The position numbers were made by a program, and so were the translations under genes. Shown here piece by piece: positions 1-64,000 of a stretch of DNA of 64,000 nucleotides (positions within the stretch are counted from its first letter, which is position 1; every line of letters begins with the position of its first letter). The notes beneath the pieces were generated by a model. It saw only the letters and a list, made by a program, of their open reading frames with translations, searched no databases and was not told the DNA's origin. Source of the DNA: Patescibacteria group bacterium. Lineage in GTDB: Bacteria > Patescibacteriota > Gracilibacteria > BD1-5 > UBA2023. Location: positions 2,977 to 66,976 of the forward strand of contig JAVHRB010000091.1 of assembly GCA_036171455.1 (NCBI GenBank). Direction: 5' to 3'.

Positions 1-400
1 CTCCGAAAATGCTTCAGCCTATTTCCATGACGGCCATTTCAGGCTCGTCGAAAATACGGAGAGACCTTTGGAGAATCGAGGAATCCCACAAGCCGTTCCA
101 CCTGTCGAAAAGCGCGCCTATTATAGCGAGAAGCGGCGGGAGACTGACGGAGTCCCCATTCCGTCATAACACGAATCAATCCAGCGGTATTCAAGCGACT
201 CAACACCGAGAATGCAGCCCCTTATAAAAAGCCTGGGCCTTGAATTCATTATCAAATTTGAGCGAACAGGTCGTATTAGCGAGGAATCATTCGAGATTCT
301 CCAAAACTTCCTTATTTTCCAAAAGTTCCTCGTATTTCGGAATGGAAGGATTGGATATCTTGAAATCCACACGGCTGGGATATTTCCATCATAGTGACAT
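1..400 (-). CDS. hypothetical protein (C-terminus beyond window edge)
   Basis: ATG at 400-398. Frame stays open to position 1 if the seven in-frame TGA are sense; no TAA/TAG. Same strand as hsdR and 91 nt downstream of it. No motif recognised. Confidence 0.4.
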
Positions 401-491
401 AATTTGTATAGATTAAAATAGTACCACCCTACTCAATTTCCTTTGTCGTAGCTGCACATTACCCCAGAAGTACATCTGTTCCAGTACTGAA

Positions 492-3491
492 TTACTTTCC
501 GGAGGCTTTCACCTGCCGATGTATGAACTCATACATCTTCCCGTTCACGAAATCCTTCAACTCGATGTTTTTGTCGATTTTTTGAAACAGGTCGAAATTG
601 CTCCGGAACATCGATACGAGCTCTTTCGTGAACAGTTCGTCGAATTTCACCCTCACTGCGTCCTCGCTCACGTTATTGTTCATGGCACCAACCAAGGCCT
701 CGTTTTTGAGAAGCCTGGCGCTCAGGGTATTGAGCATGATGCGGTCCTCTTCCGAGAACGTGGTCCCGAAGCGCTCGTTCACGTCCGAAAGGATTTTGGA
801 CAGCGATTCGGTGTCGTCCTCTTTTTCCCCGCGTCCGCCAGCTCCCATCGGGTCGAGCTTCCCGGTTTCGTTATCGAGAACGATTGACGTCTGCGAACGC
901 TTCGGGACTTTGATGCTCTCGAGGTTCACGAGGTCCAGGAGTTCGGTCGGAAGGGGGTTCGACGACATCGGCAACTTCTTTTTGTAAAACCTGAGGAACA
1001 TGTACATCGCTTCGAGGTCCGCGTCGGTGAAGTCGATGATTTGCGATACGAAGGCGTATTTCCGGACGTAATCGGAAATCTGGACCCGGCATTCGGCCTG
1101 TTCCTCGCTTTCGGTTTTTTCGTCTTCGTTGAGTTCTTTCCACCGCTTCATGAGGACGTCCAGGAACGAATTCAGTTCCGCCGGCGTTACCCCCCGGTGC
1201 CACATGTCCGCGAACTCGGCTATCTGCGGTTCTCCGAAAAGCTTGTGACCGAGGATGTCTCGCCGGAGGTCGTAGAGTATTCCCGGTTCGGTAGCTTCCG
1301 AAAGGACCGTGGTAGTGTAATACGGCTGGAACGCCTCCTTAATGTCCCCGGTTTCGTTCACGAAGTCCAGGACGAACGTCTCGCCCTTGTCCGGATGGGT
1401 CCGGTTGAGCCGGGAAAGCGTCTGTACCGCGTTCACACCGCCCAATTTTTTGTCCACCGCGGAAAATCCGAGGAGGGGTTGGTCAAATCAAGTCTGGTAC
1501 TTCTCTGCGACGATGAGAAATTTGCAATCGTCCTTCTTGAACTCTTCCTTGGTCTGGGATTCGGGTATGCCGTTCATGTTCGCTTCGGTGTATTCCATTC
1601 CACTGTCTTTCACCGTGCCAGAGAACGCCACGAGGGTCCTATGGGAGAGGCCCTGCTCCCGCAGGTATTTGTCGATGGCGATTTTGTACCGGACGGCATG
1701 GAGGCGGGATTTGGTAACCACCATGGCTTTCGCTTTGCCCCCGATTCCGCTTTTGACGTGCCTTTCGAAATAGTCGACGATGATTTGGGATTTCTTCCCG
1801 ATGGCGTGCTCACTCTTTTCCACGGCGTTGACCAGCACCCGGGTAGCGAGGCTCTTGGAATATTTCGGGTCGTTCTCCGCGGACTTGTGGAGGCTGAAGA
1901 ACATATCGTAGGTCGTATAGTTCTTGAGAACGTCAAGGATGAACCCCTCCTCGATGGCCTGCTTCATGGAATAGACCGAGAACGGCACGAAACTGCCGTC
2001 GGACCGCATTTGCCCGAAGAGTTCGAGGGTCTTCTGTTTCGGAGTGGCCGTGAATGCGAAATAGCTCACGTTGGGGTTTTTCCGGCTCCGGTTCTTCATC
2101 TGCTTCACGAGCCAGTCCTCCCCGTCCTCTTCGGGAAAGGCTGAGTCTGACCGGAAAGCGCGTTCGAGGACGGTCTCCTCGTCCTCCCCGCTTCCCGCCG
2201 ACAGCACGTCGTTGACCGCGCGACCGCTCTCGCCCGACTGGGAGGAATGGGCCTCATCGATAATTACGGCGAACTTCCGGCCCGGTATGGTTCCCATCTC
2301 GTCCGCGATGAACGGGAACTTCTGGAGGGTGGTAATTATGATTTTCTCGCCGTCCTGCAGGGCGGTCCTGAGTTCCGCGGAACCTTCGGTGATGGGCTTC
2401 ACCACGCCCCGGACCTGTTCGAACTGGGAAACCGTTTCCCGGAGCTGCTTGTCGAGCACCCGCCGGTCCGTAATGATGATAACGCTGTCGAACACCTTTC
2501 CGTTCGAGGCGTCGTGGAGGTCGGCGAGCCGGTGCGCCGTCCAAGCGATGGTGTTGGATTTTCCGGAGCCGGCGGAATGCTCTATGAGGTAGTTCCTTCC
2601 CGAGCCGTTTTCCTGCGCGTCGGCCACCAGCTTCCTCACCGCGTCGAGCTGGTGGTATCTGGGGAATACGAGCCGTTCCGTCTTTTCCTTCTTCCCTCCC
2701 TCGAGCGTTTTTTCCTCCTTCTGAAGGCATATGAAGCGTCCTATGAGCTCCAGAAGGGTGTCCGGCGTGAAAACGTCTTCCCACATGTAGGACGTCTTGT
2801 ATTTGCCCGCTATGGCGGAGTTACCAGCGGAGCCGTCGTTTCAGCGGTTGAACGGGAGGAAATAGGTTTTCTCCCCCTTGAGTTCGGTCGCCATGTACGC
2901 CTGTTCGGTGTCGATGGCGAAGTGGACGAGGCAGCGCTTGAAGGCGAGAAGCCGTTCCTTGGGGTCCCGGTCCGTTCGGTACTGCCGTATCCCGTGCTCG
3001 ACGGACTGCCCGGTTAGTTGGTTCTTGAGCTCCACCGTCGCGATGGGGAACCCGTTGAGGAACAGCACCATGTCGATGCTGTTCTCGTTCCTTCCGGAAT
3101 ATTTGAGCTGCCGGATAACGGAGAAAACGTTTCCGCGGTACAGTTCGAGATTCTCCGGGTTGAAATCCGTGTTCGGCTTGAAATGGGCGAACCGGAACAG
3201 GATGCCGTCCAGCGTGACGCCTTCCCTGAGGATTTCCAGGAGCCCGTACTTTTCGGTGACCCGGACGATTTCCGCGAGGAGTTTTTCCCTGGCCCGGTCG
3301 AGCCCGTGGAGCCCGATGAGCTTGTTCGACTGCTTCGGCTGGGTGGACGAAACGAAGCGCCAGAACATCTCCGGGTCCAGGCAGGTCTCCCGGTCGTAGT
3401 CCGAAGCGAGCCGCTTTAAGTAACCGGCTTGGGTCACGAGGAAATTTTCGATGAAGGCTTCGAATCCGATTTCTTTGGTATTGGTACTCAT
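492..3491 (-). CDS. hsdR: type I restriction enzyme R subunit, 999 aa
   Basis: ORF-track fragments 2841..3491, 1488..2786 and 492..1457 share one frame and are separated only by TGA (2841-2843, 1488-1490). Helicase motif I AGSGKS, motif II IIDEAHSSQ, KYQT-[TGA]-FDQPLL and VQTLSRLNR. TAA stop. Confidence 0.95.
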
Positions 3492-3500
3492 GGGAATTGG

Positions 3501-3674
3501 TTAACAGTAAAATGGAACGGGTTCTTGGGAGCAGATTTCGTAGGTGGCGATGAGCTCCGCGAGCGCAGCGACGATTTCCATGGCTTTTGGGTCGGCGGAG
3601 TGCTTCCGGAAGAATTTTCGGTCGGCACGCTGCCATTGGGCAAGCAGGGAGAGCGATTGGGGCGAGAGGTTCAT
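3501..3674 (-). CDS. small hypothetical protein, 57 aa, directly upstream of hsdR
   Basis: ATG 3674-3672 to TAA 3503-3501, below the 60-aa cut-off of the ORF track. Ends 9 nt before the hsdR start. Preceded by an AT-rich stretch at 3675-3849. Coding status unproven. Confidence 0.3.
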   Translation of the reverse strand: MNLSPQSLSLLAQWQRADRKFFRKHSADPKAMEIVAALAELIATYEICSQEPVPFYC

Positions 3675-3849
3675 AGTGGTGCGTTATTGGTTTGTAGGAT
3701 ATCGTTATTGCGGTATTGTAAACGAAATTTGATTTATAATACAGTTTTTATTATAATGATTCCAGCAGTTGGCAGAGGGTTTCCGTCAGGGAGCTCCGTC
3801 GCAAGACAAAGCCGATTGCTTTTTTGTGCCTTGGAGCGGGAACGAGCTG

Positions 3850-4605
3850 TTAGTGGGTGACATGCTTCGGCTCGATATCACAATAAAGGGTCTTGGCCGC
3901 AAACAGGGCATCCGTCCCTTCGAAGAGGCTTTTTTTGAAGAATCCGAGCGTATCCGCTTTTCCCATCCGTTTGGCGAGCACGTGGGAAGAATACACGTAC
4001 CCAATTACGTCGGAAAACTGCATCGAATAGGAATTGAAGCTTTCCGTGTAATATACGGAATCGACAAGGTGAACGATGTCTTTTTTCGCGTACCCGTAAG
4101 CGGTCCCGTTTCTCTTGTACGAATGGAAATCGTTGATAATCCCCTGCGCGCGGTCCTCGTTGTTATCCATGATTATCAAGCCCTTCTTCCCTTCGTTCTT
4201 GAGAAAGGTTTCCGCTTTTTCCACCAGGTACATGAACGCGACGTTGTGCGGGTGGATGGGATATTTATATTTTTGGGCATGTTTCAGCTTGTCGACGCCC
4301 TGCGAAATGAATCGCACGTTCTGTTCGGAAAAAACCTGGAGTATCCCTTTGAGGGCTTGTAAACGGACTTCCACCTTGAAATGCTTGAAATATCACTTTC
4401 CGGAAACCATATCCGTCGCATGGAATTCGAAATCGAAGTTTTGTGAATACGGCATGAACATGACTTCGATGGAGCGAAGCCGCTCTTCGATTTTCGGTAT
4501 TTCGTCCACGGGGATAATGAGACCGGATATGAAATGTACCGGCTGGTCGGCATCGTCCAATTTCGCTCCGGTGTTTCAGGACTCGTCTAGGTATATGAGG
4601 TACAT
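3850..4605 (-). CDS. DUF3800-family protein, 251 aa
   Basis: Fragment 3850..4374 extends in frame through TGA (4393-4395, 4576-4578) to ATG 4605-4603. N-terminus MYLIYLDESGNTG matches the DUF3800 Y-x-DESG signature. Confidence 0.8.
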
Positions 4606-4675
4606 GGCGTAAATTTAAGAATATGGGGTTTTATCTCAATCTGCAACGGGACTCGCAAATAAGGAAAGCGTATGC

Positions 4676-5953
4676 CTATTCAATCTTGGCAAAGTAATCC
4701 ATCATTTCCAGCGTTAGGTATTCAGGATTTTTCGTTTGGACCTCCCCAAGGAAAAATCGCATGCTTCAATCCGCTTGGCTGTCTCATTTGGTTTTTCTGA
4801 ATATCCTTTCCAAATCGTCGGCGTTGAGAACGTCATAGAGCACTACGAGCGTAATGAAGAAATCGTCGGAGTCGTTATAGCAATTAATCTCGAAATTATC
4901 TATCAGTTCGTTCACGAGCATCCTCTTGAGGAAAGCGTCCAAAGCTCAGAAAAATTCCTTATACCCAGGAATAGAGAGTATGTAATCCCTGTCGCGGAGT
5001 CATCTGCAGACAATCTTTCAATTTGCACCTTCTCAATACCGGATATATGGCAGTTTGGATTTCTTCGCCATGCAACGCTCAAGCCGGGTCTTCTGATATT
5101 CCAAGACGTCGTAAAGAAAATCGACTATGGTTTTGGTCGAATTGACCACCAGCTTCGCGTGATGCCTGCTCGGGGCGGTCTCGCGGGTATGGCTGTCGCT
5201 CATGGTATTCCGGACCGCGGCTATGCCGTTGACAATGGAAGTGATTCAGGAGGTGACCATTTTTAGGGCAGCGTCCGCCTTTGTGCCTTCCGACAGGTTC
5301 AACAAGGCCTTTATTTTTTTGTAATAATCCCCTAGGTCGCCGGGGGTCTCAATCTCCTTTCCCGTAATCTGCTTGTGCAAATCCTTGGCCAACACGTCTT
5401 CGAGCAGGGCTCGCGCGTTGGTAATGGCTCAGTCGTAATCTCACTCGGCAAGTTTCCTATCGCATTTTTCCAATTGCTCTTTGATGAAAGGGCGGGATAT
5501 TTTTCCGGAATTTTCGATTTCGATACGGTTTTCGTCGGTTTTTACCATCTTGAAACGCAGTTTCCTGCCCAAATTCTCCGGCATCATGGCAAAGCTGTCG
5601 TCTTTCAGGTAGTCGTTGACGAGTTCCAATAGGCCGTTTCGCTCCGTTTCGTTATCACGGACGAGGGGATGTAGCATCTCCGCGAGGAACTGGGCAAACG
5701 TTTCGTCGCTTCACTTCATCAAATCAAGCCGGGAATCGTCGAAAATCCAATGGTCAGGCCAATCGTTGTTATTGAACCTGTGCTGCCAGATATCCCCCTC
5801 CATGTCTTTGTAACGGCCATCGGTCGAAGGCAGGTCACCAAGGTTGAAAATGCGCTTCAGGAAAGAGGTCTCGTCAAGCCGTCAATGCCAGGCGATATTT
5901 TCGATGCGGAGCTCGTCGCAGATGTTCCTCCTCGTTTTTTCCGAAATCAGCAT
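4676..5953 (-). CDS. AbiJ-like protein with Abi_C (HEPN) domain, 425 aa
   Basis: ATG 5953-5951 (13 nt after the hsdS stop) to TAG 4678-4676. Includes fragment 5441..5677; eleven in-frame TGA. N-terminal AbiJ-NTD-like region (IAWH-G-RLDETSFLKRIF, DIWQH). Central helical domain with R-x6-H (AAVRNTMSDSH). Confidence 0.75.
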
Positions 5954-5966
5954 AAGCGTTTTATGG

Positions 5967-7187
5967 TTACGGTTTGATTTTCCCGCTCACCGCGTGCGAT
6001 ATGAGCGAAGTTTTGTATTCTTGGAGCAGTTCGATTGACTGTTCGATTTTAGATTTCATCGAATCGATGTAGGCGGTTTCCTTTTCGAGATAGTCGACGA
6101 TTTCCTTTTGTTCGGCAATCGGCGGTATGCCCATGGCGAGATTCCCGATAAATTCCCAATCAGCGCGAGGCATCTTGGTGCCAAGTGTCGAATTATTGAC
6201 CTGCGTGATGAAATCGGAAGATACGATTCTATAAAAAAGGTAATCCTGGGTTATCTCGCTGGAAGGACGCAGTACGAGGAACTCGCCGACGCACAATCCA
6301 CTGCATGCGGCTTTGTATGCTTTTGCGAGGTACGGGCGCAATTTTCCGAATAGAACATCCCCCTGCTCGAAAGAGTTCATATTGCTCTCGAAAGTCCTTT
6401 CCCCATCGATAGGAAGATATTTCCCTGTCCAGCTTTCGATATTTTCCATTGCCACGGAAAACAAGTCACCGGAAAATGTAGTTTTCTGGTTTGTATTCGG
6501 TGCGGCATATTTCAGCTTCTTCACTTCCCATTCTTTCGGAATCATGCCAATCCATTCAATCCCACTGTCTTTCATCTCTACATTCGGGTCTAACCCCTTG
6601 GTAATGGCGTTATTTATGAGTGCACTTCTGTGCTCCGAGAGAAGGTCGATTTGTTGCCTCTTTTTCGCAATTGACTCGTCCAGTAGAGCAGCTTTTTCGT
6701 CGAGATATGTAACAATCACAATTTGCTCTTCTAATTCTGGCGTCGGGAAAGAGATATTTGCTAGTATTCACTGGGTCATGCTCGGTATTGCCGACCCCGA
6801 CTGATGTTCACTGAAGTTAATTCCGAGACATAGGTAATAGAAAAATTTCGGATAAGTATTGCCGAATATCTTCGTGTAGAACATCGTGTCTACCGTCCAG
6901 AATGGTTCGGTAACGAAAAGCGGTTTGTCTATGGTCCCCTTCCTTCAAAGTAAAACCGAAGGTTTGTTGTAAACGAAAGCGTTTGCCCTCGCGAATTCGC
7001 CGCCCGAACCATAAACAGGATATTCGCCATCTTCGGCTTCGATATCCTTGTAATCGCTCCCATTGCACACCGAGGCCATGTATTTCAGTTTCTTAACTTC
7101 CCAACCATCGGGAATATTCCCAATCGCATTCGTGTTTGACGGCTTGTATTTCGGGTAACGGGGATGACATTTTTTAAACGTTATCAT
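5967..7187 (-). CDS. hsdS: type I R-M specificity subunit, 406 aa
   Basis: Fragments 6945..7316 and 5967..6719 are in one frame, joined across TGA 6945-6947 and 6768-6770. Start taken at ATG 7187-7185 (MITFKK). Two target-recognition halves, each followed by the conserved helix (PELEEQIVIVTYLDEK; IPPIAEQKEIVDYLEKE). Confidence 0.9.
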
Positions 7188-7312
7188 TGAATGTAAGAAA
7201 AAGTGCAGAAAACCAGAATCACATACGACAGCGTGAGGATTATCGGCCAGCCCCATGACGCGACCAGCTCGCCGCAGGCCTTTATCCATGCGGCTTTCGA
7301 TTGGAAAAAGGT

Positions 7313-8218
7313 TCACGAGCGTATGTCCATGGCGAGACGGATGAGCCGCCTCATGTTCTTGTGTTCCTTTTCCGTTGCCGGCTTGTCCTTTTTCCCCGAT
7401 ATTATTTTGAACGATTCGAGCAGGTGGGTAAGGTATTCGTCGTCGATACGCTCGGGGTTTTGAATCGGTTCGGCAATCGATGCCAGGAAATCCTTGAGGA
7501 AAGCCCGTTTCTGTTGCTGGTAGGCGTTCCTAGCGAACACCCAGGCGAACACGAGTACGACGTACAGGAAAAACGACGCTACGCCGAAATAAAAGCCCGA
7601 ATGGGGAATGCTCGCTATGAAACCGGGAATATCCTTATTGGGAGCCGCAACGGTAACGATGAGGGTTATTGAAACGCAGAGCAATACCACGGAATTGAAC
7701 GTGACGTCGTAGTTACGGTTGGTATACGTGTCCATTTCGTCGGAAAGCTCCCGCACGTACGGCCCGTAGAGCTTTTCCAGGGAGAATCCCGGTATGAAAG
7801 CGCTCCATTCGGCTGCGGTACGGAGTATTTCCACGATTTGCGACCGTCGCTTCGGGGAATCCAACAGGAATTCGCAAAACTCCACGCTCAGGAGCTTCGT
7901 GGCAATAAGTCAGGCATCTTTGACTGCTGACAGGAATTCCAGCTGGGAAACGTCCTTTTTCTTTAGCTTCGAAACGATGTCGGCAAGTTTTTCCCCTTGA
8001 CCCGAATATTTTTCGGTCTTGGTCTCCCTCGTGAAATCAAGAAGGATTTCAATCCCGTTCCTGATTGGGGAAATATCTACATTTTTGATTTTCGGTCATT
8101 CTTGCGACCTTGCCTGCGATACCGCTTGCTTCCTGAAAAGTCGGAACAGGTAAACCGCAACCCTCGATTCGTCGAGCTCGTTTCGTACTACCGGTCGGAA
8201 ATTTGATTGGTCTGCCAT
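7313..8218 (-). CDS. hypothetical 2-TM protein, 301 aa
   Basis: Fragment 7313..7885 extends through TGA 7910-7912 and 8096-8098 to ATG 8218-8216 (12 nt after the DUF262 gene stop). Two hydrophobic helices (FNSVVLLCVSITLIVTVAA; GFYFGVASFFLYVVLVFAWVFA). No domain recognised. Confidence 0.65.
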
Positions 8219-8230
8219 GGTGCCGTTATG

Positions 8231-10111
8231 TTATTCGACGTTGAAAATGGAGTCGTTCCAAATCCTTTCGCAAATCACCCGGACCAGTTCCGCTCTGGCG
8301 CGTATGGCGACCTTCCCATACGAACCGTAAGCCGTAAAGGCTAAATCCTCGGTATCGATAAGCTGCAGGAAAGCAGGATGCTTCTCATAACACTGGGAAT
8401 TGAGCGACCAAGCGAGGAGGTTCTGAGAGAGGTAGTGGCTAACTTTCGTCTCGTACGGGGCATCGCTGAAGCTCTGGTTATACCCCCGAGGGAGCAGCAG
8501 GAGGTCGCCCACGTTGTTCCTCCACTCCTGAAAGTCATGCTCGTCTTCGTATTCCGTCGCGTACCGCTCGTATTTGTCGGCGGTTATGTGCTCAATTTCA
8601 TACGGCTTTTTTATAGACAGTGACAAATACTGTTCCACGCTGCTCGGAATACCGGTTTTCTCTTCGATGTAATGGGTAATCCGGGCCAGGAGGAATTTCA
8701 TGGTATTGTAGTTCCTCCTTCCGTCCGAGAGCTTATATTGGATGATTCCGGTGAAATCCTCTCACATCTCGGCGATAAATTCCCGACACGCATCGGAAAG
8801 CTCCTCCAACGAGCAGTCCCGGACCCGTTTGGTGAGATTGAACATGGTATAGCTAATGGCGCTGCTTCAAAGGGAGCGGTTGTTCGTAAGGCGGAGCATG
8901 ATGAACATTTCCAGGAATTCGGAGATGAGCTTCAGCTTCTTATCGACGGTATCTTCATCATCCCCGTACTTTACCGCGGAAAGCATGATGACGTCCTGAT
9001 ACGGGAACGTATGGTAGTCGTTGTAGAACACGGACGGGTATTTTGTGTCGAGTACCGATTTCGCCCTTTGGATTTTCAGGTAGAGTCCCGAATAGAATCG
9101 GAACTGCTCGTCGATGAAGCGGAAATAGTCGTCGCTTCTCGCGAATCAGATATCGCTTTCCCCATTCTCTCTTACCCACTTGTGAAAAGCGGTCCCTATT
9201 CGTTCGTAGTCCTGGTTCATCGAACCTTGTTGCCGTTGGCGCAAGGTTTTCGCGTATTTAGCCCTGAGCCACTTCTTAAAAAATTCCTCGTCTTCCCTTT
9301 TCTCGATGGAAATGAGCTTTACTATTCGTTCCTTCCATAGGTCGTTCGCGGCTGCCCTTTTCTGTTCATCCCGTATGTTCGCCAACAGGTACCCCTTGAG
9401 CATGTCGGTCGCCGTCAGGCTTAGTCCACGGTCGTTCATAGTTTCGAATATGGTGTACGCGTCGTCGTCCGAATGGGTGGTAATCTCCACCATGTCGACG
9501 TTGCCGGTGAGCCAATCAACGAAAAACGGCAATATTTCTCACTTTTCTCAAATCAGGCTGTCCGGGAAGTTCTCGGCTATGTCATGGTACCGGTCGAGGA
9601 TGTTCGTTATCGATTGCGGCGCGTCGTCCGGCAAAACGACTTCCTCTTTTCCGGAAAACAGGCTTTCGATTACCGATTGCCGCTCCGGCGCGTCGATATT
9701 GAAAGATTTTTCGCCGTAGGCCTCCGAATATATCAGGGATTCTAGCGGGGTTATCGCGATGTCTCTTTTCGTGGCCAAATTCCTCAGGTAAATCAACAGG
9801 AGGGTTATCGAGGTAAGGCGTTGCTGGCCGTCTATGATGAATTTCTTGCCGTCTTTCACGCACACGATGAAAGAGCCGAGAAAATAGTGGGGGTAACTCT
9901 TGACGTGCGGGCGTCCGCGTTCGATGTCGACGACGTTCTCGAATTTTCCGGACAGGTCGCTCAGAAGGGCTTCTATGTCCACGGCACGCCACTTGTATTC
10001 CCGCTGGTAGAAGTCGATTCCGAACTTCTCGCCGGAGAGGATTTTCTTAATGGACAATGCACTGCCATCGATTGGCAGTACGCCGCCGTCCGTTCTGTTC
10101 GTTTCTCCCAT
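8231..10111 (-). CDS. DUF262 + DUF1524 (GmrSD-like) nuclease, 626 aa
   Basis: Fragments 9548..10111, 9146..9532 and 8231..8701 are in one frame, and the 8702-9145 gap is open apart from TGA. DUF262 motif IIDGQQRLTS. C-terminal His-Me/HNH-like region YEIEHITADK ... NVGDLLLLPRGYNQS. Confidence 0.9.
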
Positions 10112-10128
10112 ATGTGTGTTTGGTAAAA

Positions 10129-12261
10129 TTACAACCGCTTCATCAGTTCGAGGAGTTCGTTCTCCACCGTTTCGATATCCGTCTCTATCGCTTCCAGGCT
10201 CCGCGGCGGTTCGTATTGGTAGAAATACCGGGTAAGCGGGAACTCATAGCCGACCTTCCCAACCTTCCCGTCTTTCGCGTCGCGCTTCATCTCGTCTATC
10301 CAAGCGTCCGGCACGAACGGTTTAACTTCCCGCTCGAAGTACGCGTTCACGTCTTCGTGATACGGGACGTTCTCGGTATCGCGGAGTTCGGAATCGGGTT
10401 CCGGGTTTCATTTCCCGTCGACGCATATGTCCGCCGATTCGTCCCGTTTTCACAGGTACGCCAAGAGTCGGTTTTTCATCGGTTTTCCATAAATGGTTCC
10501 AAGCATGCTCAGCGTAAGCGCATCGAACGTTTTTTCGAATTCGCCACGGTTCAAAAACACCTTTCATTCCAATTTTCATGCAATCCGGGTCAACGCCTCG
10601 TTCATTGCTATCGCAGCATGTCGCTCCATTACAAATTTCGTAGACATCGATTCAAGAACCGTTCACTTGCATTCTATTTCCTGATTCATCGCTAACCGAA
10701 GGTCGTTTTCCAATTCACTCGAAGCGCGGATACCGAGTCCGCTGAACAACAGAGCCTTGCCTTCTTCGCTGCTGAAATCGTATTTCAGCCTCAGCGGACG
10801 CTCTATAGTGATTTGCCGGTAGGCGAAGTCGGTCGTCTTGAAAATCTTGGAACAGTCGCTATCGCGGAAACCGCGGTACAGCGACAAAATGGTTTCGATG
10901 TCATTCCCGCCAATCTCGTGCCGCTTGTTTCCGAGGCTCTTCCGCATCTTCACGAAGGACTTACGGGCGTCGATGAGCTGGACGGTATTTTTCCGCTCCT
11001 CGGTTTTCCGGTTCGAGAGAATCCAGATATAGGTCGAAATCCCCGTATTGTAGAACAGCTGGTCTGGCAGGGCGATGATGGCTTCCAAATAATCGTTCTC
11101 GCATACCCACCGGCGTATCTCGCTCTCGCCGTCGCCCGCGTCCCCGGTGAACAGGGGAGAGCCGTTGAAGACGATTCCGATACGCGCTCCCCCCTCCTCC
11201 CGGTCGCGCATCTTGGAAACCATGTGCTGGAGGAACAGGAGCTGTCCGTCGGAACTCCGCGGCAACCCAGCTCAGAAACGCCCGGCATAGCCCCGCTCCG
11301 CTTCCGCTTCCACGGCTTCCTTGTCCTTCTTCCAATCCACTCAATAAGGGGGATTGGCAAGGATATAATCGAACTTGAGGTCAAGGAATTGGTCGGTCGA
11401 AAGCGTGCTGGCCACCGTGTGGTCTTTGTCTCCGCCCTTGATACGGTCTGCGTCTTCTCCCTTCATCAGCATGTCGGCCTTACAGATGGCATAGGTGACG
11501 GGGTTGAGTTCCTGTCCGTAGACGAATATGCTGGCCTTAGGGTTGATGTCCGAAAGTATGTGTTCCTTTCCTGCGGACAGCATACCGCCAGTTCACGCAC
11601 AACAGTCGTACATGGTCTTTATAACGTGTTCCCGCTTGAGCTCCTTGGCATCGGGCTCGAAAAGGACTTCCACTATGAGTTGGATTACTTCCCTCGGGGT
11701 GTAATGTTCCCCGGCGGTCTCGTTGGACTGCTCGGAAAACCGGCGGATGAGTTCCTCGAACACGTACCCCATCTCGTGGTTGGACACGGCGTCGGGATGG
11801 AGGTTTACCTTGTTGAACTCCTTGATTATGAGATAAAGCATGTTTCCGCCTTCCATCCGGGCGAGCTGTTTCTCGAATTCGAACTTCTCGAAAATCTGTT
11901 TCACGTTGTCGGAAAAACCGCCGATGAGGTTCCTGAGGTTCTTCGCCATGTCGCGCTGGTCGTCCAGGAGCTTGTGGAAATCGTAGGGCGAAACGTTGTA
12001 GAACCCGGTTCCGGCGATATCCTTGAGTATCATGCCCATGTCGGAAATCTGGCCGTCGTACTGGTTGAACGTGGAAAGTACTTCCTCCTTGGTGTCGGAA
12101 AGGACGCTGTCGAGGCGTTTCAGGAGCGTGAGCGGTAGGATTACGTCCTGGTATTCGTGCTGTTTCCAGCTTCAGCGGAGGAGTTCGGCGATGTTCCAAA
12201 TAAGCCCTGCTTTGGAAGCGGAGCCGGTATTGGTCGATGGGGTATTTTCTTTTGGTGCCAT
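10129..12261 (-). CDS. hsdM: type I R-M N6-adenine DNA methyltransferase subunit, 710 aa
   Basis: Fragments 11593..12039, 11341..11583, 10663..11265 and 10129..10350 are all in one frame. ATG 12261-12259. N-terminal LIWNIAELLR-[TGA]-SWKQHEYQDVILPLTLLKRLD, motif I DCCA-[TGA]-TGGML, motif IV NPPY-[TGA], C-terminal YFEREVKPFVPDAWID. Confidence 0.95.
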
Positions 12262-12365
12262 ACGGAGCGGGTTTGTTATCTAAACGAGCGAAGTATACGC
12301 GAAGGCAGGGGGAAATCAACATGGGCAGGCTTATTGTTCCGTCAGGGGTATTTCCAGATGCCAGA

Positions 12366-12632
12366 CTAGTAGAAGTATCAACCCGTCGTATCTCACTCGT
12401 TATCACGCATTATTGCCAAAAGGAGCTCCAAATCGCTCAAAACGCAGAACTGATAGCAAGACATCATTCCCAAAATATATGGCTCTACTGTCCCATGCAA
12501 AAAATTCTCCAGGCTTCCGCCTGTATGGTAGGCTAATATTCCCGTTACCATTCCGTTTGCCATGGTACATCGCGCATAGCCGCAACCGTGATATTGGTCC
12601 TTCGCTTCCTCCGTGAGTGCGTAAGCTTTCAT
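12366..12632 (-). CDS. hypothetical protein, 88 aa
   Basis: Fragment 12393..12632 plus an 8-codon tail past TGA 12393-12395 to TAG. No motif recognised. Weak support. Confidence 0.3.
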
Positions 12633-12700
12633 GCGTCGTAAATATTAAAAAATAACTTGTGACTATACTTTTGAACGTGCTTCCAGTATTCCGGAACGTG

Positions 12701-13438
12701 CTAATCAAATTGCGCCGATTCCCGTATTAGGGCCTTATTCTTCGAGGCTCTCTCCAGATAAATTTTCCATAGCAAGAACCGGACTATCGCTTCTTTGCCG
12801 TTGCCGCGGATGGGTTCGGATTGTAGATACCTCTTCGTCTGAAGGATTTCCTTCTCGGCCTCGCCGGTTCCGAGCCCGCGGGACAAACTATCCAAACGGG
12901 TTTGAATGACCTCCCGAACGTAATCCTCGCCATCCTCGGGCCATATCGGTTCCGCCACGAAGGGAAAGTTTTTCGAGATGAGTTCCTCGGTATACGTCAG
13001 CTTATTGTACGCTTGTGACAATGCACGGGAGTCGCTGCCGGTCGGAGCCGTACGCATTGCCGCGCGAATTCGAATTATCAGCTCGAATTTCTCCCGGTAC
13101 TCGAGCGCCAGTTCCATTCTCGGAAGTGCGGACGCGTGGAATTTCCGGTCGGAAAGGGCCGCGAATAGCCCGGCAATCAGTATGCTGGGGCGTTCGAACA
13201 CGGATTCTTCCACGGAATACGGGAAAACGCCGTATAACCCCTCAAATCCGCTTGATTGTTCTTTACCCTTGCTTTTTGTCGTCGAGACGTTTGAAACACT
13301 GCCATTCGAGGAATTTTGGGTATTCTCACTGGTATCTGCTAGCATTCGCGCGATAACGCCGGCGGTATTTGCGCGACGAGCAAAATAGAGGCTCGCGGCG
13401 GTTCCTCAAAGGATGAGGGATTTCAATAAGGTGTTCAT
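12701..13438 (-). CDS. hypothetical protein with N-terminal hydrophobic segment, 245 aa
   Basis: Fragment 12701..13345 extends through TGA 13406-13408 to ATG 13438-13436. N-terminus MNTLLKSLILGGTAASLYF. Confidence 0.6.
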
Positions 13439-13507
13439 GTGGTTTGGATGGTTGGAAATGATACGATGCGTTTACTTCTATCTTCTCATAAGGCTTGTTC
13501 AATCCTG

Positions 13508-14956
13508 TTATTCCAAGAGAACTCAGGCACGATGGAGGAATTCCCAGAATTTACTCCGGCCATGGGTTACGAGGTAATCGTTCAGGTCGCTGACGGTGCC
13601 GCCCCATTCATCATCGTTCCCGCTGCCGAACCGAATGCGTTCGATGGGAACTTCCCGCGAGAGCTTCTCGAACAGGCTCTCTCCTGCCGTATCGGAATGC
13701 GGTACCATGGCGAACGTACAGCCGAGCCGGTTGAACTCCCCGAAGTCCTCGCAGGAGGAGCTCGCGGAAGCGACGCCGATAACGTACGGGGTGAACTGCC
13801 GGACGGAAAGGTAGTCCGTGAATCATTCGACGACCAATACTTTGCGCTGCACGGCACCGACTGCCCCTATTCCTGACGGGAAGTCGTGGAAGTACCCGTG
13901 CTGCGTGCCTCAGACAACAATCCTGTACCGATAGCCCTTGTCGACGCTGCCCGCCGCGCGGGTTTGGATACCCATGACTTCGTTCGACGACGAGTTCTTG
14001 ATGGCGAGTGCCAATCGGTCTTCCCCTGCGAACCGGAGTATGCCCCCGAGCGCATCTGGCGAGAGTTGCCGTTCCGCCGCGTACTCCGTCTGTGAGCTGG
14101 TCGGCATCGCCGGTTCGAGCGCATCCCATTTCTTCGCCTGCTCGGGATTTTTGGTTGGTCGTGCTTCTGCAAGCAGCGGTAGTGCTTGCACGGTAACCGC
14201 ATGCGCTGACGGGCCGGACGACCGGAAGTCATCGATGCGGAACCCGAATTCCCGCGAGGCGACCCCGATTATTTCAGCTCAGGTGGAAGCCTTGTACAAT
14301 CTCTTTATGAGGGCGACCGGCTGGCCGCAGAACCTTCGCTTCTCGGTGAAATCCCGGACGTAGTTGTCACGGACGTTTACAATGTGACCACGGGTCTTCT
14401 TACCGTTCTCATAGATGCCCAACACCCCTTTGTTCCCCGTTCTGAACGTCTGATATCCAAAGCGATTGAGTATGTCCATCACGGGAATCCTGTTGATTTC
14501 TTCAAACGCTTCCCTGTAATCTATAGTATAACTATAGTTCTTACTACTATTTAATTCCTTACTTGTATTGCTCACTTTTCCAGATTCGAGTTCCTCCCAT
14601 GTTTGGTCCGAACCGACGGTTTCCCGTTTATGGCAAACGGAATCCATCTCCTCCATTATTTCGGTTTTCATTCCCCCCTCTTTTTGCGCTTCCCGGCGGA
14701 GCGTGACGAGGGTCCCATCTTTCGACGTGGAGTAGTCGAGCCATCATTTTTCCTTCATTTTTCCGAAGAATCCCCGTATCCATTTTTCGGAACGTTTCCA
14801 GCGCAATTCAAAGAATCTCACGCTCCTGAGAAGCTGAGACTCCGAAAGGCGGATTTTCTTTCCTCGCTTTGTTATAACATAGGTCTTCCACGTGGCGAGG
14901 CAGTGGAGGTCAACCATTGCCTCGAGTTGACTGAACCTTACGGAATGTTCAAGCAT
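13508..14956 (-). CDS. TOPRIM-domain primase-like protein (mobile-element type), 482 aa
   Basis: Fragments 14744..14956, 14279..14671, 13910..14191 and 13523..13708 are in one frame. TOPRIM Glu motif KVLVVE-[TGA]-FTDYLS, acidic motif PHSDTAGE, SDLNDYL near the C-terminus. Alternative in-frame starts at 15025 and 14671. Confidence 0.8.
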
Positions 14957-15351
14957 GCTGAAACCTTTGCTGATGGTTACGAATCATCATGTAACTTGAT
15001 TGTCTTCTGGTAGAATCTGAAGCATTGCGAAAATTTATTGGTACGAGGGCATATTATTCGCTATAAATACAGCCGTCAAAAAATTGGAAGCCAGACAAAT
15101 CGGTATTTTTTTTGAAAAAAGTGAAAAGTATTACCGGAAAGTAAAAAACCCATATGAAAAGGGTATGTTTTCGTAGTCCGAAAAAATCGTTGTACAATTC
15201 GGATATTTATTTTCTATTTTTCTCCCAGAGACGAAGCCTGAAATCACAATCCAAACAGGAATGTTGAAAACTTGGAACTATTTTATTCGCTTGTCATTAT
15301 ACCGAACCGAAAATCGTTTTTGGATAGACGAGCATGCAAGGTGAAAAAACA

Positions 15352-15375
15352 GAAACCCCTCAGATGAGGGGTTTC
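15352..15375 (-). terminator. perfect 10-bp stem hairpin with T-run on the minus strand
   Basis: gaaacccctc-agat-gaggggtttc. On the minus strand it is followed by tgtttttt. Lies upstream of the primase-like gene start. Confidence 0.6.
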
Positions 15376-15440
15376 TTAAAGTTGAAGAGCTGACAATGAA
15401 TTTATGCATTGTAAATTATTGGTCAGCCTCTCTTGGAGCG

Positions 15441-15634
15441 TGTCGCGTCAATACTACCATAGTTTAGTCAAATGTCTTTTTCTCCGGCGGCTTCGGCTTT
15501 GCGGATGGTTTCAATGCAATTCTAGGCTAGTTAAGTCAAAGGTTTTTCCGGCAGCTTCGGCTTCACGGAGGGTTTCGCGTCAATGCTATGCTAGTTAAGT
15601 CAAATGTCTTGAGAACCGTTGGCCTCGAAAGGAG
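15441..15634. repeat. three tandem ~63-69 bp iteron-like direct repeats
   Basis: Each unit contains (g)tcaat..N13..tagtt[at]agtcaaa[tg]gt, followed by a GC-rich ccggc.gcttcggctt-like segment. agtcaaa recurs at 15466, 15534 and 15598. Confidence 0.75.
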
Positions 15635-15866
15635 AATACCCCTATGCGTGCTTTTGTAAAGGGGAAAATGCTTGCTGTGCCATAAAACCGTGGTATAAAA
15701 AGTTTTTCATTTTCGGGTATTCGATTTACCCATGCGGGAAAAACCCGAATGCCGATATTTTCTCGAAAATCCGTGTTTTTCCAGGAAACCCCCATGCCGC
15801 TCGCCGGTTCTTTGCATTTCCCTCGCGGATATGATATCCTGCTACCGGTTTCCCGTACCCCGCCAT

Positions 15867-16217
15867 ATGCCGACAGAAGTAGACCTCGTCCGCGAACCCG
15901 AAGGGCTGGACGGACTCCTCGCGGAATCCGTCCTTTTGGGCGCCGCGACCAAGGAAGTCCTCATGGCACGGGCAAGGACATGAGGCGCCGAGACGCTTTC
16001 CGCTATCCGTCGGACGCTCTCGGAACAGAAAACGTTCGTCGTTTCGTACCTCAAGTCCCGCCTCCGGGCGGATTCGCTCGGAACCGACGCCGCGACGCTC
16101 GCGCGCGAGATGCGGCTCGAATACCTGGCGTATCTCCGGTCCGAAGAGGAACGGTTCCGGAAATCGGAAACGCTGACCGCTACGGAACGTCTCGAATCCG
16201 CGAATTTCCGCGCATAG
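15867..16217 (+). CDS. hypothetical protein, 116 aa
   Basis: Frame of fragment 15732..15983 continues through TGA 15981-15983 to TAG 16215-16217. ATG 15867 chosen; 15732 is also possible. The competing Arg/Pro-rich frames look like GC-driven shadows. Confidence 0.5.
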
Positions 16218-16258
16218 CCGACAAAAATCGTACAACTACCTAACCATTGACTACCTCC

Positions 16259-19200
16259 ATGGCCAACCCGAACGAATCGACCGCGACGCAGGACATTCCC
16301 GACATGCCCGAACGGGCCAAGGCCATGGAATTGTCGCGTGCCGAAAGCGAACGGAAGGCCCGCGAGCGCGACCTCGCCTCGATGGATGCCATGCTCGACG
16401 CGAACCCGAGCAAGACGACGTTGGAACTCGTCCTCCGCCGCATCGTGGAAAAAATGCCCGAAGAGCGCGCGACCCTCGAACTGATGTCGGTCGGCGCCGA
16501 TATCCAGGTCCTGGAATTCCTCGCGAAATCGTCTCCGTCCGACACCGAGGCTTCCGCGCTCCTCGAACGCCGGAAGAAACGCCGCGACGAGCTTTCCAGA
16601 GCGGCCGCCGGAGCTCCCGGAACGGAATCCCGGGCACCGACGGCCGAACGGCACGCCGCAGTAACGGCTGGCGGCAATGCCCCAGCGAAAGAGAAGCCCG
16701 CGGCTCACGACAAACCGAACGGAACCGCCGAACGGCCGGAATACCCTCCGGGAACAAAAGTGCTCTCGGTCGAGGAAATGCGGAAACTGGAACAAACCGG
16801 AAAAGCCCTTTTGGAAAGAAAACCCGGCGATATCCGGGAATCGTCCCCGGAGCGCGAACTCCTCGAAACGAAAATCGGGCAGGCGAATCTCCTCCTTTCG
16901 GCCTGAGAAGCCTACCGGGACTATCTCGCGAGCATCGAGGCGAACATCCGTTTCAAGAACGTTTCCGACAAGCCGAAACGGTACCAGGACCAGGTCCGCG
17001 CCATCGACTCGGCGCTTTCCGAGCTCGGCTCCGTGGCCTCCTTGCCGGAATCCGCGCGCGCGGAAGCCCTGAAAAGGCTCGACGTGAAAGCGCTCGCCGA
17101 CCGGGTCTTCGTACCCGAAACGAAGCTCTCCACGCTTTGAAGCGGCCTCATGAACCAGCCGATGCTCGAGGTCGACGCCGAGACCGGAGAGAAGCGGTTC
17201 CTGCCGAATATCGCGTCCACGCTCGCCGAAACCGAGGGTAGGTACGCGAGGATGCGGGCCATCGTCGCCGAAGGGAACGATTTCGGTCCGGCGTCGGCTT
17301 ACGCGAAGAAATACGAAATCCTCGGGCTCCTGCGTTCGAACGACTCCCGGGACGACGATGGTCTCCGCCTGAACTCCGGCGAAGCCATAGCGAAACAGGC
17401 GGAGGGCGACGTCCTCGGGAATGCGAAGCTCCGGGAGAACGACTCAATCCGCCGGGCGTTCGACATTGCCATCTCCATGGAAAAAAACCCGAAAGCGGCC
17501 GCTGCCGTCCGGTCCCTCGCGTTCGGGAATTCCATGCCGAACGCCCAGTCTTTCGGGCTCCTCTTCCAATCCTACGGGGTGGATTTCCCGAAAGGCGTAC
17601 TTTCGGCGCTGGGAAAGAAAGCCGCGGAATACCGGAGCGCCCGGAAGGACATGGTGGAAAGCCGGAAGGACGAGCTTTCCAAACTGGTAGACCGCCCCGG
17701 GACTTTCCCGGAAGGCTTCGTCCGCGAGTTCAAAAAAGACCCCGTAAAAACGGTAACGGAAGCCTTCGAGAACGATGCCGCGCGCAAAATCCTCTCCCTC
17801 TCCAAGCATGAAATCATCGCACAAGCGCTCAAGTCCGACGCGGCAAGGGTCCGCGAGCTCCGTAAGGACGACCCGGCGCTGGCGCTCTATACGAATATCG
17901 AGGGAATAACCCATACGCCCGACAGTACGGTAAACGGACGGGTGGACACTTCGCAATTCTATCTGGAGCAGCTTCTCATGTTCTACGTTTCGTGAACCAT
18001 TGGCAACGCCATTGCCCGCGCACCGATTTTGGAAAAGCCCGTCGAATATTTCGCGAAGGGCGCGAAGCTCAAAACCGAAGCCCTCGTCTGAGCGGGGCGA
18101 ACGGCGAACCTCGCCGGGAAATCCGCAGAACTCGTGGGAACCACCGTTACGGAGTGAGTGCCATTCGCGCTGTTCTACCAAACCCTCAACGGGCTCGCGA
18201 ACCAGGGATACGTCCACGCCGACACGCTCGGCACCGCCATCGAGGTATTTTCGGCCTCGCACAACGTCAAGGACGATTCCCGCATCATCGCTTTCCTCGC
18301 GGTCATCAAGCTGATGCTCCCGGTCGTCTCGAAGCTGCCGAATCCCCAGGCGGCCGTCGAAGGGATGCTCGCGAGGGAATTCCCGGAACTCGCCCTGAAA
18401 ATCGCGGGGAACCCCGCCGCTTCGAGGGGGTTGGAACTGTCCCGGACCGCGGTCCAAACCGGACAGAACGTCATTCTGGATACCGCCGCCCTCGTCTGAG
18501 CGGACACCGTCATCCGCGGGCTGTACGGCGAAGACCTCCCGAAGGATTCGGGCGAGATACCGAACTACCTCACGCAGGAATTCAAGGTCGTCATCGGATA
18601 CGTTATCTGACTCAGGACCCTTACGGACAAGCTTTCGCACGGTCCGAAGCCCGCAAGCATGTCCGATATCGCGAAACGGCAAATCGAGGTGAATTATCAG
18701 GAGAACGGGGATATCGCCATCCGCATGGCCGAGGGGCGGGTATTCGTCATCAGGCGGGAGCTCAGGAACCTCGGTCAGGCCCACGACCGCTTGAAAAACG
18801 GCGGAACGGACAAGCTCGACAGCCGCGCCATCGCCGCCGGAAAGCGAGAGAAGAAAACGGAGCTCAGGGGCGCTATGTCGGACGTGGAATTCGTTCGCCG
18901 GGAACTTGCCACCCATGAGTCCGGCATCGCCGCGTCCCAGCCGAACGGAACGAGGCCGGGCGAAGGGGTATATGCCGACGCGGCAGCCGGGGTCGGCGCG
19001 CCGAAGGGCTACGTGCAGCGGGCGCTTCCGGACGAGAACTTCACCCGAACGGGTACGAACCACACGGCGAACAACCTGAAAAGCCTTGAAATCGACCCGA
19101 AATCGATTAAGCTCAGCGATACCCTGTCCGGATTTTCGCCTTCCCTCGACGCGGAGGCAATCGGGGGGACGTTCCGGTCCCTCCGCAAGGGCATGGGGAA

Positions 19201-19555
19201 CGTCGAAAGCCCGGAGCTTCTCAGAAAACAAGCCGAAACGGCGATACGGCAGGAACTCCAAACGAAGTACGACGCCATGATGAAGGAATACGATAAGCTC
19301 ACCCCCGAAGCGCAACGGGCCATGGAAGCGTGGAGGGAGTCGATGGAACGGCAGGCGAAGGAGCTCGCGGAAGATTTTCAAAACGCGCTCGGAACGAAGC
19401 TCGAGCGGGGGAAGATGGACGGGAAATGGGGGAATCCCGAGTATATGGACAGGATAATGGGGACATTCGCAGAGAAAGCTCCAGAATCCCTAAAGAGCGC
19501 ATTATTGCAGAAAATCCCAGGCGTGAGACGAAAGGAGAATCTTGTTTCAGAATAG
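16259..19555 (+). CDS. large hypothetical protein, 1098 aa
   Basis: Fragments 16247..16906, 17150..17995, 18158..18499 and 18659..19555 are in one frame. The gaps are open apart from seven TGA. ATG 16259, TAG 19553-19555. Ala/Glu/Arg-rich, no domain recognised. Confidence 0.8.
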
Positions 19556-19573
19556 CAGTTACTCAAAAATTTT

Positions 19574-20452
19574 ATGGATATAAACATAGCTCAGGCACCA
19601 ATTCGTATGGAAGTAATGCAATCAAATGAGCAGGCTGAAAAACAGTTGCGCGCGATTCTCATTCCGCGTCTCCGTTCAAAGGGGAATACTAAAGAATTCC
19701 TAAAGAATAAACTCGTCGTAAAGCAAGTAGACAGGGAAGTATTTATCGTCGGAAGCGAGCGAATCGCAAGCATGTTCTATAATGGGAAGTGAGAAGTTAT
19801 CTTGAATCTGAACGAGTTGCGAGAAATGCATTTTTTCCAAAAGGCCGGTTATCTCGCCGGTTATCGGGAAATCCCATCTGAAACTGGTCCGGTGAGTCTG
19901 TATCGTATCAAAGATATCGATAGCAAGGGCAATCCAGTTTCAGAAGCAAGGCCAATAGAGAAATTCTCTCGAGAATACTATCAGGCGTTCATGGACATAG
20001 CTTTTTACGACGATAAACTGATAATCGAGACTTTCAAAAAGGAATCGTCGGATACTGGCACCTACACGCCCATGGATGGGAAACCGCTATTCGCACTGAT
20101 GTCCGGTTGAGCTATGCGCATTCGTGACGTTCAGCAGTTCAGAAAGCGAAATCAGATATCCGAAACCGATTACAGGACGTCGTTAGGAATACTGTGCGAC
20201 CCAAAAACATTTCTTACCGCTATCGGCGACTACCGTTTCGAACGCATTGGACAAGGAGTGACTCGTGAAGAGCTCGACTCGTATCTGAAGGACAGCCTCA
20301 TTAGCAAGGAATTGCATGCCCGGGCAATACAGAAGCTCGAACGGGTAGAAAAAATAAAAAAGGCCGTAGGTGAGAAACATTCTTCCATTGCCAGTCAGAC
20401 TCGGGAACAGGTCGCGAGGCTTGTGGAAGAAAACGACGCAAAGCTTGCGTAG
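19574..20452 (+). CDS. hypothetical protein, 292 aa
   Basis: Fragments 19574..19792, 19802..20110 and 20114..20452 are in one frame, joined by two TGA. Confidence 0.7.
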
Positions 20453-20501
20453 CGGAACCAACGATAGCAAACAGGCTTTACCTTCATAATCTTCTGAATA
20501 A

Positions 20502-21518
20502 ATGAAAAATAAGCCAATTCTCCCTCCAAGGTATGATTCAGAGGCATCTTTGGAGAAAAAAGAATCGAAGCCCCTTTCCGTAAAACAGAAGGCGGTTCGA
20601 TGAGTACTTGTGGCACTGGGAGTGTATTTCGCGGGTGAAATTGTAGCGTCGAAACTAAATGGCGACGGTACCCAGTTTGAAATAACCAAGGATGGAACCA
20701 TGTGCCATCTCGACAGGAAACAGTATGTCGGCAGTCGTATAGTTTGAACGCATCTGAAGGTGAACGAACGCTATTCGTGGAAACTGTGAATCCAGGACGG
20801 AGACCCTATCACATTGGCAAAACATAGCGAATTCCATGAGGTAACAAAGAAATCAAATTTCAATCCCATTACTGGACAACGCTACGGGGGAAACCGTTTC
20901 CGTTCTTCGGATACCGTTACCGATAACGCTAGTACCGGGGCCGTGGTTAATCCAAACAATGCCGTCCTTGAAAAATGCGATATCGAACGCGTGGTAAATT
21001 TTCCTTGGTGCGACAGCGGCATAAACCCTTGGAACCTTTGCATTCTCACGGGGAAGACAAAGACGGAAATGCACAATATTCTTAGGTTGGATAACCTCGA
21101 TATCGATAAGCCTTCCGTATGATGGTGACCAAACCTGGCATGGGTTTTCTCAAAAAACCGAACCTGGGATAAGGAAGTATTGAAAAAGCGCTGAGAATTC
21201 GTATACGAGGCTACCGTACGAGGGGAGTTGTCCCTTGCCGACGTCAAGAACCTGCCTGCCGAATATCAAGATTTGGGCAAGGTCAAATCGTCCATCGTTT
21301 TTTTGAAGAACCAATTCTGGGAACATGCGAACGGTGGCGATATCGGAGACTGGGAGAAAGAGAGGATTGAATTTTACAAGCAGGTGAAGATTCTGACTCC
21401 CGAAGAAGCCGACGGGATGCTCAAGAAGAACGAAGAAGTGCTTCGTAATAAAGTGCATGTCCCCATCCCCAAGGCGTTGCAGGAAGAAATAACGAGGATG
21501 CTCGGAGATACGTTTTAG
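20502..21518 (+). CDS. hypothetical membrane-anchored protein, 338 aa
   Basis: ATG 20502. Same frame as fragments 20814..21122 and 21228..21518. N-terminal TM segment VLVALGVYFAGEIVA. Confidence 0.7.
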
Positions 21519-21574
21519 CCTATAAGTAGGGAACAGTGTCATATTTTGAGAATTTTTTGAAAATTCACGAAACT

Positions 21575-21692
21575 GGGGTTGGACTTGATACAACCCCTCT
21601 ACGCCAAGATAATTCAATCATACCTTCAATAAGGGCAGAGTGGAACTATCGATTTCCCTTTCCATCGTGTGGGTTGCGTCAAGTCCAACCCC
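21575..21692. repeat. 22-bp inverted repeat pair, each arm itself a hairpin
   Basis: ggggttggacttgatacaacccc (21575-21597) against gggttgcgtcaagtccaacccc (21671-21692). The arms are reverse complements apart from 2 nt, with a 73-nt spacer. Lies in a convergent intergenic region. Confidence 0.7.
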
Positions 21693-21931
21693 ATATAACG
21701 AAATATGCACGCTAGCAACAAAAAAAGCCTCAAAGGAAGCCTTGGGTTAATATCTGAAGAATGGACTTTTAGCAAGGAACTTCATGCTCAGGCGATAGAA
21801 AAACTTGAATGAATTGAACAGATAAAGCGAGAAGTCTGTTCTTTAAAAATCTTGAGTAAAAAATCATTCTTACGAAAACCGAGTCCTAAATGAGACTCAG
21901 TTTATTGTCATGTATTCCACACTTTCTGCTA

Positions 21932-23920
21932 TTACGGCGTTACTTGAACCACATCGAATCCACCGGTAGTGAGAGTATACATTTCGTTAGGCGTGTGTAT
22001 AAGTGCTTGTAAGCCAATATCACCATAATGCGGATTTCATGACATAAAGTCATTGAAGCTTGGCGTTAGGGTTCCGCCTCTCTCTACGATACGATATATT
22101 TTCCCGTTCTCCGAAAAAGTGAATTTACCATCTGTTGCCTCGACGTACTTCGTTACCACCATTTTGAGCTTGGTAGTAAATTCGTCGTCGGATAGTACAG
22201 TTTCCGGGGTAATTCCAAGACTATTCATGAGTTCATACGGCACTAGAAGGACATATCCTTGTCACTGGTATTTTTTTGCCAGACTCAGGAGTTGTGCGCG
22301 GTAGTACGTATCATACTGGTTTTCGGAAAGGCTTTTCGGATAAGTGTCGGTATTTCGTGCATCTATAAAATCCTTCGGCAGTCCGTACCATACAAAGCCG
22401 TCAGTTTTCCCGACATCCCAAGTGGTATCGTAATATGAATCGGATATTCGAACCCACGCATGTCCATTGTTAATCGTTCCGCCTTTGGAACTTCATACAT
22501 GTCCGCTCATTATGTGCACGTTCTGTATATTTGCATACTCGAGCATGATGGCCAAGAGATGGGCGAATCACCCGCAGACTCCAGAACGCGCCTTGTACGT
22601 CCCGACTCATGCCTCTGCCGAAGAGTTAAAATTGGACAGATAGCTGTAGTCGTAGGAGATGTTGGTAGTAATCCACTTGTAGATTTTTCTCGTCTTTTCG
22701 TCATCGGATGAGGCTCATTGTATCAAGCCGTTCGTCAATGACTTGATTTCCAAAAGCGTTTTTTCGTAGTCTCACAGGGTACCCTGTTGCTTCGATTGCA
22801 CGTAGTAATCGTGGTCTATGCCTTCAGCGTAGTCCAGAATGGAGTATGCGTCTGCGACCGCATAGTAAGGACTTCCGTCTTTCTGGTATTGTGCCACGGC
22901 AATTTTAGCGACGCTTTCGCCCCTAAGGAGCTTGTAGTTAATGAATTTCAACAGGTCGTCCTGCGTCATAGAGTGGGAAAAACTTCCGTCAGCCGAGAGG
23001 ACCTTCCTAATTCCGTTTTCCGTGAACCACCATGGGTCGCGGTTCGAGCTGTCGAAGATATCGAATCCGAGCTCCGCGTACTTTCATACGAGCGTCTTGA
23101 TATCGGATAGCGACGAGACGGTTCATGGATTCCCGCCGGAGGCTGGAGTTTCTCCGCCCACGTCCGTAATGCTGTACCGGTTCGCGTAAAAGTACTTCCC
23201 GCCCGTTTTGTAGATGATGTTCGGCTTGTAGTCCAAATGGTCGAAAATACGGCTCTTTCCGGTTTCGGATATCGCCGAAACGTACTGCGGAAGAAGCTGT
23301 TTCCTCGTCCCGTTCTCCGTGAATCGGAGGGAATCGTCGACCTCTACGTACTTCCCGACAATGGTTTTCAATTCCTCGAATCAAACTTCCCTGCCGGGCA
23401 GTCACACGGTTTGTCCGTTACCCGAAGGGGGTTGTAGTATCGTCTGACTGCCTGTTTGTCCGGCACCCGAAGCGGTTTGCGGCATAGTCTGGCTACCCGT
23501 GGCACTTACTGCCGAAGGCGCCGGTGCTTTGGCCGCAACTTTCCCCTTGGGGACGTTCGCGTCCACGATTACGCCCTGGAATCCCGGAACGGCAGTAACG
23601 GCCGAAGGGGAAACCGCCGTCTTTGCCACGTTCGTTCCCGTTTTGCCATACGAGCTGGCAGATTCGCGCAATCTCGCGTATACGCGCTTGTTTTGGGCGT
23701 TCTTCGCCCTGATTTCGAGCTTCCGATACTTCTCCGCGAGGGATTTGGCTTTGGTGGGATTCCTATCGAGCGTTTTTTTGAGTTGTTTCAACAGGGTTTC
23801 CGTGCGAATCCTCTCCTGTTTGGAAATGTTCGGAACGGCGCTTCAGGCGTATGCGTATCCGGTGATTCCAAGGCTCATGCCGGCGAGCAGTACGAACAGT
23901 ATGATTTTTTTGTAGGTCAT
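21932..23920 (-). CDS. secreted transglutaminase-like cysteine protease-fold protein, 662 aa
   Basis: Fragments 23402..23791, 23123..23371, 22772..22969 and 22037..22243 are in one frame. Signal peptide MTYKKIILFVLLAGMSLGITGYAYA. Cys-His-Asp core: GVCG-[TGA]-FAHL, NNGHAWVRI, YYDTTWD. Three FTENG-type repeats. Confidence 0.85.
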
Positions 23921-23940
23921 GGTAGTAAAGATAGAAAATA

Positions 23941-25014
23941 TTATTTCCCGGCCTTTGCCGGTTTGGCAGTGTCGCTTTCGATGGCTTTCTGTGGCGAAAA
24001 GTCGTTCAGGAACACGATGCGATTCCGGAATATCGTGGCATCCGCTTCCTTGTCGTAGCCCGTAGCGCATTGGACTTCCCTTACGCCGGATTCCCGGAAC
24101 AAATCCTGGTTGTCCACGGGAACGGCCATGTTTTTCTCGTCCTGCCGGTTAAGGTAGCATTTTTTCAGGAATTCCGCAACGTCCGCTTCCTTCACCGATT
24201 CGCCCGGATAATACCAGCGGTATTCGATGGCGTTTTTCGAATACGCAATGCCGTACCCGTTCCTGGCGCGGCCACCGAACAGGTCGGGGTCGAAGTATTG
24301 TTTCACGGAATTGTCCTCCGCTTTCGAGTAGTAATCGGATTTCGCTCACAGCAACCGCTTCGTTTCCGGCGGCACGCGCGTCCCGCTTCAGTATCCGGCG
24401 GAAACGCTCGTGCGGAATCTCGCGAGCAGGTCGAAAGTGCTTTTCGGCCACGTGCCGGGAATTTCTTTTCCGGTCGGTGCATCGTACCCGTATCAGAAAA
24501 CGCCGTTGCCGTCCCGGGACATGGCGCCGTACAGCCGTTCCATCGTCACGTCGGGCGTTTTCGCGGCTTCGGCGTTCCTGTCCCCGGATTCTTTCGGCAG
24601 CTCTCATTCGTTGAAAAAGTACATGACGGTATATCCGGCATCTTCCAACCGGTAATCCGATTCCTTTTGGTTCAGGTATTTTTTGGAATAGGCCGTTATG
24701 GAATCCCGTATGGAAGCGTCTTGGCTTCCGTACGCTATAGCAATGGCTCAGGACCCTCCGGAATAGTACAGGTCGATTCATTTCAGCTTTTCTCCGATGC
24801 CGTCCGCTTCGGTAATCGCCGCCTGGTCCAATCATGCGGAATAAGGGTCGGCGATGCCCCGGAAGAAATTCCCCTTCAGGTCGTCCGACCGTATGACGGC
24901 AAAATTTCACAGACGGTACGCGACTCCTTGGATACCCGAATCCAAGCCCTTGCCACAAGAAGCGAGTACGAGAGGCAATGCGAGCATCAGTGGCAAGAAA
25001 AAATATTTTCGCAT
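23941..25014 (-). CDS. putative lipoprotein, 357 aa
   Basis: ATG 25014-25012. Same frame as fragment 23941..24306, with multiple TGA. Lipobox MRKYFFLPLMLALPLVLASC. Confidence 0.75.
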
Positions 25015-25026
25015 GGTATTTTTCGG

Positions 25027-26598
25027 TTATTTAACTTGGTAGGTGACATTCGTTTTTATCGCAGGCTTGCCGTCTATCATGTAAACGAGTCCGGAATAAA
25101 TATTAGAAGGAAGAATTATCCTGTCGCTCCGGTTTCTGATTTTCAATCCTTTGAACGGGGAAAATTCGACGATGTCAGGGTCGGTGAAGTACGTTACTAT
25201 GTTGTTTTCGTCCGTGCTTCCGGTTGAGTAAAGGATGTTGTTCCGAATGAGGAATTCCCCCCTCTTCGGGCTTAATGGACGATAATCGCTATTGCAGGTA
25301 CCGTTGAAATTCACATACATAGGTGGACATCATCTTTGCACGGGGCCTATGACTATCGTATCAAACGGTTTCTTGTCTTCTTGCAACGTGGAAAAAACGA
25401 TGCGCATCTCTTTTTTATCAGTTTCGTGTTCCAGCAAGTAAAAATCCCCATTTCCCTGTTTTTCCGTTTTCGCGATAGTAAGCAGTTTTTTTCAAATGGC
25501 CTGTCTATTCTTATTGACGTAGTCGGAAACGAGAAGGATATTGTTCATCGAATAAAAGTCGGAGTAGTTGCCGACGGCATAATCATAATCACCACCCAAG
25601 GTGTCTGTTTCATCATATTGTGGTGATATGCTGCTTACTTTGAGCAGGCTTAAAAAAGCCCCCGATGAGTATTTTGGTTTCCCGGGTTTTGGCGTACCAT
25701 ATAGGTTTAGTGCCTTCAAGATTTCGTTGTCGTCATATTCATTTTCCACCGACGGGATGGTACTACGAGAAAATACTCATGCCGAGCCGTTCAGGATGCC
25801 ATACGGCAATAGCCCGTACAATACGACACTGTCGATGCCCCTGCCCGAGAGCGTGAGCGATTCGCTTTTCAATTCCCTCAAATCTATATCCACCGTAGTA
25901 ATTTCGGCATCGGTGATTCCCGTTCCAGTTTTCATGGCGTAGTCGTCCTTTACTGTCGAAAGGAGCTTGTCGTCGTCGTACGAGTATCCGCCGATGCCGA
26001 TTGCGTAATTCGTGGCCTCTTTCACCGTGGTGGCATTTTTTACGGTTCCGAGCGGTACCGTATAGGATTTCCCGTTTTTGCGAATAGTCTTCACCTGCGT
26101 GTCGACGGAGATTCTTTTTACCCCGTCCACTCATTCCCGCTCGATTTTCGAATATCATTTGAACCGGTCTTCCAATACGGTGATGGAAGGTTCGGAAAAA
26201 AACGGCTGTTCGAACTGCGTGTGGACGGTACTGGTAGTGGAATCCTCGTAGGTAACGATTCCGTAAGCCAATCAACACATGGCAACCGCAATGGTTCAGA
26301 ACAGGTACTTCTTGTATTTGGCGTACACGCGATGGGCAGCCATGCCGTTTTCCTTCGTGAAAACCCGGTCCAATACCTTGCTTTTGACGAGGATGGAGAA
26401 TTTCGCGAGCGCTTCCTTCGCGAGGCTTTTGTTCTGCTCGGACAAAACGAATTCAACGGCATATTTGAAACCCCCGAAGGATACCGAGAATGCTTTTTTT
26501 ATCATTCTCGATACCGCCCGGAAAAGCTTGTCGAGAAAATCGTCGTCGTACGGATTGTAGGAATCCAGCGGTTCCTCCCGATTGTTGTTGAGACTCAT
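25027..26598 (-). CDS. hypothetical single-pass membrane protein, 523 aa
   Basis: Fragments 26296..26598, 25777..26130, 25492..25749 and 25027..25320 are in one frame. TM segment F-[TGA]-TIAVAMC-[TGA]-LAYGIV. Confidence 0.75.
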
Positions 26599-26607
26599 AA
26601 GTTGAAA

Positions 26608-27192
26608 TTATTCGGTTATTGCCACATTGACCGCGTTCCTGAGGCTTTCGATGTACTCCCTGTTCTTCGATGCGACTGCTTCTGACTCCGACGCGTTCGT
26701 CGTTACCACCAAGCTGTAGGTTTTGGAGCGTTTGTAGAGGTATCAGAAAACGAGAGCGAATACGACCAGCGCTATGACGACGGTTGAATCCTTTCATTTC
26801 GGCGCAAAATTTCAGCCGAACGGAGCTGCGAGGATGAAAATTACCATGAGGAACCGGAGGAACCTGTTAGAGGTTTTTCTGGCTTCTACCGACGATATAT
26901 TGCTGACCACGAACGTTTTCCTATCGACTATGAGCCGCTTGTTCGTAACGATGATTCTTTCGAGGTTTTTTACCGTGTACTCTTCCGCGCCCTTGGTGAC
27001 GTTGAAGAATTGCTGGTTGAGATTCTCAACGTTGGTAATGTTTTCGGCGTTCTGCGTTTCGATATTCGTGCCGCCGTTTTGGAGCGGTTCGTTTTTTACG
27101 GCCTGCGGGACAGGGGATATTCCACCGGCGACATCCCGATTATCGGGCATCTGTCCTTCTCCCGGGGCGTTCGGATTGATTTGCGTGTCCAT
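26608..27192 (-). CDS. hypothetical 2-TM protein, 194 aa
   Basis: Fragment 26812..27192 extends through three TGA to TAA 26610-26608. Hydrophobic segments FLRFLMVIFILAAPF and VVIALVVFALVF. Confidence 0.7.
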
Positions 27193-27216
27193 TGGTTGGT
27201 ATTGTTATGGGATAAT

Positions 27217-27597
27217 TTACATCAGCAGTACTGCGAGGCTTCCGACTCAGCTTCCTATTTTCACGAGCGACGAAACGCAGGTTCCGAGTCACTCCATCTG
27301 ACCGGTAAACGATTTGAGAAGCTTTCCGTAACTCTGGAACTTGTCCAAAATGGTTCCGCCGGCCGAAACCTCCGTTTTGAGTTCCGTTTCGGCTATTTTC
27401 ATTTGCCGAACTTGTTCGGGAGACAAGCTTCCGCTTTTTACGATATCCCCAGACAGGGTATCTATGGCTGAAATTATCTCTTTCCGTATTCGTTCCGTTT
27501 CCATAGTGAGGTTGAACGTGTTGCCAGAAACTACGTAATTCCCGTTCAGGGTTTCGATATTGCTTATTTGGGAAGCGTTTAATGTGTTGAATTGCAT
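27217..27597 (-). CDS. hypothetical protein with C-terminal hydrophobic tail, 126 aa
   Basis: Fragment 27289..27597 extends through TGA 27289-27291 and 27247-27249 to TAA 27219-27217. Confidence 0.6.
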
Positions 27598-27689
27598 GGG
27601 TTTGATATTTATATGATTTTTTTGCTTTGGTTTAGTTCCGGGCAGGCGATTCCCCGGACTTCACGTCAACCGCCACGGCCGCATCCGTA

Positions 27690-28265
27690 CTATCTCGCTT
27701 TCGCGGCAGAATTATACGCTTCCGCCAACCGCTTCCCGCTTCCGACGGGGTCCTCTGGAGACAGTAGTACGCCCGAAAGGTCGTAACTTCCTCTCCTTTC
27801 CGAATCTCCGGGCGCCATGAACAGGCGGTAGAACTCGTTCACGTCGAACCCGGGAACCCGTTTCCTGAATTCCCCCACGGCCGCGGATACCGCTTTTGCC
27901 AAGGGTTCTGGAACTTCCCGACATGGCCTTTCCGGGGTTTCCACGGTGCCGTCGCCGCAGCCCCGGATTTCGAAAACTCAGAAGCGTTCCTCGAAAAAGT
28001 ACGCTTCTACGGGCGGTGCCGAATTCAACCGCATCCTTTCGGGTTCTGTCGGAGCGGGTTTTTCCCGCATGGCGTCCGAACCCGTGTCCGTTCGCCCGTC
28101 CGTTCCGCCCCGGCTTGTTGAGAAAGGGTTGGGAGAATGTTCCATTACGCTCGCTTTCGGCATCGGCAGTCCCGATTGGGAAAACGAAAGCCAGGCCGCG
28201 ACGGCGAATGACGAGGCTGCCGCCGTGGCGACGAGGCTTTTTTTCGCGAGGTCTTTCCGTTCCAT
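27690..28265 (-). CDS. hypothetical secreted protein, 191 aa
   Basis: Fragments 27978..28265 and 27690..27944 are in one frame. Signal-like N-terminus KKSLVATAAASSFAVAAWLSFS. Confidence 0.65.
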
Positions 28266-28276
28266 GGGACGTTGGG

Positions 28277-29503
28277 TTATTTCAGTTTCCGCACCTTCTC
28301 CGTCTTCTTCGAAAACACGGCGTTCCCATCCTTATCAAGGGACGCTATCGCGTAAAATTCCCTTAAAGCCGGCAAGTTGCTTATGGAATGGAACGAAATG
28401 TACCCGTTCAACATCCCAAGAATCAGTTCCATTTTCTTCATCGCGTAAAAGGATTCATAATCCTTGAAAGTTTTCCGGTACTTCATGTCGTATCCCTTCC
28501 TCTCCGCCTCGTACCCTTCCCGTAAAACGATTACCTTCTTCAGGAACGCGTTCTCGTCCGTGCATCCCGCCCGCATCCCGTCGACGGTCGCCGAGACGTC
28601 CTCAAGGGCCTTCTCGAATCCCTTCCCAGGGAATTTGTCCACCCGCTCTCCCCCGAAGTACCGCATCAGGTAAATCGGCGTGTATTTTTCGTACACGTTT
28701 CTCCCATCGAACGTCAGATTGTCCCCGAAGTCAGTGAACGTGCCGGGGAACCAGTACTTTATCTCCTCGTCGATGTCCCGATATCCCTTCCCGTAGTATT
28801 TCTGCTTGAAGAGCGAGAGGAATATCCCGCGGGCGAGCTCCATCTGGTTCACGAGTATGTCGTATTCGTGGGTTATCCCGGTCGTGGCAAAGGCCTGCGG
28901 CGACTGGTACAGCATCATCGTGTCCCTCACCTTCAGGTAGTCCTTCACGAAATTCAGGTCCCGGGTCCCGTCGGCCTTGCGGTAGCCGGAGAAATCCGAG
29001 TAGGCGAACGTCTCGATGGCCTCGGGGCTGGAACTCTTCTTGAAGAAGCCCTTCGGCGGGTTCTTCGCGTATTCGAGCTTCCAGGAATTCACCGCCGACT
29101 GCCAGTTCCACCCTTTGCTGTACGGTCAAACGAGCCCGTTCTTGTCGTAGAGGAAATCCCCGTTGGCATCCATGGAGAATGCCCCTTTCGGGTTGTACAC
29201 CTTCCATATTTGGTCCTGGACTTCCTTCTGGGCGCGGAGGACGCGGTCGAAGGAGCCATCCTTGATTTCGTCGTTCCGGTACCAGCTCCCGTTCGGGTAT
29301 CCGAAATATACGGACTGGTCGAGTCAGAAGTTGGCGATGAGCCAGTCCACGGCCTTTTTCTGTTCCTTCCCCTTTTTGAACACCGGGGCGTCGTAGAGGT
29401 ATTTCGGGTATTCGGATTTTCGGACGAAGGGGGCGGCGGAAGCCGGTGCCGCGGATAGGCAGAGGAGCGAGAGCACGAGCAGGGCGGAAGCGGTTTTTCT
29501 CAT
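28277..29503 (-). CDS. hypothetical secreted protein, 408 aa
   Basis: Fragment 28277..29092 extends through TGA to ATG 29503-29501. Signal peptide MRKTASALLVLSLLCLSAAPASA. Confidence 0.8.
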
Positions 29504-29542
29504 ATTGAATGGATGATAAATTTATACGATTCTTTAGTATGG

Positions 29543-31006
29543 CTACCGTTTCGGATACGTGATTTTTCCGGTCAGAGCGTCAATGTATACGAGTTCTTTC
29601 GGAATCCTATGTCCCACCATCGGGAAACGTATGGTAAAATTGCCATACCACACGCAATTCTGTTCGTTACATGAGTTAACCTTTGTACTATCCCACTGCC
29701 CGTGATATAGGATGTAGAGGCTTTCAACCTTTTCCGTATCGTTTTTCGACAGTCAGTACAGTTCGAAGTTTTTTGTAATAAACAGCGGTTGTATGTATCT
29801 TGCATCCTTGTCCGTACACGAATCTCCAACATACACCGTCGCGTAATCTCACATTTCGCCTTTGCCGGGAACGAGATTTCGGCACGTGAGAAGGTAATCT
29901 TTTTTTATCGGGGATACTATGGACAGCAAAGTGCCGCCCGATACCGTCCTGGTGGTAAAATCCACCTTGTCCTGGTCATAAAGGGTCCTGAACGCGTAGC
30001 TTCCGCTTTGGGTTTTCGAAATATGCGCGATTTCGTTGAGCGTCGCAGTAGGACTGTTCTTGAGTCGACCTATGACTTTCTCTACCGTTTCGTTGAGCGC
30101 ATCGATTCGTTTCTCCTGTTCGGCTGTAATCTCCGGGCTTTTTTTAAGCTCGGCGACCGCGTCCTTGATTTCGAATGCCGTATCCCGTACCTGCCTTTCC
30201 ATCGTTACGTCCGCTTCCGCGGCGTCCGCGTTCGGTATGGCCGTATTTTTTTGCATAAAGGCGTAAATGGCTTCCAAGCTGTTCTCGAACTTATCAAGCC
30301 GTCCATCTATGGACGAGAGTTCTTTCTGTCCGACCCCATTCGATACGATATGGTTGTTGGAAACGGTAAACGACTGGGTAATGTTTCCCGAGGCGCTCTG
30401 GCCTTGAATGGAAACGCTCCCCTCCATCACTTCCGCTACGGGCTTTTTCGATTCCTGAATACTCCCCTTGGTGACCGAAGCCGCTTCGGGATGCTTGTCG
30501 AAAAACGCATATCAAGCTCACAGCCCAAGGACCAATACTAGCGCCGTGAGAATGTACCGAACGTAGGCGAGCCGGTCCTTGGAATCGTCCGGAAACATAT
30601 CCCTGCCTCACAATATCAGCTTTTCTATGGTTTGCAGTCATGATTTCCATATGGAATCCTTGGTCGGCTCGGAATCTTTCCGTTCCTGATGCCCCGGTTC
30701 GGTTTTCGGGATTTTCCCGTTCGTCTCAACCGGATTAATTTTCGGAAACAGGATTTCGTATTTTTCCTCGCCGACAAAGGATTTGAACCATGTTTCGAGC
30801 ATTTCGGGCGGATGGACCTTCCTTGCTGTCTCCATGATTTCCAGGGTTTCTTTTGGGGTCAATATCCCCGAAGACATGACCCGTTCTTCGAATTTGGACA
30901 GAAGGGATTGTTCGACTGCTTCGGGAACATTCGTTTCCACCAGGCTCGTTTCATCTTGTTCGGTTTCCCCGGTACGTTCCGGGGATTCGGTTATTTGTTG
31001 AGTCAT
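29543..31006 (-). CDS. hypothetical single-pass membrane protein, 487 aa
   Basis: Fragments 30638..31006 and 29849..30430 are in one frame, and the tail continues past TGA 29849-29851 to TAG 29545-29543. Acidic N-terminus, TM segment YILTALVLVLGLGAGYAFF. Confidence 0.75.
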
Positions 31007-31052
31007 ATTCTTTTTTTAAATGGATATGTGTTTTTGTATTTGGCTTCATAAA

Positions 31053-31337
31053 TTAAATGCCCTTCCTTTCGAAAAAGTACTTTTCGAAGGTTATCTTCTG
31101 AACTGTCCGTCAGCGGTCGGGATATACGTAGGCGACCCGCGACCTGAAATCCTGGAATACGGCGTCGCTTTTCCCCAGCAAGGTAGGGTCGACATCGTAC
31201 AGGAATACCGTTTTTGCGTTCCGGACGCTCGGTTTGTCCTTGGATTTGAACAGTTGTGCCAGAATTTGGAATTCGTTGGCATCGCGGTTATCTTCCAAAG
31301 GGCCATTCGATAGAATGACAAGTATGTTGTTAAACAT
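31053..31337 (-). CDS. hypothetical protein, 94 aa
   Basis: ATG 31337-31335 (MFNNILVILSNGPLED) within fragment 31110..31388. A 19-codon tail follows TGA 31110-31112, ending at TAA 31055-31053. Confidence 0.5.
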
Positions 31338-31428
31338 GGTATCGTTATGAATAATGGATAGCTCGCATGGGAAATGGTTTTCTCCCAAGCGGAAATTTCT
31401 AATCGGGCTCCCTTAGGCCGCCCCCTTC

Positions 31429-32103
31429 CTACTTCATGGCGGAAAGGCGTTCCTTTGCGCTCCAATACGAGAAAAAGAGCGGGGCGTATTTCTTGTTCGC
31501 CATCTTCTTCTTCCCCTTGAGCTGTTTCTCGAGGGAAGCCGCCAACGCTTCCAACTTTTTCCTATCGGTCACTTTCGAGACCTTGGCGATGGCTTTCTGG
31601 ACGGAAACGCGGTACGCGGTCATTGCCGGGTATACTTCGAGCGGCCGGAGTTCCCGATTGTCCATGCAACCGTCGATGCAGTTTACGAGCGATTCCCCGC
31701 CGTAGAAACTGCCGTTCGCCGGAGCGAGCCATTCCTTCTTGAGCTTCTTCAATACCACGTCGCCCCCGTGGAGCGAGGTGAAGCTCTTTTCCCACCGGAG
31801 TTCCGGGGAAACGGTCCGAATCGCCATGAAATCCTCCATGATTGCGGAATAGGCAACGAATTTGGAATCGTTCGGAACGCTGTTCTTGATGGCGAGCGTG
31901 AAGACCTCCCGGCCTTCCTCAATAAAATCGTTGGTGAGCATGTCCTTAGTACCAAGCGACCAGGGAGTGGTACCGCTCACGAACTGCGAGAAAGTCTTGG
32001 CGGGAGCCGTTCCCGCGTCCGCGAAAGCGAAGGATGGGGCAAGGCTGGCCGCGAGCATCGCGGCGGATACGAGGCTTCCCAGCAGGTGTTTTTTCTGCGT
32101 CAT
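31429..32103 (-). CDS. hypothetical secreted protein, 224 aa
   Basis: Internal ATG 32103-32101 of ORF 31429..32235 gives signal peptide MTQKKHLLGSLVSAAMLAASLAPSFAFA. No TGA needed. Confidence 0.75.
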   Translation of the reverse strand: MTQKKHLLGSLVSAAMLAASLAPSFAFADAGTAPAKTFSQFVSGTTPWSLGTKDMLTNDFIEEGREVFTLAIKNSVPNDSKFVAYSAIMEDFMAIRTVSPELRWEKSFTSLHGGDVVLKKLKKEWLAPANGSFYGGESLVNCIDGCMDNRELRPLEVYPAMTAYRVSVQKAIAKVSKVTDRKKLEALAASLEKQLKGKKKMANKKYAPLFFSYWSAKERLSAMK

Positions 32104-32173
32104 ACGAAAAAGAAAGGAAATAAAAAAAGCGACTTTTCGGAAGCCGCCGTTATTGAAGTTTTGCAAAACAATA

Positions 32174-32253
32174 CAGGCAGACATCCTCGTTGCCAAACGA
32201 TTAGAAAAGCCGTAGTTCGCATAGAACCCAGACATTCAATGGATGTCTGCCTG
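32174..32253. repeat. 13-bp perfect inverted repeat with 54-nt spacer
   Basis: caggcagacatcc (32174-32186) and ggatgtctgcctg (32241-32253), in the leader/promoter region of the 31429..32103 gene. Confidence 0.6.
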
Positions 32254-32360
32254 GTTTTGTTTCCTATGCGAAATGACCGCGGACGAAAAATCCGCGCATC
32301 GTAAATATTCCCTTCCAATCGTTTGGCTCTGTCAGTATATGCATGTTCCTTGGAAAAAGC

Positions 32361-32393
32361 AAAAATCCGCATCGAACCGAGGATGCGGATTTA
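32361..32393 (-). terminator. rho-independent terminator after the 32416..33141 gene
   Basis: Stem aatccgcatc / gatgcggatt with a 7-8 nt loop. T-run on the minus strand, A-run on the plus strand. Confidence 0.75.
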
Positions 32394-32415
32394 TCAAAGT
32401 ACCCTCCCGTGGCTT

Positions 32416-33141
32416 CTATTGGGGTTCGCAAGAAGGCACTTCGCAAACGAATTTCTGAGCCGCATCGACTCGTTCCAAGTATATCTCCCTTACGATGAAC
32501 ATAGCGACGGCTTCCCGGGCGTTCCGGAATTTTCCAGCCACGAGGTTCGCGTCTATTCCCTCAATCGTCGCCATCACTTCGTCGCTGGTCAATTCGAAGA
32601 ATATCTCTTCGAGCATGGGTCGAACGTATTCCCGGACTTCGTTCTCGGCTTCCCGGGTTCCCACTAGATTGCGAACGAACGGGTATCCCGATTCGAGAAT
32701 GCGTTTGTCCCGAGAGAGCGACTTGTCTTTCCTCTCCAATTTTCGGGAGTATTTTCAAACGGGAGTAAACCTCTGTTCCGATGCGACGTACGCCCGCAGG
32801 ACCAGCGTCTTCTCATATTGGAGGGCGAGCTCCATGCGGTACGGGATATCGTCGTTCCCCCCGGGTCAGGAGAACGAGCCCAGGAGCCGGGCAACGAGAG
32901 TGTTCGGCCGTTCCGACAGGGCATTTTCGACGGAGTAATTGGAAATCCCGTATAACCCCTGGGATTCGCTCACGTACGCGCCCGGCGCATATTCAGTCCC
33001 GGGAGGTTGCAAAACGCTGCCACGGGCCGGATTTCGGTCGTTCCATGGGGTTTCCGGAACAGAATATGCTTCCGCGCGGTACGCATACAGCACGGCGGCA
33101 ATAAAGGCCCATACGAGGACTGCGTTCAAAAATGTTTTCAT
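32416..33141 (-). CDS. hypothetical membrane-anchored/secreted protein, 241 aa
   Basis: Fragments 32866..33141 and 32416..32739 are in one frame, joined across two TGA. N-terminus MKTFLNAVLVWAFIAAVLYAYRAEA. Confidence 0.7.
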
Positions 33142-33208
33142 GTTGGCTTATGGTTAAAGGCTTTCTTCCGCAATCGTCTCTGTCAGGTGTCAATTTCCTC
33201 TACCGTAT

Positions 33209-33994
33209 CTACATCGCCCGTGCACCGTTCGGTTTGCCGAGATTCCCATCAATGCCTTCCGCCGGTTCCTTTTCCGCTTTCCTGACCCCGAACCCTTTCA
33301 GCGCCTTCCTGATACCCGGGTCCTTCACAGATAGCGGCGGGAAGAGCTTGCGGAGGTTCTTCCCGAGTTCCTCGTTTTCTTCCGCGGCACGCTCGTCGAG
33401 GAGTCTCATTTCCCGGGATACCCTCCCTTCTTCCGGTTCCGAAAGAACTTTTCAAAACCCGTCGGACAGGCGCAACATTATGACGTGTCATTTGAACGAG
33501 TAAACCTTCGCGTGTCACGGTTCACATTCCCTTTCCGGAAAAAGGTACTTGAAGCTGAAGTTCCCAAAGATTTTCCCGTCCGTGCCGCAAAGCACGTGAG
33601 CAATCCTCCTCCCTTCACCCGGGATTTTCTCCTTGTGTTCTCGAACTATGACCTTCGCGAAACCGTTCCTGAACGGATGTACGAAAACGACCGCTACCCG
33701 GTTCAACTGCTCTTCGCAAAACCGGAACCGGATGGGGTACCCTCCGTCCGGAGAGAGCCGGAACCCGAACCAATTGCCTTCGCTCCGGACGCGGACGATA
33801 CCGCATGAGTCGACGCAGAAGGTGCCTTCGTCCGCGAAGGGCGCGAGGATGTCCGACCAGGGCTCGTCGTCGTCCAGGAGGGCAAGGTAGAACGGCTCAT
33901 GCCCTTTCTTGTCGAGCTTCCGGACGTGCCAGAGGTAACCGTGTCGCCCGTCCTGGTCGGTCACGGAGACGATGCCTCGTCCGGAGTCGGCCAT
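33209..33994 (-). CDS. hypothetical protein, 261 aa (first gene of the cluster)
   Basis: Fragments 33515..33994 and 33209..33409 are in one frame, joined across TGA 33515-33517, 33488-33490 and 33452-33454. No signal peptide. Confidence 0.7.
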
Positions 33995-34089
33995 GCACCA
34001 GCTTTTGATGTAGTGTCATTTTATCATCCTGTCTGGAATTCAGGAATAGAATCGTTCGTATGCCATGGAATATGAAATTAGGAAATGAG

Positions 34090-34107
34090 CTAGGGAACGT
34101 TCCTTAG
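34090..34107. promoter_or_regulatory. 18-bp near-perfect palindrome (candidate operator)
   Basis: ctagggaac|gttccttag, 8 of 9 arm positions complementary. About 95 nt upstream of the 33994 start codon. Confidence 0.35.
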
Positions 34108-34462
34108 CGGTCATATTATATCCATACTCGTCCGTTTCAGTGCGGACGACCCCATTTTCTTCTATTACACCAACTTGTTTCTACCAACCCGATTTCCGTG
34201 AAAAAAATTCCGCGTGTCTGTGGAAAAGGTTGGGGTATTTTAAAAATTCCATTGTGGCAAAGGGAATCCGCAATTCCGCAATTCCGCCCCTCCGGTTTTT
34301 TCGGGCTCCGTGAGGATTTCACGGGACAGGCGGCTTTTCGGTAAAATAACCTCGCAATCCATTGCCGGTGCCGAAATCCGGGAAAATGCCGTGAAAGCCC
34401 GCGGGGAGCTCGGGAATCCGCCGGTATGAAAAATTATTGTCAATGACCCGGAATATCGTTTT

Positions 34463-34814
34463 TATGACCTTTTCGATACCAATTGACGCAATTATGGCGT
34501 TTTAGGTCATACGTATTAACGATAAATTAACTGTTTTACAATGTACGTTACGAAATGGCTCGATTTCGCATGTTTTCTCATTGGCAAGGCAACCAAACGG
34601 GATTTTTGGCTGGTTTGGCCGGGCGGGTCCGGAAATTTGACAATCCGGGGGTGGGACACGGGGATAGAAGCCATGGGAATCCGACCAGAACGAGCCCATA
34701 ATTTCCCGCGAAAGTGTATTTTTGAAAAAACAAGACCAGTACTGGAACAGTGGGGTTTTAGCGTATGACCTAAAACGACATAATTGCGGTAATTATGATG
34801 GTTTAGGTCATACG
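34463..34814. repeat. two ~50-bp palindromic modules built on CGTATGACCTAAAAC
   Basis: The 15-mer occurs at 34762-34776 (+) and 34499-34513 (-, perfect). A 14-nt copy is at 34801-14 (-), 13 nt of it a perfect inverted match, and a partial copy tatgacct is at 34463-34470 (+). Both modules contain an aattatg core. Confidence 0.8.
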
Positions 34815-34883
34815 TTTTTTCATCGCCCGACATCCCATCGGACCGGGAACCCGAACTCCCGCTTTCCCGTTTCTCCGGACCCC

Positions 34884-34912
34884 CGGAAGGCACGAAAAAT
34901 CCGGGCGGGATA
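34884..34912 (-). terminator. rho-independent terminator after the 35030..35260 gene
   Basis: Stem aatccggg / cccggatt, followed on the minus strand by ttttt. Confidence 0.6.
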
Positions 34913-35029
34913 CCCGGATTCGAGGAGCTTCCCAGCGGTTCGGGACGGGAAGTCCCAATGTCGGAACGCGTGGGAATGCCCGATGGCGGGGAGCGTGACC
35001 GATATCCTCCGCCATCCGATTCCCATTCG

Positions 35030-35260
35030 CTATTTCTTCTTGAAGGTCTCGAAAAACTCCCCGATGTCCATCCCGTCGTAATGGAGGATTTCCCCGCTCT
35101 TCAGGTATACCGCGAGGCTGGACCTCCCGAAAAGCGGGCTTTTGCTTTCGTAACGTATGATATTCTGGTATATGAGCCGGTCTTCTCAGACTTTGAAGGT
35201 CCGGCCCGACGGGGACGGTCCGTTCGAACGGTCGAACATGATTTGGGAAAACTGTGCCAT
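35030..35260 (-). CDS. hypothetical small protein, 76 aa
   Basis: ATG 35260-35258 to TAG 35032-35030 with one TGA (MAQFSQIMFDRSNG...GEFFETFKKK). Not in the ORF track because TGA splits it. Confidence 0.5.
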
Positions 35261-35390
35261 GCTGGGGTTTGATAAAAAAGTATGCCTTTAAGGGATTCGA
35301 AACGGAATCACTTCTACGTTGCATTATATGCGAATTCAACATTCGGGAATAAAATTTCCTCAAGCACACTGGAACGCTGGCTTTTCTCGC

Positions 35391-35418
35391 TTGACAAATA
35401 TTTATTTGTACATATGAT
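35391..35418 (+). promoter_or_regulatory. sigma70-like promoter
   Basis: TTGACA (35391-35396), 16-nt spacer, TATGAT (35413-35418). About 38 nt upstream of ATG 35456. Confidence 0.5.
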
Positions 35419-35455
35419 AGTATGTATTGTATACATACGAACAAACCTAAAAGCT

Positions 35456-35680
35456 ATGCCAGACCCGGTTCCGTCGATTTCCCCAGAAACATTGATGACC
35501 CTCAAGTTAGTGCTCTATCCCATAGCGGTTATGGTAATCTCTTTGATGTTGCAAAGGGGTACTTGCGTCGTGGTAGATTTAGCAAAGAAATTTTACGAAT
35601 TCTTGCTGATTTTGAACAAAGCAGGAACAGTAATCATCATAGGGTACTATATAGGGCTCGCCTATTTCAAGCTCACATAG
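35456..35680 (+). CDS. small 2-TM protein, 74 aa
   Basis: Internal ATG of ORF 35282..35680. Hydrophobic segments LKLVLYPIAVMVISLML and GTVIIIGYYIGLAYF. Confidence 0.5.
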   Translation: MPDPVPSISPETLMTLKLVLYPIAVMVISLMLQRGTCVVVDLAKKFYEFLLILNKAGTVIIIGYYIGLAYFKLT

Positions 35681-35746
35681 GGCTCTTCTCCGTACCGCGA
35701 CGCCTATACGGATAAAAAAATACAAATACCGATAACTCCTCAAAAT

Positions 35747-36508
35747 ATGCCAGTATCAATCCCTGTCAGGTTCGACCAGGACTTCCCACGCAAGGCTGAC
35801 ACCATAGACCTCTCGAGCTACGACTTTTCTTCCAATAGCGGTACGCCGAAACGCATACCCCGGGATACCGTACGGGAAGACGTGCCCATAGCGGATTCAA
35901 ATGGCATGGCATTTCCAGGTTGGGTACCCGCGATACCGGAAACCATTCCTGAAATGGACGGAGAGACGGAATGGGACTGCGCTCGGGACGGCGGACGGGA
36001 AGCGGAACATACCCCTGGAGAAAACGAATCGTTCGCTCCGGAAGCCGGGATGGTCCCGGACGAACTCTGGGAAAGCCTGCTCTACGGCGACGAATCCGGC
36101 ATACCGCCGGTCGAAGTCACTGTTTCGAGTCCAGTCATCGCGAACGAGCGGGCCAGGAAGGAACGCCTGGAGCGCGAGCGGGAACGTCAGAGAGAATCCA
36201 GAGAGCGGAAATACCTTCTTCTCGATATTCTCCTTTCGGTATTCCGGGCGATTGTCCTCTCCCTTGCTGGATTATACCAGCGTTCCGAGCGGAAAGTACA
36301 GGCGATGAAACGGAACGGGTTCCCGGACGCGGAACTCTACAACCCGAAGCAACTCTTCTATATAGCGCTGTCCCTCCCGAATACTGCCGACACTTTCGCG
36401 AAGGTCCGGCTCCTGTTGCCATTGATGCCGGAAAAATTTATTTACAAAATTTTGAAAACCAAAAAAGACACGGTCGCCAGTTACCAAAAAGTCTTCGCGA
36501 AACGGTAG
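35747..36508 (+). CDS. hypothetical protein with acidic N-terminus, charged coil and one TM, 253 aa
   Basis: Intact ORF in the track. ERARKERLERERERQRESRERK followed by LLLDILLSVFRAIVLSLAGL. Confidence 0.6.
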   Translation: MPVSIPVRFDQDFPRKADTIDLSSYDFSSNSGTPKRIPRDTVREDVPIADSNGMAFPGWVPAIPETIPEMDGETEWDCARDGGREAEHTPGENESFAPEAGMVPDELWESLLYGDESGIPPVEVTVSSPVIANERARKERLERERERQRESRERKYLLLDILLSVFRAIVLSLAGLYQRSERKVQAMKRNGFPDAELYNPKQLFYIALSLPNTADTFAKVRLLLPLMPEKFIYKILKTKKDTVASYQKVFAKR

Positions 36509-36618
36509 ATTTTTCGCGGGAGTCCGAGTTTCCCATTTCTCGGTACCGCGCACTGGGAAGCCATTCCTGCCACTTGGCGAACGTTGTCGAACGTGGAGAC
36601 CATAACCAAATCCAAACC

Positions 36619-37068
36619 GTGAGAATATTCCAACCTACCGAACTCCTCATTCATACGGTCGCACTGGGCGAGAAATCCGGCATAACGTACCGCCAGTACT
36701 GGGCGTTCCGGCACGGAGGAAACCCGTACCCGGAGAAGGTACTCGAGACGGTATCCATAGGAAGGAGAGTAGGCGAGACTTTCCCGCTGAAGTACCCGTT
36801 GCTGCCGGTCCGCCTCCCGCGGGTACGGGGCATGGGGAAGCGGGAACTTTGAGCATTCCTCGCGGAGGAGACCGAAAGGAACCGCCCGTACCTCGACCGA
36901 GTGGGAACGGTGCTCGCCAAGGGCATCGAGTCGTACCTGCGGGACGAAACCACGGGAACGGCCGAAACCGCCTTCGTCTGGGTAAGGCTCCCGCGACGGT
37001 ACGCATTTCTCGGTACCCTGCTCGGTCCGGGGGACGCTGACGTGGACGATGGGGAAAAGCCGCCGTAA
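36619..37068 (+). CDS. putative HTH DNA-binding protein, 149 aa
   Basis: Distal part of the frame of ORF 35971..36852, continued through TGA 36850-36852 to TAA 37066-37068. HTH-like ALGEKSGITYRQYWAFRHG. Start uncertain (GTG 36619 or TTG 36574). Confidence 0.45.
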
Positions 37069-37336
37069 CCGGGACTCCCGACCGGGCGCGGAGCTCCGGA
37101 AACCTCATCTCGGAACCGAGTTTGCCGCGTGGACGGCGCGGTTACGGCGCGTCATTTCCCCTCGTGTGCCACGCATCGGGCTTAGAAAATCGGGGTTTCC
37201 GGAAAATCCGGGAACTGAGGGTCTTCCCCGGGGGAAGTGGTCCCGGGAAACGAGACCAACGGAATACGGCGGAATCCAAGGGGGAAGCCCCCTTCCAAAA
37301 TAGACACGGCTTTTCAAAATATATACCAATATTCCA

Positions 37337-37495
37337 ATGAAAAAAACTTTCAAAAAACGCACGATGAATATTCGAAAAGGAACGGGACCCGGTACAAAGA
37401 CCGTCAGGACCGCCCGAGCTGCCGGACATGGCGGCACGGCCGGAACGGTGGTGGTCGCGGTCATCCTCGTGGCAATCCGGATTTTCCTCCGATAG
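37337..37495 (+). CDS. possible small membrane peptide, 52 aa
   Basis: ATG 37337 to TAG 37493-37495. Basic N-terminus then TAGTVVVAVILVAIRIFL. Below the ORF-track cut-off. Confidence 0.3.
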   Translation: MKKTFKKRTMNIRKGTGPGTKTVRTARAAGHGGTAGTVVVAVILVAIRIFLR

Positions 37496-37534
37496 GGACG
37501 GGACTCGACTGATTATTTCCAAACCAATACCAAT

Positions 37535-38125
37535 ATGAATTTTGTAGAACCGATTCGCGACGTGAAAAAGATATCGCAAATCAAGAACATGCTTTCCGGG
37601 TCTGGCGACATCCGGACACTATTGATGTTCGAACTCGGTATAAACAGCGCCCTCCGGGCCAGTGACCTTCTCCGGGTCGCGGTCGGCGACGTGTTCGACC
37701 GCGATGGGACCGTTCGGGATTTCTTCGAGATACGGGAGAAGAAAACGGGAAAGCGGGGCAGGATTTCCATTACCCCGAAGGTTCGGGAAACCCTGGGGCT
37801 GTATTGGAAGACATATCCGCATGTGACCGACGTTCCGTCGAATTTCCTGTTCTTCGCGAAAAAGACCTTCCCGCTCGGGAGCAAAGCCATTTGACGGGGT
37901 CGCGCATGGGAAATAATAAGCGATATTTGCGAAGACGTCGGGCTTCAGGGAAAATTCGGCGTACATACGCTAAGGAAATGTTTTGGGTTCCATGCGCGAA
38001 AGAATTCCATTCCGATGGAGCTGATTATGGCCAGATTGAACCATGCGAATTCCGAAGTCACGAAAAGGTACATCTGAATCACAGACGACGAAATCGACGA
38101 GGCATGCCAGAAACTCGATTTGTAG
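37535..38125 (+). CDS. short tyrosine recombinase/integrase (catalytic domain only), 196 aa
   Basis: Fragment 37535..37894 continues through TGA 37892-37894 and one more to TAG 38123-38125. Catalytic residues in order: ALRASDLL (Arg), HTLRK (H-x-x-R), RLNHANSEVTKRYI (His...Tyr). Confidence 0.9.
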
Positions 38126-38145
38126 AAAACCGGGGAAGATTCCCA

Positions 38146-38182
38146 AAAATCCCACCGTATCGTTTACCGGTGGGATTTTTTT
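38146..38182 (+). terminator. rho-independent terminator after the integrase gene
   Basis: Stem atcccaccg / cggtgggat followed by ttttttt. Confidence 0.8.
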
Positions 38183-38453
38183 ATGATTCGGTACCGGAGA
38201 TTGCCGAACCGCGTGGATAGCAGACATAACCAGCGAAATCGAATGTTGTGTCCACCATGAGGGAAGCGGCTTATGGCGATGAAATTTCACTTTCAATACA
38301 GTAATGGATTACCGGGTTAAACCGTACATAAGAGGGATTATGTTTGGTATCGCATTGGTCCGGGAATGCACATGGAATGAAAACTGGATTCCTGGTATTT
38401 TTTTTCGCATACAATTATCGCGAGCATGCTCGCTATTTCCTATTTTCAGCCAC

Positions 38454-38852
38454 ATGGACACAGATTTTCCAATTTCTTGTACCGGGGATGCCGTTACCGG
38501 TGACGCAATCCGGTTTGAAGAAGCTATTTTTGAAGGGAGTTTCCGGAATCCGAAATTCCGGTGAACGAGATTTGTCGAGGGTATTATCAGGAAGGACAGC
38601 TACGGGGCGCTAAAACAGCAGCACACCTTCAGCATCGAGGTAACGTTTTCGGAAGGAATCGAACCCTTGGTTCCCTGAAGCCTCGTGAAGCGAAAATGAC
38701 GAAACGTTTACAGAAACGGGACGTCTCGGAAACCATGGGACAACGAAAACGCGCGAATCCTGGCATGCGGTGAAAAACACATGCGCGGCGTGGAAGCCAG
38801 GGAAATACGCGACTTCCGGAGGTCAGAAGAAGCGGGTGGCTTCACGGATTAA
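38454..38852 (+). CDS. small protein, paralog A of a three-member family, 132 aa
   Basis: ATG 38454, three in-frame TGA, TAA 38850-38852. Shares C-x9-D-x-[IV]-RFEE, E[IV]..S.G.E, P/S-G-[ST], and W[DE]NE with the genes at 39184 and 39910. Confidence 0.7.
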
Positions 38853-38939
38853 ATTCGAAAGCGAAGAAAACAATAAAGTCGGTTTTTCTCTACGGAAAAT
38901 TCCAAATACAGACAATCGTTCCATTAACCAAACTGCCAC

Positions 38940-39167
38940 ATGTCAAAACTTCTCTGCCTCTACGGCATCCGAAATACCGGTTTCTACGTTCCTGGAGGTA
39001 TCGGAAACAAATACATCAAGGAAAAGGTTTCCAATAGCAAGACCGTTTACCGCATCGCTTCGACCCTCGAAGAATTAGTCCCTTCTCGAAATTCCTACTG
39101 AGAAAGGTGAAACTCTACGGGTGGACGGTTTTTCAGAATCAAGTCCCAGCTTTGAAAACCGGGATAA
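38940..39167 (+). CDS. possible small protein, 75 aa
   Basis: ATG 38940 to TAA 39165-39167 with three TGA (MSKLLCLYGIRNTGFYVPGG...). No homolog recognised. Confidence 0.25.
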
Positions 39168-39183
39168 GGGGAACCTATTCTCA

Positions 39184-39516
39184 ATGTTTATGCCCATGTA
39201 CAAGAACACGTATATTCGGTGCTTCCCCGATAATCTGGTTATTGGCGACATCGTTCGTTTCGAGGAAAAAGTCACCGGAGACCGAGGCACTCCCCATTTT
39301 CAATGGCGTTCGATAGAAGCGAAAATCGTCGGGGAGTTCTACACGCGGGCCAGGAAACAGTATTTTGAGTTTGAGATAATACACTCCAAGGGATACGAGC
39401 CCATAAAATCCTGAACCGTTGTTAAGCGTACAGCTTCAATCCTCTACCATAGTGTACTGTCGAGATTGGAATGGGAGAACGAATGGGTCAGAATACTTGG
39501 CCTCAGCAATTGGTAA
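39184..39516 (+). CDS. small protein, paralog B, 110 aa
   Basis: Within the frame of ORF 39121..39414, continued through TGA 39412-39414 to TAA 39514-39516. GDIVRFEE, FEFEIIHSKGYEPIKS-[TGA]-TVVKR, EWENE. Confidence 0.7.
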
Positions 39517-39519
39517 ATC

Positions 39520-39685
39520 GAGTGATATAAAATAGAAATGCTTCCCAGTATTCACCAATCCTCTTTGGTTCTAGTGATAGCATGGCTACTGCAGTCAAGG
39601 ACTCTCAAATCGTGGCTCCTAAAAGCATGCTGCTATATTCTTACTTCTCCATACCATTTGAGAACTGCCGGCAACTTCCCTTTAT
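39520..39685 (+). repeat. copy 1 of a ~170-bp imperfect direct repeat
   Basis: Aligns with 41636-41812 (gagtgata...ctctttggttctagtgatag...ataccatttgagaactgc...cttccct) with a 13-nt and a 2-nt indel. Starts 4 nt after the stop of paralog B. Confidence 0.8.
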
Positions 39686-39909
39686 TTCTCCTAAAAAACT
39701 GCTCCATACACAAGGCCATCTTGAGTTTTGGGCATAAGTACGGGAAGAACTAAGGTATGACCTTGTAGTCAAATCAACATAACTCCGAAATTTACCTTGA
39801 AATTTGATTCCATATTCACTCTACCGAAAAACTCATTCGATTATTTATGCCAGAAAGTGAAATTGTAAGTATAATCCTTCTTAGTATTCTTTTTTATAAC
39901 CGCTCTCGT

Positions 39910-40230
39910 ATGTGTTGACGTGACTTCGTCTGGTGCTTTCATATAGACCTCGTAGCGAACGACATTGTCCGCTTTGAAGAATCAGTTGTTAAGGATAGGA
40001 AGCTCGCTTCTGCCAATACGCGCATGATAGAGGCGAGAGTTGTGCGAATATACCTTACAAAAGCCGGAAAGGTACGCTATGAGCTTGAAATAATAGCATC
40101 AAAAGGAGTGGAAGCAATAGTACCGGGTACTCACATCCTAAGGAGTGATTTTGATTTTAATCGGAATCGACTTCACAGGATGATTTGGGATAATGAATTG
40201 CAGAGAGCGATTGCGGGATGTGAGACATAG
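39910..40230 (+). CDS. small protein, paralog C, 106 aa
   Basis: ORF 40024..40230 extended upstream through TGA 39916-39918 to ATG 39910. NDIVRFEE, YELEIIASKGVEAIVPGT, IWDNE. Confidence 0.65.
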
Positions 40231-40508
40231 ATACCCAGTCTCGGGAATATAATCCAGTTTGTGTAAACACAATCTAAATTCAGAAATTTCTCAAATGCTT
40301 CCTTACTGGTCTGAGGGTTTATTCTGAAGAACTCCTCATCCACTTCAAAAACGCTTGGGTCTGCAATAATTTTGGTCCGCGTGAATTCAGCAAACCACAA
40401 CCATCGTTCAAATTTCAAGAAAATAATCCTTCTAATCCTAGCTTCGGTTGTATTTGGAGGGTTTTTTCATGGATTAAAAGTATGTTCAAAGAGAGAATCG
40501 GAATCGGA

Positions 40509-41090
40509 CTATGTTTGCGTTGTTGCAATTATGTCCCCTGCCCTTTCCGATGCGTCAGGCAGGCATATCTGAACCTCCCCTTTCCCGAACTCTTCACGGA
40601 GTTCCATGAGCATTCCCGAGAAAACGGTTCCGGGTATCGTAGTGGAATCCGGATATGGGGTACCGTCGGCACGCTTCGGCTCATGGATGATTTTCGCATC
40701 CCCCGTAGCAAGAAGCAACGCTAGGATTTCCGGATTAAACTCGAGTTTCGCTCTGATGGCTCGTTTCATGAGACCTTGGTGTTCCGGAGAACCAACAACA
40801 TACGTATCGCTCAGGTACGTGAACGTATCCGTAGGAACGGCTCAATTTCCTACCTTCTTTGAAGCGATACCGTGCATCGCGGCTATACCCTCCCGTACGA
40901 CATCGTCTGGAAATTTGAGCCCCTGCCAGAAGCCCTCTACCGATTCGTAGCATCGTCCGTCCAGTTCGAACGGGGAACGAGCGAGGTTCGAAAGGGCCGC
41001 TTCGGTTGGATTGAAAGAATTCGAAGCGACGTTAAAGACTCTCTCCAGTTTCTCGGGAAGCGTTTCGGGGTATGGACTTGATATATTCAT
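40509..41090 (-). CDS. NADAR (YbiA/DUF1768) family protein, 193 aa
   Basis: Fragments 40842..41168 and 40509..40769 are in one frame across TGA 40842-40844. ATG 41090. Signature ALSNLARSPFELDGRCYESVEGFWQGLKF. Confidence 0.85.
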
Positions 41091-41272
41091 ATTATGGGGA
41101 TTGTACCTCTTTTCTATATTTTTCAATGCCCCACCGCCAGTACGCCTTCGAGCAAGATTGGGAAGCACAAAGGCAGGATGCGATTGTTAAACTGTAGATA
41201 TAAAAATAAGATTCTGAAAAAATATGGATATAATGCGTGTACAAACTATTACTTCTAACCAAATGGAACGAC

Positions 41273-41608
41273 ATGGAAAATAAAGAACTTAAACGGCGCG
41301 TAAGCATAATGTTCACAGCATTGCGAGGCAAGGGCTTCTTCGCGAGACAAAATCTCTTGTTTGGAGACACGGATGGATGGAGCGTAGTTCCCGATTGTTG
41401 CGAGAATGTCGTATTCTACAATGGACAATCCTATGATTCGACTTTCAAATATGGATATGATTCCGTTCTATGGCTCGCATGGGGCTGAGATGTCCAAAAA
41501 ATCATCGTGGCAGCTACAAAAGCAGGCCTCGAAACCGAATGGGAATGACTAGAAGACCGGAAGGTTTGTGTATTCCTTCCGGGAAACAAACCATCGGCTT
41601 CCATTTAA
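41273..41608 (+). CDS. hypothetical small protein, 111 aa
   Basis: ATG 41273 inside ORF 41237..41488, continued through two TGA to TAA 41606-41608 (ALRGKGFFARQN...VLWLAWG-[TGA]-D...EWE-[TGA]). Confidence 0.6.
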
Positions 41609-41635
41609 GAATCCAAATCAGATACCTGCTATATT

Positions 41636-41812
41636 GAGTGATACAATAGCAATGCTTCTCAGTATTCACCAACCCTCATTAATACTCTTTGGTTCTAGTG
41701 ATAGTACGGCTACTGTAATCAAAGACTCTGAAATCGTTGCTCCAAAAGGCATTCTGCTATTTTTACTCGCTTCCCTATACCATTTGAGAACTGCTGATAA
41801 CTTCCCTTCTTT
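41636..41812 (+). repeat. copy 2 of the ~170-bp direct repeat
   Basis: See 39520-39685. Starts 27 nt after the stop of the 41273..41608 gene and ends about 120 nt before the stop of the first serine recombinase gene. Confidence 0.8.
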
Positions 41813-41932
41813 GTGCCTTTACTTCCTCCCTCCATGGCTTTAAATGGCGATTAAGCCCGATAAGCGGCGATACTCCGCTACAAGCGTTTAGTATGGTTCG
41901 AGCGATAAATTGTTCGGGGAGCCATAGCATAA

Positions 41933-43390
41933 TCAACATATTTTCGCCCTCTTCAAGAGCTCGTTCTCCTGAATAGTAAGCGACAAATCATCCTTCGCAA
42001 AAAGTTCAACCTGAATTCCCTTCAGAACCTTGAATTTCCGCGAAGGATTTTTTGTAGCGTAGGCTGGGAGCAGGTTATCGAGGAGTTTAACCCATTTTAT
42101 GATTAGCCCCCTGGTGCTACGGGTATCGTCAGCAATGGTTGTTATTCGTTCTTCAAGATACTTCTTCCTTCGAAGCAATGAGAGCGAAGTCTCCTTATAA
42201 TCTTCGTCCGTAATGATTTCCGCAAGGAGCTTTTTCATAAGGGACTGTCGCTTTCATTCTATTCCTTCAAGTTCTTCCAATAATATATTCCTTTCGGAAA
42301 TCGTTCAGCTATCGGTCTTGAACTCCGTATTCAGGGCCATTTCCATATCTGAAATGAAGCCGTCGGGAAAAGAAAACCCCTTCATATAGTCATTCATTTT
42401 CTCAAAAAGGAACTTTTGTGAATAGTTCAACCTCCTTACGATGCGGTTTTGTCATCGATAGTAGATATAGGGGTTTCCGTATCGGTTGCGTGTTTCGTAA
42501 GAAATAAGTGGGTGTCCGTTGTAGTCATAAATCATTCCACGAAAATGTGCGTCATATGCCATATCTGGCTTTGACCTCAATTGCCTACGAATAGCATTCA
42601 CCTTCTCAAACGTGGCGCAACTGATAATAGGCTTGTATCAGGGCATTCGTATTTCGGCTTCTCATAGTTTCCCCCGCTGTATTCCTATATAGAATGGGTT
42701 TTTCAGCATTTGTTCGATGGTCGATACGTTTTTCTTGTATCAACATTCAAGGAAATACGCCGAAATCGACTTGAATTGTTCTCACTTTAATCTCATTTCA
42801 AAGGCCTTTTTCATAATTTCCGCTTCTTTCTCGACCACCAACACGTCGTGTCATATTCTTCCGAACTCATCGAAGAACTGATGGTTCTTGTATCAAAAAG
42901 GCGTAGGAGACATAACTCTGCCAGCTTGGAATAATGTTTCCATTTTTCTTCTGGTATTGCTCGACCTCATTTGATTGTCCGCCTTTGACATGAGGAATGA
43001 TATTCAGAGTATGAGCGCACTGAAAATATCGGTTCCATTAAAAAACTGCTTACTTTCGGAGGCATAAAAACCTTTGATATGGTTTTTATTTATTAGCTCC
43101 GTGAAGTAAGCAGCATCTATGGTGTTTCTTGATATTCTCGTTGGGTCGTAGGCGATGACGTAATCGTATCAACCCTTTTTACAAATAGAGAGTAATTGTT
43201 TGAAACCTGGTCGTTTTCCTTCATCTTTGGCACTTTTATGGTCTTCTATAATGATGGTCTCAAGGTCATAATCAGCAGCGAGTTTTTCGCAGTGTTGCCT
43301 TTGAGTTTCGATAGTAATCTGTTGTCGGTCATCTCTGTCGGTAGATTTCCGCAAATAGATTACGGCTCGCTGTCTTTTCATTCGTTTCAT
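41933..43390 (-). CDS. large serine recombinase, 485 aa
   Basis: I translated the full frame: fragments 43169..43390 and 41933..42238 are joined by an open frame containing only TGA. Resolvase motifs AVIYLRKSTD, YDYVIAYDPTRISRN. Recombinase domain PF-[TGA]-YK. C-terminal coiled region. Confidence 0.9.
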
Positions 43391-44883
43391 TGATTAAGAT
43401 TAAAAAGATTTTGGAAAGCTCACTCAAATAGGGTGATATGTGCGTCAGGTCAAACAATGAAAGAAACGCCCAAGCCTCGAAGAATGTCAGCTTTTTCTGT
43501 TTTCGATACTTTTTTATACGTGCCAGGCAAATCTTTGAAAAGGTTGGCATACATTTTCGCCGTGCCAGCAATGTCTTTTTTGTTTGACTTCATTTCTTCT
43601 AAAAGAAGTGTTTTTCTCTCTATGAGCTCGGTATTTTCAATTATGGACTTTTCATACTTTTCCACCAAAAGCTTCGAACTCGTTTCTCAAAGACGTTCCA
43701 TATAAGCATCAATAGCTTTTTTAAGTGTTTCAATTTCGCCTTGGAGCAAGTTCGTGGCTCTATCTTGCTCTTTTATAGTAAGGGCTAACTTATTTTTTAA
43801 TTGAGCCTCAATTAAAATCGAAAACGATGGTGGTGGTGAAAACTTGTGTATCTGCTTTCAGGCCTCCCTGAAAAGTTTGCTTTCAGCAACATTGATTTTG
43901 TAGGTATAGTCCTTGTTTCGTTGTCGGTAATATACCTTATCTTTGGTAATAGCTCACTGGAGCATCTGTCCTGCTACGTCAAAAACCATTTTATCAAGAA
44001 GTTTTTTTGAGTTTTTTGACGATACTGGGTTTGTTTTTCAGTGTTTTCTTGCGTGAAGCCTTTCATATTCAACAAGCCTATCGAATTTTGGCTTGTCTAT
44101 TATAGGCATATATCACGGGTTTCTAACGGGAAGCATTTCCCCTTTGTGCTTAAACTCTCAATACTGAATGGGGTGGAGGAGCGCCGTTTTGATATTTCAA
44201 CCAGTTTTTTTGTAGCCTCGCTCATCAAACATTTTTGCTATTTGCGTCCATTGACAACCATTTAATCGCCATTCATAAGCTAATCTTACAAGATTGGCCT
44301 TATCTGTATTGACAACCACTGCGGCATCTTTTCCTGTTTGGTCGTATCAAAATGGAAACTTACTGGTAAAGTGCCCTTTATCACTCTTTAAGAAATCATG
44401 ATAATCAGTAGAGGTAATAGATAAATGGCTATTTTCCTGTTTTGCCTTAAAAAGCTCGCCTTCCAAGTCAATCAAATCATTCGGGGACGACACTAAATAT
44501 GTTCTCCCCTGTGTCATGACACCGCACCTGATTTTTTGATTTTTAGCGTCCAAAGCACTCATAAAACTTGTTGTGTCCGTAGTATTTCTGGAAATACGAC
44601 TGACGTAATATGAAAGAACGTAATCAACTCAATGTTCCTTGATAGCAATCATCATATTTTGAAACCCCGAACGCCTCTTTGAACTTTCTTCTTTTGCCGA
44701 AACACTTTCAATAATAAAACCATTTTGTGGAAAGTCGCAAATTCGACCATCAAGACCTATAACTTCCAAATCAGGAGAATTTTTCAAAATCTTTTCAACC
44801 CAATGAGTTTGGAACTCAATCGAGTTTTTCTGTTTATCAGGACAATCAGTTGATTTGCGAATATATACGAAACACGTTTTCAT
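43360..44883 (-). CDS. large serine recombinase (second copy), 507 aa
   Basis: Fragments 44629..44883, 44347..44562 and 43450..43668 are in one frame. CFVYIRKSTD, VDYVLSYYVSRISRN, FPF-[TGA]-YD. TAA at 43362-43360 lies 31 nt inside the next recombinase gene. Confidence 0.85.
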
Positions 44884-44889
44884 AGTCGA

Positions 44890-45777
44890 TTACTTAAGAA
44901 TATGAGACAAAAAATCACTTATGAAACTCATTTGAGCTTCGAGCTCCCCATCGGTTAAAAGACTATCATCAATTCCATTCTCTCGAAGAAACTGACGTGT
45001 TTTTTCGATATTGAGTTTTTCAGGGTTTAATGAAGTTGAAGTGAAGTATTCAAAAATCTCTCATGTTTTAAGCGAGAGCTTCGAATTACCATCTTCCGAT
45101 ATGGCATAGTCATTATTGAGTGCCCCTCAAAAAAGCTTCCTTTTTATTCGTTCAATCGCTCAACCATCGTTCTGATAAAATACTACGGGCTCTATGGTCG
45201 CAGTCGTATCTCAAATAGAATATCGTTCTCATTTTACGTTTTTCCATCTACGAAGAAATCTTCCCATATTAAAATTATCAACGCCGCTGGCAATTCCGAA
45301 TTGGCCTGATTTATTCGTTCCAAACTCATCAACAATGCTTTTTGATATCAAATAGTCATACTCAAAATCTTTCTCGTGCTCCTTTTTGAAATCGTGAAAA
45401 GAAAAATCATTCATTAAATACGCAATCTTCTCTCACTTACACTCTTCCACGCAGATAAAAGTCTTGGTATTAAAAACGAAGTGATAAAAAACATACAGTG
45501 AAACCCAGAACTTTTCCGATTTTCCCATTCTCTCAAAAATATCGGTAAATCTGAAAGCGGAAATCTCCAAAGTTATGGCGTCGCTTTTTACCGTAAGACT
45601 TGGAAATCTGATATGACTTCATCAAAGAAAATCACCTGTCCTATCTATGTCTTTCAGGTTATCGGCAAGCAATGGCTTCATCTTTCATATGAACTCATCG
45701 AATGACTGTAGTCATTTCGTATCAATCTGAAAACCGCTCGTTAGAACGGTGTTTTGAATGTGATTTTCTTGTTTCAT
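44890..45777 (-). CDS. hypothetical protein, 295 aa
   Basis: ATG 45777-45775. Same frame as fragment 45229..45414, with multiple TGA. TAA 44892-44890, 6 nt before the recombinase start. Confidence 0.6.
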
Positions 45778-46497
45778 ACGAACTTTGTGAAAAAGCAATT
45801 TTGTTTAGTATATGAAAATCACTTAAAATCTCAAGTTTTCATCTATACATAGAGGAAGTCAGTCATTGGTAATGCTGATTGAAATTGCGTTTCTTTATGA
45901 AAAAGAATGTATTAATATTCTTATATTATGATATGTGGTATTTCTATGAGAAACATATAAGAACTGAAACATATTTTCAATGAGTTCTTATTGTTTCGAT
46001 TAGGAATTGACTGGGTGGCATACCCGTTCTTCAAAACCCCCTACCCAAAAAGAAGAACCGATATGCTTGTCGTTAGCCACTACCACTCAACCCTATTTCA
46101 GGTCTATCGTTCGTTTGACTCAAAAAGCCAAAACATCGATTTTTCAAACGTTTCCTATGTTGGAATTGTCTGTTCCAGGAAATACCTCGCATTAAGGCAT
46201 ATTGCGACCCAATTATTGTGGTTTTATGTTCCTGGCAATGAGCCCACCACTTTGGGACGACCGTTTATACTCGGCCAACCTATGATGACCTAATAGGAGG
46301 TTCAGTGAAAAAACTCAAGCGATTTTTTCAAAAAGTCGTTTTTTATGTTTTTTTGAATTTTTCAAACCCTCGTTTTTCCCTTTGGTGTGCCGTTCCGTGT
46401 CAAAACACAAAAAACGCTGAAAACTTTTTTCAAAAATCACTTGAAAAAACGCAAGATATTTTGAATTAAAGATTATTACTTCCTAACCCATACCCAT

Positions 46498-46971
46498 ATG
46501 GAAAAGCAAAAAACCCAATTGCGAACCGAAACTTTGGTTCCAAAAGACGATGGAAATATCAAGAAAAAAGATGACCTGACTGATAATGGCTCGTTCTTCA
46601 TTTTTCTTTTCGTCTGAATAGCCTTGTTCCTTTTCTTTCAATCACCTTCAAAAAACGCTGAAAAAAGGAACTGACACCAAAACAACCGTTCCATTGCTAA
46701 TTCGGAAGAAAAGAAACTTCAAGACAAGGTCAAAAACTTGGAGTATTCCATTAAAACCATTTCACTCAAAAAGAGAGAATTAGAAAATGAGATACGCAAA
46801 ATCGAAATGGAGAGCCTTATGGACGACAAATCGAACCCTTACGATACCGAACTCAAACTTGATAAACTCAAAATGAGACTGGAAGAACTCGCTATGAACG
46901 AGGAAAAGAAGTTCGACGAGCTTGAAGAAGCGAACCGTTCTTTGAACGAATACCTATCACCTAACCAATAA
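46498..46971 (+). CDS. hypothetical TM + coiled-coil protein, 157 aa
   Basis: ATG 46498, same frame as ORF 46738..46971 across two TGA. TM segment SFFIFLFV-[TGA]-IALFLFF. Confidence 0.6.
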
Positions 46972-46976
46972 AACCT

Positions 46977-47693
46977 ATGACAAACATAAAAGACCCGTTC
47001 TATCACGATGAAATCACCTGTGAAGACCTCGTGGAAGCCTCAAAGATACCGTTATTTTTAGACTTCCAACAAGACGAAAAAAGATGAAGCCTCATCAAAT
47101 GAATGCTCGCACACCCCCAGCTTATGGCTATTGCTCTTGATTTAAGGCTCCCAGAACTTGAGCTTATCTACAAAGAGGAACTCTTACTATGGAAAGTCGT
47201 GCTCGAAAAACTGCTTTTCATTCACAATCACAAGTCCAACTACCAATTCAATAATATTACTTTGACGACGCTTCTGATAAATGGCAGCAAGAGAATTGGA
47301 AATTGTATCGTGCTATTTAATGCCCGACCAAAAAGAGACGGAACGAACCCGGCTGGGTATCGCAAGGTCAAGAACCTTTGATATGTTGTTCCAACAAAAA
47401 CATTGGAACCGAACCTGAATGACGGCATCGTTCCAGATATTTCAAACATTGAAGAAAGAATATTCAAATGAATAACCAACTTGCTGAACGAAAAGAACTT
47501 CTCGGTTCGCAGGGTGAATGCCTTATGAACGAAACAATGGCAAGCACGTCTTATTTATTCCAAAGCATACGAACTTGGACTTTTTGAAATACATCCCAAG
47601 AACCAAAACGAAAAAATCTATCACGAAGAAAAGTTTGAGCTTCTAACCAAAGATATGGTGCTTGATATACTCGCGATGGAAAATGTGGTCTAA
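46977..47693 (+). CDS. hypothetical protein, 238 aa
   Basis: ATG 46977, same frame as ORF 47103..47381, several TGA, TAA 47691-47693. Confidence 0.6.
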
Positions 47694-47710
47694 TTCGTGA
47701 AAAAATAGCG

Positions 47711-47740
47711 GAAAACCACCGAGCGGGTTTCGGTGGTTTT
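47711..47740 (+). terminator. rho-independent terminator
   Basis: Stem ccaccga / tcggtgg followed by a T-run. Confidence 0.7.
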
Positions 47741-47865
47741 TGCGTTTTGTTATGTGTCGAAACGCAAAACAAGAAAATATCACTTTCCGCTTAAAATAGC
47801 GGAAAGGAGCAGACAAAAAATGAAAAATACATATAATGCGTATGTATTTTTTAAGAACGTTTCAT

Positions 47866-48564
47866 ATGGGTCAATTTTTTGAAGCGGGAACATACACCAA
47901 AAACGAGCTTATGTGGCTCTCAAAGCAAAAAAAAGAATTCGCACTCAAACACCACCCAGATAGAGGTTGAAGCCAATGGTGTTTTGTTGCGATGATGAAA
48001 GAATATGAAACTATCAAAGAAGCCATTAAAAATCTCTGACAATACGAGCAAGTTTTACCAGCAAAGAATGGGAATTGAAGGTCTCGTTTTTATAGCGGAA
48101 CAAAAACCATTGAAGAAGAGATACGAGCTCAAAAGGAATACCTCAAAGAAAAAAGGCAAAGGGAACGTGCTGAAAGATACTCGGCAAAAAGGCTCATATC
48201 TTATATTTTAGACATTCTTTCAGGTTCAAAAGTCCAAACGATGCTCTTGGTGGCTTCTTTTCCATTCATATTCCGCTGGGGTCTTCCATATGGAATAGAG
48301 GGTATTTTGGTGCTTTTCAGTATTCATTTGATTGTTGCCTGCGTGCTTGGGAAAAATCTTTTGGCGTTTCTTTCCATAGTTATCTTTTCACTCATAGCGA
48401 AAAGCTACGAGCCAATTATTCCATTTGAAGTTTGGAACACCGTTTGAAACACGGTCAATTTTTTGATTTTCACACTCATCATCTCAACGATTGCCCGAGT
48501 GAAACCAAGAGAAGAACCTATGGACTGGGACGACTTATGAAACAGGGCAAAACAGTTCGTATAA
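47866..48564 (+). CDS. J-domain (DnaJ-like) membrane protein, 232 aa
   Basis: ATG 47866. Same frame as ORF 48241..48447. J-domain KHHPDRG-[TGA]. C-terminal half has about 4 hydrophobic helices. Confidence 0.7.
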
Positions 48565-48712
48565 TCAGTGTTGGCTTTCCCATTGGGTTGCTTACCATAA
48601 GGCAAGACCGATTTGATTTTTTTACGGTTTTCCATATATTTAAGAGCGTTTTTTCCTACTACAATTTCCAACAAAGAAATTCACACACCATAAAATCTAA
48701 CCCTTCGCTCAT

Positions 48713-50701
48713 ATGTCTCATCATGACTTCAAAAAATCACTTTTGGAATTACTAAAGGCAGATGAGCGACTTTGGCAAGATGGCGAATTCAATCAAACAC
48801 GCCTATTTGATTTGGTAGATAAACACGATGGTGTGTTATTAGGACTATTGCTTGGCAACGAAGAGCTCAAAGCGAAATTTTTTGTAAATGTAAATGAAAT
48901 TTACGTCTTCAAGGGGCAGGAATTCAAGTTCTTTTTGGACGAAAACAAACTTGATAACAGCTATACGCAATTTGAAAACGTCATAGGTCTGAAAATTGGC
49001 AAGAAAATGCTGAAAGACCGTGATGAGGTCGTATTAAATTTCCCATTCAAGGACTGTATTCTTCAATGAGGACAGAGCCGTGATGATGGTTTAGATATTT
49101 GATTTGAATACGACGAAGCGTCCAATGATTTCCAAGAAGTGGAAGCCAAACGGAAAGAAGTGTTCTTCAATGAGATACTTGCCAAAGACGAAATAGACCG
49201 ATTGGAGGCTAAAAAAGTGCTGAAAAATTGGAAACGATATTCAAAAGATGGTGAAGTCGCGGTATGAAAATTGAAGCGAGATAGCGATGGAACGATACAA
49301 GAAAACCTAATTATCAAGGGGAATAATCTTTTGGCACTCCATAGCCTCAAAAATGAGTTCGCAGGCAAGGTGAAACTCATCTACATAGACCCACCATACA
49401 ATACTGGTTCTGACAGCTTCAAGTATAATGATAACTTCAATCATAGCACTTGGCTGACTTTTATGAAAAATCGGCTGGAAGTGGCAAAAGAGTTATTGAG
49501 AGACGATGGAGTGATTTTCGTTCAGTGTGATGATAACGAGCAGGCTTATTTGAAAGTTCTAATGGACGAGGTCTTTTGAAGCTGAAATTTCATAGATACT
49601 TTCATATGGAAAAATACAGACAATGCCCCAACACTATCAAAAAAGGTAAGATGAGGGTGGGAATTTATTCATTGTTTTGAAAAAAGAATAGATTTATCTA
49701 AAGCTTATATTTGAAGGCAGAGCAATAATGACGATGCGCCACTATTAAATACCTGAAATTCACCGTCCATATTACGGTTCCCAGAATGAACCATTCACTT
49801 CAACATTAGTGATTGAGTTTATAAAAAATGAACTTATGACCGCATTGAATTATTAAATGACCTTATCGTTGTTAATAGTCTTAATAAAAATGCTATAGAA
49901 ATAAGATGAGAATTTAAGTGGAATAAAAAAATGCTGGACGCTGAAATTTCCAAAGAAACTTATTTTTTAGTAAAGACAGGAAAGTTTTCCATTAGATATC
50001 AAAGAAAGGACGCGTCAAACATTGCGCCAGAAAAATTTATTGACGTCCCCTATCTCAATAAGGCTGTCTGAATTGATACAAATGAAGACTCAAAGAAGGA
50101 AATAAGTGCTTTGGGAATTGATTTTCCATCTTTTCCGAAACCAGAAAGCCTCATTTTATTCCTGATAAGAACAATAACTACACAAGGAGATATTGTTCTT
50201 GATTATCATTTATGAAGTGGCACGACTGCCGCAGTAGCTCATAAAATGGGCCGACAATACATAGGAGTAGAGCAAATGGGGTATATTGAAACTATTGCCG
50301 TTGAAAGAATGAAAAAAGTGATTGAATGAGAGCAGGGCGGTATTAGTAAGACTGTAAATTGGCAAGGTGGCGGAGATTTTGTTTATTTTGAGCTTGCCGA
50401 ATGGAATGAAGAAGCAAAAAAGCACATTCAAAAAGCTGAAAGTATCGAAGAATTGGAGAATTTTTTTGAAGTTATGTATGAGCGATATTTCTTGAACTAC
50501 AACGTAAGGGTAAAGGACTTTAAGGAAAAAGTTCTTACAGATAACAAGTTCAGAGGGCTTCCATTGGAAAGACAGAAGGAAATGTTTGCGAGAATGCTGG
50601 ACCTGAACCAAATGTATGTGAATTTTACTGAACGCAATGATAAAAAGTTCGGTATTTCAAGTACTGATATCACTTTGAGTGAGGAATTTTATAAAAACTA
50701 A
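48713..50701 (+). CDS. mod: type III R-M DNA methyltransferase (Mod), 662 aa
   Basis: Fragments 48713..49069, 49271..49579 and 50453..50701 are in one frame. Motif IV IYIDPPYNTG, C-terminal AdoMet motif VLDYHL-[TGA]-SGTTAAVA. About 15 TGA. Confidence 0.92.
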
Positions 50702-50710
50702 TCTTTTCTA

Positions 50711-52543
50711 ATGAGCGAGATACGAATTAATAGCATCAAGATTAAAAATTATCGTTCATTTTGAAATGAAGAGCAGATTATTGAGTTCCCAGATAAAGAC
50801 TATAAAAGACCCGTTGCGATTGTTTGATACAACAATGCGTGAAAGAGTAATTTAATGAATGCTATCTTGTATGGTATCGGTCAAGAATACGTATGAGATA
50901 AGGAATTTACTAAAACCGATTTATTCAAATTAGATTATCAAAACCTTCTTCGAATAACTACCAAATTAGAAGGTTCATTTTATGATTGCGAACCTTATTA
51001 CGACAAACAAACAAGAGGCACTCTTAATAAGAAATCGATTACTGGCGAGTATCAAATCAATACAAAACTTGAAGACGGAGAGCTTCAATGAAAAATGTCG
51101 CCTTCAATGTTTTGAATGAATAAGCACTATCAGATTTTTTATGTCAATTTTCATCAAATCAAAGACCAGATATCTACTCAAAAAACAAGTTGGGGAAACA
51201 TGAAGTCCTTTTTGGGGAAACATATAAATAAATTAATCGAAGATGATGCTATTATTAACGGGAGAAAACAGAGATTTAAGGAAGAAATCGGGGCAGCAAC
51301 AAAGAACGTCATTGAGTGAAATGCTGATGAAGACGAAGCCAAATCGAAATTGTTTCAGTTCATAGAAACGATTAAGAAGAACTACGAAACAAACTTGCGG
51401 AACAGCGCCTGCGTAGTCGATTTTTGATTGCCCGATTATGAAGATATTTTTCTTCAAATGTTTTTTAAGATTTGATTGAATTGAAACACGGACAACCTTG
51501 TTCCTATAAGCAATTTTTGAGACGGCTTTATATCAATGTTTGTCATGTCCGTAATTCAGGCCATTGCCGAAAGCAATAGCACTGACAAATGCTTGTTTTT
51601 ATTCGAAGAACCCGAGAGCTTCTTACACGAAAACCATCAAGAATATTTTTATAAGACGGTATTATGCTGATTGGCAGAGAAATGACACCAAGTGATATAC
51701 ACGACGCATTCGGACAAAATGATTGATATCTTTGATACCAAAGGTTTGATTAGGCTTGAAAATGACGATAGCACCTGAACGATTGTAAAATATAACAACA
51801 CCGAAGATTTCTCACCAATTTTGAGTATTCCACCAGACAGTGATGAAGATGCTGTTTCCGATGCGGAAAACGAAGTCTATAATCAATATATAAAAAGCAT
51901 TGAACCAAACCTGAATAAAATCTTATTCAGCAAAAAAGTCATATTGGTTGAATGACCTAATGACCTTATGGCGTATTCTTTCGCCATAAAGCAAAGAATT
52001 GAAAAACTCGAAGCGGAGAACACCAAGATTTCCGACAAGAAGAAGTATGCGGAAACCTTCCTGAATTTTCACAATATCGTCATTATTCCGCATCACTGAA
52101 AAGCAACGGCACTCTTGCTTATTCAATTGTGTAAGCATATAAAAGTCGATTATTTCGTTATTAACGATTTTGATTTCGAACCCAGCGAATTAAGCGTATC
52201 AACATTATCTTGAATTGACACGCCCGAAGCACTGAAGGAGCAAAACGCCTATATAAGTGCTGAAACGGGCAAAAAATGAATGATGACAGTGAATTTCAAC
52301 CTGATACGAGCGGCTTCATCTGAAAAAATTCATTTTAACGTTCCGAGATTTGAGGAAGCTATTTGATACTGAAGGAATGATAAAAATGCCGTGAGAATAT
52401 GGAAGCACCTTAACGGCATGTCTTCATTCGGCGAAGGCTTCTTTCCAAGAAAATTGGAAGATTTTCTACTCAATAGAATTTCGGAAGTTCAAACAATTTC
52501 AGAAAGCACAGATGAAATACAAATGACGAATACTCCTTTCTAA
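50711..52543 (+). CDS. OLD-family ATP-dependent endonuclease (ABC-type ATPase + TOPRIM), 610 aa
   Basis: ATG 50711, 9 nt after the mod stop. Walker A IV-[TGA]-YNNA-[TGA]-KSN, Walker B LFLFEEPESFLH, TOPRIM VILVE-[TGA]-PNDL and FVINDFD. TAA 52541-52543. Confidence 0.85.
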
Positions 52544-52549
52544 AAAATT

Positions 52550-55273
52550 ATGACAAAAGCGCCTCTACACCAACAAATCAAAGAGCAAATCGGTAGCAAG
52601 ACCGTTGCCAAGATTGGAATACCTCCCTATATTACAGACAACCTGAAATATAGTCTTTTTGATTGGCAGAAGGACGCTATTCGTCATTTTTTGGCTTTTA
52701 ACGAAAGTGAATACGAATTCGAAAAACCGGAGCAATCTCCATTTCATTTGCTCTTCAATATGGCGACTGGAACCGGTAAGACCCTCCTTATGGCAAGTTT
52801 GATACTGTATTATTACAAGAAGTGATACAGGAGCTTTGTCTTTTTCGTAAATCAAAACAATATCGTCGACAAAACGGAAAACAACTTTATCGATAAGAAC
52901 CACGCGAAATATCTATTCAATCAGAATATCGTCATAGACGAGAAAAACGTCAAAATCAAAAAGGTCGAAACCTTTTCTAACGATAGTGAAAACATAGAAA
53001 TAAAATTCACTTCGATACACAAACTCCACAACGATATCTACAAGGTTCGGGAAAACGCCATATATCTCGAAGACTTACAAAAACGAGATATCGTAATGCT
53101 TGGTGACGAGGCCCATCATTTGAATGCTGATACCAAGAAGAAGAAAAGCAACCAAATGGAAGTTTCGCTCGAATTCACGGAAGAGCTCACTGAAAAAGCA
53201 GGACAGGACGCCATAGAAAAGAGTTGGGAAAATACCGTCATCAACAAGATACTCCACAAAGACCATAAAAATCAGTTCGAAAACAAGAACGTTCTTTTGG
53301 AATTCACAGCCACCGTTCCAGATGACGAAGAAGTTCAAAAGAAATATCAGAACAGAATTATCTTTTCATTCGACCTCAAAGAATTCTTAAAAGCCTGATA
53401 TACCAAAGAAATCAACCTGATTTCGTCCAGTTTCGAAAGAAAAGAACGAATACTCCAGGCCTTGCTTTTGAACTGGTATCGCCAGAAAATTGCCACGGAA
53501 CATGGTATAGCTAATTTCAAAGGCGTGGTTTTGTTCCGCAGTAAGGACATTGCTTCTTCCAAAGAAGATTTCGAAGTGTTTCACAACATCATCGAAAATC
53601 TCTCCATATCAGACTTCGATTTCTTGAAACGCATAGGTTCCGAACTCACGGAGTGAAACGCCAGCTACGAAAAGTGAGTAAGTCGCATCAAGGAAATGGC
53701 AAAAACCATTCAAGGCGAATGAGTACTTGGCGAGGCAATACAATACATTCAATATGGTTTCAAAAAAGAAAACTGTATCATCACGAACTCCGAAAACAAC
53801 AAAACACAAAAAGAAAAGACGAGCGAATGACAGGAAAAATTGTTAAATAGCCTCGAAAATCACAACAACCACATTCGTGCCATATTCACGGTTCAAAGAC
53901 TAACCGAATGATGGGACGTATTGAACCTTTTTGATATCGTTCGATTATATGAAAAACAAAACACGGGGTGAAGCTCCATAAAATGAAAAACGCCAACGAC
54001 TTCCGAAGTCCAACTCATAGGCCGAGGCGTTCGTTATTACCCATTTGATTATGGCGATAAGCTGAAAATCAAAAGAAAATTCGATGACGATTTGGAACAC
54101 CCGCTTCGAATACTCGAAGAACTTTTCTATCATAGCGATAACGATAGCAAATACGTTTCCGACTTGAAGAACGAGTTAAAGAAGGAATGATACATTCAGG
54201 ACAATAGGACTATAAAGACATTCAAGCTAAAACAGGAATTCAAAGGGACTGATTTTTACAAGAACCTGTATATCGCACTGAATAATCAGGTCGATAACCC
54301 AAACCGTAGAAAGATTACACTCGACGAAATACGTGAAGAATTTTCATTCGAATACGAATTATCAGCATACTCGATAACAGAAGAAGAAATAGTCCTTCAG
54401 GAAAAAAGTGATATTACGAAATATCAGAAAAAGGAATGAGTCAAAACAACGTTCTCAAAAGCACTGAAAGATTTCGACTATCATATTTTCAGAAAAGCAA
54501 TTGCGATAAAATCGAAATACGACAATTCAATTTTTCAATTCGAAAAATTGAAGGACGAATTGAATATCGAAAGCGTCGATGACTTGCTGAAAGATGAGTT
54601 CCTTGGTTCGTTTTCCATCAATGTGGTGATAGAAAAATGAATGAGCTTCGAAGATATTTCAACTGACACGCAATTGGCTATCTTATCAAAGTTCTTCGAT
54701 GAAGTATCAGTGAAACTGAAACAATTCTCGAACCCATACAATGGCGACGAATTCAAGCTCGTGAAATTTTCTGACAATTTCTACGATAAGGAAAAGATGG
54801 TCGATATCACTGCGAATGCCTCATCGTTGGAACAAGACTTAATCAATACGGAATGGTATGTATTGAATGGTTTTAATGGTAGCTCGGAAGAAGAAAATCT
54901 CATTCGTGTTATAACGAAGACCATTTGAAACTTACAGGACGAATACGACCAAGTATATTTGCTTCGAAATGAAGAAGTATTGAAAATCTATGACTTTCAG
55001 ACTGGTATGGGGTTTCAGCCAGATTTCCTATTGTTCCTGAAAGAAAAGTGAAAAAACAATTACTATCAGATATTCATTGAACCAAAGGGGGCTCACTTGC
55101 TTGAAAAAGACGAGTGGAAGAATGTATTCTTAAAAGAGATAACAGCTCGCTATGGCGTAGAAAATACCCTTCAATTCGCAAACGATGATTACATCATCAT
55201 AGGACTGCCGCTTTATAACAAAGACTACTCGAAAGAATTTGATGAAAACTTCCAGCCGTTGCTTGGAAAATAA
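52550..55273 (+). CDS. res: type III restriction enzyme Res subunit (SF2 helicase-nuclease), 907 aa
   Basis: Fragments 52550..52825, 53096..53398, 53462..53656 and 54641..54928 are in one frame. Motif I MATGTGKT, motif II MLGDEAHH, TE-[TGA]-WDV. C-terminal nuclease-like QPDFLLFLKEK ... IFIEPKG. Confidence 0.92.
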
Positions 55274-55277
55274 TATA

Positions 55278-55304
55278 AACGCCCCCAATTTTGGGGGCGT
55301 TTTA
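55278..55304 (+). terminator. rho-independent terminator after res
   Basis: aaacgccccc-aatt-ttgggggcgtttt. Confidence 0.85.
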
Positions 55305-55674
55305 CTTACCGTTAATCTTACAAGTATAGTCGAATGAATAAATCACTTTTAGTTTCTTACTCGTCGTCATCTTCTTCGTCCTCACATCTTTCCACGACCA
55401 CTTTGTAGGCGTTTTCTACGAATTCATAGGCTTCGGAGAAGTGTTCCCGTATGTATTCCACGAGCGGCAAAAACGTTTCAATATGTTTAATCTTTCTTTG
55501 ATTGGGGGAGCCATTCAACAATTCAAGCAGAAATCTCAGACTTGCTCTGGGATTTTTGTTTTGTCATTATCAAAGTAAACAAGCCTGTATTTCACTTACC
55601 TAGGAATTTATGGTGCAGTTGTTGTATTTTTTGCAACAACTGCTTTTTATACAATTACCTTATAAAATAAAGTC

Positions 55675-56523
55675 CTATTTTAAAGATTTCAATTTTTGCT
55701 TTCCCTGCTTCGGCGGTAGATAATTCTCACCGCTCACTACCCTTTTTCCCGTCTTAGATTCAAGCTCCAAACGAGCCTTTTTCGCAATATTTCCACCAGT
55801 TTTGCCCGCCTCTTTGTTTTCGTCCATACCATCAGCCAAAATGGTTTCAGCAATTTGCCTCGTCGAGAGTTCGGCAAGTGCCGTGAAGATAAGTTCCGCC
55901 TCGCTCATGTGATCACGAAGATTCTGCGATTTCAGACCTTTTAAGCTCTTATGATCACGTACGGAGAGTCCAGTCCACTCCTCGTGGATAATATTCGTGA
56001 GAATCGCAAATTCTTGCCCCTCCTGTATGCTGTGTTCTTTCCAGTAATCCGTAAGGTTATTTCGGGTTTCTTGTCCCATCATGCGTTGTGCAATCCATTT
56101 TTCGCTCCGGCCGTGCTTTTTCCAGTTATCCCGCGCTCGGTCGAGGGATTTTTCCGGATCCGAAATTTCTTGAATTCGTTCGTATCCGACCTTGGCAAGC
56201 CAAAGCTTGATTGGTTCGGCTTTTTTGGATGGCACCGATTGAATGAGGCGCAAAAGGACTTCTACAGTAGCTACGTCGGTCAGATATTTCTTTCCATCCG
56301 CAGCCTCCAATTTCAGTCGGTCACAATTTGTGACCACCTCGCTTCACTCCTTCTTTAAGCGGTTTTTCAGGGTAGACCAATACGATTTTGCTTTACTGTA
56401 ATCCCCTTGATCTGTAAGTGCCGCAACGATATCGATCACGGAAAAATACCAAGTCTCCGTTTTTTCGTCGTATTGGCGGCGAATGTTGAAATTTTCGAAT
56501 ATGGCGAGGGTTTGGTCGGTCAT
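55675..56523 (-). CDS. Bro-N / DNA-damage-inducible protein D-like (phage antirepressor family), 282 aa
   Basis: Fragments 56344..56646 and 55675..56337 are in one frame across TGA 56344-56346. ATG 56523 (MTDQTLAIFENFNIRRQYDEKTETWYFSVIDIVAALT). Confidence 0.85.
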
Positions 56524-56611
56524 ACGATGGCGGTTAGAAAGTAAAAAAATGTGATTTCTCATGGTGATTCCTCCAATTTTCCTGCCTATATGATTTGGAT
56601 TAAAAATTTGA

Positions 56612-56632
56612 AATATGCATTTTTTGCATATT
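56612..56632. promoter_or_regulatory. 8-bp-arm perfect palindrome (candidate operator) upstream of the Bro-N gene
   Basis: aatatgca-ttttt-tgcatatt, about 90 nt upstream of ATG 56523. Confidence 0.4.
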
Positions 56633-56878
56633 GCCTGTATTATCAATAATTGTTTCTTGGTCTATGAAATAGTAGGGATAAAGTTCGAATTTGCATCAGA
56701 AAAATACAAGAAAAAAGGTATCCAAGCCTAAATGTTAAAATACTTATACCAAATTTCCACTTATGATGAGATGCTGTTAATCTCATTTCTCATCTCCTCC
56801 AAAGTTCGGATCCATTCACCGCCAAACAAAACCGCCTGGTTTGCCAGAAGATTCTATAGACCGAAAATTCCAAAATTA

Positions 56879-58771
56879 TTACATCTGATGAACCAATTCA
56901 ATACCGATCAGATTTGCTCCTTTTTTCATAATGTTTTGAACTTCCTTTAAAATGGATATACGCAAATTTTTCATTGCGGGTTCTGATTTTAAAATGTTCA
57001 CTCTTCCGTAGTAAGTATTGAAAGATTGCGACAATTCAAAAAGGTATTTGGCCAAAGTATTAGGTGACAAGTTTTTATAGGCATCTTCCACTGCCTGATA
57101 ATACTCCGCAGCTTTTTTAATGAGCATATAATCTTCATTATCCAGTTCGGAACTGACTTCTGATTCCTTAACAGATTCATTCTTCAAAAGCACCCCACAA
57201 AGCCTCGCATAAGAGTACATGAGATAGGCCCCAGTTTCTCACTCCATGTCGAGTACCGTATTGATATCAAAGACGATATCCTTGTTGATATCGAATTTCG
57301 TCAGAAAGTACCTGAAAGAACCAATTGCGAGTTTTTCAGATACTTCTTCTACCCATGTTTCATCAGTTTCGGGATTCCTATCTCTTGTTTCCTTCATAGC
57401 CTTTTTTTTCATGATATCCAAGGTCTCATCTATAGTTACAAACCAACCTTTTCGACTAGAAAACGGAAGTCTGGTTTTCGATTTCTCGTCATCATTCAGT
57501 TTGAATCCGAAATCCTCAAGTGTTGAGGGGCTAATATAGACGACTCCGTATGCCAAATGTCGATATTTTCTTTCCCCTTGGGTCTTTTCAATGATTTCAA
57601 GAGCTGCTGAAACTACTGATTGCGGGGTGGATTGGCGATTATCGATAACTGAAATTGCCTGGTCATAGTGGGAAAATTCCTTTTGCAATCGGATTTCTTC
57701 TTCATTTGAATGAAGCGTTCCCATAGTAGTGTACACCACCCCCTCTCCGGGCTGATCACAAAATTTTTCAAATCCAAAACTTTTTTCCAGAAGACCGAGC
57801 TTCCACATCGCATAGGCAATATCCTTGCCGACATAGGTAGCAACTCCATCGCTCTTTATGAGTATTTGGTATTGTTTTTCAACATTCTGAAACTCTTTTA
57901 CTTGACTCAGATCAATTACCCAGCAATTTTTTGCCTCTCCTTCGGTAGCATAAGAAATAACCCCCAGTTTTTTCAGTTTTTCGATGGCTTCTGCAAAAAA
58001 ATCAAGATGAAGAATATCCGTTTCCCAATTGATAAGATTAAAGTGAGCATTCATTCTCCAACAACTCTCGAACTGAGCAATGGTACATTTTCTCGTGTAT
58101 TCTTTGAGGAGTGCATGGATTTTTTCATCTGATCCCTCTTCTATGGTTTTCAAGGTTTTTGAAAGTATGCTTTTAAATTCTGGTTCCTCGTCCTTGGCTC
58201 GCATTTCTGTATATATTTCTCAGCAGTAGTGATCGAATTTCTTGTCGGTCTCCAGTTTATACCCATAGTGAGTATGCCCCACCATATTATAGCCGACGTT
58301 CACTCCACTGTCATCACCGTAATTGACCGCATGTACTTTATCTCCGTGCTCCCGAATGATTCTGATAAGCGAATCTCCAATACAGACATTTCTCGCCTGT
58401 CAGATATGAAGTGGTTTGTTCGGATTGGCGTTCATGTATTCTACGAGCACTTTTTTTCAGGAAGATTCCCCCACCCTCTTTCATTCCTCAAAAAGCATGC
58501 CCATAAAGGCATTACGATTTACAAATGCGTTCAAATACGCTCCTACGCTCTCGAATCTCGAAAATACGTTAGAGCTCAGAGTTTTTGCCAATTTTTCCGC
58601 TATTTCAGAAGGATTTTTCCCGAGTTTTTTCGACAAATGGAAACATGGGAGAGAGTAATCTCAAAGCTCTGGTTTTTTTGGTATTTCGATAAAACTACTC
58701 AGGTCCATTTCCAATCAAAGCTCCGTCTCTATGAGATCAGACAACACTTCTTTGTACTGATTTAAACGCAT
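56879..58771 (-). CDS. argS: arginine--tRNA ligase, 630 aa
   Basis: Fragments 57239..58204 and 56879..57220 are in one frame, with the N-terminal part open through TGA to ATG 58771. HIGH-type motif NPNKPLHI-[TGA]-QARN. DALR anticodon-binding C-terminus ending ...ELVHQM. Confidence 0.95.
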
Positions 58772-59106
58772 ACGTATTTTCAGGGTGACATCGGATAAAC
58801 TATAACTTATATGTACTCATTTTTAGCATTACGTCAAAATAGACTTCATTTCGGATATCCCATTTGGGAGTAAAATTCTTCAATTTGAAAAAAGATCACG
58901 TAATTCTCTCTTATTTACACTGGAAATATTCTACCAATCAGTGAGGTTTTATAAAAAAATATGCCTCACATGAAAAATATACTTCATTTGCCTCGTTTTT
59001 GAGCTTTTTAGCCTATCTTGATGTTTTGATACATCTCGCACTATACCCGCCAAAACATTCCCAGATATTACAAAAGATGGGTATTTATTACAAAAATTTA
59101 TGACAA

Positions 59107-59520
59107 TTATTTCATATCGGAAATGGCCATTTTCGCAACATCGACTATATGTTTGTACCTATCGTTTTCTAGTTTGATTCCTCAAAAATGACGAGAAACC
59201 ACCAAACAGCACTGTTCGATTTCTCCTCGTCGGAGTTCTCTCAAAATACATAATCCAGCACCCGTTTCACCATCGTCTCATTTCCCCTCTATCAGGATTC
59301 ACTCGGGTGAACGAACACGAAATGAATAACTATTATGATCCGCACAAGAAAAAGGTTTGGTTTTCCCTACAAGTTTGAGAAAATTCTGGATATCGTCCTT
59401 TCCAGACACTTTGACATAGGCAAAACCGTATCGAGATCAGCGGTCGATTCTCACATCCGTCTGAAAAACTGGATGGGAATCTGGAACGGTTTTTTCAAAT
59501 ATATCGAGAGATACTTGCAT
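59107..59520 (-). CDS. IMPACT/YigZ-family N-terminal domain protein, 137 aa
   Basis: ATG 59520-59518 to TAA 59109-59107 with four TGA. Signature DDGETGAGLCIL...VVSRHF-[TGA]-GIKL. Confidence 0.8.
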
Positions 59521-59530
59521 AGAGCAAAAA

Positions 59531-60265
59531 CTAACGGAGGAGTTCGGCGATTTTCCGAGCGCCGCGGGGTTCCAAAAAACTAAAATGGCCAAAATCATCC
59601 CATGTTTCGTGCCGTTGTGGAATTTTTGAAGATATAGGAATACGGTGTCCGTGCTGAGAATCCGAGGGTACAACGATATCTTTACCCGCTGCTACGGTCG
59701 TAAGAGATTTTAATTTTTTGAACTCAATTTTCGGACGGTTTCGGTATACATTTTCTTCCATTTCTCGCAATGCCGGAATCCCAGGAATTAATCCAGAAAG
59801 CGGAACTTTGTCATGGGGAGTCGCAATGGTCACCATCCGATTCATTTGGATGTTTGGGGTATCCGTCAGCATAACCACTCCGAGAATCCCTCCAAAACTG
59901 TGCCCAAGTACCGAAATATCCTGGTTTTTTTCGGTTTTTTCTATGAAACGATATTTCTCCAAAATATGGTTGGTAAGAGTTTTTATATTGGCCGTATACC
60001 AAGGGAGTCATCGGACATATACCACGTTATATTTTTCGGAAAGTTGGTCTCCGATATTTTCCATCGAAGCACTTCCCTGAGTGAATCCAGGTATGAGCAT
60101 GATAGTACCTGCATTGTTGCCATGATCCATTTGATCTTGCGGAGCAGGCAGGAGATTCATAGCCGTTAGACGAAAATATTGAATCGTATTTTCGATAACG
60201 GCAAAAGGTGAAAGGACTAATTTTCAAATGGCCATCCCCATGGAGTCATTCACTGAAATCGACAT
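59531..60265 (-). CDS. alpha/beta-hydrolase fold protein (lipase/esterase-like), 244 aa
   Basis: Fragment 59531..59962 extended through TGA to ATG 60265-60263. Nucleophile elbow GHSFGG. Confidence 0.8.
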
Positions 60266-60506
60266 ATTTTGAAATTTAGGACTGACAAAACTGAGTATAC
60301 GAAAAAACAATCCGATAGAAAGACAATCAATTCATAAATCGAAATTTACCAATAAAAATTTAAAGAAATAGGGTCATTCTTTATCATACCGCTATCAATG
60401 GAATAACAACAAATACATCAGATTAAATATAAACTATTTATAAAAATTGATATTATGTCAATAATAATGTAAAACTTTTATTTGTTAAAATCGCAATGCC
60501 AGTAAT

Positions 60507-63500
60507 ATGACATTGAAACATTACCTCGAAAAAGCCATGGTCGAAACGGTAAACCTACCAACATCGTCGTTTGAAAACCCAGATATAGAAATCGATGCCT
60601 CAAACATTATACAGGCGCTGGAAATGGAGAGTCCATCGAGTCCTCTTTTTACGAAAGCGGTAGAATATATCAAATCAAAGGCTTTTTGAAACAACCAGAT
60701 TATTCCATTGCGGGAAATCATCATCCTGAGTACCACGCTCGATCGCAAGATTATCGATTGGCTATCGCAGCAGACGTTTTTGTCACGGGCTCGAAATGCG
60801 AGTACTGACAGTCGAGCTCGAATCGCACTGACAGCCTGGCTGCTTGGAAGTCCCAAAGGCACTCTTTTTACCAAAAACCAGGAAGGAAAATACAGCTTTG
60901 TGGAGTATATTGAATCACTTTTAGTAGATTGGAAATCTAAAAATATCAAAGAACAGGAATTAGGAGTATTGAAAATAAAAATGATACTCAACCTGATTAT
61001 CAATAATATGGAAATCCGGTTACCAAACCCTTCCGCCTATGATGAACTCCGAGAAATATACTATGCAGCCCTTGAACTCATAGAAAAAACTCAGCAAAAC
61101 CATTCCTGAACATCAAAAAACAATGATTCGAGGGAGCATGATAGTATCGGGGAATCAGCCATTGCTACCTATGAGAAAGAAGACCTCCTTGGAAGAGAAA
61201 TGATATTTTTTAAGGCGAGTTTCCTGAGTATCTATCTCATACAGTTCCATGGGTGGTCACCCAGGAATGAGGTTCAATGCATTAAAGCTATAATATCAAT
61301 CCAAACCCATCTCATTGCCAAGCAGAGCAGCGAAGAACTCATTGCAGTCTATAAAACTACCCATAACTTTCGACTCAACCGGGGAAAAGCTTTGGCGAAA
61401 TCAGGAATCTTTTCAAATACCACCAAGGAAAAATCACTGAACAAAATGATAGAAATATTTTACAATTTCTATTATAAACGACTGTATCACACTATGCTGA
61501 ACGAGAGAAACGACAAAAATGGTCAAAAGGAATTAGAAAAAGCTATTACCGATTCCATCGGAGGCTTCAGTGCAAAACAATTCATCAAGGATCTCATTTC
61601 GTACTATCCTCATAAAATTACCGATTACATGGTAGACATTTCCGCCCACCAAGCCGAACTCGACACATTTACTCATACTCTGAAAATTCTCCCGGACGAT
61701 GCGTTAGACAGTATTAAACTCAGCAAATTTCTCAGAAATATTCTCGGAAGCCCCAATGAACCAATCACATACCATCCAATGGACAACTGCCAAGGGTATG
61801 TTCTTGCAATTATCGATGAAATTCTTCGCCGGCTCGGAATCACTCGTGTCGATCTGAATGGTCTCAATCCTAAAGAAATCGAAAAATTCAAGTTATCGAT
61901 CAGTCATTTGGAGACATACCTCATGGGACTTCCCCATCATCCAATGCACGTAAGCCTCTCCGGAAGTATTCGAATACGGCTCGCAAATCTATTCATGAGA
62001 TTCGAGGAACTCGAAAAAACAATAGCCGATGCAGAAGCATATTTTATCAAAGGTTACAAGCTTTTCTATTCCCAAGGAAATCTACGACAACAAAATGAAT
62101 GTATTGGTATGTCTGTTATTTTCCTCAAAAAATATCTGGAAACCAAAGATGCAGAACAAACTTTACTGAGCGGCAGCACCTTGATTCGAGAACCGGCATT
62201 CCTTCCTCCTCATCCACATTGGAAAGCTCGGATTGGCTTGGCGGTATTACTAGAAAATTACAACTACAAAAACTACGAGAACGTCATTGCAAAAAAAATA
62301 GCCGATGGTATTGATGAAATCATCATCAAAATGGAACTGAAACAAAGAAACCGGTTGGAAAAACAAAGGAGGGAGGGGGCTAGTGCAGAATTTTCCGAAT
62401 CAAACCACCAAGGTACGACAAAATTTCTCCGGTATATATCGGAAATCATCATGAATTCCTACGATGGTATTTTTGACGTCAGTATCGCACGAGCTAATCA
62501 GCATAAACCGAGAATGGGAGACTTCACTATTTCCGAAGAAGTACCTATCGGATATGGTTATACCGCCTTGATTGAATACCCACTGGAAAATTCTGGTATG
62601 ATCGAATATCAATTTCATCCGGGAACTCACTGTCCAGAAGATATATATCGACTATTTACGGGAATCGTCACTCGGCATCTCCGTGATTTCATTATCCGAA
62701 TTTCCAATCCGAAAGTCCTTTCCCAATTTCTTTCCCCCGCAGAAAGAAAATTGCAGGAAGAGCAACAAAAAGACACTCATGGGTATATCGATCTCGAAAA
62801 ATATGCCCTCTTCCACGAAATTTTCGTCGAATGATCGGAAGCGGTGAAACCACTCATCTACCATCAAAAAAAATACAAAAACGAAATTCTCGTAGGCTCC
62901 GAAGTCCTCGTCCGATTTCAAAATCCTGATACACTAACGGAACAATTACTCCCTATTGATCAGGTATTTGCATTTTTGGACTTGTTCGAGCAGTACAAAC
63001 CAGTATCACGTAGAATTCTTTCCAATGCTATTACCGAAGCTACAACGCTTGATCACCCATTTTCACTCAACATCAAATGTGAAGAACTTATGGATCCTGA
63101 TTTCTCCGAGTTTCTCATCGGTAACATATCTCGAATCTGACGCTCTAACGGTCACGGTATTACTCTAGAAATCCTCGAATCCAGCGCATTAGATTCGGAA
63201 GACGCAAACATATTAGGAAACCTGAAAAAACTCAAAATGTACGGGTTTCATTTTGCTCTAGACGATTTTCGTGGAACCGACGAGGACTATGACAAATTTA
63301 ACAAACTCCGAATGATTCATATACCGAAAAATTCTGTCAATGAATTCGGTACTCAGAGTTTGGAATACTTTGAAATAGAAGATATCAACAACCTCGGTTT
63401 CGTCGACAGCAACATTGCCTCCGTAGAAATGCCAGAAGTTTCAAAAAACCTACCAATTTTTGGCATCGACGACGAGATCAAATTTGACTATACCAACAAA

Positions 63501-63836
63501 GAAACCCTGCAGATTATCCATGATATGACAAAAAGCTGGCCAAGCGAGCAAATTACCCTCAAAAACATTAGTGTCCAATGCAACGGGGATGTTACTTCAC
63601 CAGTACTGCGTTTGGTAAATATCGTTTCCTATTGCAAACGACACCATATAAAATATACGATAGAACAAATCCGGGATCGGGGAGACGATCATCTCCTGCG
63701 AATTGCTAACCTGTTAGGATTTATTATTCAGGGGTACATATATCACAAACCAAGTCCCGTTACGGTTGACGATACGGGGGTGGCGTTGTGAATTGCAAAG
63801 AAAACCCTATTCCATGTCGATATTCTACTGAGTTAA
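60507..63836 (+). CDS. large protein with C-terminal degenerate EAL domain, 1109 aa
   Basis: Fragments 60507..60689, 60708..61109, 61200..62834, 62844..63140 and 63237..63791 are in one frame, joined by five TGA. EAL-like blocks EILES, ALDDFRGT, IKFD, TIEQIRD, IIQGYIYHKP. Confidence 0.85.
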
Positions 63837-63872
63837 TCGAGAACTGGATGAAATGTCCACGAGGATTCTCGT

Positions 63873-64000
63873 ATGGTTTTTAACCTCACGGAAGAGAATT
63901 TCTTGATAGAATCCCGGGACCCGGATACAGCCATGCGAAAGCTGGGAACCATTCACCCGGCCATGATGGAGAAAGATATCTCCATCGACCTGGATAGCAT
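63873..64000 (+). CDS. possible 5-prime partial CDS
   Basis: ATG 63873, open to the window end (MVFNLTEENFLIESRDPDTAMRKLGTIHPAMMEKD...). The DNA becomes visibly GC-rich again here. Confidence 0.3.
   Translation, partial: MVFNLTEENFLIESRDPDTAMRKLGTIHPAMMEKDISIDLDS

What the first reader, a model, noticed from the sequence alone, without database searches (positions are those of the whole stretch)
1..64000. TGA encodes glycine throughout (translation table 25), so the standard-code ORF track is misleading
Nearly every long gene appears in the ORF track as 2-10 same-frame pieces separated only by TGA. The joined frames end only at TAA or TAG. The TGA codons sit on invariant glycines of textbook motifs: hsdM NPPY-G (11341-11343) and CCA-G-TGG (11593-11595); hsdR YQT-G-FDQPLL (1488-1490); OLD Walker A with both glycines as TGA (50825-50827, 50840-50842); ArgRS PLHI-G-Q (58400-58402); TOPRIM VVE-G-FTD (13823-13825); J-domain HPDRG-G (47968-47970). 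There is also an internal control. Paralogs A and B carry TGA (38676-38678, 39412-39414) exactly where paralog C has GGT (40126-40128). Table 25 is known only from Gracilibacteria and Absconditabacteria (SR1), which constrains the host lineage.
Basis: partly seen in the sequence, partly recalled or inferred. Interest (0 to 1): 0.8.

Follow-up and report, generated by a model that had tools for sequence, protein, structure and literature searches.

The report
TGA read as glycine throughout
Every gene in this 64-kb stretch uses the usual stop codon TGA as a glycine codon (genetic code 25), a known oddity of Gracilibacteria and SR1-type bacteria, so the region must be translated with that code to be annotated correctly.

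Summary
With TGA read as sense, the window resolves into 38 long genes. Of these, 36 carry in-frame TGA (222 codons in 17,009), none carries in-frame TAA or TAG, and all end at TAA or TAG. All 11 cited coordinates are correct.

TGA sits on glycine columns. These include ArgRS HIGH, hsdM motif I and NPPY-G, hsdR TGFD and the OLD Walker A. Standard-code archaeal ArgRS genes have GGN there, and 120 hsdM homologues have Gly in 110-120 of 120 at five TGA columns. In Pfam scoring of 27 TGA positions, Gly beats nine other residues by at least 33 bits, and Trp is worst. The rule holds in all three compositional parts: the 50% GC left region, a 13.6-kb inserted island and the 39% GC right end.

CGA and CGG remain arginine. 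This differs from 53 of 54 recoded ArgRS relatives, which use CGA/CGG at Trp columns, so this is plain table 25.

ArgRS is at most 52% identical to anything known and branches outside all recoded relatives. The parent genome could not be reached, so tRNA-Gly(UCA) and loss of RF2 are untested. Two motif labels (TOPRIM, J-domain) were not verified. This is a known code in a new, divergent member.

The parts
1..64000 (.). Whole window: TGA is a sense (Gly) codon. 38 delimited genes, 222 in-frame TGA, terminators only TAA (24) or TAG (14).
492..3491 (-). hsdR (type I restriction subunit), 2 in-frame TGA. The TGA at 1488-1490 lies in YQT-G-FDQPLL.
   Evidence: Pfam SWI2_SNF2, HSDR_N, ResIII and T1R_D3; coordinates
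4676..5953 (-). AbiJ-like abortive-infection gene, 11 in-frame TGA.
   Evidence: AbiJ_NTD3 149.8 (G) / 144.7 (X) / 141.3 (W) bits; Abi_C 54.8 / 52.7 / 51.0
5967..7289 (-). hsdS specificity subunit, 2 in-frame TGA.
   Evidence: Pfam Methylase_S
8231..10111 (-). GmrSD-family restriction endonuclease, 5 in-frame TGA.
   Evidence: GmrSD_N 109.7 / 108.5 / 107.4 bits for G / X / W
10129..12261 (-). hsdM, 9 in-frame TGA, including motif I CCA-G-TGG (11593-11595) and NPPY-G (11341-11343).
   Evidence: 120 homologues: Gly 119, 120, 120, 119 and 110 of 120 at five TGA columns; solved structures show G at motif I in 3/3; N6_Mtase 203.0 / 198.1 / 194.7
13508..15025 (-). The family assignment is only weakly supported.
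   Evidence: No Pfam, PHROGs or PDB hit; TIGR01391 dnaG positions 256-359, 14 bits, E=0.017
38400..40230 (+). Three small paralogous genes. TGA at 38676-38678 (A) and 39412-39414 (B) aligns with GGT at 40126-40128 (C).
41916..41925 (+). Left copy of the 10-bp direct repeat GGGGAGCCAT (attachment-site core of the inserted island).
   Evidence: empty-site contigs L005 and L086
41926..55514 (.). 13.6-kb inserted island, GC about 37%, with the highest TGA use in the window (235 per 10,000 codons). It holds two large serine recombinases, small unknown genes, and type III Mod - OLD - type III Res.
   Evidence: The island is absent from Logan contigs of two other samples, which join 41925 directly to 55498; codon counts
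41888..43390 (-). Large serine recombinase 1, 12 in-frame TGA.
   Evidence: Pfam Resolvase + Recombinase
43360..44883 (-). Large serine recombinase 2, 13 in-frame TGA.
   Evidence: Pfam Resolvase + Recombinase
47836..48564 (+). Not verified.
   Evidence: No Pfam, PDB or NCBIfam DnaJ match
48713..50701 (+). Type III methyltransferase (Mod), 15 in-frame TGA.
   Evidence: PADLOC MTase_III 694 bits over residues 6-660; N6_N4_Mtase 145.9 / 136.3 / 124.2 for G / X / W
50711..52543 (+). OLD-family ATPase-nuclease, 20 in-frame TGA. Both Walker A glycines are TGA (50825-50827, 50840-50842).
   Evidence: AAA_15 75.0 / 48.4 / 52.2, AAA_21 52 / 33.6 / 25.8 and OLD TOPRIM 37.8 / 25.9 / 23.2 for G / X / W; PADLOC Old 116 bits
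52550..55273 (+). Type III restriction subunit (Res), 14 in-frame TGA.
   Evidence: PADLOC REase_III 380 bits over residues 21-899
55505..55514 (+). Right copy of the 10-bp direct repeat GGGGAGCCAT.
56879..58771 (-). Arginyl-tRNA synthetase, the only housekeeping gene, 7 in-frame TGA including HIGH (58400-58402). It has CGA at invariant Arg columns and TGG at all six conserved Trp columns.

Best explanation
The DNA comes from a bacterium, and from mobile elements resident in it, that translates UGA as glycine (NCBI translation table 25).

Shown here: UGA occurs in frame in almost every gene. It falls on glycine positions of conserved families, and it is never needed as a terminator, because all genes end in UAA or UAG. 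The rule holds in all three compositionally distinct parts of the window. All other codons tested keep their standard meaning; in particular CGA and CGG are still arginine.

Inferred from the described members of this code: a tRNA-Gly with anticodon UCA reads UGA, release factor 2 has been lost, and RF1 terminates at UAA and UAG.

The organism is a divergent relative of Gracilibacteria and Absconditabacteria (SR1). On its one housekeeping gene it branches outside all recoded genomes sampled.
For: - **Frame statistics:** 222 in-frame TGA against no in-frame TAA or TAG in 17,009 codons. The off-frame TAA+TAG rate is 0.020 per codon.
- **Sequencing error excluded:** independent Logan assemblies of other samples are 99.8-100% identical over the same genes.
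- GGN alone is 3.9% in the low-GC part and rises to 5.7% with TGA. TGG stays at 0.8%, so TGA as Trp would give 2.5% Trp.
- **Residue identity, Pfam sum over 27 TGA positions:** G 252.8, A 219.7, S 219.3, P 215.2, C 212.8, D 212.7, N 208.8, R 208.3, K 206.1, W 194.7 bits.
- **Left region:** G > X > W in 5 of 5 informative domains.
- **hsdM:** five TGA columns are Gly in 110-120 of 120 homologues.
- **ArgRS:** four TGA columns are G in solved structures. They are GGN in 15-21 of 21 standard-code archaeal genes, and only GGN or TGA (plus three Ala codons at column 511) in 59 bacterial relatives.
- **Internal paralogue control:** TGA, TGA and GGT align.
- **CGA/CGG = Arg:** R beats W in hsdR (95.9 vs 84.2; 61.2 vs 46.9; 57.0 vs 41.4), hsdM (203.0 vs 190.3) and ArgRS (62.1 vs 55.4). 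CGA sits at ArgRS columns that are Arg in 114 and 120 of 120 homologues.
- **Lineage:** the nearest ArgRS genes are from Absconditabacteria/SR1/Gracilibacteria-labelled genomes. Nine of these carry a 74-nt tRNA(UCA) with G1-C72, C2-G71, G3-C70 and U73 just upstream of ArgRS. The literature restricts UGA->Gly to these groups (PMC8629427, PMC10746230).
Against: - The window holds no tRNA gene or Rfam hit of any kind and no release-factor gene was identified among the annotated genes. The decoding machinery of this particular genome is therefore unseen.
- Some TGA codons fall on variable columns where homologues mostly have other residues, for example ArgRS positions 19, 97 and 105 and hsdM 562.
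- One TGA in a signal-peptide region aligns with Trp in a 29%-identical paralogue.
- The window has only one housekeeping gene and is otherwise defence and mobile-element DNA, so the host assignment rests on ArgRS alone, at 52% identity or less.
Confidence: 0.95

Rival explanations
1. TGA encodes tryptophan (table 4), as in Mycoplasma, Spiroplasma and some insect endosymbionts.
For: TGA is clearly a sense codon. Some database homologues show W at the same columns. One TGA aligns with W in a distant paralogue.
Against: - Trp is the worst of ten residues tested (194.7 vs 252.8 bits).
- No solved-structure homologue has W at any TGA position.
- Standard-code archaeal ArgRS genes have GGN there.
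- The W residues in database relatives sit on the invariant HIGH glycine. They match in-frame TGA in those relatives' DNA, so they are table-4 mistranslations.
- Trp content would be 2.5%.
Confidence: 0.01
2. The standard code applies, and the in-frame TGAs are pseudogene lesions, programmed readthrough, selenocysteine or assembly errors.
For: Public gene calls on this DNA used table 11 and report short fragments.
Against: - Only TGA interrupts frames, 222 times; TAA and TAG never do.
- The interruptions fall on conserved Gly, not Cys.
- Full-length profile matches span up to 15 TGAs.
- The sequence is reproduced at 99.8-100% identity in independent assemblies.
- A rate of 1.3% of codons is far above any selenocysteine use.
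Confidence: 0.01
3. The genome uses the extended Absconditabacteria code: UGA = Gly and also CGA/CGG = Trp.
For: 53 of 54 recoded ArgRS relatives put CGA/CGG at conserved Trp columns and never at conserved Arg columns, as reported by Shulgina and Eddy (PMC8629427).
Against: - All six conserved Trp columns of ArgRS are TGG in this window, and CGA sits on invariant Arg columns 191 and 440.
- Replacing CGA/CGG by W lowers every Pfam score tested, by 1 to 16 bits.
- CGG is the commonest Arg codon in the left region, at 197 per 10,000 codons against 85 for TGG.
Confidence: 0.03
4. The recoding belongs to a mobile element or phage that brings its own suppressor tRNA into a standard-code host, and not to the host chromosome.
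For: The window is almost entirely defence and mobile DNA. It holds type I and III restriction-modification systems, AbiJ, GmrSD, OLD, three recombinases and a Bro-N protein. It includes a demonstrably mobile 13.6-kb island. Alternatively coded phages of standard-code hosts exist (cited in PMC10746230).
Against: - No tRNA gene is present in 64 kb, and there are no phage structural hits.
- ArgRS uses TGA in the same way and groups with chromosomal ArgRS genes of recoded bacteria.
- Known alternatively coded phages reassign TGA to Trp or TAG to Gln (recalled from the phage-recoding literature, not checked here), not TGA to Gly.
- Prophages of these bacteria are reported to share code 25 (PMC10746230).
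Confidence: 0.03

Closest known systems
NCBI translation table 25 (Candidate Division SR1 / Gracilibacteria code; Campbell et al. 2013 and Rinke et al. 2013, as cited in PMC8629427)
   Same: UGA is a glycine codon, UAA and UAG are the only terminators, and the other codons tested are standard. The nearest ArgRS relatives belong to these groups.
   Different: The organism matches no catalogued genome: an exact 61-mer is absent from three collections, and the best ArgRS hit is 52% identical. Part of the window is unusually GC-rich (50%, GC3 up to 0.78) for this clade.
Extended Absconditabacteria code (UGA->Gly plus CGA/CGG->Trp; Shulgina and Eddy 2021, PMC8629427)
   Same: UGA->Gly. The ArgRS family is shared.
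   Different: CGA and CGG are arginine here. 53 of 54 recoded relatives retrieved show the CGA/CGG-at-Trp signature, and this window does not.
Translation table 4 (Mycoplasmatales, Entomoplasmatales and some endosymbionts; UGA->Trp)
   Same: UGA is sense, and RF2-independent termination is implied.
   Different: The residue is Gly, not Trp. Trp scores worst of ten residues.
Code-25 prophages and mobile elements of Gracilibacteria and Absconditabacteria (PMC10746230)
   Same: Integrated elements dense in in-frame TGA. The 13.6-kb serine-recombinase island has the highest TGA density in the window.
   Different: No phage structural genes were found. The island carries defence genes (type III restriction-modification, OLD) rather than a virion module.

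Membership tests
Translation table 25 (UGA = Gly) | In-frame UGA inside bona fide protein-coding genes | tested here: met
   222 in-frame TGA in 36 of 38 genes. Profile matches span them.
Translation table 25 (UGA = Gly) | UGA positions correspond to glycine in homologues from standard-code organisms | tested here: met
   - Gly is the best of ten residues, by 33 bits.
- ArgRS columns are GGN in 15-21 of 21 archaeal genes.
- hsdM columns are Gly in 110-120 of 120 homologues.
- Solved-structure alignments agree.
Translation table 25 (UGA = Gly) | Genes terminate only at UAA or UAG | tested here: met
   24 TAA and 14 TAG. Full-length PADLOC matches end near these stops. The ORFs were delimited by TAA/TAG, so this is partly by construction.
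Translation table 25 (UGA = Gly) | Genome encodes a tRNA(UCA) with glycine identity elements (G1:C72, C2:G71, G3:C70, U73) | not testable with these tools
   The window has no tRNA or Rfam hit. The parent genome is absent from the searchable DNA collections. The tRNA was seen in 9 relatives next to ArgRS.
Translation table 25 (UGA = Gly) | Release factor 2 (prfB) absent | not testable with these tools
   Only 64 kb plus a few short Logan contigs of this organism are reachable.
Translation table 25 (UGA = Gly) | Organism belongs to the Gracilibacteria / Absconditabacteria clade | tested here: inconclusive
   The nearest ArgRS genes carry those labels but are only 44-52% identical. In a neighbour-joining tree the window is sister to the clade holding all 54 recoded relatives in 95 of 100 bootstraps. 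This rests on a single gene.
Extended Absconditabacteria code (CGA/CGG = Trp) | CGA/CGG occupy conserved Trp columns and avoid conserved Arg columns | tested here: not met
   The window has TGG at 6 of 6 Trp columns and CGA at Arg columns 191 and 440. Arg beats Trp in every Pfam comparison.
Translation table 4 (UGA = Trp) | UGA positions correspond to tryptophan in homologues | tested here: not met
   W gives the lowest score of ten residues. No W occurs at TGA columns in solved structures or in standard-code homologues.

The most novel reading that the evidence does not exclude
The window comes from a lineage that branches below all currently catalogued UGA->Gly bacteria and preserves the intermediate state of their code evolution: UGA is already glycine, but CGA and CGG are still arginine. 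This would show that the stop-codon capture came before the Arg->Trp reassignments. It would also show that code-25 mobile DNA of very different base composition (50% versus 37% GC) circulates within this code-isolated group.
Probability: 0.3. Interest if true: 0.5.

Novelty: new member of a known kind. Interest (0 to 1): 0.3.

Why it matters
**Annotation.** Any table-11 or table-4 annotation of this DNA is wrong. Table 11 shatters 38 genes into about 260 fragments, as the public calls on the same contigs show. Table 4 puts Trp on catalytic glycines, and the same error is visible in many database relatives.

**Biology.** The code is already known, so the finding adds a member rather than a principle. 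Two points have modest wider value.
- This genome keeps CGA/CGG = Arg while nearly all its recoded ArgRS relatives do not, and it branches outside them. That bears on the order of codon reassignments in this clade.
- Defence islands and a site-specifically inserted element all obey the host's code. This fits the idea that an altered code channels horizontal transfer among like-coded genomes.

Tried and rejected
- **Parent genome, DNA search.** An exact 61-mer from the ArgRS gene was not found in genome contigs, viral contigs or metagenome contigs.
- **Parent genome, protein look-ups.** Look-ups of table-11 fragments near the right end and in the island found nothing. Look-ups that did succeed reached only short Logan contigs with no tRNA.
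- **Sample origin.** The run accession of the samples is not mentioned in the paper library.
- **Left region as phage or plasmid.** Megablast of 16-40.9 kb against the phage and plasmid collections gave no match. PHROGs gave no hit for ten unknown proteins. I therefore dropped the idea that the GC-rich left region is a recognisable phage or plasmid.
- **RNA genes.** Rfam at gathering thresholds gave nothing.
- **TOPRIM and J-domain labels.** Pfam, PHROGs, PDB and NCBIfam gave at best a 14-bit DnaG hit for the first and nothing for the second. I did not run structure prediction on them.
- **Chimeric assembly.** I considered and rejected an assembly chimera at the 41.9-kb composition break. Two independent contigs join the left region directly to the right region, with the island cleanly excised at a 10-bp repeat.
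Full report
**What the sequence shows.** The window has two composition regimes. Positions 1 to about 41.9 kb are near 50% GC, and the rest is near 38%. No tRNA or Rfam family is present. Reading TGA as sense and only TAA/TAG as stops joins the fragments of the standard-code ORF map into long frames with normal coding periodicity: purine-rich first position and low GC at the second.

I delimited 38 genes covering 79.5% of the window. Of these, 36 contain in-frame TGA, 222 in total, and the terminators are 24 TAA and 14 TAG. Across 17,009 codons there is no in-frame TAA or TAG, although the two off-frames carry them at 0.020 per codon. In-frame TGA is present at 0.013 per codon. Under table 11 the genes break into 260 pieces with a median of 36 aa.

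**Not an artefact.** The left 13.5 kb is 100% identical to a 44.9-kb Logan contig from run SRR25490533. Other parts recur at 99.8-100% identity in contigs from at least five more runs. The gene calls stored with those contigs were made with table 11 and show hsdM, hsdR and GmrSD each in three fragments.

**Which amino acid.** Five independent lines agree on glycine.

- *Solved structures.* With TGA masked as X, ArgRS X at the HIGH motif and at positions 37 and 510 is G in three of three structures. Position 183 is G, G, E. hsdM motif I is G in three of three. No position aligns to W.
- *Pfam scores.* For OLD, G / X / W give AAA_15 75.0 / 48.4 / 52.2, AAA_21 52.0 / 33.6 / 25.8 and OLD-TOPRIM 37.8 / 25.9 / 23.2. 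For Mod, N6_N4_Mtase gives 145.9 / 136.3 / 124.2.
- *Ten-residue test.* A chimera holding 27 TGA positions gives summed bits of G 252.8, A 219.7, S 219.3, P 215.2, C 212.8, D 212.7, N 208.8, R 208.3, K 206.1 and W 194.7.
- *Codon-level comparison of ArgRS with 80 loci from species-representative genomes.* At the window's four conserved TGA columns, 21 standard-code archaeal genes have GGN in 21, 21, 20 and 15 cases. The 59 bacterial relatives have only GGN or TGA, plus three Ala codons at one column. In the protein database the same columns read G or W. The W residues are relatives' TGA codons translated with table 4.
- *Paralogue control.* The three-paralogue alignment holds, with TGA / TGA / GGT in one column.

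The codon budget agrees. In the low-GC part GGN is only 3.9% of codons, and TGA (1.75%) is the commonest 'glycine' codon. TGG is 0.8%.

**Does it hold 'throughout'?** The GC-rich left region has a different codon usage: GC3 of 0.6-0.78, and CGG as the main Arg codon. It could in principle be foreign. It uses TGA the same way. G > X > W holds in all five informative domains: AbiJ_NTD3 149.8 / 144.7 / 141.3, Abi_C 54.8 / 52.7 / 51.0, N6_Mtase 203.0 / 198.1 / 194.7, HsdM_N 81.9 / 79.7 / 76.2 and GmrSD_N 109.7 / 108.5 / 107.4. In 120 hsdM homologues of 57-84% identity, many from standard-code phyla, five of the nine TGA columns are Gly in 119, 120, 120, 119 and 110 sequences. The other four columns are variable or gapped. 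The claim therefore holds for the left region, the inserted island and the right end.

**Points of the finding that did not verify.** The protein at 13508-15034 gives no Pfam, PHROGs or PDB match. It has only a 14-bit (E = 0.017) match to the TOPRIM part of the DnaG model. The 'J-domain' protein at 47800-48564 gives no DnaJ match anywhere. The TGA codons are there, but the motif labels are unproven. NPPY-G is invariant only among closer hsdM homologues, and distant solved structures have S or N there. One TGA in a signal-peptide region aligns with Trp in a 29%-identical paralogue. Several TGAs lie on variable columns.

**Is it plain table 25?** Shulgina and Eddy reported that Absconditabacteria, and some Gracilibacteria, also read CGA/CGG as Trp (PMC8629427). 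I tested this.

At six conserved Trp columns of ArgRS, which are TGG in most archaeal genes and in 21 of 21 at one column, 53 of 54 recoded relatives use CGA or CGG at one or more columns. None uses them at eleven conserved Arg columns. The window has TGG at all six Trp columns and CGA at two columns that are Arg in 114 and 120 of 120 homologues.

Substituting W for CGA/CGG lowers every Pfam score tested: hsdR 95.9 to 84.2, 61.2 to 46.9 and 57.0 to 41.4; hsdM 203.0 to 190.3; ArgRS 62.1 to 55.4; Mod 145.9 to 141.6; OLD 75.0 to 73.8. CGA and CGG are therefore arginine here, and the code is table 25 without the extension.

**Whose DNA is it?** ArgRS is the only housekeeping gene. Its best hit among 5.8 billion protein clusters is 52% identical. 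Named hits are Absconditabacteria, SR1 and Gracilibacteria, plus a few genomes labelled Woesearchaeota. In species-representative genomes the nearest are 44-51% identical.

Nine of those relatives, including the complete SR1 genome RAAC1_SR1_1, carry a 74-nt tRNA with anticodon UCA 1.3-1.7 kb upstream of ArgRS. It has G1-C72, C2-G71, G3-C70 and U73, the glycine identity set used in PMC8629427. That synteny is absent from the window.

In a neighbour-joining ArgRS tree rooted on the archaeal homologues, the window is sister to the clade holding all 54 recoded relatives in 95 of 100 bootstraps. This is one gene and a simple method. It suggests a deep-branching member of the recoded group or a sister to it.

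The parent genome is not in the genome, viral or metagenome DNA collections, and only short contigs of it are reachable. The tRNA-Gly(UCA) and prfB tests therefore could not be run.

**Mechanism.** Shown: UGA is decoded as a sense codon at glycine positions, and UAA and UAG terminate every gene. Inferred from the described members of this code (PMC8629427, PMC10746230): a dedicated tRNA-Gly(UCA) reads UGA, RF2 is lost, and RF1 alone terminates.

**Context noticed on the way.**

- *Left region.* It is a defence island holding a type I restriction-modification system, DUF3800, AbiJ and GmrSD. These are followed by about 20 kb of orphan, mostly secreted proteins, a transglutaminase-like protein, DUF6232 and a short tyrosine recombinase.
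- *Inserted island.* Positions 41,926-55,514 form a 13.6-kb element flanked by the direct repeat GGGGAGCCAT, which occurs only at these two places. Contigs from two other samples join 41,925 directly to 55,498 with a single copy of the repeat. The element carries two large serine recombinases and an abutting type III Mod - OLD - type III Res block. It has the highest TGA density in the window.

**Verdict.** The finding is correct and practically important for annotation. It describes a genetic code known since 2013. Its added value is a new, divergent carrier that keeps CGA/CGG as arginine.

Noticed in passing
window 41916-55514 (repeats at 41916-41925 and 55505-55514); L005 and L086: A 13.6-kb island is flanked by the 10-bp direct repeat GGGGAGCCAT. 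It holds two large serine recombinases, small unknown genes, and type III Mod, OLD and type III Res. Logan contigs from two other samples (SRR25490534, SRR25490524) lack it and join 41925 to 55498 with one repeat copy. This is a site-specific insertion that is polymorphic in the population.
   Followed up: yes
window 1-41900 versus 41900-64000: There is a sharp composition break. The left 42 kb is about 50% GC, with GC3 up to 0.78 and CGG as the main Arg codon (197 per 10,000). The rest is 35-40% GC. Both parts use TGA = Gly, which suggests DNA exchanged between code-25 genomes of different base composition. No match was found in the phage or plasmid collections, and there were no PHROG hits.
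   Followed up: partly
L006-L085 (ArgRS loci of relatives); proteins P0001-P0120: In 53 of 54 TGA-recoded relatives, ArgRS has CGA/CGG at conserved Trp columns and never at conserved Arg columns. Public protein records of these genes therefore carry R where W is meant. Many also carry W where G is meant, from table-4 translation of TGA.
   Followed up: yes
L007, L008, L009, L013, L014, L017, L028, L032, L035 (about 1.3-1.7 kb upstream of ArgRS): A nearly invariant 74-nt tRNA(UCA) with glycine identity elements lies in a conserved Leu-Glu-Arg-Ala-Tyr-UCA tRNA cluster next to ArgRS in one group of relatives. ARAGORN labels it 'SeC'. The window's ArgRS has no such neighbour.
   Followed up: partly
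window 48713-55273: An OLD-family ATPase-nuclease gene sits exactly between the type III mod and res genes. The reading frames abut at 50701/50702 and 52543/52544, as if the three form one operon. I did not check whether this arrangement is known.
   Followed up: no
L001 13492-16442 (beyond the window's left end): The 44.9-kb Logan contig that matches the left region extends 2.95 kb past window position 1 and encodes a resolvase-like fragment there. If colinear with the window, its other end would fall at about window 41.94 kb, next to the island junction. The GC-rich region may itself be bounded by recombinases.
   Followed up: no
window 12701-13471 and 32416-33147 (both minus strand): Two secreted proteins of unknown family are paralogues (29% identity, E = 3e-27), 19 kb apart in the left region. 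The three small paralogues at 38.4-40.2 kb add to a pattern of local gene-family expansion.
   Followed up: partly
L006, L012, L023, L031, L072: Five close ArgRS relatives have no in-frame TGA, so they use the standard code. Three are labelled Woesearchaeota and two Paceibacteria. Three of them nest inside the recoded clade in the neighbour-joining tree. This suggests either transfer of this ArgRS type or mislabelled bins.
   Followed up: no
window 55675-56562 (minus) and 40509-41090 (minus): A Bro-N domain protein lies beside the island's insertion site. A GP30.3/NADAR-like protein flanks the other side. Both are phage-associated families sitting next to the chromosomal ArgRS gene.
   Followed up: no

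What the first reader, a model, noticed from the sequence alone, without database searches (positions are those of the whole stretch)
492..12261. Type I R-M locus with four or five unrelated genes interleaved between hsdM, hsdS and hsdR
All genes are co-directional and tightly spaced. The order is hsdM, 17 nt gap, DUF262/DUF1524 nuclease, 12 nt, 2-TM protein, 125 nt, hsdS, 13 nt, AbiJ/Abi_C HEPN protein, 70 nt, DUF3800 protein, 175 nt AT-rich gap, 57-aa ORF, 9 nt, hsdR. Canonical type I operons are hsdM-hsdS with hsdR adjacent. Here a GmrSD-like nuclease, a membrane protein, a HEPN protein and a DUF3800 protein sit inside the same transcription-unit-like array. That suggests a composite, possibly co-regulated, multi-layer defence locus rather than independent neighbours.
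Basis: partly seen in the sequence, partly recalled or inferred. Interest (0 to 1): 0.75.

Follow-up and report, generated by a model that had tools for sequence, protein, structure and literature searches.

The report
Defence genes nested in restriction operon
A candidate-phylum bacterium that reads TGA as glycine carries a type I restriction-modification operon with five extra, mostly anti-phage genes nested between its three core genes; this kind of nesting is already known, and the locus is a heavily loaded new example with two uncharacterised passenger families.

Summary
With genetic code 25 (TGA = Gly), the minus strand of 492-12261 holds eight intact, co-directional genes: hsdM, GmrSD-type nuclease, a 3-TM protein (TM2), hsdS, AbiJ-type HEPN protein, DUF3800 protein, a 57-aa ORF and hsdR. 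One detail is wrong. hsdS starts at 7187 and overlaps the membrane-protein gene by 7 nt, so there is no 125-nt gap.

In 61 related loci from candidate-phyla bacteria the order hsdM-hsdS-hsdR is constant. The hsdS-hsdR junction carries cargo in 58 of 61 loci, and the hsdM-hsdS junction in 25 of 66. Cargo is co-directional (116 of 120 ORFs of at least 80 aa) but extremely diverse (75 clusters), including Fic, Shedu, OLD/PARIS-like ATPases, NYN and reverse transcriptases.

Near-identical strains (hsdR 99.9%) carry DUF5677 plus an unknown gene in place of AbiJ plus DUF3800. The hsdM-GmrSD-TM2-hsdS half recurs in two more distant relatives (GmrSD 75-77%).

So this is a two-slot docking operon: slot 1 is semi-stable and slot 2 is a swap site. 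The phenomenon is published (PrrC, rlo genes, TgvAB, "guilt-by-embedding").

What is new here is the candidate-phylum, code-25 setting, the largest cargo load seen among the relatives, and two uncharacterised families that travel with the operon, TM2 and orf57.

The parts
10129..12261 (-). hsdM, type I m6A methyltransferase subunit (710 aa, 9 in-frame TGA = Gly)
   Evidence: Pfam HsdM_N and N6_Mtase. PADLOC MTase_I PDLC03029, E 1.6e-262. Motifs DCCAGTGG at aa 219 and NPPY at aa 303. 45-86% identical to HsdM in 80 mostly candidate-phyla loci.
8231..10111 (-). Slot-1 cargo 1: GmrSD-family (DUF262 + DUF1524) type IV, modification-dependent nuclease (626 aa)
   Evidence: Pfam GmrSD_N E 2.7e-31 and GmrSD_C E 1.3e-11. 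Best PADLOC family HEC-06. DGQQR at aa 94, His-Me EIEH at aa 505. Orthologues at 75-77% in the same position in L181 and L089.
7181..8218 (-). Slot-1 cargo 2: TM2, a 345-aa protein with three hydrophobic segments (about aa 170-195, 206-232, 318-345) and no known family
   Evidence: No significant Pfam, PADLOC or PHROG hit. Only 11 representatives among 1.84 billion proteins. Lies immediately upstream of hsdS with a 7-8 nt overlap in the window, L089, L174 and L181, and beside type II-like R-M genes in L087 and L088.
5967..7187 (-). hsdS, specificity subunit with two target-recognition domains; start corrected to 7187
   Evidence: Pfam Methylase_S, two stretches. PADLOC Specificity_I E 1e-91. 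The N-terminus MITFKKCHPRYP is conserved in L089, L174 and L181. GC is 45% against 53-56% for hsdM and hsdR.
4676..5953 (-). Slot-2 cargo 1: AbiJ-like HEPN protein (AbiJ_NTD3 + Abi_C) with a lineage-specific C-terminal extension of about 135 aa (425 aa, 11 TGA)
   Evidence: Pfam AbiJ_NTD3 E 6e-44 and Abi_C E 1e-14. PADLOC AbiJ E 4e-26. HEPN motif RNTMSDSH at aa 248. 67% orthologue after hsdS in L089. Replaced in L003 and L005. The C-terminal region has no Pfam family and plasmid homologues do not cover it.
3850..4605 (-). Slot-2 cargo 2: DUF3800 protein (251 aa), predicted RNase H-like nuclease
   Evidence: Pfam DUF3800 E 2e-11. DESG at aa 7 and QFSD at aa 196. No PADLOC hit. Two further DUF3800 genes occur among the cargo of related loci. 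The family is a retron type VII effector with an RNase H2-like fold (PMC7736814).
3675..3849 (-). 175-nt spacer holding the right-hand cargo boundary. Homology with the alternative-cargo strains begins at 3729; several contigs start at 3692.
   Evidence: blastn break points. GC 43%. Not significantly structured, z = -0.88. No Rfam hit, including the DUF3800 motifs, in 3300-6100. It contains TATAAT-like boxes, but promoter calls are at chance level.
3501..3674 (-). orf57, a conserved small protein (57 aa) that travels with this type I R-M clade
   Evidence: Homologues at 30-61% identity in 7 related loci, with conserved W14, D18, F22 and ALAE. 54 clusters of 56-77 aa, none with a Pfam domain. 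Retained unchanged in the alternative-cargo strains. Its position in the operon varies.
492..3491 (-). hsdR, restriction (nuclease plus SF2 translocase) subunit (999 aa)
   Evidence: Pfam HSDR_N, SWI2_SNF2, ResIII and T1R_D3-like. PADLOC REase_I. D-x13-ELK at aa 140, GSGKS at aa 308, DEAH at aa 412. Nearest solved structure is EcoR124I HsdR, E 1e-14.
12292..12319 (-). Candidate promoter (TTGATT-16-TATACT) 31 nt upstream of the hsdM start; low confidence
   Evidence: Consensus scan. The total number of promoter-like sites is no greater than in shuffled sequence, so this is only a lead. hsdM is preceded by a 439-nt intergenic region.

Best explanation
The locus is a functional type I restriction-modification operon of a family common in candidate-phyla (Patescibacteria) bacteria. 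Its two internal junctions act as docking slots for other defence genes.

Core system (inferred from family knowledge): HsdM2-HsdS methylates a bipartite target, and with HsdR it cuts unmethylated incoming DNA.

Slot 1 (hsdM-hsdS) holds two genes. One is a GmrSD-type modification-dependent nuclease, which would attack phage DNA whose modified bases escape the type I enzyme. The other is a rare membrane protein, TM2, whose stop overlaps the hsdS start.

Slot 2 (hsdS-hsdR) holds an AbiJ-type HEPN RNase (an abortive-infection effector), a DUF3800 RNase H-like protein, and the small clade-specific orf57 just before hsdR.

The passengers are co-oriented and tightly spaced, so they are probably transcribed with the hsd genes. 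They are autonomous modules rather than subunits.

Slot 2 is exchanged between strains by recombination anchored in the conserved hsdS 3' end and the orf57/hsdR 5' region. Slot 1 is more stable within the sub-clade. The benefit is layered protection, co-inherited on a mobile element.

Shown here: gene identities, intact motifs, the overlaps, cargo turnover, the recurrence of slot 1, and the recombination scar. Inferred only: co-transcription, the activities of each protein, and any synergy between them.
For: Identities and intact catalytic motifs. Code 25.

Family-wide pattern across 80 loci found with HsdM:
- hsdM>hsdS>hsdR is always co-directional.
- The hsdS-hsdR gap exceeds 500 nt in 58 of 61 loci (median 1373 nt). 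The hsdM-hsdS gap exceeds 250 nt in 25 of 66.
- 116 of 120 cargo ORFs of at least 80 aa are co-directional.
- There are 75 cargo clusters, and the same family can occupy either slot.
- Cargo is dominated by defence families: Fic/SoFic, OLD, AriA, PtuA- and GajA-like ATPases, Ymh-HEPN, NYN, RT-protease, Shedu, PemK, PIN, RhuM and PDC candidates.

Strain-level swap: L003 and L005 keep orf57 and hsdR at 99.9% identity but carry a DUF5677 gene plus a 209-aa gene in place of AbiJ and DUF3800. A 30-nt copy of the window-type hsdS 3' end is left behind the DUF5677 gene. Contigs break at the cargo boundary.

Slot-1 recurrence:
- L181 has hsdM 69%, GmrSD 75%, TM2 46%, then hsdS.
- L089 has GmrSD 77%, TM2 58%, hsdS, AbiJ 67%.
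- L174 keeps TM2-hsdS but has an MBL-fold gene instead of GmrSD.

The closest GmrSD relatives from metagenomes sit inside or beside type I R-M at varying positions.

Composition: cargo and hsdS are 45-51% GC against 53-56% for hsdM, hsdR and orf57.

Autonomy of the cargo families: AbiJ and DUF3800 homologues on plasmids stand alone. HEC-06 GmrSD works alone experimentally (10.1101/2024.01.29.577857).

Precedents: TgvAB (PMC11411939); PrrC and HEPN genes in R-M operons (PMC3710099).
Against: - There are no expression data. Promoter-like and terminator-like sites are at chance frequency, so co-transcription is only inferred from spacing.
- The 70-nt and 175-nt gaps could hold internal promoters. 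A -35/-10-like site lies at 4639-4612, upstream of DUF3800.
- The conserved TM2/hsdS overlap and the persistence of GmrSD-TM2 across relatives whose GmrSD is 75-77% identical argue that at least slot 1 may be more than a passive passenger.
- The functions of TM2, orf57, DUF3800 and the AbiJ C-terminal extension are unknown.
- The structure prediction for the TM2 family failed (pLDDT 46.5).
- Comparative loci come from metagenome-assembled genomes and short-read contigs, so some gaps or gene calls may be imperfect.
Confidence: 0.75

Rival explanations
1. The eight genes form one obligate, co-evolved multi-component system. The embedded proteins would physically or functionally depend on the type I enzyme, for example a PrrC-style arrangement in which the R-M complex keeps the AbiJ RNase or the TM2 membrane effector silent until a phage disables restriction.
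For: - Tight spacing and the TM2/hsdS overlap, conserved in four lineages.
- The GmrSD-TM2-hsdS(-AbiJ) order is kept in L181 and L089.
- TM2 lies next to R-M genes in 6 of 6 contexts.
- The PrrC precedent, in which the R-M system masks the nuclease (PMC3710099).
- TgvAB protects better together with its type I cluster (PMC11411939).
Against: - Slot-2 genes are replaced in strains with 99.9% identical hsdR.
- None of 80 related loci shares the inserts.
- L174 pairs TM2 with a different gene, and L175 has an empty slot 1 with an 81% identical HsdM.
- AbiJ-like and DUF3800 genes occur alone elsewhere.
- This AbiJ carries its own N-terminal sensor-type domain. PMC3710099 notes that it is the forms lacking such a domain that are most tied to R-M operons.
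Confidence: 0.15
2. The inserts are selfish or neutral hitchhikers that merely land in a permissive gap. Loss of hsdR expression is harmless, so the gap tolerates insertion. There would be no shared regulation and no benefit from the co-location beyond joint transfer on the mobile element.
For: - Extreme cargo diversity and turnover.
- The hsdS-hsdR gap is occupied far more often than the hsdM-hsdS gap.
- Cargo GC differs from core GC.
- Toxin-antitoxin-like cargo occurs in relatives: PemK, Doc, and a SocA/Panacea antitoxin-domain gene.
- The locus lies next to the recombinase end of an integrative element.
Against: - 116 of 120 cargo ORFs are co-directional and the gaps are very short, which neutral insertion would not produce.
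- The cargo is overwhelmingly made of defence families.
- The start/stop overlap with hsdS is conserved.
- Slot 1 has been retained over substantial divergence.
Confidence: 0.1
3. The interleaving is not real: either a decayed R-M locus full of stop codons in a standard-code genome, or a chimeric assembly.
For: Table 11 fragments every gene. GC varies along the window.
Against: - TGA sites align with conserved Gly in up to 75 homologues.
- Coding density is 85% with TGA read as sense.
- All catalytic motifs are intact.
- An independent contig is 100% identical over 12.8 kb.
- The same gene order occurs in samples from other studies.
Confidence: 0.01

Closest known systems
[quoted passage not shown]
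   Same: A DUF262/DUF1524 modification-dependent nuclease is nested inside a type I R-M operon. The proposed logic is the same: type I handles unmodified DNA and type IV handles hypermodified DNA.
   Different: TgvAB is an obligate two-protein pair. Here the nuclease is a single fused GmrSD whose closest PADLOC family is HEC-06. Its conserved neighbour is a membrane protein, not a second DUF262 protein. The host is a code-25 candidate-phylum bacterium.
Embedded defence genes / 'guilt-by-embedding' (Payne et al., bioRxiv 10.1101/2024.01.29.577857); rlo genes of Campylobacter jejuni type I loci (as cited in PMC11411939)
   Same: Variable defence genes are nested co-directionally between the genes of a multi-gene system (type I R-M, BREX, DISARM, Hma). 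GmrSD-like, HEPN, NYN and ABC-ATPase cargo recur. Several cargo ORFs of the related loci match that study's HEC and PDC models.
   Different: That survey used RefSeq genomes. Here the pattern is shown for one R-M clade of candidate-phyla bacteria with near-saturated occupancy (58 of 61). TM2, orf57 and this DUF3800 protein have no PADLOC model.
PrrC/EcoprrI and RloC (anticodon nucleases embedded in type Ic R-M; PMC3710099)
   Same: A HEPN RNase sits inside an hsd operon as a presumed second line of defence.
   Different: PrrC and RloC have an ABC-ATPase N-terminal domain and are held inactive by the R-M complex. The protein here has AbiJ_NTD3 plus Abi_C plus an unknown C-terminal domain. No interaction with the R-M complex has been shown, and the gene is swapped out in sister strains.
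BrxU within BREX (as cited in PMC11411939 and 10.1101/2024.01.29.577857)
   Same: A GmrSD-family enzyme embedded in a methylation-based system gives complementary coverage.
   Different: The host system is BREX, not type I R-M. BrxU (HEC-05) is a different GmrSD branch.
Retron type VII DUF3800 effectors (PMC7736814)
   Same: The same Pfam family, with the N-terminal DE motif and a predicted RNase H2-like fold, in a defence context.
   Different: There is no reverse transcriptase or msr/msd here, and no Rfam DUF3800-associated RNA motif. The gene stands as type I R-M cargo.

Membership tests
Type I restriction-modification system | HsdM with an N6-adenine methyltransferase domain and motifs I and IV | tested here: met
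   Pfam HsdM_N and N6_Mtase. DCCAGTGG and NPPY motifs. PADLOC MTase_I E 1.6e-262.
Type I restriction-modification system | HsdS with two target-recognition domains | tested here: met
   Two Methylase_S stretches. PADLOC Specificity_I over aa 44-438.
Type I restriction-modification system | HsdR with a PD-(D/E)xK nuclease, SF2 ATPase motifs and a C-terminal domain | tested here: met
   HSDR_N, SWI2_SNF2, ResIII and T1R_D3-like. D-x13-ELK, GSGKS and DEAH. Match to EcoR124I HsdR.
Type I restriction-modification system | Methylation of a bipartite motif and ATP-dependent restriction | not testable with these tools
   Needs methylome data (PacBio or Nanopore) or biochemistry.
GmrSD / type IV modification-dependent restriction enzymes | N-terminal DUF262 with QR, DGQQR and FxxxN motifs, plus C-terminal DUF1524 His-Me finger, in one polypeptide | tested here: met
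   GmrSD_N and GmrSD_C. FYQREY at aa 34, DGQQR at 94, FETMN at 222, EIEH at 505, WRNN at 530. PADLOC HEC-06, Orf5 and SspE models. PDB 9jfl DUF262 protein.
GmrSD / type IV modification-dependent restriction enzymes | Cleavage dependent on modified bases | not testable with these tools
   Requires phage or DNA assays.
AbiJ (HEPN abortive-infection family) | C-terminal Abi_C HEPN domain with an Rx4-6H motif, and an AbiJ N-terminal domain | tested here: met
   AbiJ_NTD3 E 6e-44 and Abi_C E 1e-14. RNTMSDSH at aa 248. PADLOC AbiJ E 4e-26. An extra C-terminal region of about 135 aa is not part of the family.
DUF3800 (PF12686) | N-terminal DE motif and C-terminal QxxD motif (PMC7736814) | tested here: met
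   Pfam E 2e-11, above the cut-off. DESG at aa 7 and QFSD at aa 196.
Embedded defence cargo in a multi-gene immune system (guilt-by-embedding class) | Genes nested between the core genes of a system, variable between homologous loci, and enriched in defence families | tested here: met
   and the strain swap.
PrrC/RloC-type R-M-guarded anticodon nuclease | ABC-ATPase N-terminal domain fused to the HEPN domain | tested here: not met
   The AbiJ-like protein has no ATPase domain. AAA_13 proteins occur in relatives (L174, L088) but not in this locus.
Phase-variable type I R-M (hsdS shufflon / inverton) | Multiple hsdS copies or half-genes flanked by inverted repeats, with an adjacent invertase | tested here: not met
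   There is a single hsdS and no inverted repeats beyond short, chance-like pairs. The nearby serine recombinase is a large integrase-type enzyme at the element end.

The most novel reading that the evidence does not exclude
TM2 and orf57 are not cargo but lineage-specific accessory components of this type I R-M clade in Gracilibacteria-type bacteria.

TM2 is a rare three-pass membrane protein, translationally coupled to hsdS in four lineages and found beside R-M genes in 6 of 6 contexts. It would either tether the restriction complex at the membrane where foreign DNA enters, or act as a membrane-disrupting suicide effector guarded by the R-M complex.

orf57 is a roughly 57-60 aa protein found so far only inside these operons. 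It would regulate or assemble HsdR.

If so, this would be a previously undescribed five-component type I R-M variant.
Probability: 0.2. Interest if true: 0.65.

Novelty: new member of a known kind. Interest (0 to 1): 0.42.

Why it matters
It extends the "embedded defence gene" principle to candidate-phyla bacteria. These have tiny genomes and an episymbiotic lifestyle, and their immune repertoires are poorly charted because code 25 breaks standard gene calling.

One R-M clade there behaves as an almost always occupied cassette site: the hsdS-hsdR slot is filled in 58 of 61 loci. That makes it a cheap and specific hunting ground for new defence genes.

Two families with no annotation stand out as candidates: TM2, with 11 representatives in 1.84 billion proteins, and orf57. 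DUF3800 recurs as cargo, which adds to the case that it is an immune effector.

The strain-level swap with a recombination scar gives a concrete mechanism for cargo exchange.

None of this overturns current understanding.

Tried and rejected
- Table 11 ORF calling fragments the genes. It was replaced by code 25.
- tRNA and Rfam scans of the window found nothing. An E-value-level Rfam scan of 3300-6100 for DUF3800-associated RNA motifs also found nothing.
- Folding of the 175-nt spacer gave z = -0.88, so it is not structured.
- Promoter and terminator scans were indistinguishable from shuffled sequence. No operon boundaries could be called.
- A repeat search for direct repeats flanking the cargo, or inverted repeats indicating an hsdS shufflon, gave only short chance-like pairs.
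The homologue P0001 gave pLDDT 46.5, so no fold search was run.
- PHROG search of the neighbouring element genes and of TM2, DUF3800 and orf57 gave no informative hit, so the element cannot be called a prophage.
- Pfam search of orf57, the TM2 N-terminal domain and the AbiJ C-terminal extension found nothing significant.
- An exact look-up of an hsdM fragment found only the source contig.
- A cluster look-up for an organism name returned no name.
- Pseudogene and chimera readings were rejected.
- Membership in the PrrC-like family was rejected because there is no ATPase domain.

Full report
OBSERVATION

With the standard bacterial code the region is a mosaic of short ORFs on both strands. Allowing TGA as a sense codon raises the coding density of the window from 47% to 85%. 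It also gives eight long co-directional ORFs on the minus strand between 492 and 12261.

The recoding is to glycine. Of the 11 in-frame TGA codons in hsdM and hsdR, seven fall on columns that are Gly in at least 88% of 60-75 homologues from standard-code genomes, and none aligns with Trp. The host is therefore a code-25 (Gracilibacteria/Absconditabacteria-type) member of the Patescibacteria.

- hsdM, 10129-12261
- GmrSD (DUF262/DUF1524), 8231-10111
- a membrane protein with no family (TM2), 7181-8218
- hsdS
- AbiJ_NTD3 + Abi_C, 4676-5953
- DUF3800, 3850-4605
- a 57-aa ORF, 3501-3674
- hsdR, 492-3491

Catalytic motifs are intact in all enzymes.

hsdS begins at 7187 and overlaps the TM2 stop (CAA-TGA-TAA / ATG-ATA-A). 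This overlap is conserved in three other lineages, so the reported 125-nt gap does not exist. TM2 has three hydrophobic segments rather than two. An independent public contig is 100% identical over 12.8 kb, so the arrangement is not an assembly artefact.

COMPARATIVE TEST OF THE INTERPRETATION

1. Species-level relatives. A scan of 185,579 species-representative genomes with HsdM returned 80 loci, almost all from Patescibacteria, at 45-86% identity.
   - In every complete locus the order is hsdM>hsdS>hsdR on one strand. None contains a detectable homologue of GmrSD, TM2, AbiJ or this DUF3800 between the hsd genes.
   - The junctions are rarely empty. The hsdS-hsdR gap exceeds 500 nt in 58 of 61 loci (median 1373 nt). 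The hsdM-hsdS gap exceeds 250 nt in 25 of 66. Both are filled in 21 loci.
   - The 132 inserted ORFs fall into 75 clusters. 116 of the 120 ORFs of at least 80 aa are co-directional with the hsd genes. The same cargo family can occupy either slot.
   - Their families are typical defence or toxin modules: Fic/SoFic, OLD-, AriA-, PtuA- and GajA-like ATPases, Ymh and DUF4145 HEPN, NYN, RT-protease, Shedu, DUF3800 (twice), PemK, PIN, RhuM, and several PDC and HEC candidates.
   - The window's insert load (2.9 + 2.5 kb) is the largest in this set. The next largest is 3.3 kb.

2. Strain-level relatives. Contigs from sister samples carry orf57-hsdR at 99.9% identity but have different cargo. In place of AbiJ and DUF3800 they hold a DUF5677 gene and a 209-aa gene with a marginal, non-significant PADLOC hit to PDC-S04 (E = 0.016).
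   - Homology breaks at window 3729, inside the 175-nt spacer, and at 5998, 30 nt before the hsdS stop.
   - A 30-nt copy of the window-type hsdS 3' end is left behind the DUF5677 gene. This is a recombination scar.
   - Several contigs terminate exactly at this boundary, as expected for population heterogeneity.

3. Sub-clade relatives, found through TM2 and orf57.
   - L181 has hsdM (69%), GmrSD (75%), TM2 (46%) and hsdS. These are followed by WYL, Shedu, orf57 (61%), a RhuM-like gene and Doc, then hsdR (71%).
   - L089 has GmrSD (77%), TM2 (58%), hsdS, AbiJ (67%).
   - L174 has hsdM (85%), an MBL-fold gene, TM2 and hsdS. These are followed by three unknown genes, orf57 and hsdR.
   - L175 has an empty slot 1 and a 281-aa gene of unknown function plus a SocA/Panacea antitoxin-domain gene, possibly a toxin-antitoxin pair, in slot 2.

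Slot 1 content is therefore semi-stable in this sub-clade, while slot 2 is hypervariable.

GC content agrees with this picture. hsdM, hsdR and orf57 are 53-56% GC. The cargo and hsdS are 45-51%. The alternative cargo is 41%.

WHAT THE PARTS MOST LIKELY DO

From established family knowledge, HsdM2S methylates and HsdR2M2S restricts unmodified DNA.

The GmrSD protein has the full DUF262 NTPase and DUF1524 His-Me nuclease motif set. It matches PADLOC's HEC-06 best, an experimentally validated stand-alone GmrSD-like defence (10.1101/2024.01.29.577857). It would cover phages whose hypermodified bases evade type I restriction. This is the logic demonstrated for TgvAB inside the V. cholerae type I cluster (PMC11411939).

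The closest metagenomic GmrSD relatives are repeatedly inside or next to type I loci, at different positions. [quoted passage not shown]

The AbiJ-like protein has an intact HEPN Rx6H motif and an N-terminal AbiJ_NTD3, a putative sensor domain (PMC3710099). Its C-terminal 135 aa have no Pfam family, and none of the plasmid homologues covers that region; a full-length orthologue is present in L089.

DUF3800 carries the DE and QxxD motifs of a family modelled as RNase H2-like and used as a retron type VII effector (PMC7736814). None of the RNA motifs known to accompany DUF3800 genes is present.

AbiJ-like and DUF3800 homologues on plasmids stand alone, which supports autonomy.

TM2 is extremely rare, with 11 representatives in 1.84 billion proteins. 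It sits beside R-M genes in all six contexts seen: four type I and two type II-like.

orf57 defines a family of 54 clusters of 56-77 aa with no annotation. In all 12 contexts examined it lies inside operons of this type I R-M clade. Its position varies: after hsdM, in slot 1, or before hsdR.

The functions of TM2 and orf57 are unknown. Structure prediction for the TM2 family failed.

REGULATION

Spacing, shared orientation and the TM2/hsdS overlap argue for co-transcription. However, promoter and terminator scans are at chance level, the spacer is not structured, and no expression data exist. Co-regulation remains an inference.

CONTEXT

The locus lies next to the recombinase end of an integrative element.
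- Just beyond window position 1 lie a 410-aa gene and a large serine recombinase.
- The 3' end of that recombinase gene overlaps a core sequence (TTGAATGGCTCCCC). The core abuts the 3' half of a tRNA gene.
- The same core recurs at window 55505-55519.
- One sister contig joins the recombinase end directly to window 55.5 kb. This is either a circular junction or an alternative tandem order.
- A second large serine recombinase, with a partial core, sits at 41.9 kb, where GC drops from about 50% to about 38%.
The defence operon is therefore mobile-element cargo.

COMPARISON WITH WHAT IS KNOWN, AND VERDICT

Nesting of defence genes inside type I R-M operons is established:
- PrrC in EcoprrI and many HEPN families "embedded in R-M operons" (PMC3710099)
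- RloF and the rlo genes of C. jejuni, and TgvAB (PMC11411939)
- the systematic "guilt-by-embedding" survey, which lists type I R-M among the systems that frequently contain embedded genes (10.1101/2024.01.29.577857)

The locus passes the membership tests for type I R-M, GmrSD, AbiJ, DUF3800 and the embedded-cargo class. It fails those for PrrC/RloC (no ATPase domain) and for phase-variable hsdS (single hsdS, no inverted repeats).

The finding is a correct observation of a known kind of architecture. It is a new member of that kind, notable for four things:
- the candidate-phylum, code-25 host;
- the heaviest cargo load among its relatives;
- direct evidence of cassette swapping with a recombination scar;
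- two unannotated families that travel with the operon, TM2 and orf57.

"Co-regulated" is plausible but untested. A fixed functional unit is contradicted for slot 2 and left open for slot 1.

Noticed in passing
Left of window position 1 (L001 12787-15737; L170 3693-6576) and window 55505-55519, 41888-43390: The R-M locus lies at the recombinase end of an integrative element. A large serine recombinase gene ends in the core TTGAATGGCTCCCC, which abuts a tRNA 3' half. The same core is exact at window 55505-55519. Contig L170 joins the recombinase end to window 55537, which is either a circular form or an alternative tandem order. A second large serine recombinase with the partial core GGGGAGCCAT sits at 41.9 kb, where GC falls from about 50% to about 38%. 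This suggests two tandem elements of about 45 kb and about 14 kb.
   Followed up: partly
window 48713-55273 (+): Three large co-directional genes of 662, 610 and 907 aa. Precomputed Pfam on the identical genes in L170 gives AAA_15/SMC_N for the 610-aa protein and ResIII/HI_1054 for the 907-aa protein. This may be a second defence-like system on the lower-GC element.
   Followed up: no
window 3501-3674 and L008-L011, L018, L033, L045, L173-L175, L181: orf57 belongs to an unannotated family of 56-77 aa proteins (54 clusters). In all 12 contexts examined it lies inside this clade's type I R-M operons, and its position within the operon varies.
   Followed up: partly
L003 270-347 and 985-1062; L005 equivalent: In the alternative-cargo strains the DUF5677 gene is flanked by two hsdS-3'-end-like segments. 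The downstream segment matches the window's hsdS tail at 29 of 30 nt and is fused in frame to the DUF5677 ORF.
   Followed up: yes
window 10129-12261 (HsdM aa 491-606): HsdM carries a segment of about 116 aa that is absent from the 80-85% identical HsdM of L174 and L175 but present in L181. It is a variable insertion in the C-terminal region.
   Followed up: no
window 40509-41090 (-): A 193-aa protein matching phage GP30.3 (above the Pfam cut-off) and, below cut-off, the NADAR ADP-ribose-processing domain. It lies near the inner element junction and may be a counter-defence or antitoxin-type gene.
   Followed up: no
window 1-400 (-), continuing in L001 12387-13619: A 410-aa gene with no Pfam family follows hsdR after 91 nt on the same strand, between hsdR and the recombinase. 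It could be further cargo.
   Followed up: partly
window 13508-15025 (-) and 16259-19555 (+): Large ORFs upstream of hsdM (505 aa and 1098 aa) have no Pfam hit, and the 505-aa one also has no PHROG hit. Several greedy ORF calls in the 28-38 kb stretch look like wrong-frame, arginine-rich translations. Gene content of the high-GC element is essentially unannotatable with these libraries.
   Followed up: partly
L087 6526-11059; L088 10001-15572: TM2 homologues (45% identity) also occur next to type II-like R-M genes. In L087 they follow an m5C methyltransferase and an NgoFVII-type endonuclease. In L088 they precede an AAA_13 ATPase, an m5C methyltransferase and a GIY-YIG protein. These contigs also use TGA as a sense codon.
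   Followed up: partly

What the first reader, a model, noticed from the sequence alone, without database searches (positions are those of the whole stretch)
15026..15866. Divergent 840-bp intergenic region with AT-rich tract plus three iteron-like repeats: candidate replication origin of a mobile element
This region lies between the minus-strand TOPRIM primase-like gene and the plus-strand ORFan block. It has an AT-rich stretch (15030-15340, with runs such as tattttttttgaaaaaagtgaaaag). It also has three tandem ~63-69 bp units (15441-15634). Each unit carries two GTCAA(T/A) half-sites about 20 bp apart and a GC-rich ccggc.gcttcggctt segment. Iterons plus an AT-rich unwinding element next to a primase or initiator is the classical layout of plasmid and phage origins.
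Basis: inference. Interest (0 to 1): 0.6.

Follow-up and report, generated by a model that had tools for sequence, protein, structure and literature searches.

The report
Lineage-specific tandem repeats beside primase gene
Three diverged 64-68-bp tandem repeats really do sit in an unusually long control region next to a primase-type gene on an integrated island of an uncultivated TGA=glycine bacterium, but every related island lacks them, so they are at best a strain-specific protein-binding array and not a demonstrated replication origin.

Summary
Window 15026-15866 is an 841-nt divergent intergenic region, and units of 68, 64 and 67 bp lie at 15436-15634 (75-82% identical). The genome reads TGA as glycine (table 25). 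Under that code the left gene (13508-15025, minus strand) is one 505-aa protein with a winged-helix DNA-binding domain and a DnaG/T7-gp4-type TOPRIM primase region, but no helicase. The contig is chromosomal (it carries argS), and the locus lies on an integrated island with large serine recombinases.

The origin reading is only partly supported.
- Five related loci were recovered, two of them with the primase gene. None has the array or any shared repeated word.
- The AT-rich tract is ordinary for this genome's spacers.
- There are no DnaA boxes and no GC-skew signal.
- The unit is three times the length of a classical iteron.

The array directly abuts a 125-nt hairpin-plus-terminator module (15307-15433). 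That module is 81% identical to the 3' flank of a pilin-like cassette in a congeneric genome. Module plus array therefore look like a lineage-specific gain.

The units fold no better than shuffled sequence on either strand. This leans towards a DNA-level binding array (about 0.4; origin iterons specifically about 0.2). The rivals are a neutral duplication or a minus-strand RNA of about 285 nt. Interest is low to moderate.

The parts
13508..15025 (-). 505-aa gene encoding an N-terminal winged-helix DNA-binding domain plus a DnaG/T7-gp4-type TOPRIM primase region, without a helicase domain. It has 7 in-frame TGA codons read as Gly.
   Evidence: The frame is open only with TGA as a sense codon. 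A two-sequence profile finds 971 representatives. Proteins of about 250 aa match residues 17-160. Toprim_2+DnaB_C primase-helicases match residues 185-505 at E 1e-12 to 1e-14. The relative P0005 hits phrog_2514 (DnaD-like helicase loader) at E 5.5e-5, Toprim_2 at 0.059 and TIGR01391 dnaG at 0.001. An AlphaFold2 model of residues 1-129 has pLDDT 81 and matches ArsR/MarR/CRP winged helices at rmsd 2-3 A. EGxxD is present, with its Gly encoded by TGA. The DxD motif reads HSD.
15051..15079 (-). Promoter-like site TTGACG-17-TAATAT for the primase gene
   Evidence: Consensus scan, 9 of 12 matches. It lies 26 nt upstream of the ATG at 15025. The GTCAA word at 15075 is the reverse complement of its -35 element.
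15030..15340 (.). AT-rich tract: 34% GC overall, with a peak of 73% AT from about 15095
   Evidence: It lies within 1 sd of the genome's spacer composition.
15307..15433 (-). Conserved non-coding module: a hairpin (15386-15427) and a minus-strand intrinsic terminator (stem 15351-15376, T-run 15341-15350)
   Evidence: Terminator scan. The fold of 15340-15432 on the minus strand gives -33.5 kcal/mol, z -6.9. The module is 81% identical to G001:C62:6254-6377 and G001:C33:79-174 in the same genus. The stem is kept in 91% of cells, with one compensatory pair. A sub-threshold Rfam match to the rnk leader scores 32.7 bits against a gathering score of 55.
15436..15503 (+). Repeat unit 1 (68 bp). GTCAAT at 15447, GTCAAA at 15467, and the segment CCGGCGGCTTCGGCTTTGCGG.
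15504..15567 (+). Repeat unit 2 (64 bp). The first word is degenerate (TGCAAT), GTCAAA lies at 15535, and the segment reads CCGGCAGCTTCGGCTTCACGG.
15568..15634 (+). Repeat unit 3 (about 67 bp). GTCAAT at 15579 and GTCAAA at 15599. The 3' third has diverged.
15633..15660 (-). Promoter-like site TTTACA-16-TATTCT pointing into the array. If it is active, it would give an RNA of about 285 nt ending at the terminator.
   Evidence: Consensus scan, 9 of 12 matches. TATTCT is also the -10 hexamer of the conserved right-hand promoter in L003 and L010.
15737..15782 (.). Inverted repeat GGAAAAACCCGAAT / ATCCGTGTTTTTCC with 18 nt between the arms
   Evidence: An inverted repeat of different sequence sits at the same relative place in L003 (9003-9056) and L005 (8361-8413).
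15812..15840 (+). Conserved extended -10 promoter of the 116-aa/1098-aa operon: TTGCAT, 17 nt, TGATATCCT
   Evidence: Read from the sequences. The same block, TTGC(A/T)T-17-TGnTAYNCT, precedes the orthologous gene in L003, L005, L006 and L010.
15867..16217 (+). 116-aa conserved helical protein of unknown function, the first gene of the plus-strand operon. The 1098-aa gene follows at 16259-19555.
   Evidence: Orthologues at 41-61% identity in five loci. The 1098-aa protein is 51% identical to its L003 orthologue.

Best explanation
The region is the divergent control region of an integrated serine-recombinase island in a table-25 (TGA=Gly) candidate-phylum bacterium.

Its outer parts are ordinary promoters. 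The right one is a conserved extended -10 promoter for the 116-aa/1098-aa operon. The left one is a sigma-70-like promoter for a winged-helix/primase gene.

Between them, this lineage alone has gained about 330 nt. The gain has two parts: a 125-nt hairpin-plus-terminator module that also occurs behind a pilin-like cassette in a congeneric genome, and, directly abutting it, a triplicated 64-68-bp unit.

I infer that the array works at the DNA level. It would act as a cluster of same-strand GTCAAW-containing sites bound by a sequence-specific protein of the island. The winged-helix primase encoded 400 nt away is the obvious candidate. The sites would then serve as iteron-like loading or auto-regulatory sites for replication of the excised island.

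Shown: the anatomy, the uniqueness of the array, the lineage-specific gain, the conserved terminator, the nature of the neighbouring protein and the poor RNA folding of the units. Inferred: any protein binding, and any role in replication. My confidence that it is a DNA-level binding array is about 0.4. Confidence that it is an origin specifically is about 0.2.
For: - The repeats are real and diverged in a mosaic pattern. U1 and U3 share TCGCGTCAAT, U2 and U3 share GCTAGTTAAGTCAAA, and U1 and U2 share the GC-rich segment.
- All five array words lie on one strand, 20 bp apart within a unit.
- The units fold worse than dinucleotide shuffles on both strands (z +1.1 to +1.6; 178-195 of 200 shuffles fold at least as well). 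This gives no sign of a structured RNA.
- The core words occur nowhere else in the window or genome, so any binding would be local, as at an origin, and not a dispersed regulon.
- The neighbouring protein combines a confident winged-helix fold with a primase-type TOPRIM region.
- The island is integrative.
- A 200-nt array and an 841-nt spacer persist in a genome whose median spacer is 72 nt.
- The array is identical, with three units, in four independent assemblies.
Against: - No related island has the array. This includes L003 and L005, which keep the primase gene and a conserved winged helix (RWKRSEKW / RWQRSEKW).
- No shared repeated word is found in their spacers or inside the genes.
- The unit length (64-68 bp) and the spacing (20/68/44/20) do not fit classical iterons (PMC4980987).
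- SaPI-type origins have words on both sides of the AT tract in opposite orientation (PMC9371898). Here all words are on one side and in one orientation.
- There is no DnaA box.
- The AT tract is ordinary, and the terminator module lies between it and the array.
- The protein lacks a helicase domain, and its TOPRIM DxD motif reads HSD.
- The conservation pattern within units is not statistically distinguishable from chance with only three copies.
- The positive fold z-scores are individually weak and are not independent of one another.
Confidence: 0.4

Rival explanations
1. Neutral by-product. A recombination event brought the terminator module into the ancestral spacer of about 425 nt. An adjoining segment was then duplicated twice by slippage or unequal exchange. 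The copies have drifted and do nothing.
For: - The array is absent from all five related loci, whose spacers are 275-650 nt.
- Homology to the congeneric terminator module stops within 3 nt of the first unit.
- The junction left of the conserved right-hand promoter is a swap point. It is followed by the primase module, by an unrelated 226-aa gene, or by HsdM.
- U2 has lost one GTCAAW word and U3 has lost the GC-rich segment.
- No statistic separates conserved cores from chance.
Against: - Unit divergence of 18-25% implies age. Useless DNA is rarely kept for long in a 1.27-Mb genome with a median spacer of 72 nt.
- The array is invariant across four assemblies, although these are probably one population.
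Confidence: 0.3
2. The array is the body of a minus-strand non-coding RNA of about 285 nt. It would start at the TTTACA-16-TATTCT promoter (15660 to 15633) and end at the intrinsic terminator (15376 to 15351). It would act either as a stand-alone RNA or as an attenuated leader upstream of the primase gene.
For: - A strong terminator with a T-run lies immediately downstream of the array on the minus strand.
- No minus-strand gene lies upstream that it could serve.
- The terminator stem is conserved with a compensatory change in a congeneric genome.
- A promoter-like site sits at the right distance.
- In L003 and L005 the primase gene has a leader of about 100 nt, with an A-run/GC/T-run hairpin 25-35 nt before the ATG. 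A terminator-like hairpin upstream of the primase frame is therefore common to all three.
- There is a sub-threshold Rfam match of 15343-15436 to a two-hairpin leader family.
Against: - The repeat units are less structured than shuffles on the minus strand too.
- No homologue of the array exists in 204 genomes of the order or in three public collections, so there is no covariation support.
- No complementary target for the core exists in the genome.
- No Rfam family reaches its threshold.
- The promoter match is weak (9 of 12).
- In the congeneric genome the same terminator simply follows a small ORF.
Confidence: 0.2
3. The array is an operator or centromere-like array for another island protein, for example a repressor of the divergent promoters or a partition adaptor. 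It would have no role in replication initiation.
For: - The array sits between two divergent promoters and is flanked by two terminator-like inverted repeats (15351-15376 and 15737-15782).
- Relatives carry other short direct repeats (TTCACA N5 TTCACA in L003 and L005) upstream of the same right-hand promoter.
Against: - No recognisable repressor, ParA, ParB or ParR-type gene was found among the neighbours.
- The 116-aa protein is conserved in islands that lack the array.
Confidence: 0.1

Closest known systems
Iteron-type theta origins of plasmids (pSC101, F, P1, RK2, R6K; review PMC4980987)
   Same: It has three direct repeats next to the gene of a winged-helix replication protein, with an AT-rich stretch in the same spacer. 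pSC101 also has three repeats.
   Different: Classical iterons are 17-22 bp, in phase, and accompanied by DnaA boxes. Here the unit is 64-68 bp and only a 5-6-bp word recurs within it. The spacing is irregular and there is no DnaA box. The AT tract is cut off from the array by a terminator. Related replicons lack the array.
SaPI/PICI replication module (pri-rep-ori; PMC9371898)
   Same: Both are integrated islands carrying a primase, a winged-helix domain that reads short penta- or hexanucleotide words, and an AT-rich region.
   Different: The SaPI ori lies just downstream of rep. It has 6-12 words on both sides of the AT region in opposite orientation, and the winged helix sits on a self-loading helicase. 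Here there is no helicase, the words are upstream, and they lie on one side and in one orientation.
Phage P4 alpha protein and SPP1 G38P / lambda O replisome organisers (from my own knowledge, not checked here)
   Same: A priming or organiser protein carries its own origin-binding winged helix. The N-terminal domain hits the PHROG family 'DnaD-like helicase loader'.
   Different: Those proteins bind repeats that are conserved within their families, often inside their own gene. No intragenic or shared repeats were found here.
Rho-independent terminators and leader attenuators
   Same: 15351-15376 has an 11-bp GC-rich stem, a 4-nt loop and a T-run, and the stem is conserved with a compensatory change.
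   Different: It is not attached to any gene in the window. It lies 325 nt upstream of the primase ATG.

Membership tests
Iteron-type plasmid/phage origin | Three or more direct repeats of about 17-22 bp at regular, helically phased spacing | tested here: not met
   The units are 68, 64 and 67 bp. Within a unit only GTCAAW recurs. Word starts at 15447, 15467, 15535, 15579 and 15599 give spacings of 20/68/44/20. The size range is from PMC4980987.
Iteron-type plasmid/phage origin | Adjacent AT-rich unwinding element that is clearly richer than background | tested here: inconclusive
   15030-15340 is 34% GC, against 39 +/- 7.5% for this genome's spacers. The peak of 73% AT is matched by 1.2-2.9% of all genome windows. 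It is separated from the array by the 125-nt terminator module.
Iteron-type plasmid/phage origin | DnaA box(es) | tested here: not met
   TTATCCACA has no match on either strand with up to 1 mismatch. Only chance-level matches appear at 2 mismatches.
Iteron-type plasmid/phage origin | A cognate initiator binds the repeats | not testable with these tools
   A winged-helix domain exists in the neighbouring protein. Binding needs EMSA or footprinting.
Iteron-type plasmid/phage origin | The layout recurs in related replicons that carry the same initiator | tested here: not met
   L003 and L005 (primase 45-49% identical) have spacers of 422 and 427 nt with no tandem array and no shared repeated word.
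Iteron-type plasmid/phage origin | Replicon behaviour: circular form, raised copy number or skew inflection | tested here: inconclusive
   Contig C91 has no terminal overlap and no cumulative GC-skew inflection at the locus, and it carries argS.
SaPI/PICI-type ori | Hexanucleotide words on both sides of a central AT region, in opposite orientation, just downstream of a Rep helicase gene | tested here: not met
   All words are on the + strand and on one side, upstream of the gene. No helicase domain is present. The definition is from PMC9371898.
Structured non-coding RNA (any Rfam family) | Match at the gathering score, or a fold better than shuffles with covariation | tested here: not met
   There are no matches at gathering score in the window. 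The best sub-threshold match covers only the terminator module. The units give z +1.1 to +1.6 on both strands. No homologues of the array exist for a covariation test.
Intrinsic terminator (15351-15376, minus strand) | GC-rich stem, short loop, 3' U-tract, and stem preserved in homologues | tested here: met
   11 pairs, of which 6 are GC; a 4-nt loop; the tail GTTTTTTCAC. 91% of cells are paired across three copies, with one compensatory pair. With only three sequences the statistics are weak.
CRISPR array or mini-array (period 64-68 bp) | Conserved repeats separated by unrelated spacers, and a host CRISPR repeat to match | tested here: not met
   The would-be 'spacers' of U1 and U2 are themselves about 80% identical. 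No CRISPR-like array is found in the genome.
DnaG/T7-gp4-type primase (neighbouring gene) | TOPRIM fold with EGxxD and DxD motifs, and homology to primase domains | tested here: inconclusive
   The profile matches Toprim_2+DnaB_C proteins at E 1e-12 to 1e-14. Direct Pfam and NCBIfam hits are below their cut-offs. EGFTD is present. DxD reads HSD in the window, HQD in L003 and DRD in L005. The full-length AlphaFold2 model was poor (pLDDT 38).

The most novel reading that the evidence does not exclude
The array would be the cis-acting origin of a previously undescribed replicon type of table-25 candidate-phylum bacteria. A helicase-less winged-helix/primase fusion, known from only three loci among about 15 billion public proteins, would bind composite 64-68-bp iterons and prime replication of an excised serine-recombinase island. 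The adjoining terminator would shield the origin from transcription. This would be the first defined origin and initiator pair for a mobile element of these uncultivated lineages.
Probability: 0.15. Interest if true: 0.55.

Novelty: new member of a known kind. Interest (0 to 1): 0.3.

Why it matters
If the array is a working origin or control site, it would give a first handle on how islands replicate in TGA=glycine candidate-phylum bacteria, for which no genetic tools or defined replicons exist. A minimal unit of primase plus spacer could seed vector design. As it stands, the main value is corrective. The locus can only be read under table 25. The iteron-like look of the repeats is not backed by comparison with relatives. 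The spacer is a mosaic of two conserved promoters, a borrowed terminator and a strain-specific triplication.

Tried and rejected
- **Standard-code reading.** Table 11 leaves 27% ORF coverage in the low-GC half of the window, against 91% with TGA as a sense codon. HsdM motif positions show TGA = Gly.
- **Protein-coding repeats.** All six frames of 15380-15720 are broken or implausible, and there are no Pfam hits.
- **Structured RNA.** No support from Rfam at gathering score or at the E-value threshold. Per-unit folds are worse than shuffles.
- **CRISPR-like mini-array.** Rejected.
- **Transposon-end binding-site array.** No inverted copies of the core near the other shared segment at 40.2 kb or anywhere in the window.
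- **Intragenic iterons of the lambda O / SPP1 type.** None in the three primase genes.
- **Shared repeated words among the three primase-bearing spacers.** None apart from one generic hexamer, ATATCC.
- **Pattern GTCAATNCTANNNTAGTTNAGTCAAA in public collections.** No hits in metagenome, genome or viral collections.
- **Back-translated searches for primase relatives in those collections.** None found.
- **33-nt match in G125.** This is an AT-rich promoter and is at chance level.
- **Full-length AlphaFold2 model.** Unusable, pLDDT 38.
- **Copy-number variation.** Four independent Logan assemblies are 100% identical with three units, so they carry no information.

Full report
**Genetic code and gene borders.** Under the standard code the window looks almost gene-free. 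ORFs of at least 150 codons cover 27% of the low-GC half, against 91% when TGA is read as a sense codon. In the type I methylase at 10129-12261, the in-frame TGA codons align with glycines of solved homologues, for example the GTGG motif. The organism therefore uses table 25, as Gracilibacteria and Absconditabacteria do. The genome is 1.27 Mb in 103 contigs at 43% GC, and the window is C91:2977-66976. Under table 25 the finding's borders are correct. A 505-aa minus-strand gene starts at 15025. A conserved 116-aa plus-strand gene starts at 15867 and is followed by a 1098-aa gene. The spacer is 841 nt, longer than the 99th percentile (544 nt) of gaps between ORFs in this genome.

**The observation.** Tandem Repeats Finder and the repeat finder confirm three head-to-tail units at 15436-15634 with periods of 68 and 64 bp and 75-82% identity. 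U1 and U3 each carry GTCAAT and GTCAAA 20 bp apart. U2 keeps only the second word. The GC-rich CCGGCNGCTTCGGCTT segment is present in U1 and U2 and has diverged in U3. The array is unique in the genome. The AT-rich tract is real but ordinary (34% GC against 39 +/- 7.5% for spacers).

**Context.** The contig is chromosomal, because it carries argS at 56879-58771. It has no terminal overlap and no skew inflection at the locus. The locus lies on an island of atypical composition. The island holds large serine recombinases at C91:27-1817 and at window 41888-44883, a defence cluster at 492-12261 and many ORFans.

**The left gene.** It has no Pfam hit above threshold, but a profile built from it and its one close relative finds 971 representatives.
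- Proteins of about 250 aa match residues 17-160.
- T7-gp4-like Toprim_2+DnaB_C proteins match residues 185-505 at E 1e-12 to 1e-14.
- The relative hits the PHROG family 'DnaD-like helicase loader' and, weakly, Toprim_2 and dnaG.
- An AlphaFold2 model of residues 1-129 (pLDDT 81) is a winged helix that matches ArsR, MarR and CRP domains.

The protein has a DNA-binding domain. It has no helicase domain. Its DxD motif reads HSD.

**Relatives.** Exact and profile look-ups recovered five related loci.
- L003 and L005 keep the order primase, spacer, 116-aa gene, 1080-aa gene, and end in serine recombinases. Their primases are 49% and 45% identical to the window's.
- L006 and L007 have an unrelated 226-aa gene and two recombinases in place of the primase module.
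- L010 has HsdM there.

Their spacers are 275-650 nt. None has a tandem array. No word occurring three or more times in the window spacer recurs in both other primase-bearing spacers, apart from one generic hexamer, ATATCC. None of the three primase genes contains internal iterons.

What all the loci do share is the last 60 nt or so before the 116-aa gene. This is an extended -10 promoter, TTGC(A/T)T-17-TGnTAYNCT, at window 15812-15840. They also share an inverted repeat of varying sequence about 100 nt upstream of it.

**A borrowed terminator.** A DNA search of 204 genomes of the order found that window 15307-15433 is 81% identical to two places in a same-genus genome. Nothing else in the spacer matched above chance level. 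This segment holds a hairpin and a strong minus-strand intrinsic terminator (z -6.9). The terminator stem is preserved with a compensatory change. In the congeneric genome the segment follows a small ORF behind a 1016-aa gene with a prepilin motif and a DUF7483 domain. A promoter-like piece from in front of that gene also recurs in the window at 40239-40290. Homology ends within 3 nt of the first repeat unit. Relative to L003 and L005, the window's spacer therefore looks like the ancestral 425 nt or so plus a gain of 'terminator module + array'.

**What the array might be.**
- *RNA.* Each unit folds worse than its shuffles on both strands (z +1.1 to +1.6). No Rfam family fits. No homologues exist for a covariation test. 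A minus-strand transcript of about 285 nt remains possible, running from the weak promoter at 15660-15633 to the terminator. It is the only obvious use for that terminator. It also echoes the hairpin-bearing leaders of the L003 and L005 primase genes.
- *DNA sites.* The one-strand arrangement of GTCAAW words, the strictly local occurrence and the adjacent winged-helix/primase gene fit an iteron-like or operator array. Against this, the unit size, the irregular spacing, the lack of DnaA boxes and the absence from relatives all depart from classical iteron origins (PMC4980987) and from SaPI-type origins (PMC9371898).
- *Neutral duplication.* A duplication at a recombination scar explains the comparative data best. 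It explains less well why the array persists in a streamlined genome.

The spacer is 100% identical, with three units, in four independent assemblies from one study. Population data therefore add nothing.

**Verdict.** My ranking is:

| Reading | Confidence |
|---|---|
| DNA-level binding array | about 0.4 (origin specifically about 0.2) |
| Neutral duplication | about 0.3 |
| Minus-strand RNA | about 0.2 |
| Other operator or centromere-like site | about 0.1 |

Read depth, junction reads and RNA evidence would decide between these.

Noticed in passing
window 40239-40290 and 15307-15430 (both minus strand); L020 (G001:C62) 2523-2574 and 6254-6377: Two short non-coding pieces of the window match a same-genus genome at 90% and 81% identity. 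There they are the promoter-like upstream flank and the terminator flank of one 3.7-kb cassette (a 1016-aa prepilin-motif/DUF7483 gene plus small ORFs). In the window they lie 25 kb apart in the same orientation, bracketing the ORFan part of the island. They could be portable regulatory modules or traces of an insertion or replacement event.
   Followed up: partly
L003, L005, L006/L007, L010 versus window 12700-19555: The 116-aa/1098-aa operon with its extended -10 promoter is the constant core of a small island family. Its left neighbour is swapped between a winged-helix/primase + 245-aa module, an unrelated 226-aa gene with two serine recombinases, and a type I methylase. The spacer is therefore a recombination junction.
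   Followed up: partly
L003 9257-9280; L005 8540-8592: In both primase-bearing relatives the predicted primase leader of about 100 nt contains an A-run/GC/T-run hairpin 25-35 nt before the ATG. This resembles a leader attenuator, as in antisense-controlled rep genes. The window has its terminator 325 nt upstream instead.
   Followed up: partly
window 13508-15025 (protein residues 443-445): The TOPRIM DxD metal-binding motif reads HSD in the window and HQD in L003, but DRD in L005. Catalytic competence of the primase domain is therefore uncertain in two of the three family members.
   Followed up: no
window 12262-12700: The 102-aa ORF between the 245-aa gene and hsdM has an implausible composition and no homologues. 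This stretch of about 440 nt is probably a non-coding junction between the island core and the defence cluster.
   Followed up: partly
window 48713-55273: A type III restriction-modification pair (Mod 48713-50701, Res 52550-55273) has an OLD-like AAA_15/TOPRIM ATPase gene (50711-52543) nested between the two genes. A Bro-N protein lies nearby, next to argS.
   Followed up: no
L024 (Logan SRR25490535 contig), start of contig: One short-read assembly breaks exactly inside repeat unit 3. This shows that the array is long and similar enough to interrupt assembly. Copy number in short-read assemblies should be checked against reads.
   Followed up: no
window 15645-15686 (+): The AAGGAG that ends unit 3 is followed 9 nt later by an ATG opening a 13-codon frame (MRAFVKGKMLAVP). 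This is probably chance, and no homologue is available to test it.
   Followed up: no

What the first reader, a model, noticed from the sequence alone, without database searches (positions are those of the whole stretch)
21932..33994. 12-kb cluster of twelve co-directional genes, ten predicted exported or membrane-bound, almost all ORFans
After table-25 joining, the minus strand from 33994 to 21932 encodes 12 proteins. Ten have, by eye, a signal peptide, lipobox or TM segment: a signal peptide or N-terminal hydrophobic anchor at 32416, 31429, 28277, 27690 and 21932; a lipobox LASC at 23941; TM segments at 29543, 27217, 26608 and 25027. Only the last gene has a recognisable fold (transglutaminase-like). 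Terminators at 32361-32393 and a hairpin at about 31065-31090 suggest 2-3 transcription units. Code-25 CPR bacteria are thought to live attached to host cells. A dedicated surface/secretome module on a putative mobile element is therefore a good candidate for an undescribed host-interaction or envelope-remodelling system.
Basis: partly seen in the sequence, partly recalled or inferred. Interest (0 to 1): 0.7.

Follow-up and report, generated by a model that had tools for sequence, protein, structure and literature searches.

The report
Orphan exported-protein genes on a mobile island
A real run of twelve genes, mostly for secreted or membrane-anchored proteins found almost nowhere else, sits on a mobile DNA island in an uncultivated UGA=glycine bacterium. 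Nothing shows that the genes form a conserved machine, so this is an interesting but fairly ordinary island cargo.

Summary
Under genetic code 25 (UGA=Gly, verified) the minus strand 21932-34114 carries 12 tiled ORFs, each scoring best in its own frame under a codon model. Ten have a signal peptide, lipobox or TM segment, against 6 of 30 elsewhere in the window (p=2.5e-4). Their outside parts carry closely paired cysteines.

Only two proteins match known families: g12 (secreted transglutaminase-like enzyme, Cys-His-Asp intact) and g9 (DUF6232). g3 has no relative among 1.84 billion representative proteins. g2 has only its in-island paralog. g6 belongs to a tiny, strongly constrained secreted family (dN/dS 0.06) seen only on UGA-recoded contigs.

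The mobile-element idea is supported. The cluster lies in a ~45-kb, 50%-GC island next to serine recombinases and short direct repeats, and that island assembled as its own contig in another sample.

The "dedicated host-interaction system" idea is not supported. g6 relatives sit in different neighbourhoods, lacking g7-g12 in one lineage and g4-g5 in another. There is no ATPase, no secretion-system, phage or defence match, and structure prediction failed.

Best reading: island cargo operons that add lineage-specific envelope and secreted proteins to the cell surface. Biochemical role unknown. Moderate-low interest.

The parts
33209..34114 (-). g1, 301 aa (alternative start 33994). No signal peptide or TM; six Cys; repeated 'G-x-a-x-V...G' beta-like motifs seen by eye. 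Likely cytoplasmic.
   Evidence: ORF and translation. Codon model. No Pfam/NCBIfam/PHROG/PADLOC/PDB hit.
32416..33141 (-). g2, 241 aa. N-terminal hydrophobic signal peptide or anchor (..YRAEA|YS) and a C-terminal Cys pair (233, 238). Paralog of 12701-13438(-) in the same island.
   Evidence: Paralogy 29% identity, E=7e-25. A profile search of 5.8e9 proteins found only the paralog.
32363..32392 (-). Strong intrinsic-terminator-like hairpin (11-bp stem plus T run), 24 nt after the g2 stop. It separates the g1-g2 unit from g3. A second hairpin with a T run lies at 32128-32148.
31429..32103 (-). g3, 224 aa. Classical Sec signal peptide (..SFAFA|DAG) and a Cys pair at 142/146. No in-frame TGA. Complete orphan.
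   Evidence: Only itself among 1.84e9 representative proteins. A weak (22-24%) g3-like gene lies directly upstream of the distant g6 homologue in L003/L004. AF2 pLDDT 47.
31053..31337 (-). g4, 94 aa (111 aa from TTG 31388). No export signal. The least certain gene; a palindromic hairpin at 31066-31090 overlaps its 3' end.
   Evidence: Codon model favours this frame. No homologue or family hit. Sequence.
29543..31006 (-). g5, 487 aa. Bitopic membrane protein: acidic N-terminal about 145 aa, one TM (about 150-170), then a coiled-coil-like outside domain ending in a beta-rich part with two Cys pairs (375/397, 446/451). First gene of the tightly packed g5-g12 run.
   Evidence: No family or PDB hit.
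28277..29503 (-). g6, 408 aa. Secreted, mostly helical protein (signal peptide ..PASA|AP). Member of a small family known only from UGA-recoded contigs. A 114-nt in-frame deletion allele (28501-28614, between short GGAAGGGAT repeats) exists in other samples.
   Evidence: Five hits in 5.8e9 proteins, 32-61% identity. Alignment. All members have signal peptides; dN/dS 0.064 for L008 vs L009. Deletion allele. AF2 pLDDT 45.
27690..28265 (-). g7, 191 aa. Weakly hydrophobic Ala/Ser-rich N-terminus (possible signal peptide), Pro/Gly-rich linker, Cys pair 103/115. Weakest coding score of the twelve.
   Evidence: No family hits.
27217..27597 (-). g8, 126 aa (155 aa if the start is 27684). C-terminal hydrophobic tail, so a possible tail anchor.
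   Evidence: No family hits.
26608..27192 (-). g9, 194 aa. DUF6232 family membrane protein with two TM helices (about 111-130 and 137-156).
   Evidence: Pfam PF19744, E=3.2e-18, 66.7 bits against a cut-off of 27.4, full profile length matched. Hydropathy.
25027..26598 (-). g10, 523 aa. Bitopic membrane protein: about 95 aa inside, TM about 97-117, about 400-aa outside domain with Cys pair 424/435.
   Evidence: No family, PDB or IMG/VR hit.
23941..25014 (-). g11, 357 aa. Predicted lipoprotein (signal peptide ending in lipobox L-A-S-C20); Cys pair 286/316 in the mature part.
   Evidence: No family or PDB hit.
21932..23920 (-). g12, 662 aa. Secreted (signal peptide ..YAYA|GS) transglutaminase-like (papain-fold) enzyme, with C449/H487/D498 present. 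Low-complexity Ala/Ser/Gln linker. Three copies of a '[LI]K..VxKY.E....F[TS]ENG' module, two before and one after the core.
   Evidence: Pfam Transglut_core 4.9e-12 (46.5 bits, cut-off 23) and DUF553 8.4e-9. NCBIfam MAG6410-type TGase lipoprotein 1.2e-8, far below its cut-off. Motifs. Only TGase-core hits elsewhere.
21724..21743 (-). Terminator-like hairpin plus T run between the convergent g12 and 20502-21518(+). Likely end of the g5-g12 unit.
20502..21518 (+). Convergent neighbour, 338 aa, with an N-terminal TM anchor. Its homologue (59% identity) lies directly downstream of the g6 homologue in L008 (a short matching fragment is at the end of L009). This shows that g7-g12 are not part of a conserved core.
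12701..13438 (-). Paralog of g2 (245 aa) next to a Toprim-motif (EGxxD, by eye) replication-type protein at 13508-15025. Shows that the g2 family is island-specific.

Best explanation
The region is accessory cargo of an integrative genomic island, about 45 kb at GC 0.50. The island sits in a tandem island array beside a tRNA-like 3' end in an Absconditabacteria/Gracilibacteria-group bacterium (host GC 0.38).

Shown:
- Twelve real-looking code-25 genes form about three units: g1-g2, closed by a strong terminator; g3 with or without g4; and g5-g12, eight genes with 9-92-nt spacers.
- Ten products carry Sec-type signal peptides, a lipobox or TM anchors.
- Their predicted outside parts carry closely spaced Cys pairs.
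- The last gene encodes a secreted transglutaminase-fold enzyme with its Cys-His-Asp triad intact.

Inferred mechanism: after the island integrates, these genes are expressed and exported through the host's general Sec and lipoprotein pathways. They add a set of lineage-specific proteins to the cell envelope:
- two bitopic proteins with large outside domains (g5, g10);
- a lipoprotein (g11);
- small membrane proteins (g8, g9);
- soluble secreted proteins (g3, g6, possibly g2 and g7);
- the g12 enzyme, which would cut or cross-link peptide substrates (own surface, cell wall, or the partner cell's surface) outside the cell.

The set looks like an accreted, exchangeable collection of surface genes rather than a fixed multi-protein machine.
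For: - Genes and code.
- Export features and their enrichment. Cys pairs.
- g12 core and triad. g9 as DUF6232.
- g6 family: secreted, constrained (dN/dS 0.064), and known only from UGA-recoded contigs.
- Variable neighbourhoods of g6 relatives.
- Tight spacing and terminators.
- Island context. GC step. Defence cargo in the same island: type I R-M, AbiJ-like and GmrSD-like genes. Large serine recombinases (left end). A small tyrosine recombinase at 37535-38125. A GGGGAGCCA core at the left end, at 41915-41923 and at 55505-55513.
- The island is a separate 44,893-nt contig in SRR25490533.
- Gene order is identical in at least 13 contigs from one run series.
Against: - No export predictor, expression data or experiment was available, so the topologies are hydropathy-based.
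- g7 and g8 have weak hydrophobic segments, and g4 may not be a gene.
- The tight packing of g5-g12 could equally mean a co-functioning complex.
- Absence of synteny rests on one family (g6) and on short contigs of 2-4.5 kb.
- g1, g5 and g7-g11 were never searched against the large metagenome protein sets.
- The tRNA identity of the left flank is unconfirmed.
Confidence: 0.55

Rival explanations
1. One reading: a coherent, previously undescribed host-interaction or attachment module. g5-g12 would assemble into one surface complex, with membrane anchors g5, g8, g9 and g10, lipoprotein g11, and secreted g6 and g12. The epibiont would use it to bind or breach its partner cell, and the island would move it horizontally.
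For: - Strong enrichment for exported proteins.
- Operon-like packing of g5-g12.
- A secreted transglutaminase-fold enzyme with an intact triad.
- Cultured or observed relatives of the host group are epibionts or predators (PMC8080830; 10.1101/2025.01.22.634366).
- A g6-family member lies next to other secreted proteins on every related contig whose flank is long enough to read: L003, L007, L008, L009.
Against: - No conserved gene order. g6 relatives lack g7-g12 in L008/L009 and g4-g5 in L003/L004.
- g2, g3 and g12 have no orthologues in billions of proteins.
- No energising or assembly component.
- Structure models were uninformative.
- No functional data.
Confidence: 0.17
2. An element-serving function. 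The surface proteins would act for the island itself: entry or surface exclusion against related elements or phages, or a highly divergent DNA-transfer (mating-pore) module.
For: - The island carries defence cargo: type I R-M, AbiJ-like, GmrSD-like.
- Many integrative elements encode exclusion lipoproteins or membrane proteins (established knowledge).
- A Toprim-motif replication-type protein lies nearby (by eye).
Against: - No VirB4, coupling-protein or FtsK-like ATPase. No Walker A motif in any gene-like ORF of the high-GC island part except the match in g12, whose 'SETGKS' is not a P-loop context. HsdR is identified separately as a helicase/ATPase by Pfam ResIII/DEAD.
- No polytopic VirB6-like protein, no relaxase, and no hit in PADLOC, PHROGs or NCBIfam.
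- The Patescibacteria T4SS is defined by VirB4 (10.1101/2025.01.22.634366).
- Twelve kb is large for an exclusion function.
Confidence: 0.1
3. Mostly non-functional sequence: spurious or decaying ORFs in a degrading island.
For: - Orphan status of most products.
- Weak coding score of g7 and doubtful g4.
- An in-frame deletion allele inside g6.
Against: - All 12 frames beat the alternative frames under the island's codon model, while overlapping long ORFs fail.
- The ORFs tile without gaps or frameshifts.
- The g6 family is under strong purifying selection.
- The g12 triad and the g9 full-length DUF6232 match are intact.
- The sequence is 99.9-100% identical across many samples.
Confidence: 0.05

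Closest known systems
Transglutaminase-like (papain-fold) cysteine enzyme superfamily, Pfam PF01841 Transglut_core. Nearest curated model: NCBIfam NF045980, 'MAG6410 family transglutaminase-related lipoprotein' of mycoplasmas.
   Same: g12 matches the core above Pfam's threshold and keeps Cys-His-Asp. Like the mycoplasma proteins, it is exported to the cell surface or medium.
   Different: Only about 100 of 662 residues match. It scores 33.9 bits against a cut-off of 450 for NF045980, so it is not a member of that family. It has a signal peptide rather than a lipobox. It is flanked by three copies of an undescribed module. No orthologue was found.
Genomic islands or integrative elements inserted at tRNA 3' ends, in tandem arrays, by site-specific recombinases and carrying accessory cargo
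   Same: A composition step, recombinase genes at the borders, short direct-repeat cores, defence genes plus surface-protein cargo, and separate assembly of the island as its own contig.
   Different: The host is a code-25 Patescibacterium. The recombinases are large serine recombinases. tRNA identity of the flank was not confirmed. No transfer genes were seen. Excision was not shown, only an alternative junction in two samples.
Patescibacteria / monoderm (MPF-FATA) type IV secretion systems
   Same: A cluster of small membrane and bitopic proteins plus a putative wall-active enzyme, on a mobile element of a CPR bacterium.
   Different: No VirB4, coupling protein, VirB6-like polytopic protein or VirB3. 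No profile hits. The defining features were tested and not met.
Pfam DUF6232 (PF19744) small membrane proteins
   Same: g9 matches over the full profile (1-117 of 117) and has two TM helices.
   Different: The family has no known function. No paper in the searchable library mentions it.

Membership tests
Transglutaminase-like superfamily (PF01841), for g12 | Profile match above the curated gathering score | tested here: met
   46.5 bits against 23, E=4.9e-12, residues 394-494.
Transglutaminase-like superfamily (PF01841), for g12 | Catalytic Cys-His-Asp triad in the order G-x-C-x-x-F-A ... H-A-W-V ... D | tested here: met
   GVC449GGFA, GH487AWV, YYD498. The Gly after the Cys is TGA-encoded.
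Transglutaminase-like superfamily (PF01841), for g12 | Enzymatic activity (protease, transamidase or amidase) and its substrate | not testable with these tools
   Needs purified protein.
NF045980 MAG6410-family TGase-related lipoprotein | Whole-protein score at or above 450 bits, plus a lipobox | tested here: not met
   33.9 bits over 99 residues. The g12 signal peptide ends AYA|G with no Cys.
DUF6232 (PF19744), for g9 | Profile match above the gathering score over the full length | tested here: met
   66.7 bits against 27.4, profile positions 1-117 of 117.
Type IV secretion / conjugation (MPF-FATA, Patescibacteria T4SS) | VirB4-family ATPase encoded in the locus | tested here: not met
   No Pfam or NCBIfam hit in the 12 products. 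No credible Walker A motif in the cluster or in any other gene-like ORF of the high-GC island part. HsdR is a helicase/ATPase by Pfam ResIII/DEAD.
Type IV secretion / conjugation (MPF-FATA, Patescibacteria T4SS) | Coupling protein, polytopic VirB6-like protein, relaxase | tested here: not met
   At most two TM segments per protein. No family hits.
Sec-exported proteins / bacterial lipoproteins | N-terminal n-h-c signal peptide with a small-x-small cleavage site, or a lipobox [LVI][ASTVI][GAS]C | tested here: met
   By hydropathy and by eye for g3, g6, g12 (AxA-type) and g11 (LASC). g2 and g7 are less clear. The signal peptide is conserved in all five g6-family members. No dedicated predictor was available.
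Known anti-phage defence systems (PADLOC) | Any component model matched | tested here: not met
   No hits for the eight cluster proteins scanned (g1, g2, g3, g5, g9-g12; g4, g6, g7, g8 were not scanned). The flanking 4676-6184 matches AbiJ.
Phage or prophage module (PHROGs; INPHARED genomes) | Structural or lysis protein family matches | tested here: not met
   No significant PHROG hit. No tblastn match in 50,697 phage records. No IMG/VR locus for g6 or g10.
Sortase-anchored surface proteins / type IV pilins | C-terminal LPXTG-type sorting signal; N-terminal prepilin motif | tested here: not met
   Regular-expression scan found neither.
tRNA-associated integrative genomic island | Site-specific recombinase at the border | tested here: met
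   41888-43390 matches Resolvase (8e-20) plus Recombinase (1e-12). Its neighbour 43360-44883 looks like a second large serine recombinase by eye. A 596-codon open frame with a weak Resolvase Pfam hit lies at the left end, outside the window.
tRNA-associated integrative genomic island | Direct repeats at the borders, and a composition different from the host | tested here: met
   GGGGAGCCA at the left end (L090), at 41915-41923 and at 55505-55513. A 37-nt identical and 56-nt 93%-identical repeat. GC 0.50 against 0.38. A 9-mer alone is expected about 0.5 times by chance, so the weight lies in its positions.
tRNA-associated integrative genomic island | Insertion in a tRNA gene | tested here: inconclusive
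   The contig ends 45 nt into a sequence with GGTTCGAATCC ... CCA. A truncated Rfam search gave no tRNA match. No tRNA was found inside the window.

The most novel reading that the evidence does not exclude
The g5-g12 operon, possibly with g3 and g6, is a horizontally transferable 'surface kit'. It would be built from protein families unique to UGA=Gly Patescibacteria and assemble into an envelope complex. Its secreted transglutaminase-fold enzyme would modify the partner cell's surface, so acquiring the island would change which hosts the epibiont can attach to or prey on.
Probability: 0.12. Interest if true: 0.75.

Novelty: new member of a known kind. Interest (0 to 1): 0.3.

Why it matters
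Absconditabacteria and Gracilibacteria live on or prey upon other bacteria, and the molecules they use at the contact surface are almost unknown.

This locus gives a concrete, bounded candidate list: 10 exported proteins, including one enzyme with a testable active site and one small conserved secreted family (g6).

It also documents a mobile island, with probable tandem integration, in a code-25 bacterium. If mobile elements shuttle surface proteins between such cells, host range in these episymbionts could evolve by island exchange.

As it stands this is a lead. Orphan membrane-protein clusters on variable islands are common, and nothing here shows a dedicated mechanism.

Tried and rejected
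- **Table-25 proteins refused by two tools.** Exact look-ups were then limited to table-11 fragments and to g3, which has no TGA. Structure prediction states the same restriction, so only P-ids and g3 were submitted.
- **AlphaFold2.** The g6 family (5 sequences) gave pLDDT 45 and g3 alone gave pLDDT 47. Both were too poor for a fold search, so none was run.
- **Large protein searches.** g6 returned 5 hits. The g2+paralog profile found only itself. g3 against 1.84e9 representatives found only itself.
- **Locus searches for the g6 family.** GTDB genomes, JGI metagenomes and IMG/VR gave nothing. A degenerate DNA pattern for the KGYRDIDEE motif recovered only the one JGI contig already known. g10 in IMG/VR gave nothing.
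- **Family libraries.** Pfam at E up to 10, NCBIfam, PHROGs and PADLOC gave nothing beyond g9 and g12.
- **PDB sequence searches.** g1, g5, g10, g11, g12 and the Toprim-motif protein gave nothing significant. A SidJ match at E=0.05 was judged chance.
- **Phage and plasmid genomes.** tblastn of the concatenated cluster found no match in phages and only TGase cores in plasmids.
- **A diversity-generating retroelement at the recurrent assembly break in g6.** No template-like repeat was found in the window. The break is a 114-nt in-frame deletion allele.
- **Earlier impression that 34-39 kb is non-coding.** Withdrawn. A sliding codon model shows plus-strand genes from about 35.5 kb, including a tyrosine recombinase.
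- **Literature.** Nothing on the accessions, on DUF6232, or on comparable clusters.

Full report
**1. What is in the sequence**

The window has two composition zones: about 0.50 GC from 1 to about 41.8 kb, and about 0.38 GC beyond. Treating TGA as sense nearly doubles long-ORF coverage.

UGA=Gly, rather than Trp or stop, is supported directly:
- The seven TGA codons of the host arginyl-tRNA synthetase (56879-58771) mostly fall on conserved Gly in 80 homologues. At the HIGH motif, 71 have G and 8 have a stop.
- TGA sits at the canonical Gly of the HsdM motifs (CCA-G-TGG, NPPY-G), in an HsdR motif (QT-G-FD) that appears canonical by eye, and in the g12 catalytic motif.
- In the g6 family, a JGI protein translated with table 4 carries W exactly where its relatives have G.

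ArgRS is 45-51% identical to MAGs labelled Absconditabacteria, SR1, Gracilibacteria or Peribacteria. That places the host in the code-25 Patescibacteria (code background: PMC8080830).

**2. The twelve genes**

Twelve minus-strand ORFs tile 21932-34114. A codon model trained on the island's restriction-modification genes scores each of the twelve best in its own frame. It rejects the competing long ORFs on other frames. g7 is the weakest. g4 is short and has no homologue.

Spacers are 9-92 nt from g5 to g12. There are 312 nt between g2 and g3, containing a strong terminator at 32363-32392 and a second hairpin with a T run. There are 422 nt between g3 and g5, partly filled by g4. Overall, terminator-like sites are no more frequent than in shuffles. 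About three transcription units is therefore reasonable but not proven.

**3. Export**

By hydropathy and inspection:
- g3, g6 and g12 have classical signal peptides.
- g11 has a lipobox (LASC).
- g2 and g7 have N-terminal hydrophobic segments; g7's is weak.
- g5 and g10 are bitopic with large C-terminal outside domains.
- g9 has two TMs.
- g8 has a hydrophobic C-terminal tail.
- g1 and g4 have none.

The same criterion flags 6 of 30 other genes in the window, against 10 of 12 here (Fisher p=2.5e-4).

As independent support, the predicted outside parts of g2, g3, g5 (twice), g7, g10 and g11 contain closely spaced Cys pairs. Mature g12 has only its catalytic Cys. No LPXTG or prepilin motifs are present. 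No dedicated predictor was available.

**4. Homology**

Only two proteins match known families:
- g12: Transglut_core, 4.9e-12, with C449/H487/D498 present.
- g9: DUF6232, 3.2e-18.

NCBIfam's nearest model for g12 is a mycoplasma TGase-related lipoprotein, matched far below its cut-off.

PHROGs, PADLOC, NCBIfam and permissive Pfam gave nothing else. PDB sequence searches and the phage and plasmid genomes also gave nothing beyond TGase cores.

In the large protein sets:
- g3 has no relative among 1.84 billion representatives.
- g2 has only its paralog at 12701-13438.
- g12 has no orthologue.
- g6 has four relatives at 32-61% identity.

All relatives of g6 keep a signal peptide. All come from contigs whose genes need TGA read as sense, with GC from 0.28 to 0.45. 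The family is under strong purifying selection: dN/dS is 0.064 for the one unsaturated pair. AlphaFold2 models of the g6 family and of g3 were of low confidence.

**5. Synteny**

The cluster is 99.9-100% identical, with the same gene order, in an NCBI MAG (GCA_036170835.1) and in contigs from many runs of one series (SRR254905xx).

More distant relatives of g6 sit in other contexts:
- In L008 and L009, a PD40-repeat protein lies upstream. A homologue of window gene 20502-21518 lies directly downstream and convergent, so g7-g12 are missing.
- In L003 and L004, a weak g3-like gene is directly upstream, so g4 and g5 are missing. A small membrane-anchored protein follows.

So g6, perhaps together with a g3-like partner, is the only element with demonstrated conservation. 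The twelve-gene block is not a conserved unit as far as the data reach.

**6. Context: a mobile island**

The high-GC part carries:
- type I R-M genes, an AbiJ-like gene (4e-26) and a GmrSD-type gene;
- a protein with a Toprim-like EGxxD motif, seen by eye;
- a 1,102-aa protein of unknown function;
- the cluster itself;
- an intact small tyrosine recombinase at 37535-38125.

It assembled as a separate 44,893-nt contig in SRR25490533, spanning window -2950 to 41942.

The left end of that contig has a large serine recombinase. It then runs into a sequence that looks like a tRNA 3' end...GGTTCGAATCCGCCCCGGGGAGCCA. This was not confirmed by Rfam on the 45-nt stub.

The core GGGGAGCCA recurs at 41915-41923, inside the 3' end of the first of two serine recombinase genes, exactly at the GC step. 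It recurs again at 55505-55513, after a type III R-M system, where the following sequence resembles the tRNA-downstream sequence at the left end.

Two other samples show the left end of the island joined to the sequence that lies just inside the 55.5-kb repeat. This could be a circle, or the islands in the other order.

The simplest reading is two islands in tandem at one attachment site. Island A is about 45 kb at GC 0.50 and holds the cluster. Island B is about 13.6 kb at GC 0.37.

**7. Interpretation**

The best-supported view is island cargo, expressed in about three units, that adds lineage-specific envelope and secreted proteins to the cell through the general export pathways. The secreted papain-fold enzyme (g12) is the only component with a predictable chemistry.

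A coherent host-interaction machine remains possible. The operon-like packing and the lifestyle of the group argue for it. It has no positive support from conservation, components or structure.

A transfer apparatus is unlikely. There is no VirB4, coupling ATPase or polytopic channel protein, and those define the Patescibacteria T4SS (10.1101/2025.01.22.634366).

Non-functional ORFs are unlikely given the coding statistics and the g6 constraint.

**8. Verdict**

- Observation: confirmed.
- Interpretation: partly supported.
- Novelty: the protein families are new. The kind of thing, surface-protein cargo on an integrative island, is known.
- Interest: about 0.3.

Noticed in passing
window 41915-41923 and 55505-55520; L090 15690-15737; L092 and L093 ends: The core GGGGAGCCA marks three junctions: next to a tRNA-like 3' end left of the window, at the GC step inside the 3' end of a serine recombinase gene, and after the type III R-M system. 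This suggests two islands in tandem at one attachment site. Two samples carry an alternative junction (a circle, or the reversed island order).
   Followed up: partly
window 28501-28614 (inside g6): A 114-nt (38-codon) in-frame deletion allele, between short GGAAGGGAT repeats, exists in other samples (L098). It explains why many contigs break here and why the NCBI scaffold has a 100-N gap. No template-like repeat was found in the window, so there is no sign of a diversity-generating retroelement.
   Followed up: yes
window 39527-39682 and 41641-41808: Direct repeats in blocks of 39-88 nt, 84-88% identical, bracket about 2.1 kb holding a NADAR / phage gp30.3-like gene (40509-41090, Pfam 1.5e-11). 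The second copy ends at the GC step. This may be a nested insertion or a duplicated attachment region.
   Followed up: no
window 34115-35300: About 1.2 kb upstream of g1 has no coding signal. It contains an imperfect inverted repeat (34463-34513 / 34762-34812; 51 nt, 80% complementary). It is a possible divergent regulatory region between the cluster and the plus-strand genes that start at about 35.3-35.7 kb.
   Followed up: no
window 37535-38125 (+): An intact 196-aa tyrosine recombinase-like gene (HTLR...Y motifs by eye; weak Phage_integrase Pfam hit in the Logan annotation) lies inside island A, in addition to the serine recombinases.
   Followed up: partly
window 37983-38852, 39121-39516, 39847-40230 (+): Three paralogous small genes of unknown function (31-40% identity).
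   Followed up: no
window 492-12261: A defence-gene arm of island A: type I R-M (HsdR, HsdS, HsdM), an AbiJ-like gene at 4676-6184 (PADLOC 4e-26), a GmrSD/DUF262-type gene at 8231-10303, and a multi-TM protein at 7181-8218. The HsdR-HsdS spacer (3730-5997) is replaced by other sequence in samples L092 and L094.
   Followed up: partly
window 56879-58771 (-): The host ArgRS is of archaeal type. After the Absconditabacteria/Gracilibacteria-group MAGs, and one MAG labelled Woesearchaeota as the top hit, the next relatives are DPANN and Thermoproteota archaea at 28-38% identity.
   Followed up: no
window 16247-19555 (+): A 1,102-aa protein with a central hydrophobic stretch (about residues 570-760) has no Pfam or PHROG match (NCBIfam and PDB not searched). 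It lies between the Toprim-motif gene and the cluster. Together with the membrane-anchored 20502-21518 product, it may belong to the same surface theme.
   Followed up: no

What the first reader, a model, noticed from the sequence alone, without database searches (positions are those of the whole stretch)
33995..35029. About 1 kb of noncoding DNA with two palindromic CGTATGACCTAAAAC modules next to the recombinase module
No credible ORF survives here in any frame under table 25. The 15-mer CGTATGACCTAAAAC occurs at 34762-34776, and its perfect reverse complement is at 34499-34513. A further inverted copy is at 34801-34814 and a partial direct copy at 34463-34470. Together these form two ~50-bp palindromic modules 300 bp apart that share an aattatg core. 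An 18-bp palindrome (34090-34107) and a cgcaattc tandem (34268-34285) are also present. The region separates the envelope cluster from the regulatory/integrase module. It is a good candidate for a recombination (att) region, an origin of transfer or replication, or a repressor-operator array.
Basis: seen in the sequence. Interest (0 to 1): 0.6.

Follow-up and report, generated by a model that had tools for sequence, protein, structure and literature searches.

The report
Paired dyad DNA sites upstream of operon
A 1-kb gene-free stretch on a genomic island of a Gracilibacteria-type bacterium carries four copies of one short DNA word arranged as two matching 49-bp palindromes; these most likely are protein-binding control sites for the neighbouring 12-gene secreted-protein operon, not the island's attachment site, and a DNA flip-switch could not be shown or excluded.

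Summary
More exactly, there are two modules with identical geometry, TATGACCT-N33-AGGTCATA (34463-34511 and 34764-34812). Their inner arms form a 27-nt inverted repeat (26/27) around 248 bp; simulations reach 16 nt at most. The region is non-coding, matches no Rfam family, and the motif is unique in this genome. It is absent from 400 genomes of the class, 185,579 species genomes, IMG/VR, phages and plasmids.

The att reading fails. The island ends lie at a tRNA-Asn gene, at about 41.9 kb and at 55.5 kb, and the region has no repeat partner elsewhere in the window. An origin is unlikely, with no Rep gene, no iteron array and no DnaA-box cluster.

An invertible switch fits the geometry and a 196-aa tyrosine recombinase lies 2.7 kb away. 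However, every assembly that crosses a boundary of the segment shows the same orientation. Loci with homologous recombinases lack such modules, and one strain has seven changes in one repeat arm.

That variant keeps the outer box and the spacing, which favours protein-binding operator-type dyads (about 0.4). No regulator was identified, and the "HTH protein" is not supported. Interest is modest.

The parts
33995..35029 (.). 1,035-bp non-coding region between the start of the 12-gene minus-strand cluster and the stop of a 76-aa minus-strand gene
   Evidence: ORF lists. No coding GC3 pattern. No tblastx hit. No Rfam hit.
34463..34513 (.). Module A: imperfect palindrome TATGACCT-N33-AGGTCATA(CG). 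The left arm is degenerate outside the 8-mer core.
   Evidence: It is a weak hairpin as RNA (-13 kcal/mol, z about -1.9).
34762..34814 (.). Module B: 53-bp palindrome with 24-nt arms, 2 mismatches plus 1 G-T pair, and 5-nt centre GCGGT
   Evidence: pair I2. Hairpin of -26.4 kcal/mol, z = -4.9.
34487..34513 (.). Left arm of the 27-nt inverted repeat (26/27), which is the inner half of module A
34762..34788 (.). Right arm of the 27-nt inverted repeat, which is the inner half of module B. It is polymorphic in one sample, with 7 clustered changes.
34514..34761 (.). 248-bp segment enclosed by the inverted repeat. Its left end is AT-rich and it contains one GGGAATCCG box. The same orientation is seen in every assembly that crosses a boundary.
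34491..34519 (-). Sigma-70-like promoter match TTAATA-17-CATAAT pointing at the 12-gene cluster. The 15-mer box forms its spacer.
   Evidence: 9 of 12 matches; consensus match only
34815..34820 (+). T6 run directly after the module B hairpin, giving a terminator-like shape for plus-strand transcripts
34895..34921 (-). GC-rich 10-bp hairpin followed by U5 on the minus strand, about 110 nt after the stop of the 76-aa gene. It is a likely terminator of that gene.
   Evidence: -25.6 kcal/mol. Not called by the strict scan.
34262..34270 (+). GGGAATCCG box 1, followed by the 8-nt tandem TCCGCAAT x2.6 at 34267-34287
   Evidence: The second tandem unit differs at 4 positions in sample SRR25490548.
34412..34420 (+). 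GGGAATCCG box 2
   Evidence: 3 boxes in 1 kb against 34 in the whole 1.27-Mb genome
34675..34683 (+). GGGAATCCG box 3, inside the 248-bp segment
34090..34120 (-). Proximal elements before the ATG at 33994: an 18-bp imperfect palindrome (34090-34107), a fifth TATGACC (34109-34115, minus strand) and a perfect TATAAT (34115-34120, minus strand)
   Evidence: The fifth box is not significant on its own (0.15 expected per kb).
33209..33994 (-). First gene of the 12-gene exported or membrane-protein cluster (an ORFan), transcribed away from the region
   Evidence: no homologue other than itself
35030..35260 (-). 76-aa ORFan gene transcribed towards the region
   Evidence: The AlphaFold model has low confidence (pLDDT 60).
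37535..38125 (+). 196-aa catalytic-domain-only tyrosine recombinase, 2.7 kb from module B
   Evidence: PF00589 at 1.2e-17 and phrog_216 at 2e-41. Weak Xer and FimB/E-type hits below cut-off.

Best explanation
The region is the cis-regulatory region of the 12-gene secreted or membrane-protein operon that starts at 33994 on the minus strand. Its core is four copies of the box (CG)TATGACCT(AAAAC), arranged as two dyads with identical internal spacing. The 8-mer cores lie 41 bp apart, about four helical turns, and the dyads lie 301 bp apart.

Inferred mechanism: a dimeric or tetrameric sequence-specific DNA-binding protein, not yet identified, occupies both dyads. It may bridge them by looping the 300 bp between them. 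In that way it controls the promoter-like element whose -35/-10 spacer is the inner box of module A (34519 to 34491, pointing at the operon), and possibly transcription reading through from the right.

Shown: the repeat architecture, its statistical reality, its uniqueness, the non-coding status, the position relative to the genes, and conservation of box and spacing in a strain variant. Inferred: protein binding, looping and the promoter.
For: Four boxes form two dyads with exactly the same N33 spacing.

In module A's left arm the 8-mer TATGACCT is intact, while the flanking positions are changed. This suggests constraint on the box itself.

A natural variant (Logan contig from SRR25490537) carries 7 clustered changes in module B's left arm. 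It keeps GTATGACCTAAAC and the total length, and changes the inner and central part without compensating changes in the right arm. That fits protein-binding boxes at fixed spacing better than a hairpin or a crossover core.

Module A is a poor hairpin, so what the two modules share is the DNA word, not a structure.

Three of the four boxes are followed after 2 nt by CATAAT. One of these forms a 9-of-12 promoter match aimed at the operon.

A second word, GGGAATCCG, occurs 3 times on one strand in this 1 kb, against 34 in the whole genome. This points to a composite control region.

The 76-aa gene upstream appears to have its own hairpin-U5 terminator, so the operon needs a promoter within this gap.
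Against: No regulator is identified. The neighbouring 149-aa 'HTH' protein shows no DNA-binding fold or family, and the 76-aa protein is uninformative.

The promoter is only a consensus match, at a level the shuffles also reach (3 found against 1.8 expected). It lies 490 nt from the start codon.

There is no conservation outside this species, so no comparative support.

A 38-41-bp half-site separation is unusually long for a simple dimeric operator.
Confidence: 0.4

Rival explanations
1. Invertible DNA switch, or a pair of recombination sites. The two modules would be inverted target sites of the island's 196-aa tyrosine recombinase. Flipping the 248-bp segment would exchange the sequence that supplies the -35 element (TTAATA against TTTTAG) next to the fixed -10 (CATAAT) in the repeat arm. 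That would turn the 12-gene surface-protein operon on or off, as in fimS with FimB/FimE.
For: A 27-nt inverted repeat (26/27) lies around 248 bp, in a non-coding gap upstream of an operon of exported proteins. A catalytic-domain-only tyrosine recombinase lies 2.7 kb away, with weak similarity to Xer and FimB/E-type invertase models. A promoter-like element straddles the left boundary. Each module is dyad-symmetric with a dif-like inner CATAATT-N5-AATTATG.
Against: No assembly shows the flipped form. Four assemblies span the whole segment in the window's orientation: the genome itself, Logan SRR25490533, NCBI GCA_036170835.1 and SRR25490548. Two more cross its right boundary in the same orientation: SRR25490542 and SRR25490537.

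The dyad centres of the two modules differ (GACGC against GCGGT or its complement ACCGC). One strain has 7 changes in one arm.

Eleven loci with homologous recombinases (54-63% identity among Gracilibacteria relatives) have no comparable paired modules. That recombinase family sits next to variable defence cargo, as an island integrase would.

Contigs show only the majority orientation, so this test is weak.
Confidence: 0.2
2. Functionless or decaying relic. An inverted duplication, a single-copy MITE-like insertion, or a quasi-palindrome homogenised by template switching or gene conversion, with no present role.
For: The motif is unique and not conserved beyond the species. Multi-nucleotide clustered changes occur in exactly the repeated motifs, while 1.6 kb of flanking DNA is identical. 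This looks like conversion or template-switch events. The near-identity of the inner arms may therefore be recent. A possible short flanking duplication, CGTTTT, lies at 34457-34462 and 34813-34818.
Against: The 8-mer core and the N33 spacing are kept in all four arms and in the variant, although neighbouring positions diverged. There are no other copies in the genome and no transposase. Part of the 'duplication' is simply the CG of the motif.
Confidence: 0.15
3. Replication origin or partition site of the excised island. Two sets of initiator- or centromere-protein binding sites would flank an AT-rich unwinding region, as in SaPI-type or iteron origins.
For: Repeats flank a segment whose left end is AT-rich, and the genes on the two sides mostly face away from the region. 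The same 11-mer TAGGTCATACG is the iteron core of an unrelated TrfA-type plasmid origin found in a metagenome. This shows such a word can serve as an iteron.
Against: There are no TrfA, Rep, Par or relaxase homologues in contig C91 or in the scanned neighbours. There are only four boxes, arranged as dyads and not as phased direct iterons. There is one DnaA-like box at one mismatch. That gene had no Pfam or PHROG hit in my scans.
Confidence: 0.1
4. RNA-level element: a plus-strand small RNA ending at the module B hairpin plus U6, or a structured leader in which the 51-nt arms pair.
For: Module B folds to -26 kcal/mol and is followed by T6. The 400-nt region folds better than shuffles on both strands, with z of -3.7 and -4.9. 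There is a weak plus-strand promoter match at 34318-34347.
Against: There is no Rfam match even at E up to 1. The fold scores follow trivially from the DNA repeats. Module A is a poor hairpin. The natural variant changes one arm with no compensating change.
Confidence: 0.1

Closest known systems
Paired, looping operators of bacterial repressors (for example gal OE/OI, lac O1/O2, deo, and CI of temperate phages)
   Same: Dyad-symmetric sites occur in two copies a few hundred bp apart, around or over a promoter, upstream of an operon.
   Different: The half-site cores are 41 bp apart within each dyad, far wider than the usual 16-20-bp operators. No cognate repressor gene is recognisable. The promoter is only predicted.
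E. coli fimS switch with FimB/FimE, and related invertons (MrpI in Proteus, RecV in C. difficile, the M. penetrans mpl promoters)
   Same: Short inverted repeats lie around a segment of about 250-300 bp, upstream of surface-protein genes. A recombinase of about 200 aa lacking an N-terminal DNA-binding domain lies nearby.
   Different: No flipped copy appears in any of the six assemblies. The recombinase is separated from the repeats by four genes and belongs to a family found beside island cargo. The dyad centres of the two sites differ. Each site is a 49-53-bp palindrome and not a 9-30-bp repeat.
Xer/dif-type core sites and pdif modules
   Same: The inner palindrome CATAATT-N5-AATTATG recalls the CATAA...TTATG inner arms of dif (recalled from knowledge, not tested). 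The recombinase's best curated hits are Xer models, all below cut-off.
   Different: The spacing does not equal the 6-bp dif centre. The outer 15-mers have no counterpart in dif. No gene module lies between the sites.
Iteron origins (TrfA/oriV of IncP-type plasmids; SaPI ori)
   Same: A repeated binding word lies on both sides of an AT-rich stretch. The identical 11-mer is used as an iteron in one TrfA plasmid contig.
   Different: There is no initiator gene, too few boxes, a dyad arrangement instead of a phased direct one, and no shared protein with that plasmid.

Membership tests
Attachment (att) site of an integrative element | Lies at the junction between element and host DNA | tested here: not met
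   The junctions are elsewhere. C17 ends and C91 starts within tRNA-Asn. The GC shift and the GGGGAGCCAT core lie at window 41917-41926, and host genes such as argS resume after 55.5 kb.
Attachment (att) site of an integrative element | A direct-repeat partner at the other end of the element | tested here: not met
   No exact match of 16 nt or more between 33995-35029 and the rest of the window. The tRNA-derived repeat pair is C91:60-121 with window 55505-55566.
Invertible promoter switch (fimS type) | Inverted repeats flanking a short segment in non-coding DNA | tested here: met
   27-nt arms, 26/27 complementary, 248 bp apart. Simulations reach 16 nt at most.
Invertible promoter switch (fimS type) | Both orientations exist in the population | tested here: inconclusive
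   Only one orientation appears: four assemblies span the segment and two more cross its right boundary.
Invertible promoter switch (fimS type) | A dedicated invertase linked to the repeats across related loci | tested here: not met
   Eleven loci with homologous recombinases have no paired modules or comparable non-coding inverted repeats.
Invertible promoter switch (fimS type) | An outward-facing promoter carried by the segment | tested here: inconclusive
   Only a 9-of-12 match straddling the left boundary.
Iteron-type replication origin or oriT | Adjacent initiator or relaxase gene | tested here: not met
   No Rep, TrfA, relaxase or Par domain in the scanned ORFs. TrfA tblastn on C91 was negative. 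Not every small ORF of the island was scanned.
Iteron-type replication origin or oriT | Array of phased direct iterons plus DnaA boxes or an AT-rich unwinding element | tested here: not met
   Four boxes as two dyads. The only tandem is an 8-mer at 2.6 copies. One DnaA-like box at one mismatch.
Repressor-operator array | Dyad-symmetric repeated sites | tested here: met
   Two TATGACCT-N33-AGGTCATA dyads.
Repressor-operator array | Overlap with a promoter | tested here: inconclusive
   The 15-mer is the spacer of a promoter-like match. No transcript data.
Repressor-operator array | Identifiable cognate DNA-binding protein | tested here: not met
   The 149-aa neighbour has no HTH by Pfam, NCBIfam, AlphaFold or Foldseek. 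No HTH domain in the flanking genes scanned.
MITE or other non-autonomous transposon | Multiple copies in the genome or in relatives | tested here: not met
   Single locus in the genome. Absent from 60 relatives by BLAST and 400 class genomes by pattern.
Known structured RNA (Rfam) | Match to a covariance model | tested here: not met
   No hit at E up to 1 over 33000-36000.

The most novel reading that the evidence does not exclude
The two modules are the target sites of a minimal 196-aa tyrosine recombinase, and the 248-bp segment is a fim-like invertible promoter. It would phase-vary a 12-gene operon of secreted or surface proteins on a genomic island of a Gracilibacteria (candidate phyla radiation) episymbiont. 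My literature searches found no paper that mentions invertible DNA or invertons together with Gracilibacteria or Patescibacteria.
Probability: 0.17. Interest if true: 0.65.

Novelty: new member of a known kind. Interest (0 to 1): 0.3.

Why it matters
If the boxes are operators, they give a handle for finding the regulator of a large, island-borne operon of secreted ORFan proteins. The host is a small-genome Gracilibacteria-type bacterium, a group whose gene regulation is almost unstudied. If they are instead recombination sites, this would be a phase-variation switch in such an organism. As it stands this is a single, species-restricted regulatory-looking locus with no experimental or comparative support, so its weight is modest.

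Tried and rejected
1. **15-mer in IMG/VR.** There were 31 single hits, none with two copies, which is the chance level.

2. **Two-arm pattern in JGI metagenomes.** The one hit (L058) is an IncP-like plasmid origin with about 14 iterons TAGGTCATACGACA next to trfA, kleE and trb genes. It shares no protein with the window, and there is no TrfA in C91. I judge it a coincidence.

3. **Palindrome patterns in wider collections.** I scanned 400 genomes of the class, 185,579 species genomes and IMG/VR, and ran BLAST against phages and plasmids. Nothing matched.

4. **Synteny.** The genes g35282-g35747-g36619-integrase form a conserved module in G016, G021 and the own contig C4. Those loci have no long gap and no paired dyads. 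An inverted repeat near the integrase in L056 lies inside coding ORFs.

5. **Homologues of the flanking genes.** The 261-aa first gene and the 149-aa protein have no detectable homologues in the word-indexed 5.8-billion-protein set.

6. **'HTH protein'.** The AlphaFold model (pLDDT 70) and a Foldseek search of the PDB gave no DNA-binding fold. The 76-aa protein model is of low confidence and I did not search with it.

7. **Large-serine-recombinase att site.** The 50-bp imperfect palindromes resemble attP in size. However, the serine recombinases here and in G016 abut tRNA-Asn, and the modules share nothing with that junction. I rejected this reading.

8. **Donor for the variant arm.** No donor sequence exists elsewhere in the genome.

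10. **More sibling contigs over module A.** None reach it.

Full report
**Context**

The window is C91:2977-66976 of a 1.27-Mb, 103-contig genome. Long ORFs appear only when TGA is read as sense. At integrase residue 181 the TGA aligns with Gly in 29 of 30 homologues, which supports table 25. Family-level relatives are named Candidatus Gracilibacteria.

GC content is about 50% up to about 41.9 kb and about 38% beyond. The left part carries:
- a type I R-M system with AbiJ and GmrSD genes;
- ORFans;
- a 12-gene minus-strand cluster ending with its first gene at 33209-33994;
- a plus-strand module ending in a 196-aa tyrosine recombinase at 37535-38125.

The AT-rich part carries two large serine recombinases and a type III R-M/OLD block. 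Host genes such as argS follow.

**The observation**

The 15-mer gives 3 matches against 0.06 expected, and 0 of 100 shuffles reach 3.

A sharper description is two modules with identical geometry, TATGACCT-N33-AGGTCATA, at 34463-34511 and 34764-34812. Their inner halves, 34487-34513 and 34762-34788, are a 27-nt inverted repeat with one mismatch enclosing 248 bp. Simulated sequences of the same composition give 12.5 nt on average and never more than 16.

Module B is a good 24-nt-arm palindrome followed by T6. Module A has a degenerate left arm that keeps only the 8-mer core.

Other features of the region:
- A second word, GGGAATCCG, occurs three times on one strand here, against 34 times in the whole genome.
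- ORFs inside the region lack the codon-position GC signature of the real neighbouring genes.
- There is no tblastx, Rfam, phage or plasmid match.

**Uniqueness**

The motif occurs only here in the genome. BLAST of the whole region against 60 relatives gives nothing meaningful. The palindrome pattern is absent from 400 genomes of the class, from 185,579 species genomes and from IMG/VR.

The single metagenome hit is the iteron array of an unrelated TrfA plasmid. No protein is shared with the window and C91 has no TrfA. I treat it as coincidence, and as an illustration that such a word can be a protein-binding iteron.

**Not an att site**

Contig C17 ends and C91 begins inside one tRNA-Asn gene, with a 55-nt overlap. 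The tRNA 3' end and its downstream hairpin recur at window 55505-55566 (78% over 64 nt, with a 16-nt exact core). The core GGGGAGCCAT also lies at 41917-41926, inside the 3' end of the first serine-recombinase gene and exactly at the GC shift.

In relative G016 the homologous serine-recombinase gene overlaps a tRNA-Asn gene. An independent Logan contig of 44,893 bp equals C91:26-44918 and stops at window 41942. The simplest reading is two islands in tandem at tRNA-Asn.

The 34-35-kb region is internal to the first island and has no repeat partner of 16 nt or more elsewhere in the window.

**The recombinase**

It is a catalytic-domain-only protein (PF00589, phrog_216). Its hits to Xer and FimB/E models are weak and below cut-off.

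The family is large: 260 proteins at E of 1e-20 or better, with identities of 48-63% among the full-length homologues listed. It sits beside variable cargo such as CBASS, Gabija and MmeI-type systems. That fits an island integrase better than a dedicated invertase.

In three loci it follows homologues of the same three upstream genes. None of eleven loci with homologues has paired dyad modules or a comparable non-coding inverted repeat.

The 149-aa 'HTH protein' has no family hit. Its model is a beta-sheet plus helices with no PDB match.

**Population data**

Exact-protein look-ups recovered independent assemblies of the same element. Four assemblies span the whole segment and agree in orientation:
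- the genome itself;
- Logan SRR25490533 (100% identical);
- NCBI GCA_036170835.1 (100% identical);
- SRR25490548 (covering 34224-36273).

Two more, SRR25490542 and SRR25490537, cross the right boundary in the same orientation. No flipped form was seen, although contigs report only the majority state.

Two haplotypes differ from the window only by clustered changes within the repeated motifs:
- Four changes in the second CGCAATTC unit (SRR25490548).
- Seven changes at 34762-34787 in module B's left arm (SRR25490537). The other 1.6 kb of that contig is identical.

The second variant keeps GTATGACCTAAAC and the overall length. It alters the inner part and the centre of the dyad, and the right arm shows no compensating change. 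No donor sequence exists elsewhere in the genome.

**Weighing the models**

The features that are retained are the 8-13-nt box, its four copies and the exact N33 spacing. The features that vary are the inner palindrome and the dyad centre. Module A is a poor hairpin.

This pattern favours sequence-specific protein binding at fixed geometry. It argues against a hairpin or RNA function, and against a crossover core that must be identical in two partner sites. Even in the window the two dyad centres differ (GACGC against GCGGT or ACCGC).

On the minus strand the 76-aa gene is followed by a GC-rich hairpin with U5 (34921-34895). The operon therefore probably needs its own promoter in the gap. The only candidate from the scan is TTAATA-17-CATAAT at 34519-34491, whose spacer is the 15-mer box. 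A perfect TATAAT with a fifth TATGACC lies nearer the start codon.

I therefore rank the models as follows:

| Model | Confidence |
|---|---|
| Operator-type control region | about 0.4 |
| Invertible switch | about 0.2 |
| Functionless relic | about 0.15 |
| Origin or partition site | about 0.1 |
| RNA element | about 0.1 |

All mechanistic steps (binding, looping, promoter activity) are inferred. Only the anatomy, its statistics, its uniqueness, the island borders and the polymorphism are shown.

**Novelty and verdict**

The feature is real and non-random, but it is a single, species-restricted locus of a familiar general kind. The att reading is refuted and the origin reading is weak. The operator reading is plausible but has no identified protein. 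The most interesting reading, a phase-variation switch in a Gracilibacteria episymbiont, is not excluded and needs read-level data. My literature searches found no paper that mentions invertible DNA or invertons together with Gracilibacteria or Patescibacteria. Interest is 0.3.

Noticed in passing
G000:C17 end, C91:1-121, window 41890-41945 and window 55505-55566: The window appears to hold two genomic islands in tandem at one tRNA-Asn gene: a GC-rich island of about 45 kb and an AT-rich one of about 13.6 kb. The tRNA 3' end and terminator are repeated at 55505-55566. The core GGGGAGCCAT is repeated inside the 3' end of the serine-recombinase gene at 41917-41926. In relative G016 the homologous gene overlaps tRNA-Asn. 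A Logan contig of the same organism stops at 41942.
   Followed up: partly
window 35282-38125; L052 4430-8588; L053 8962-10585; L057 5964-8591: There is a conserved four-gene module: a small membrane protein, a protein of about 190-250 aa with a TM helix, a protein of about 150-180 aa with an unknown beta/alpha fold, and a 196-aa tyrosine recombinase. It occurs in several Gracilibacteria genomes, including a second copy in this genome (contig C4). The 149-aa partner has no detectable family or structural match.
   Followed up: partly
window 34277-34281 and 34762-34787 (contigs L068, L069): Strain variants from sibling samples differ from the window only by tight clusters of 4 and 7 substitutions inside the repeated motifs, while the flanking 1.6 kb is identical. 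This suggests single multi-nucleotide events such as template switching or conversion, not gradual drift.
   Followed up: partly
L058 1320-1900 (Ga0116153_10002343): An IncP-like plasmid contig (trfA, kleE, trb/virB genes) has about 14 iterons TAGGTCATACGACA in both orientations. They share an 11-mer with the window's box although the two sequences have no protein in common.
   Followed up: yes
L060/L061 6100-14800: In another Gracilibacteria contig, two copies of the small recombinase lie about 8 kb apart. The first is preceded by an HxlR-type HTH gene, and a Rep_1 (rolling-circle) gene lies between the copies. This may be tandem small integrated replicons.
   Followed up: no
That ORF had no Pfam or PHROG hit in my scans.
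   Followed up: partly
   Followed up: no
window 35391-35418: A near-consensus promoter, TTGACA-16-TATGAT, lies inside the 132-aa ORF call at 35282-35680. Homology and gene calls on other contigs support a shorter 74-aa gene starting at 35456, so the promoter is upstream of the real start.
   Followed up: partly
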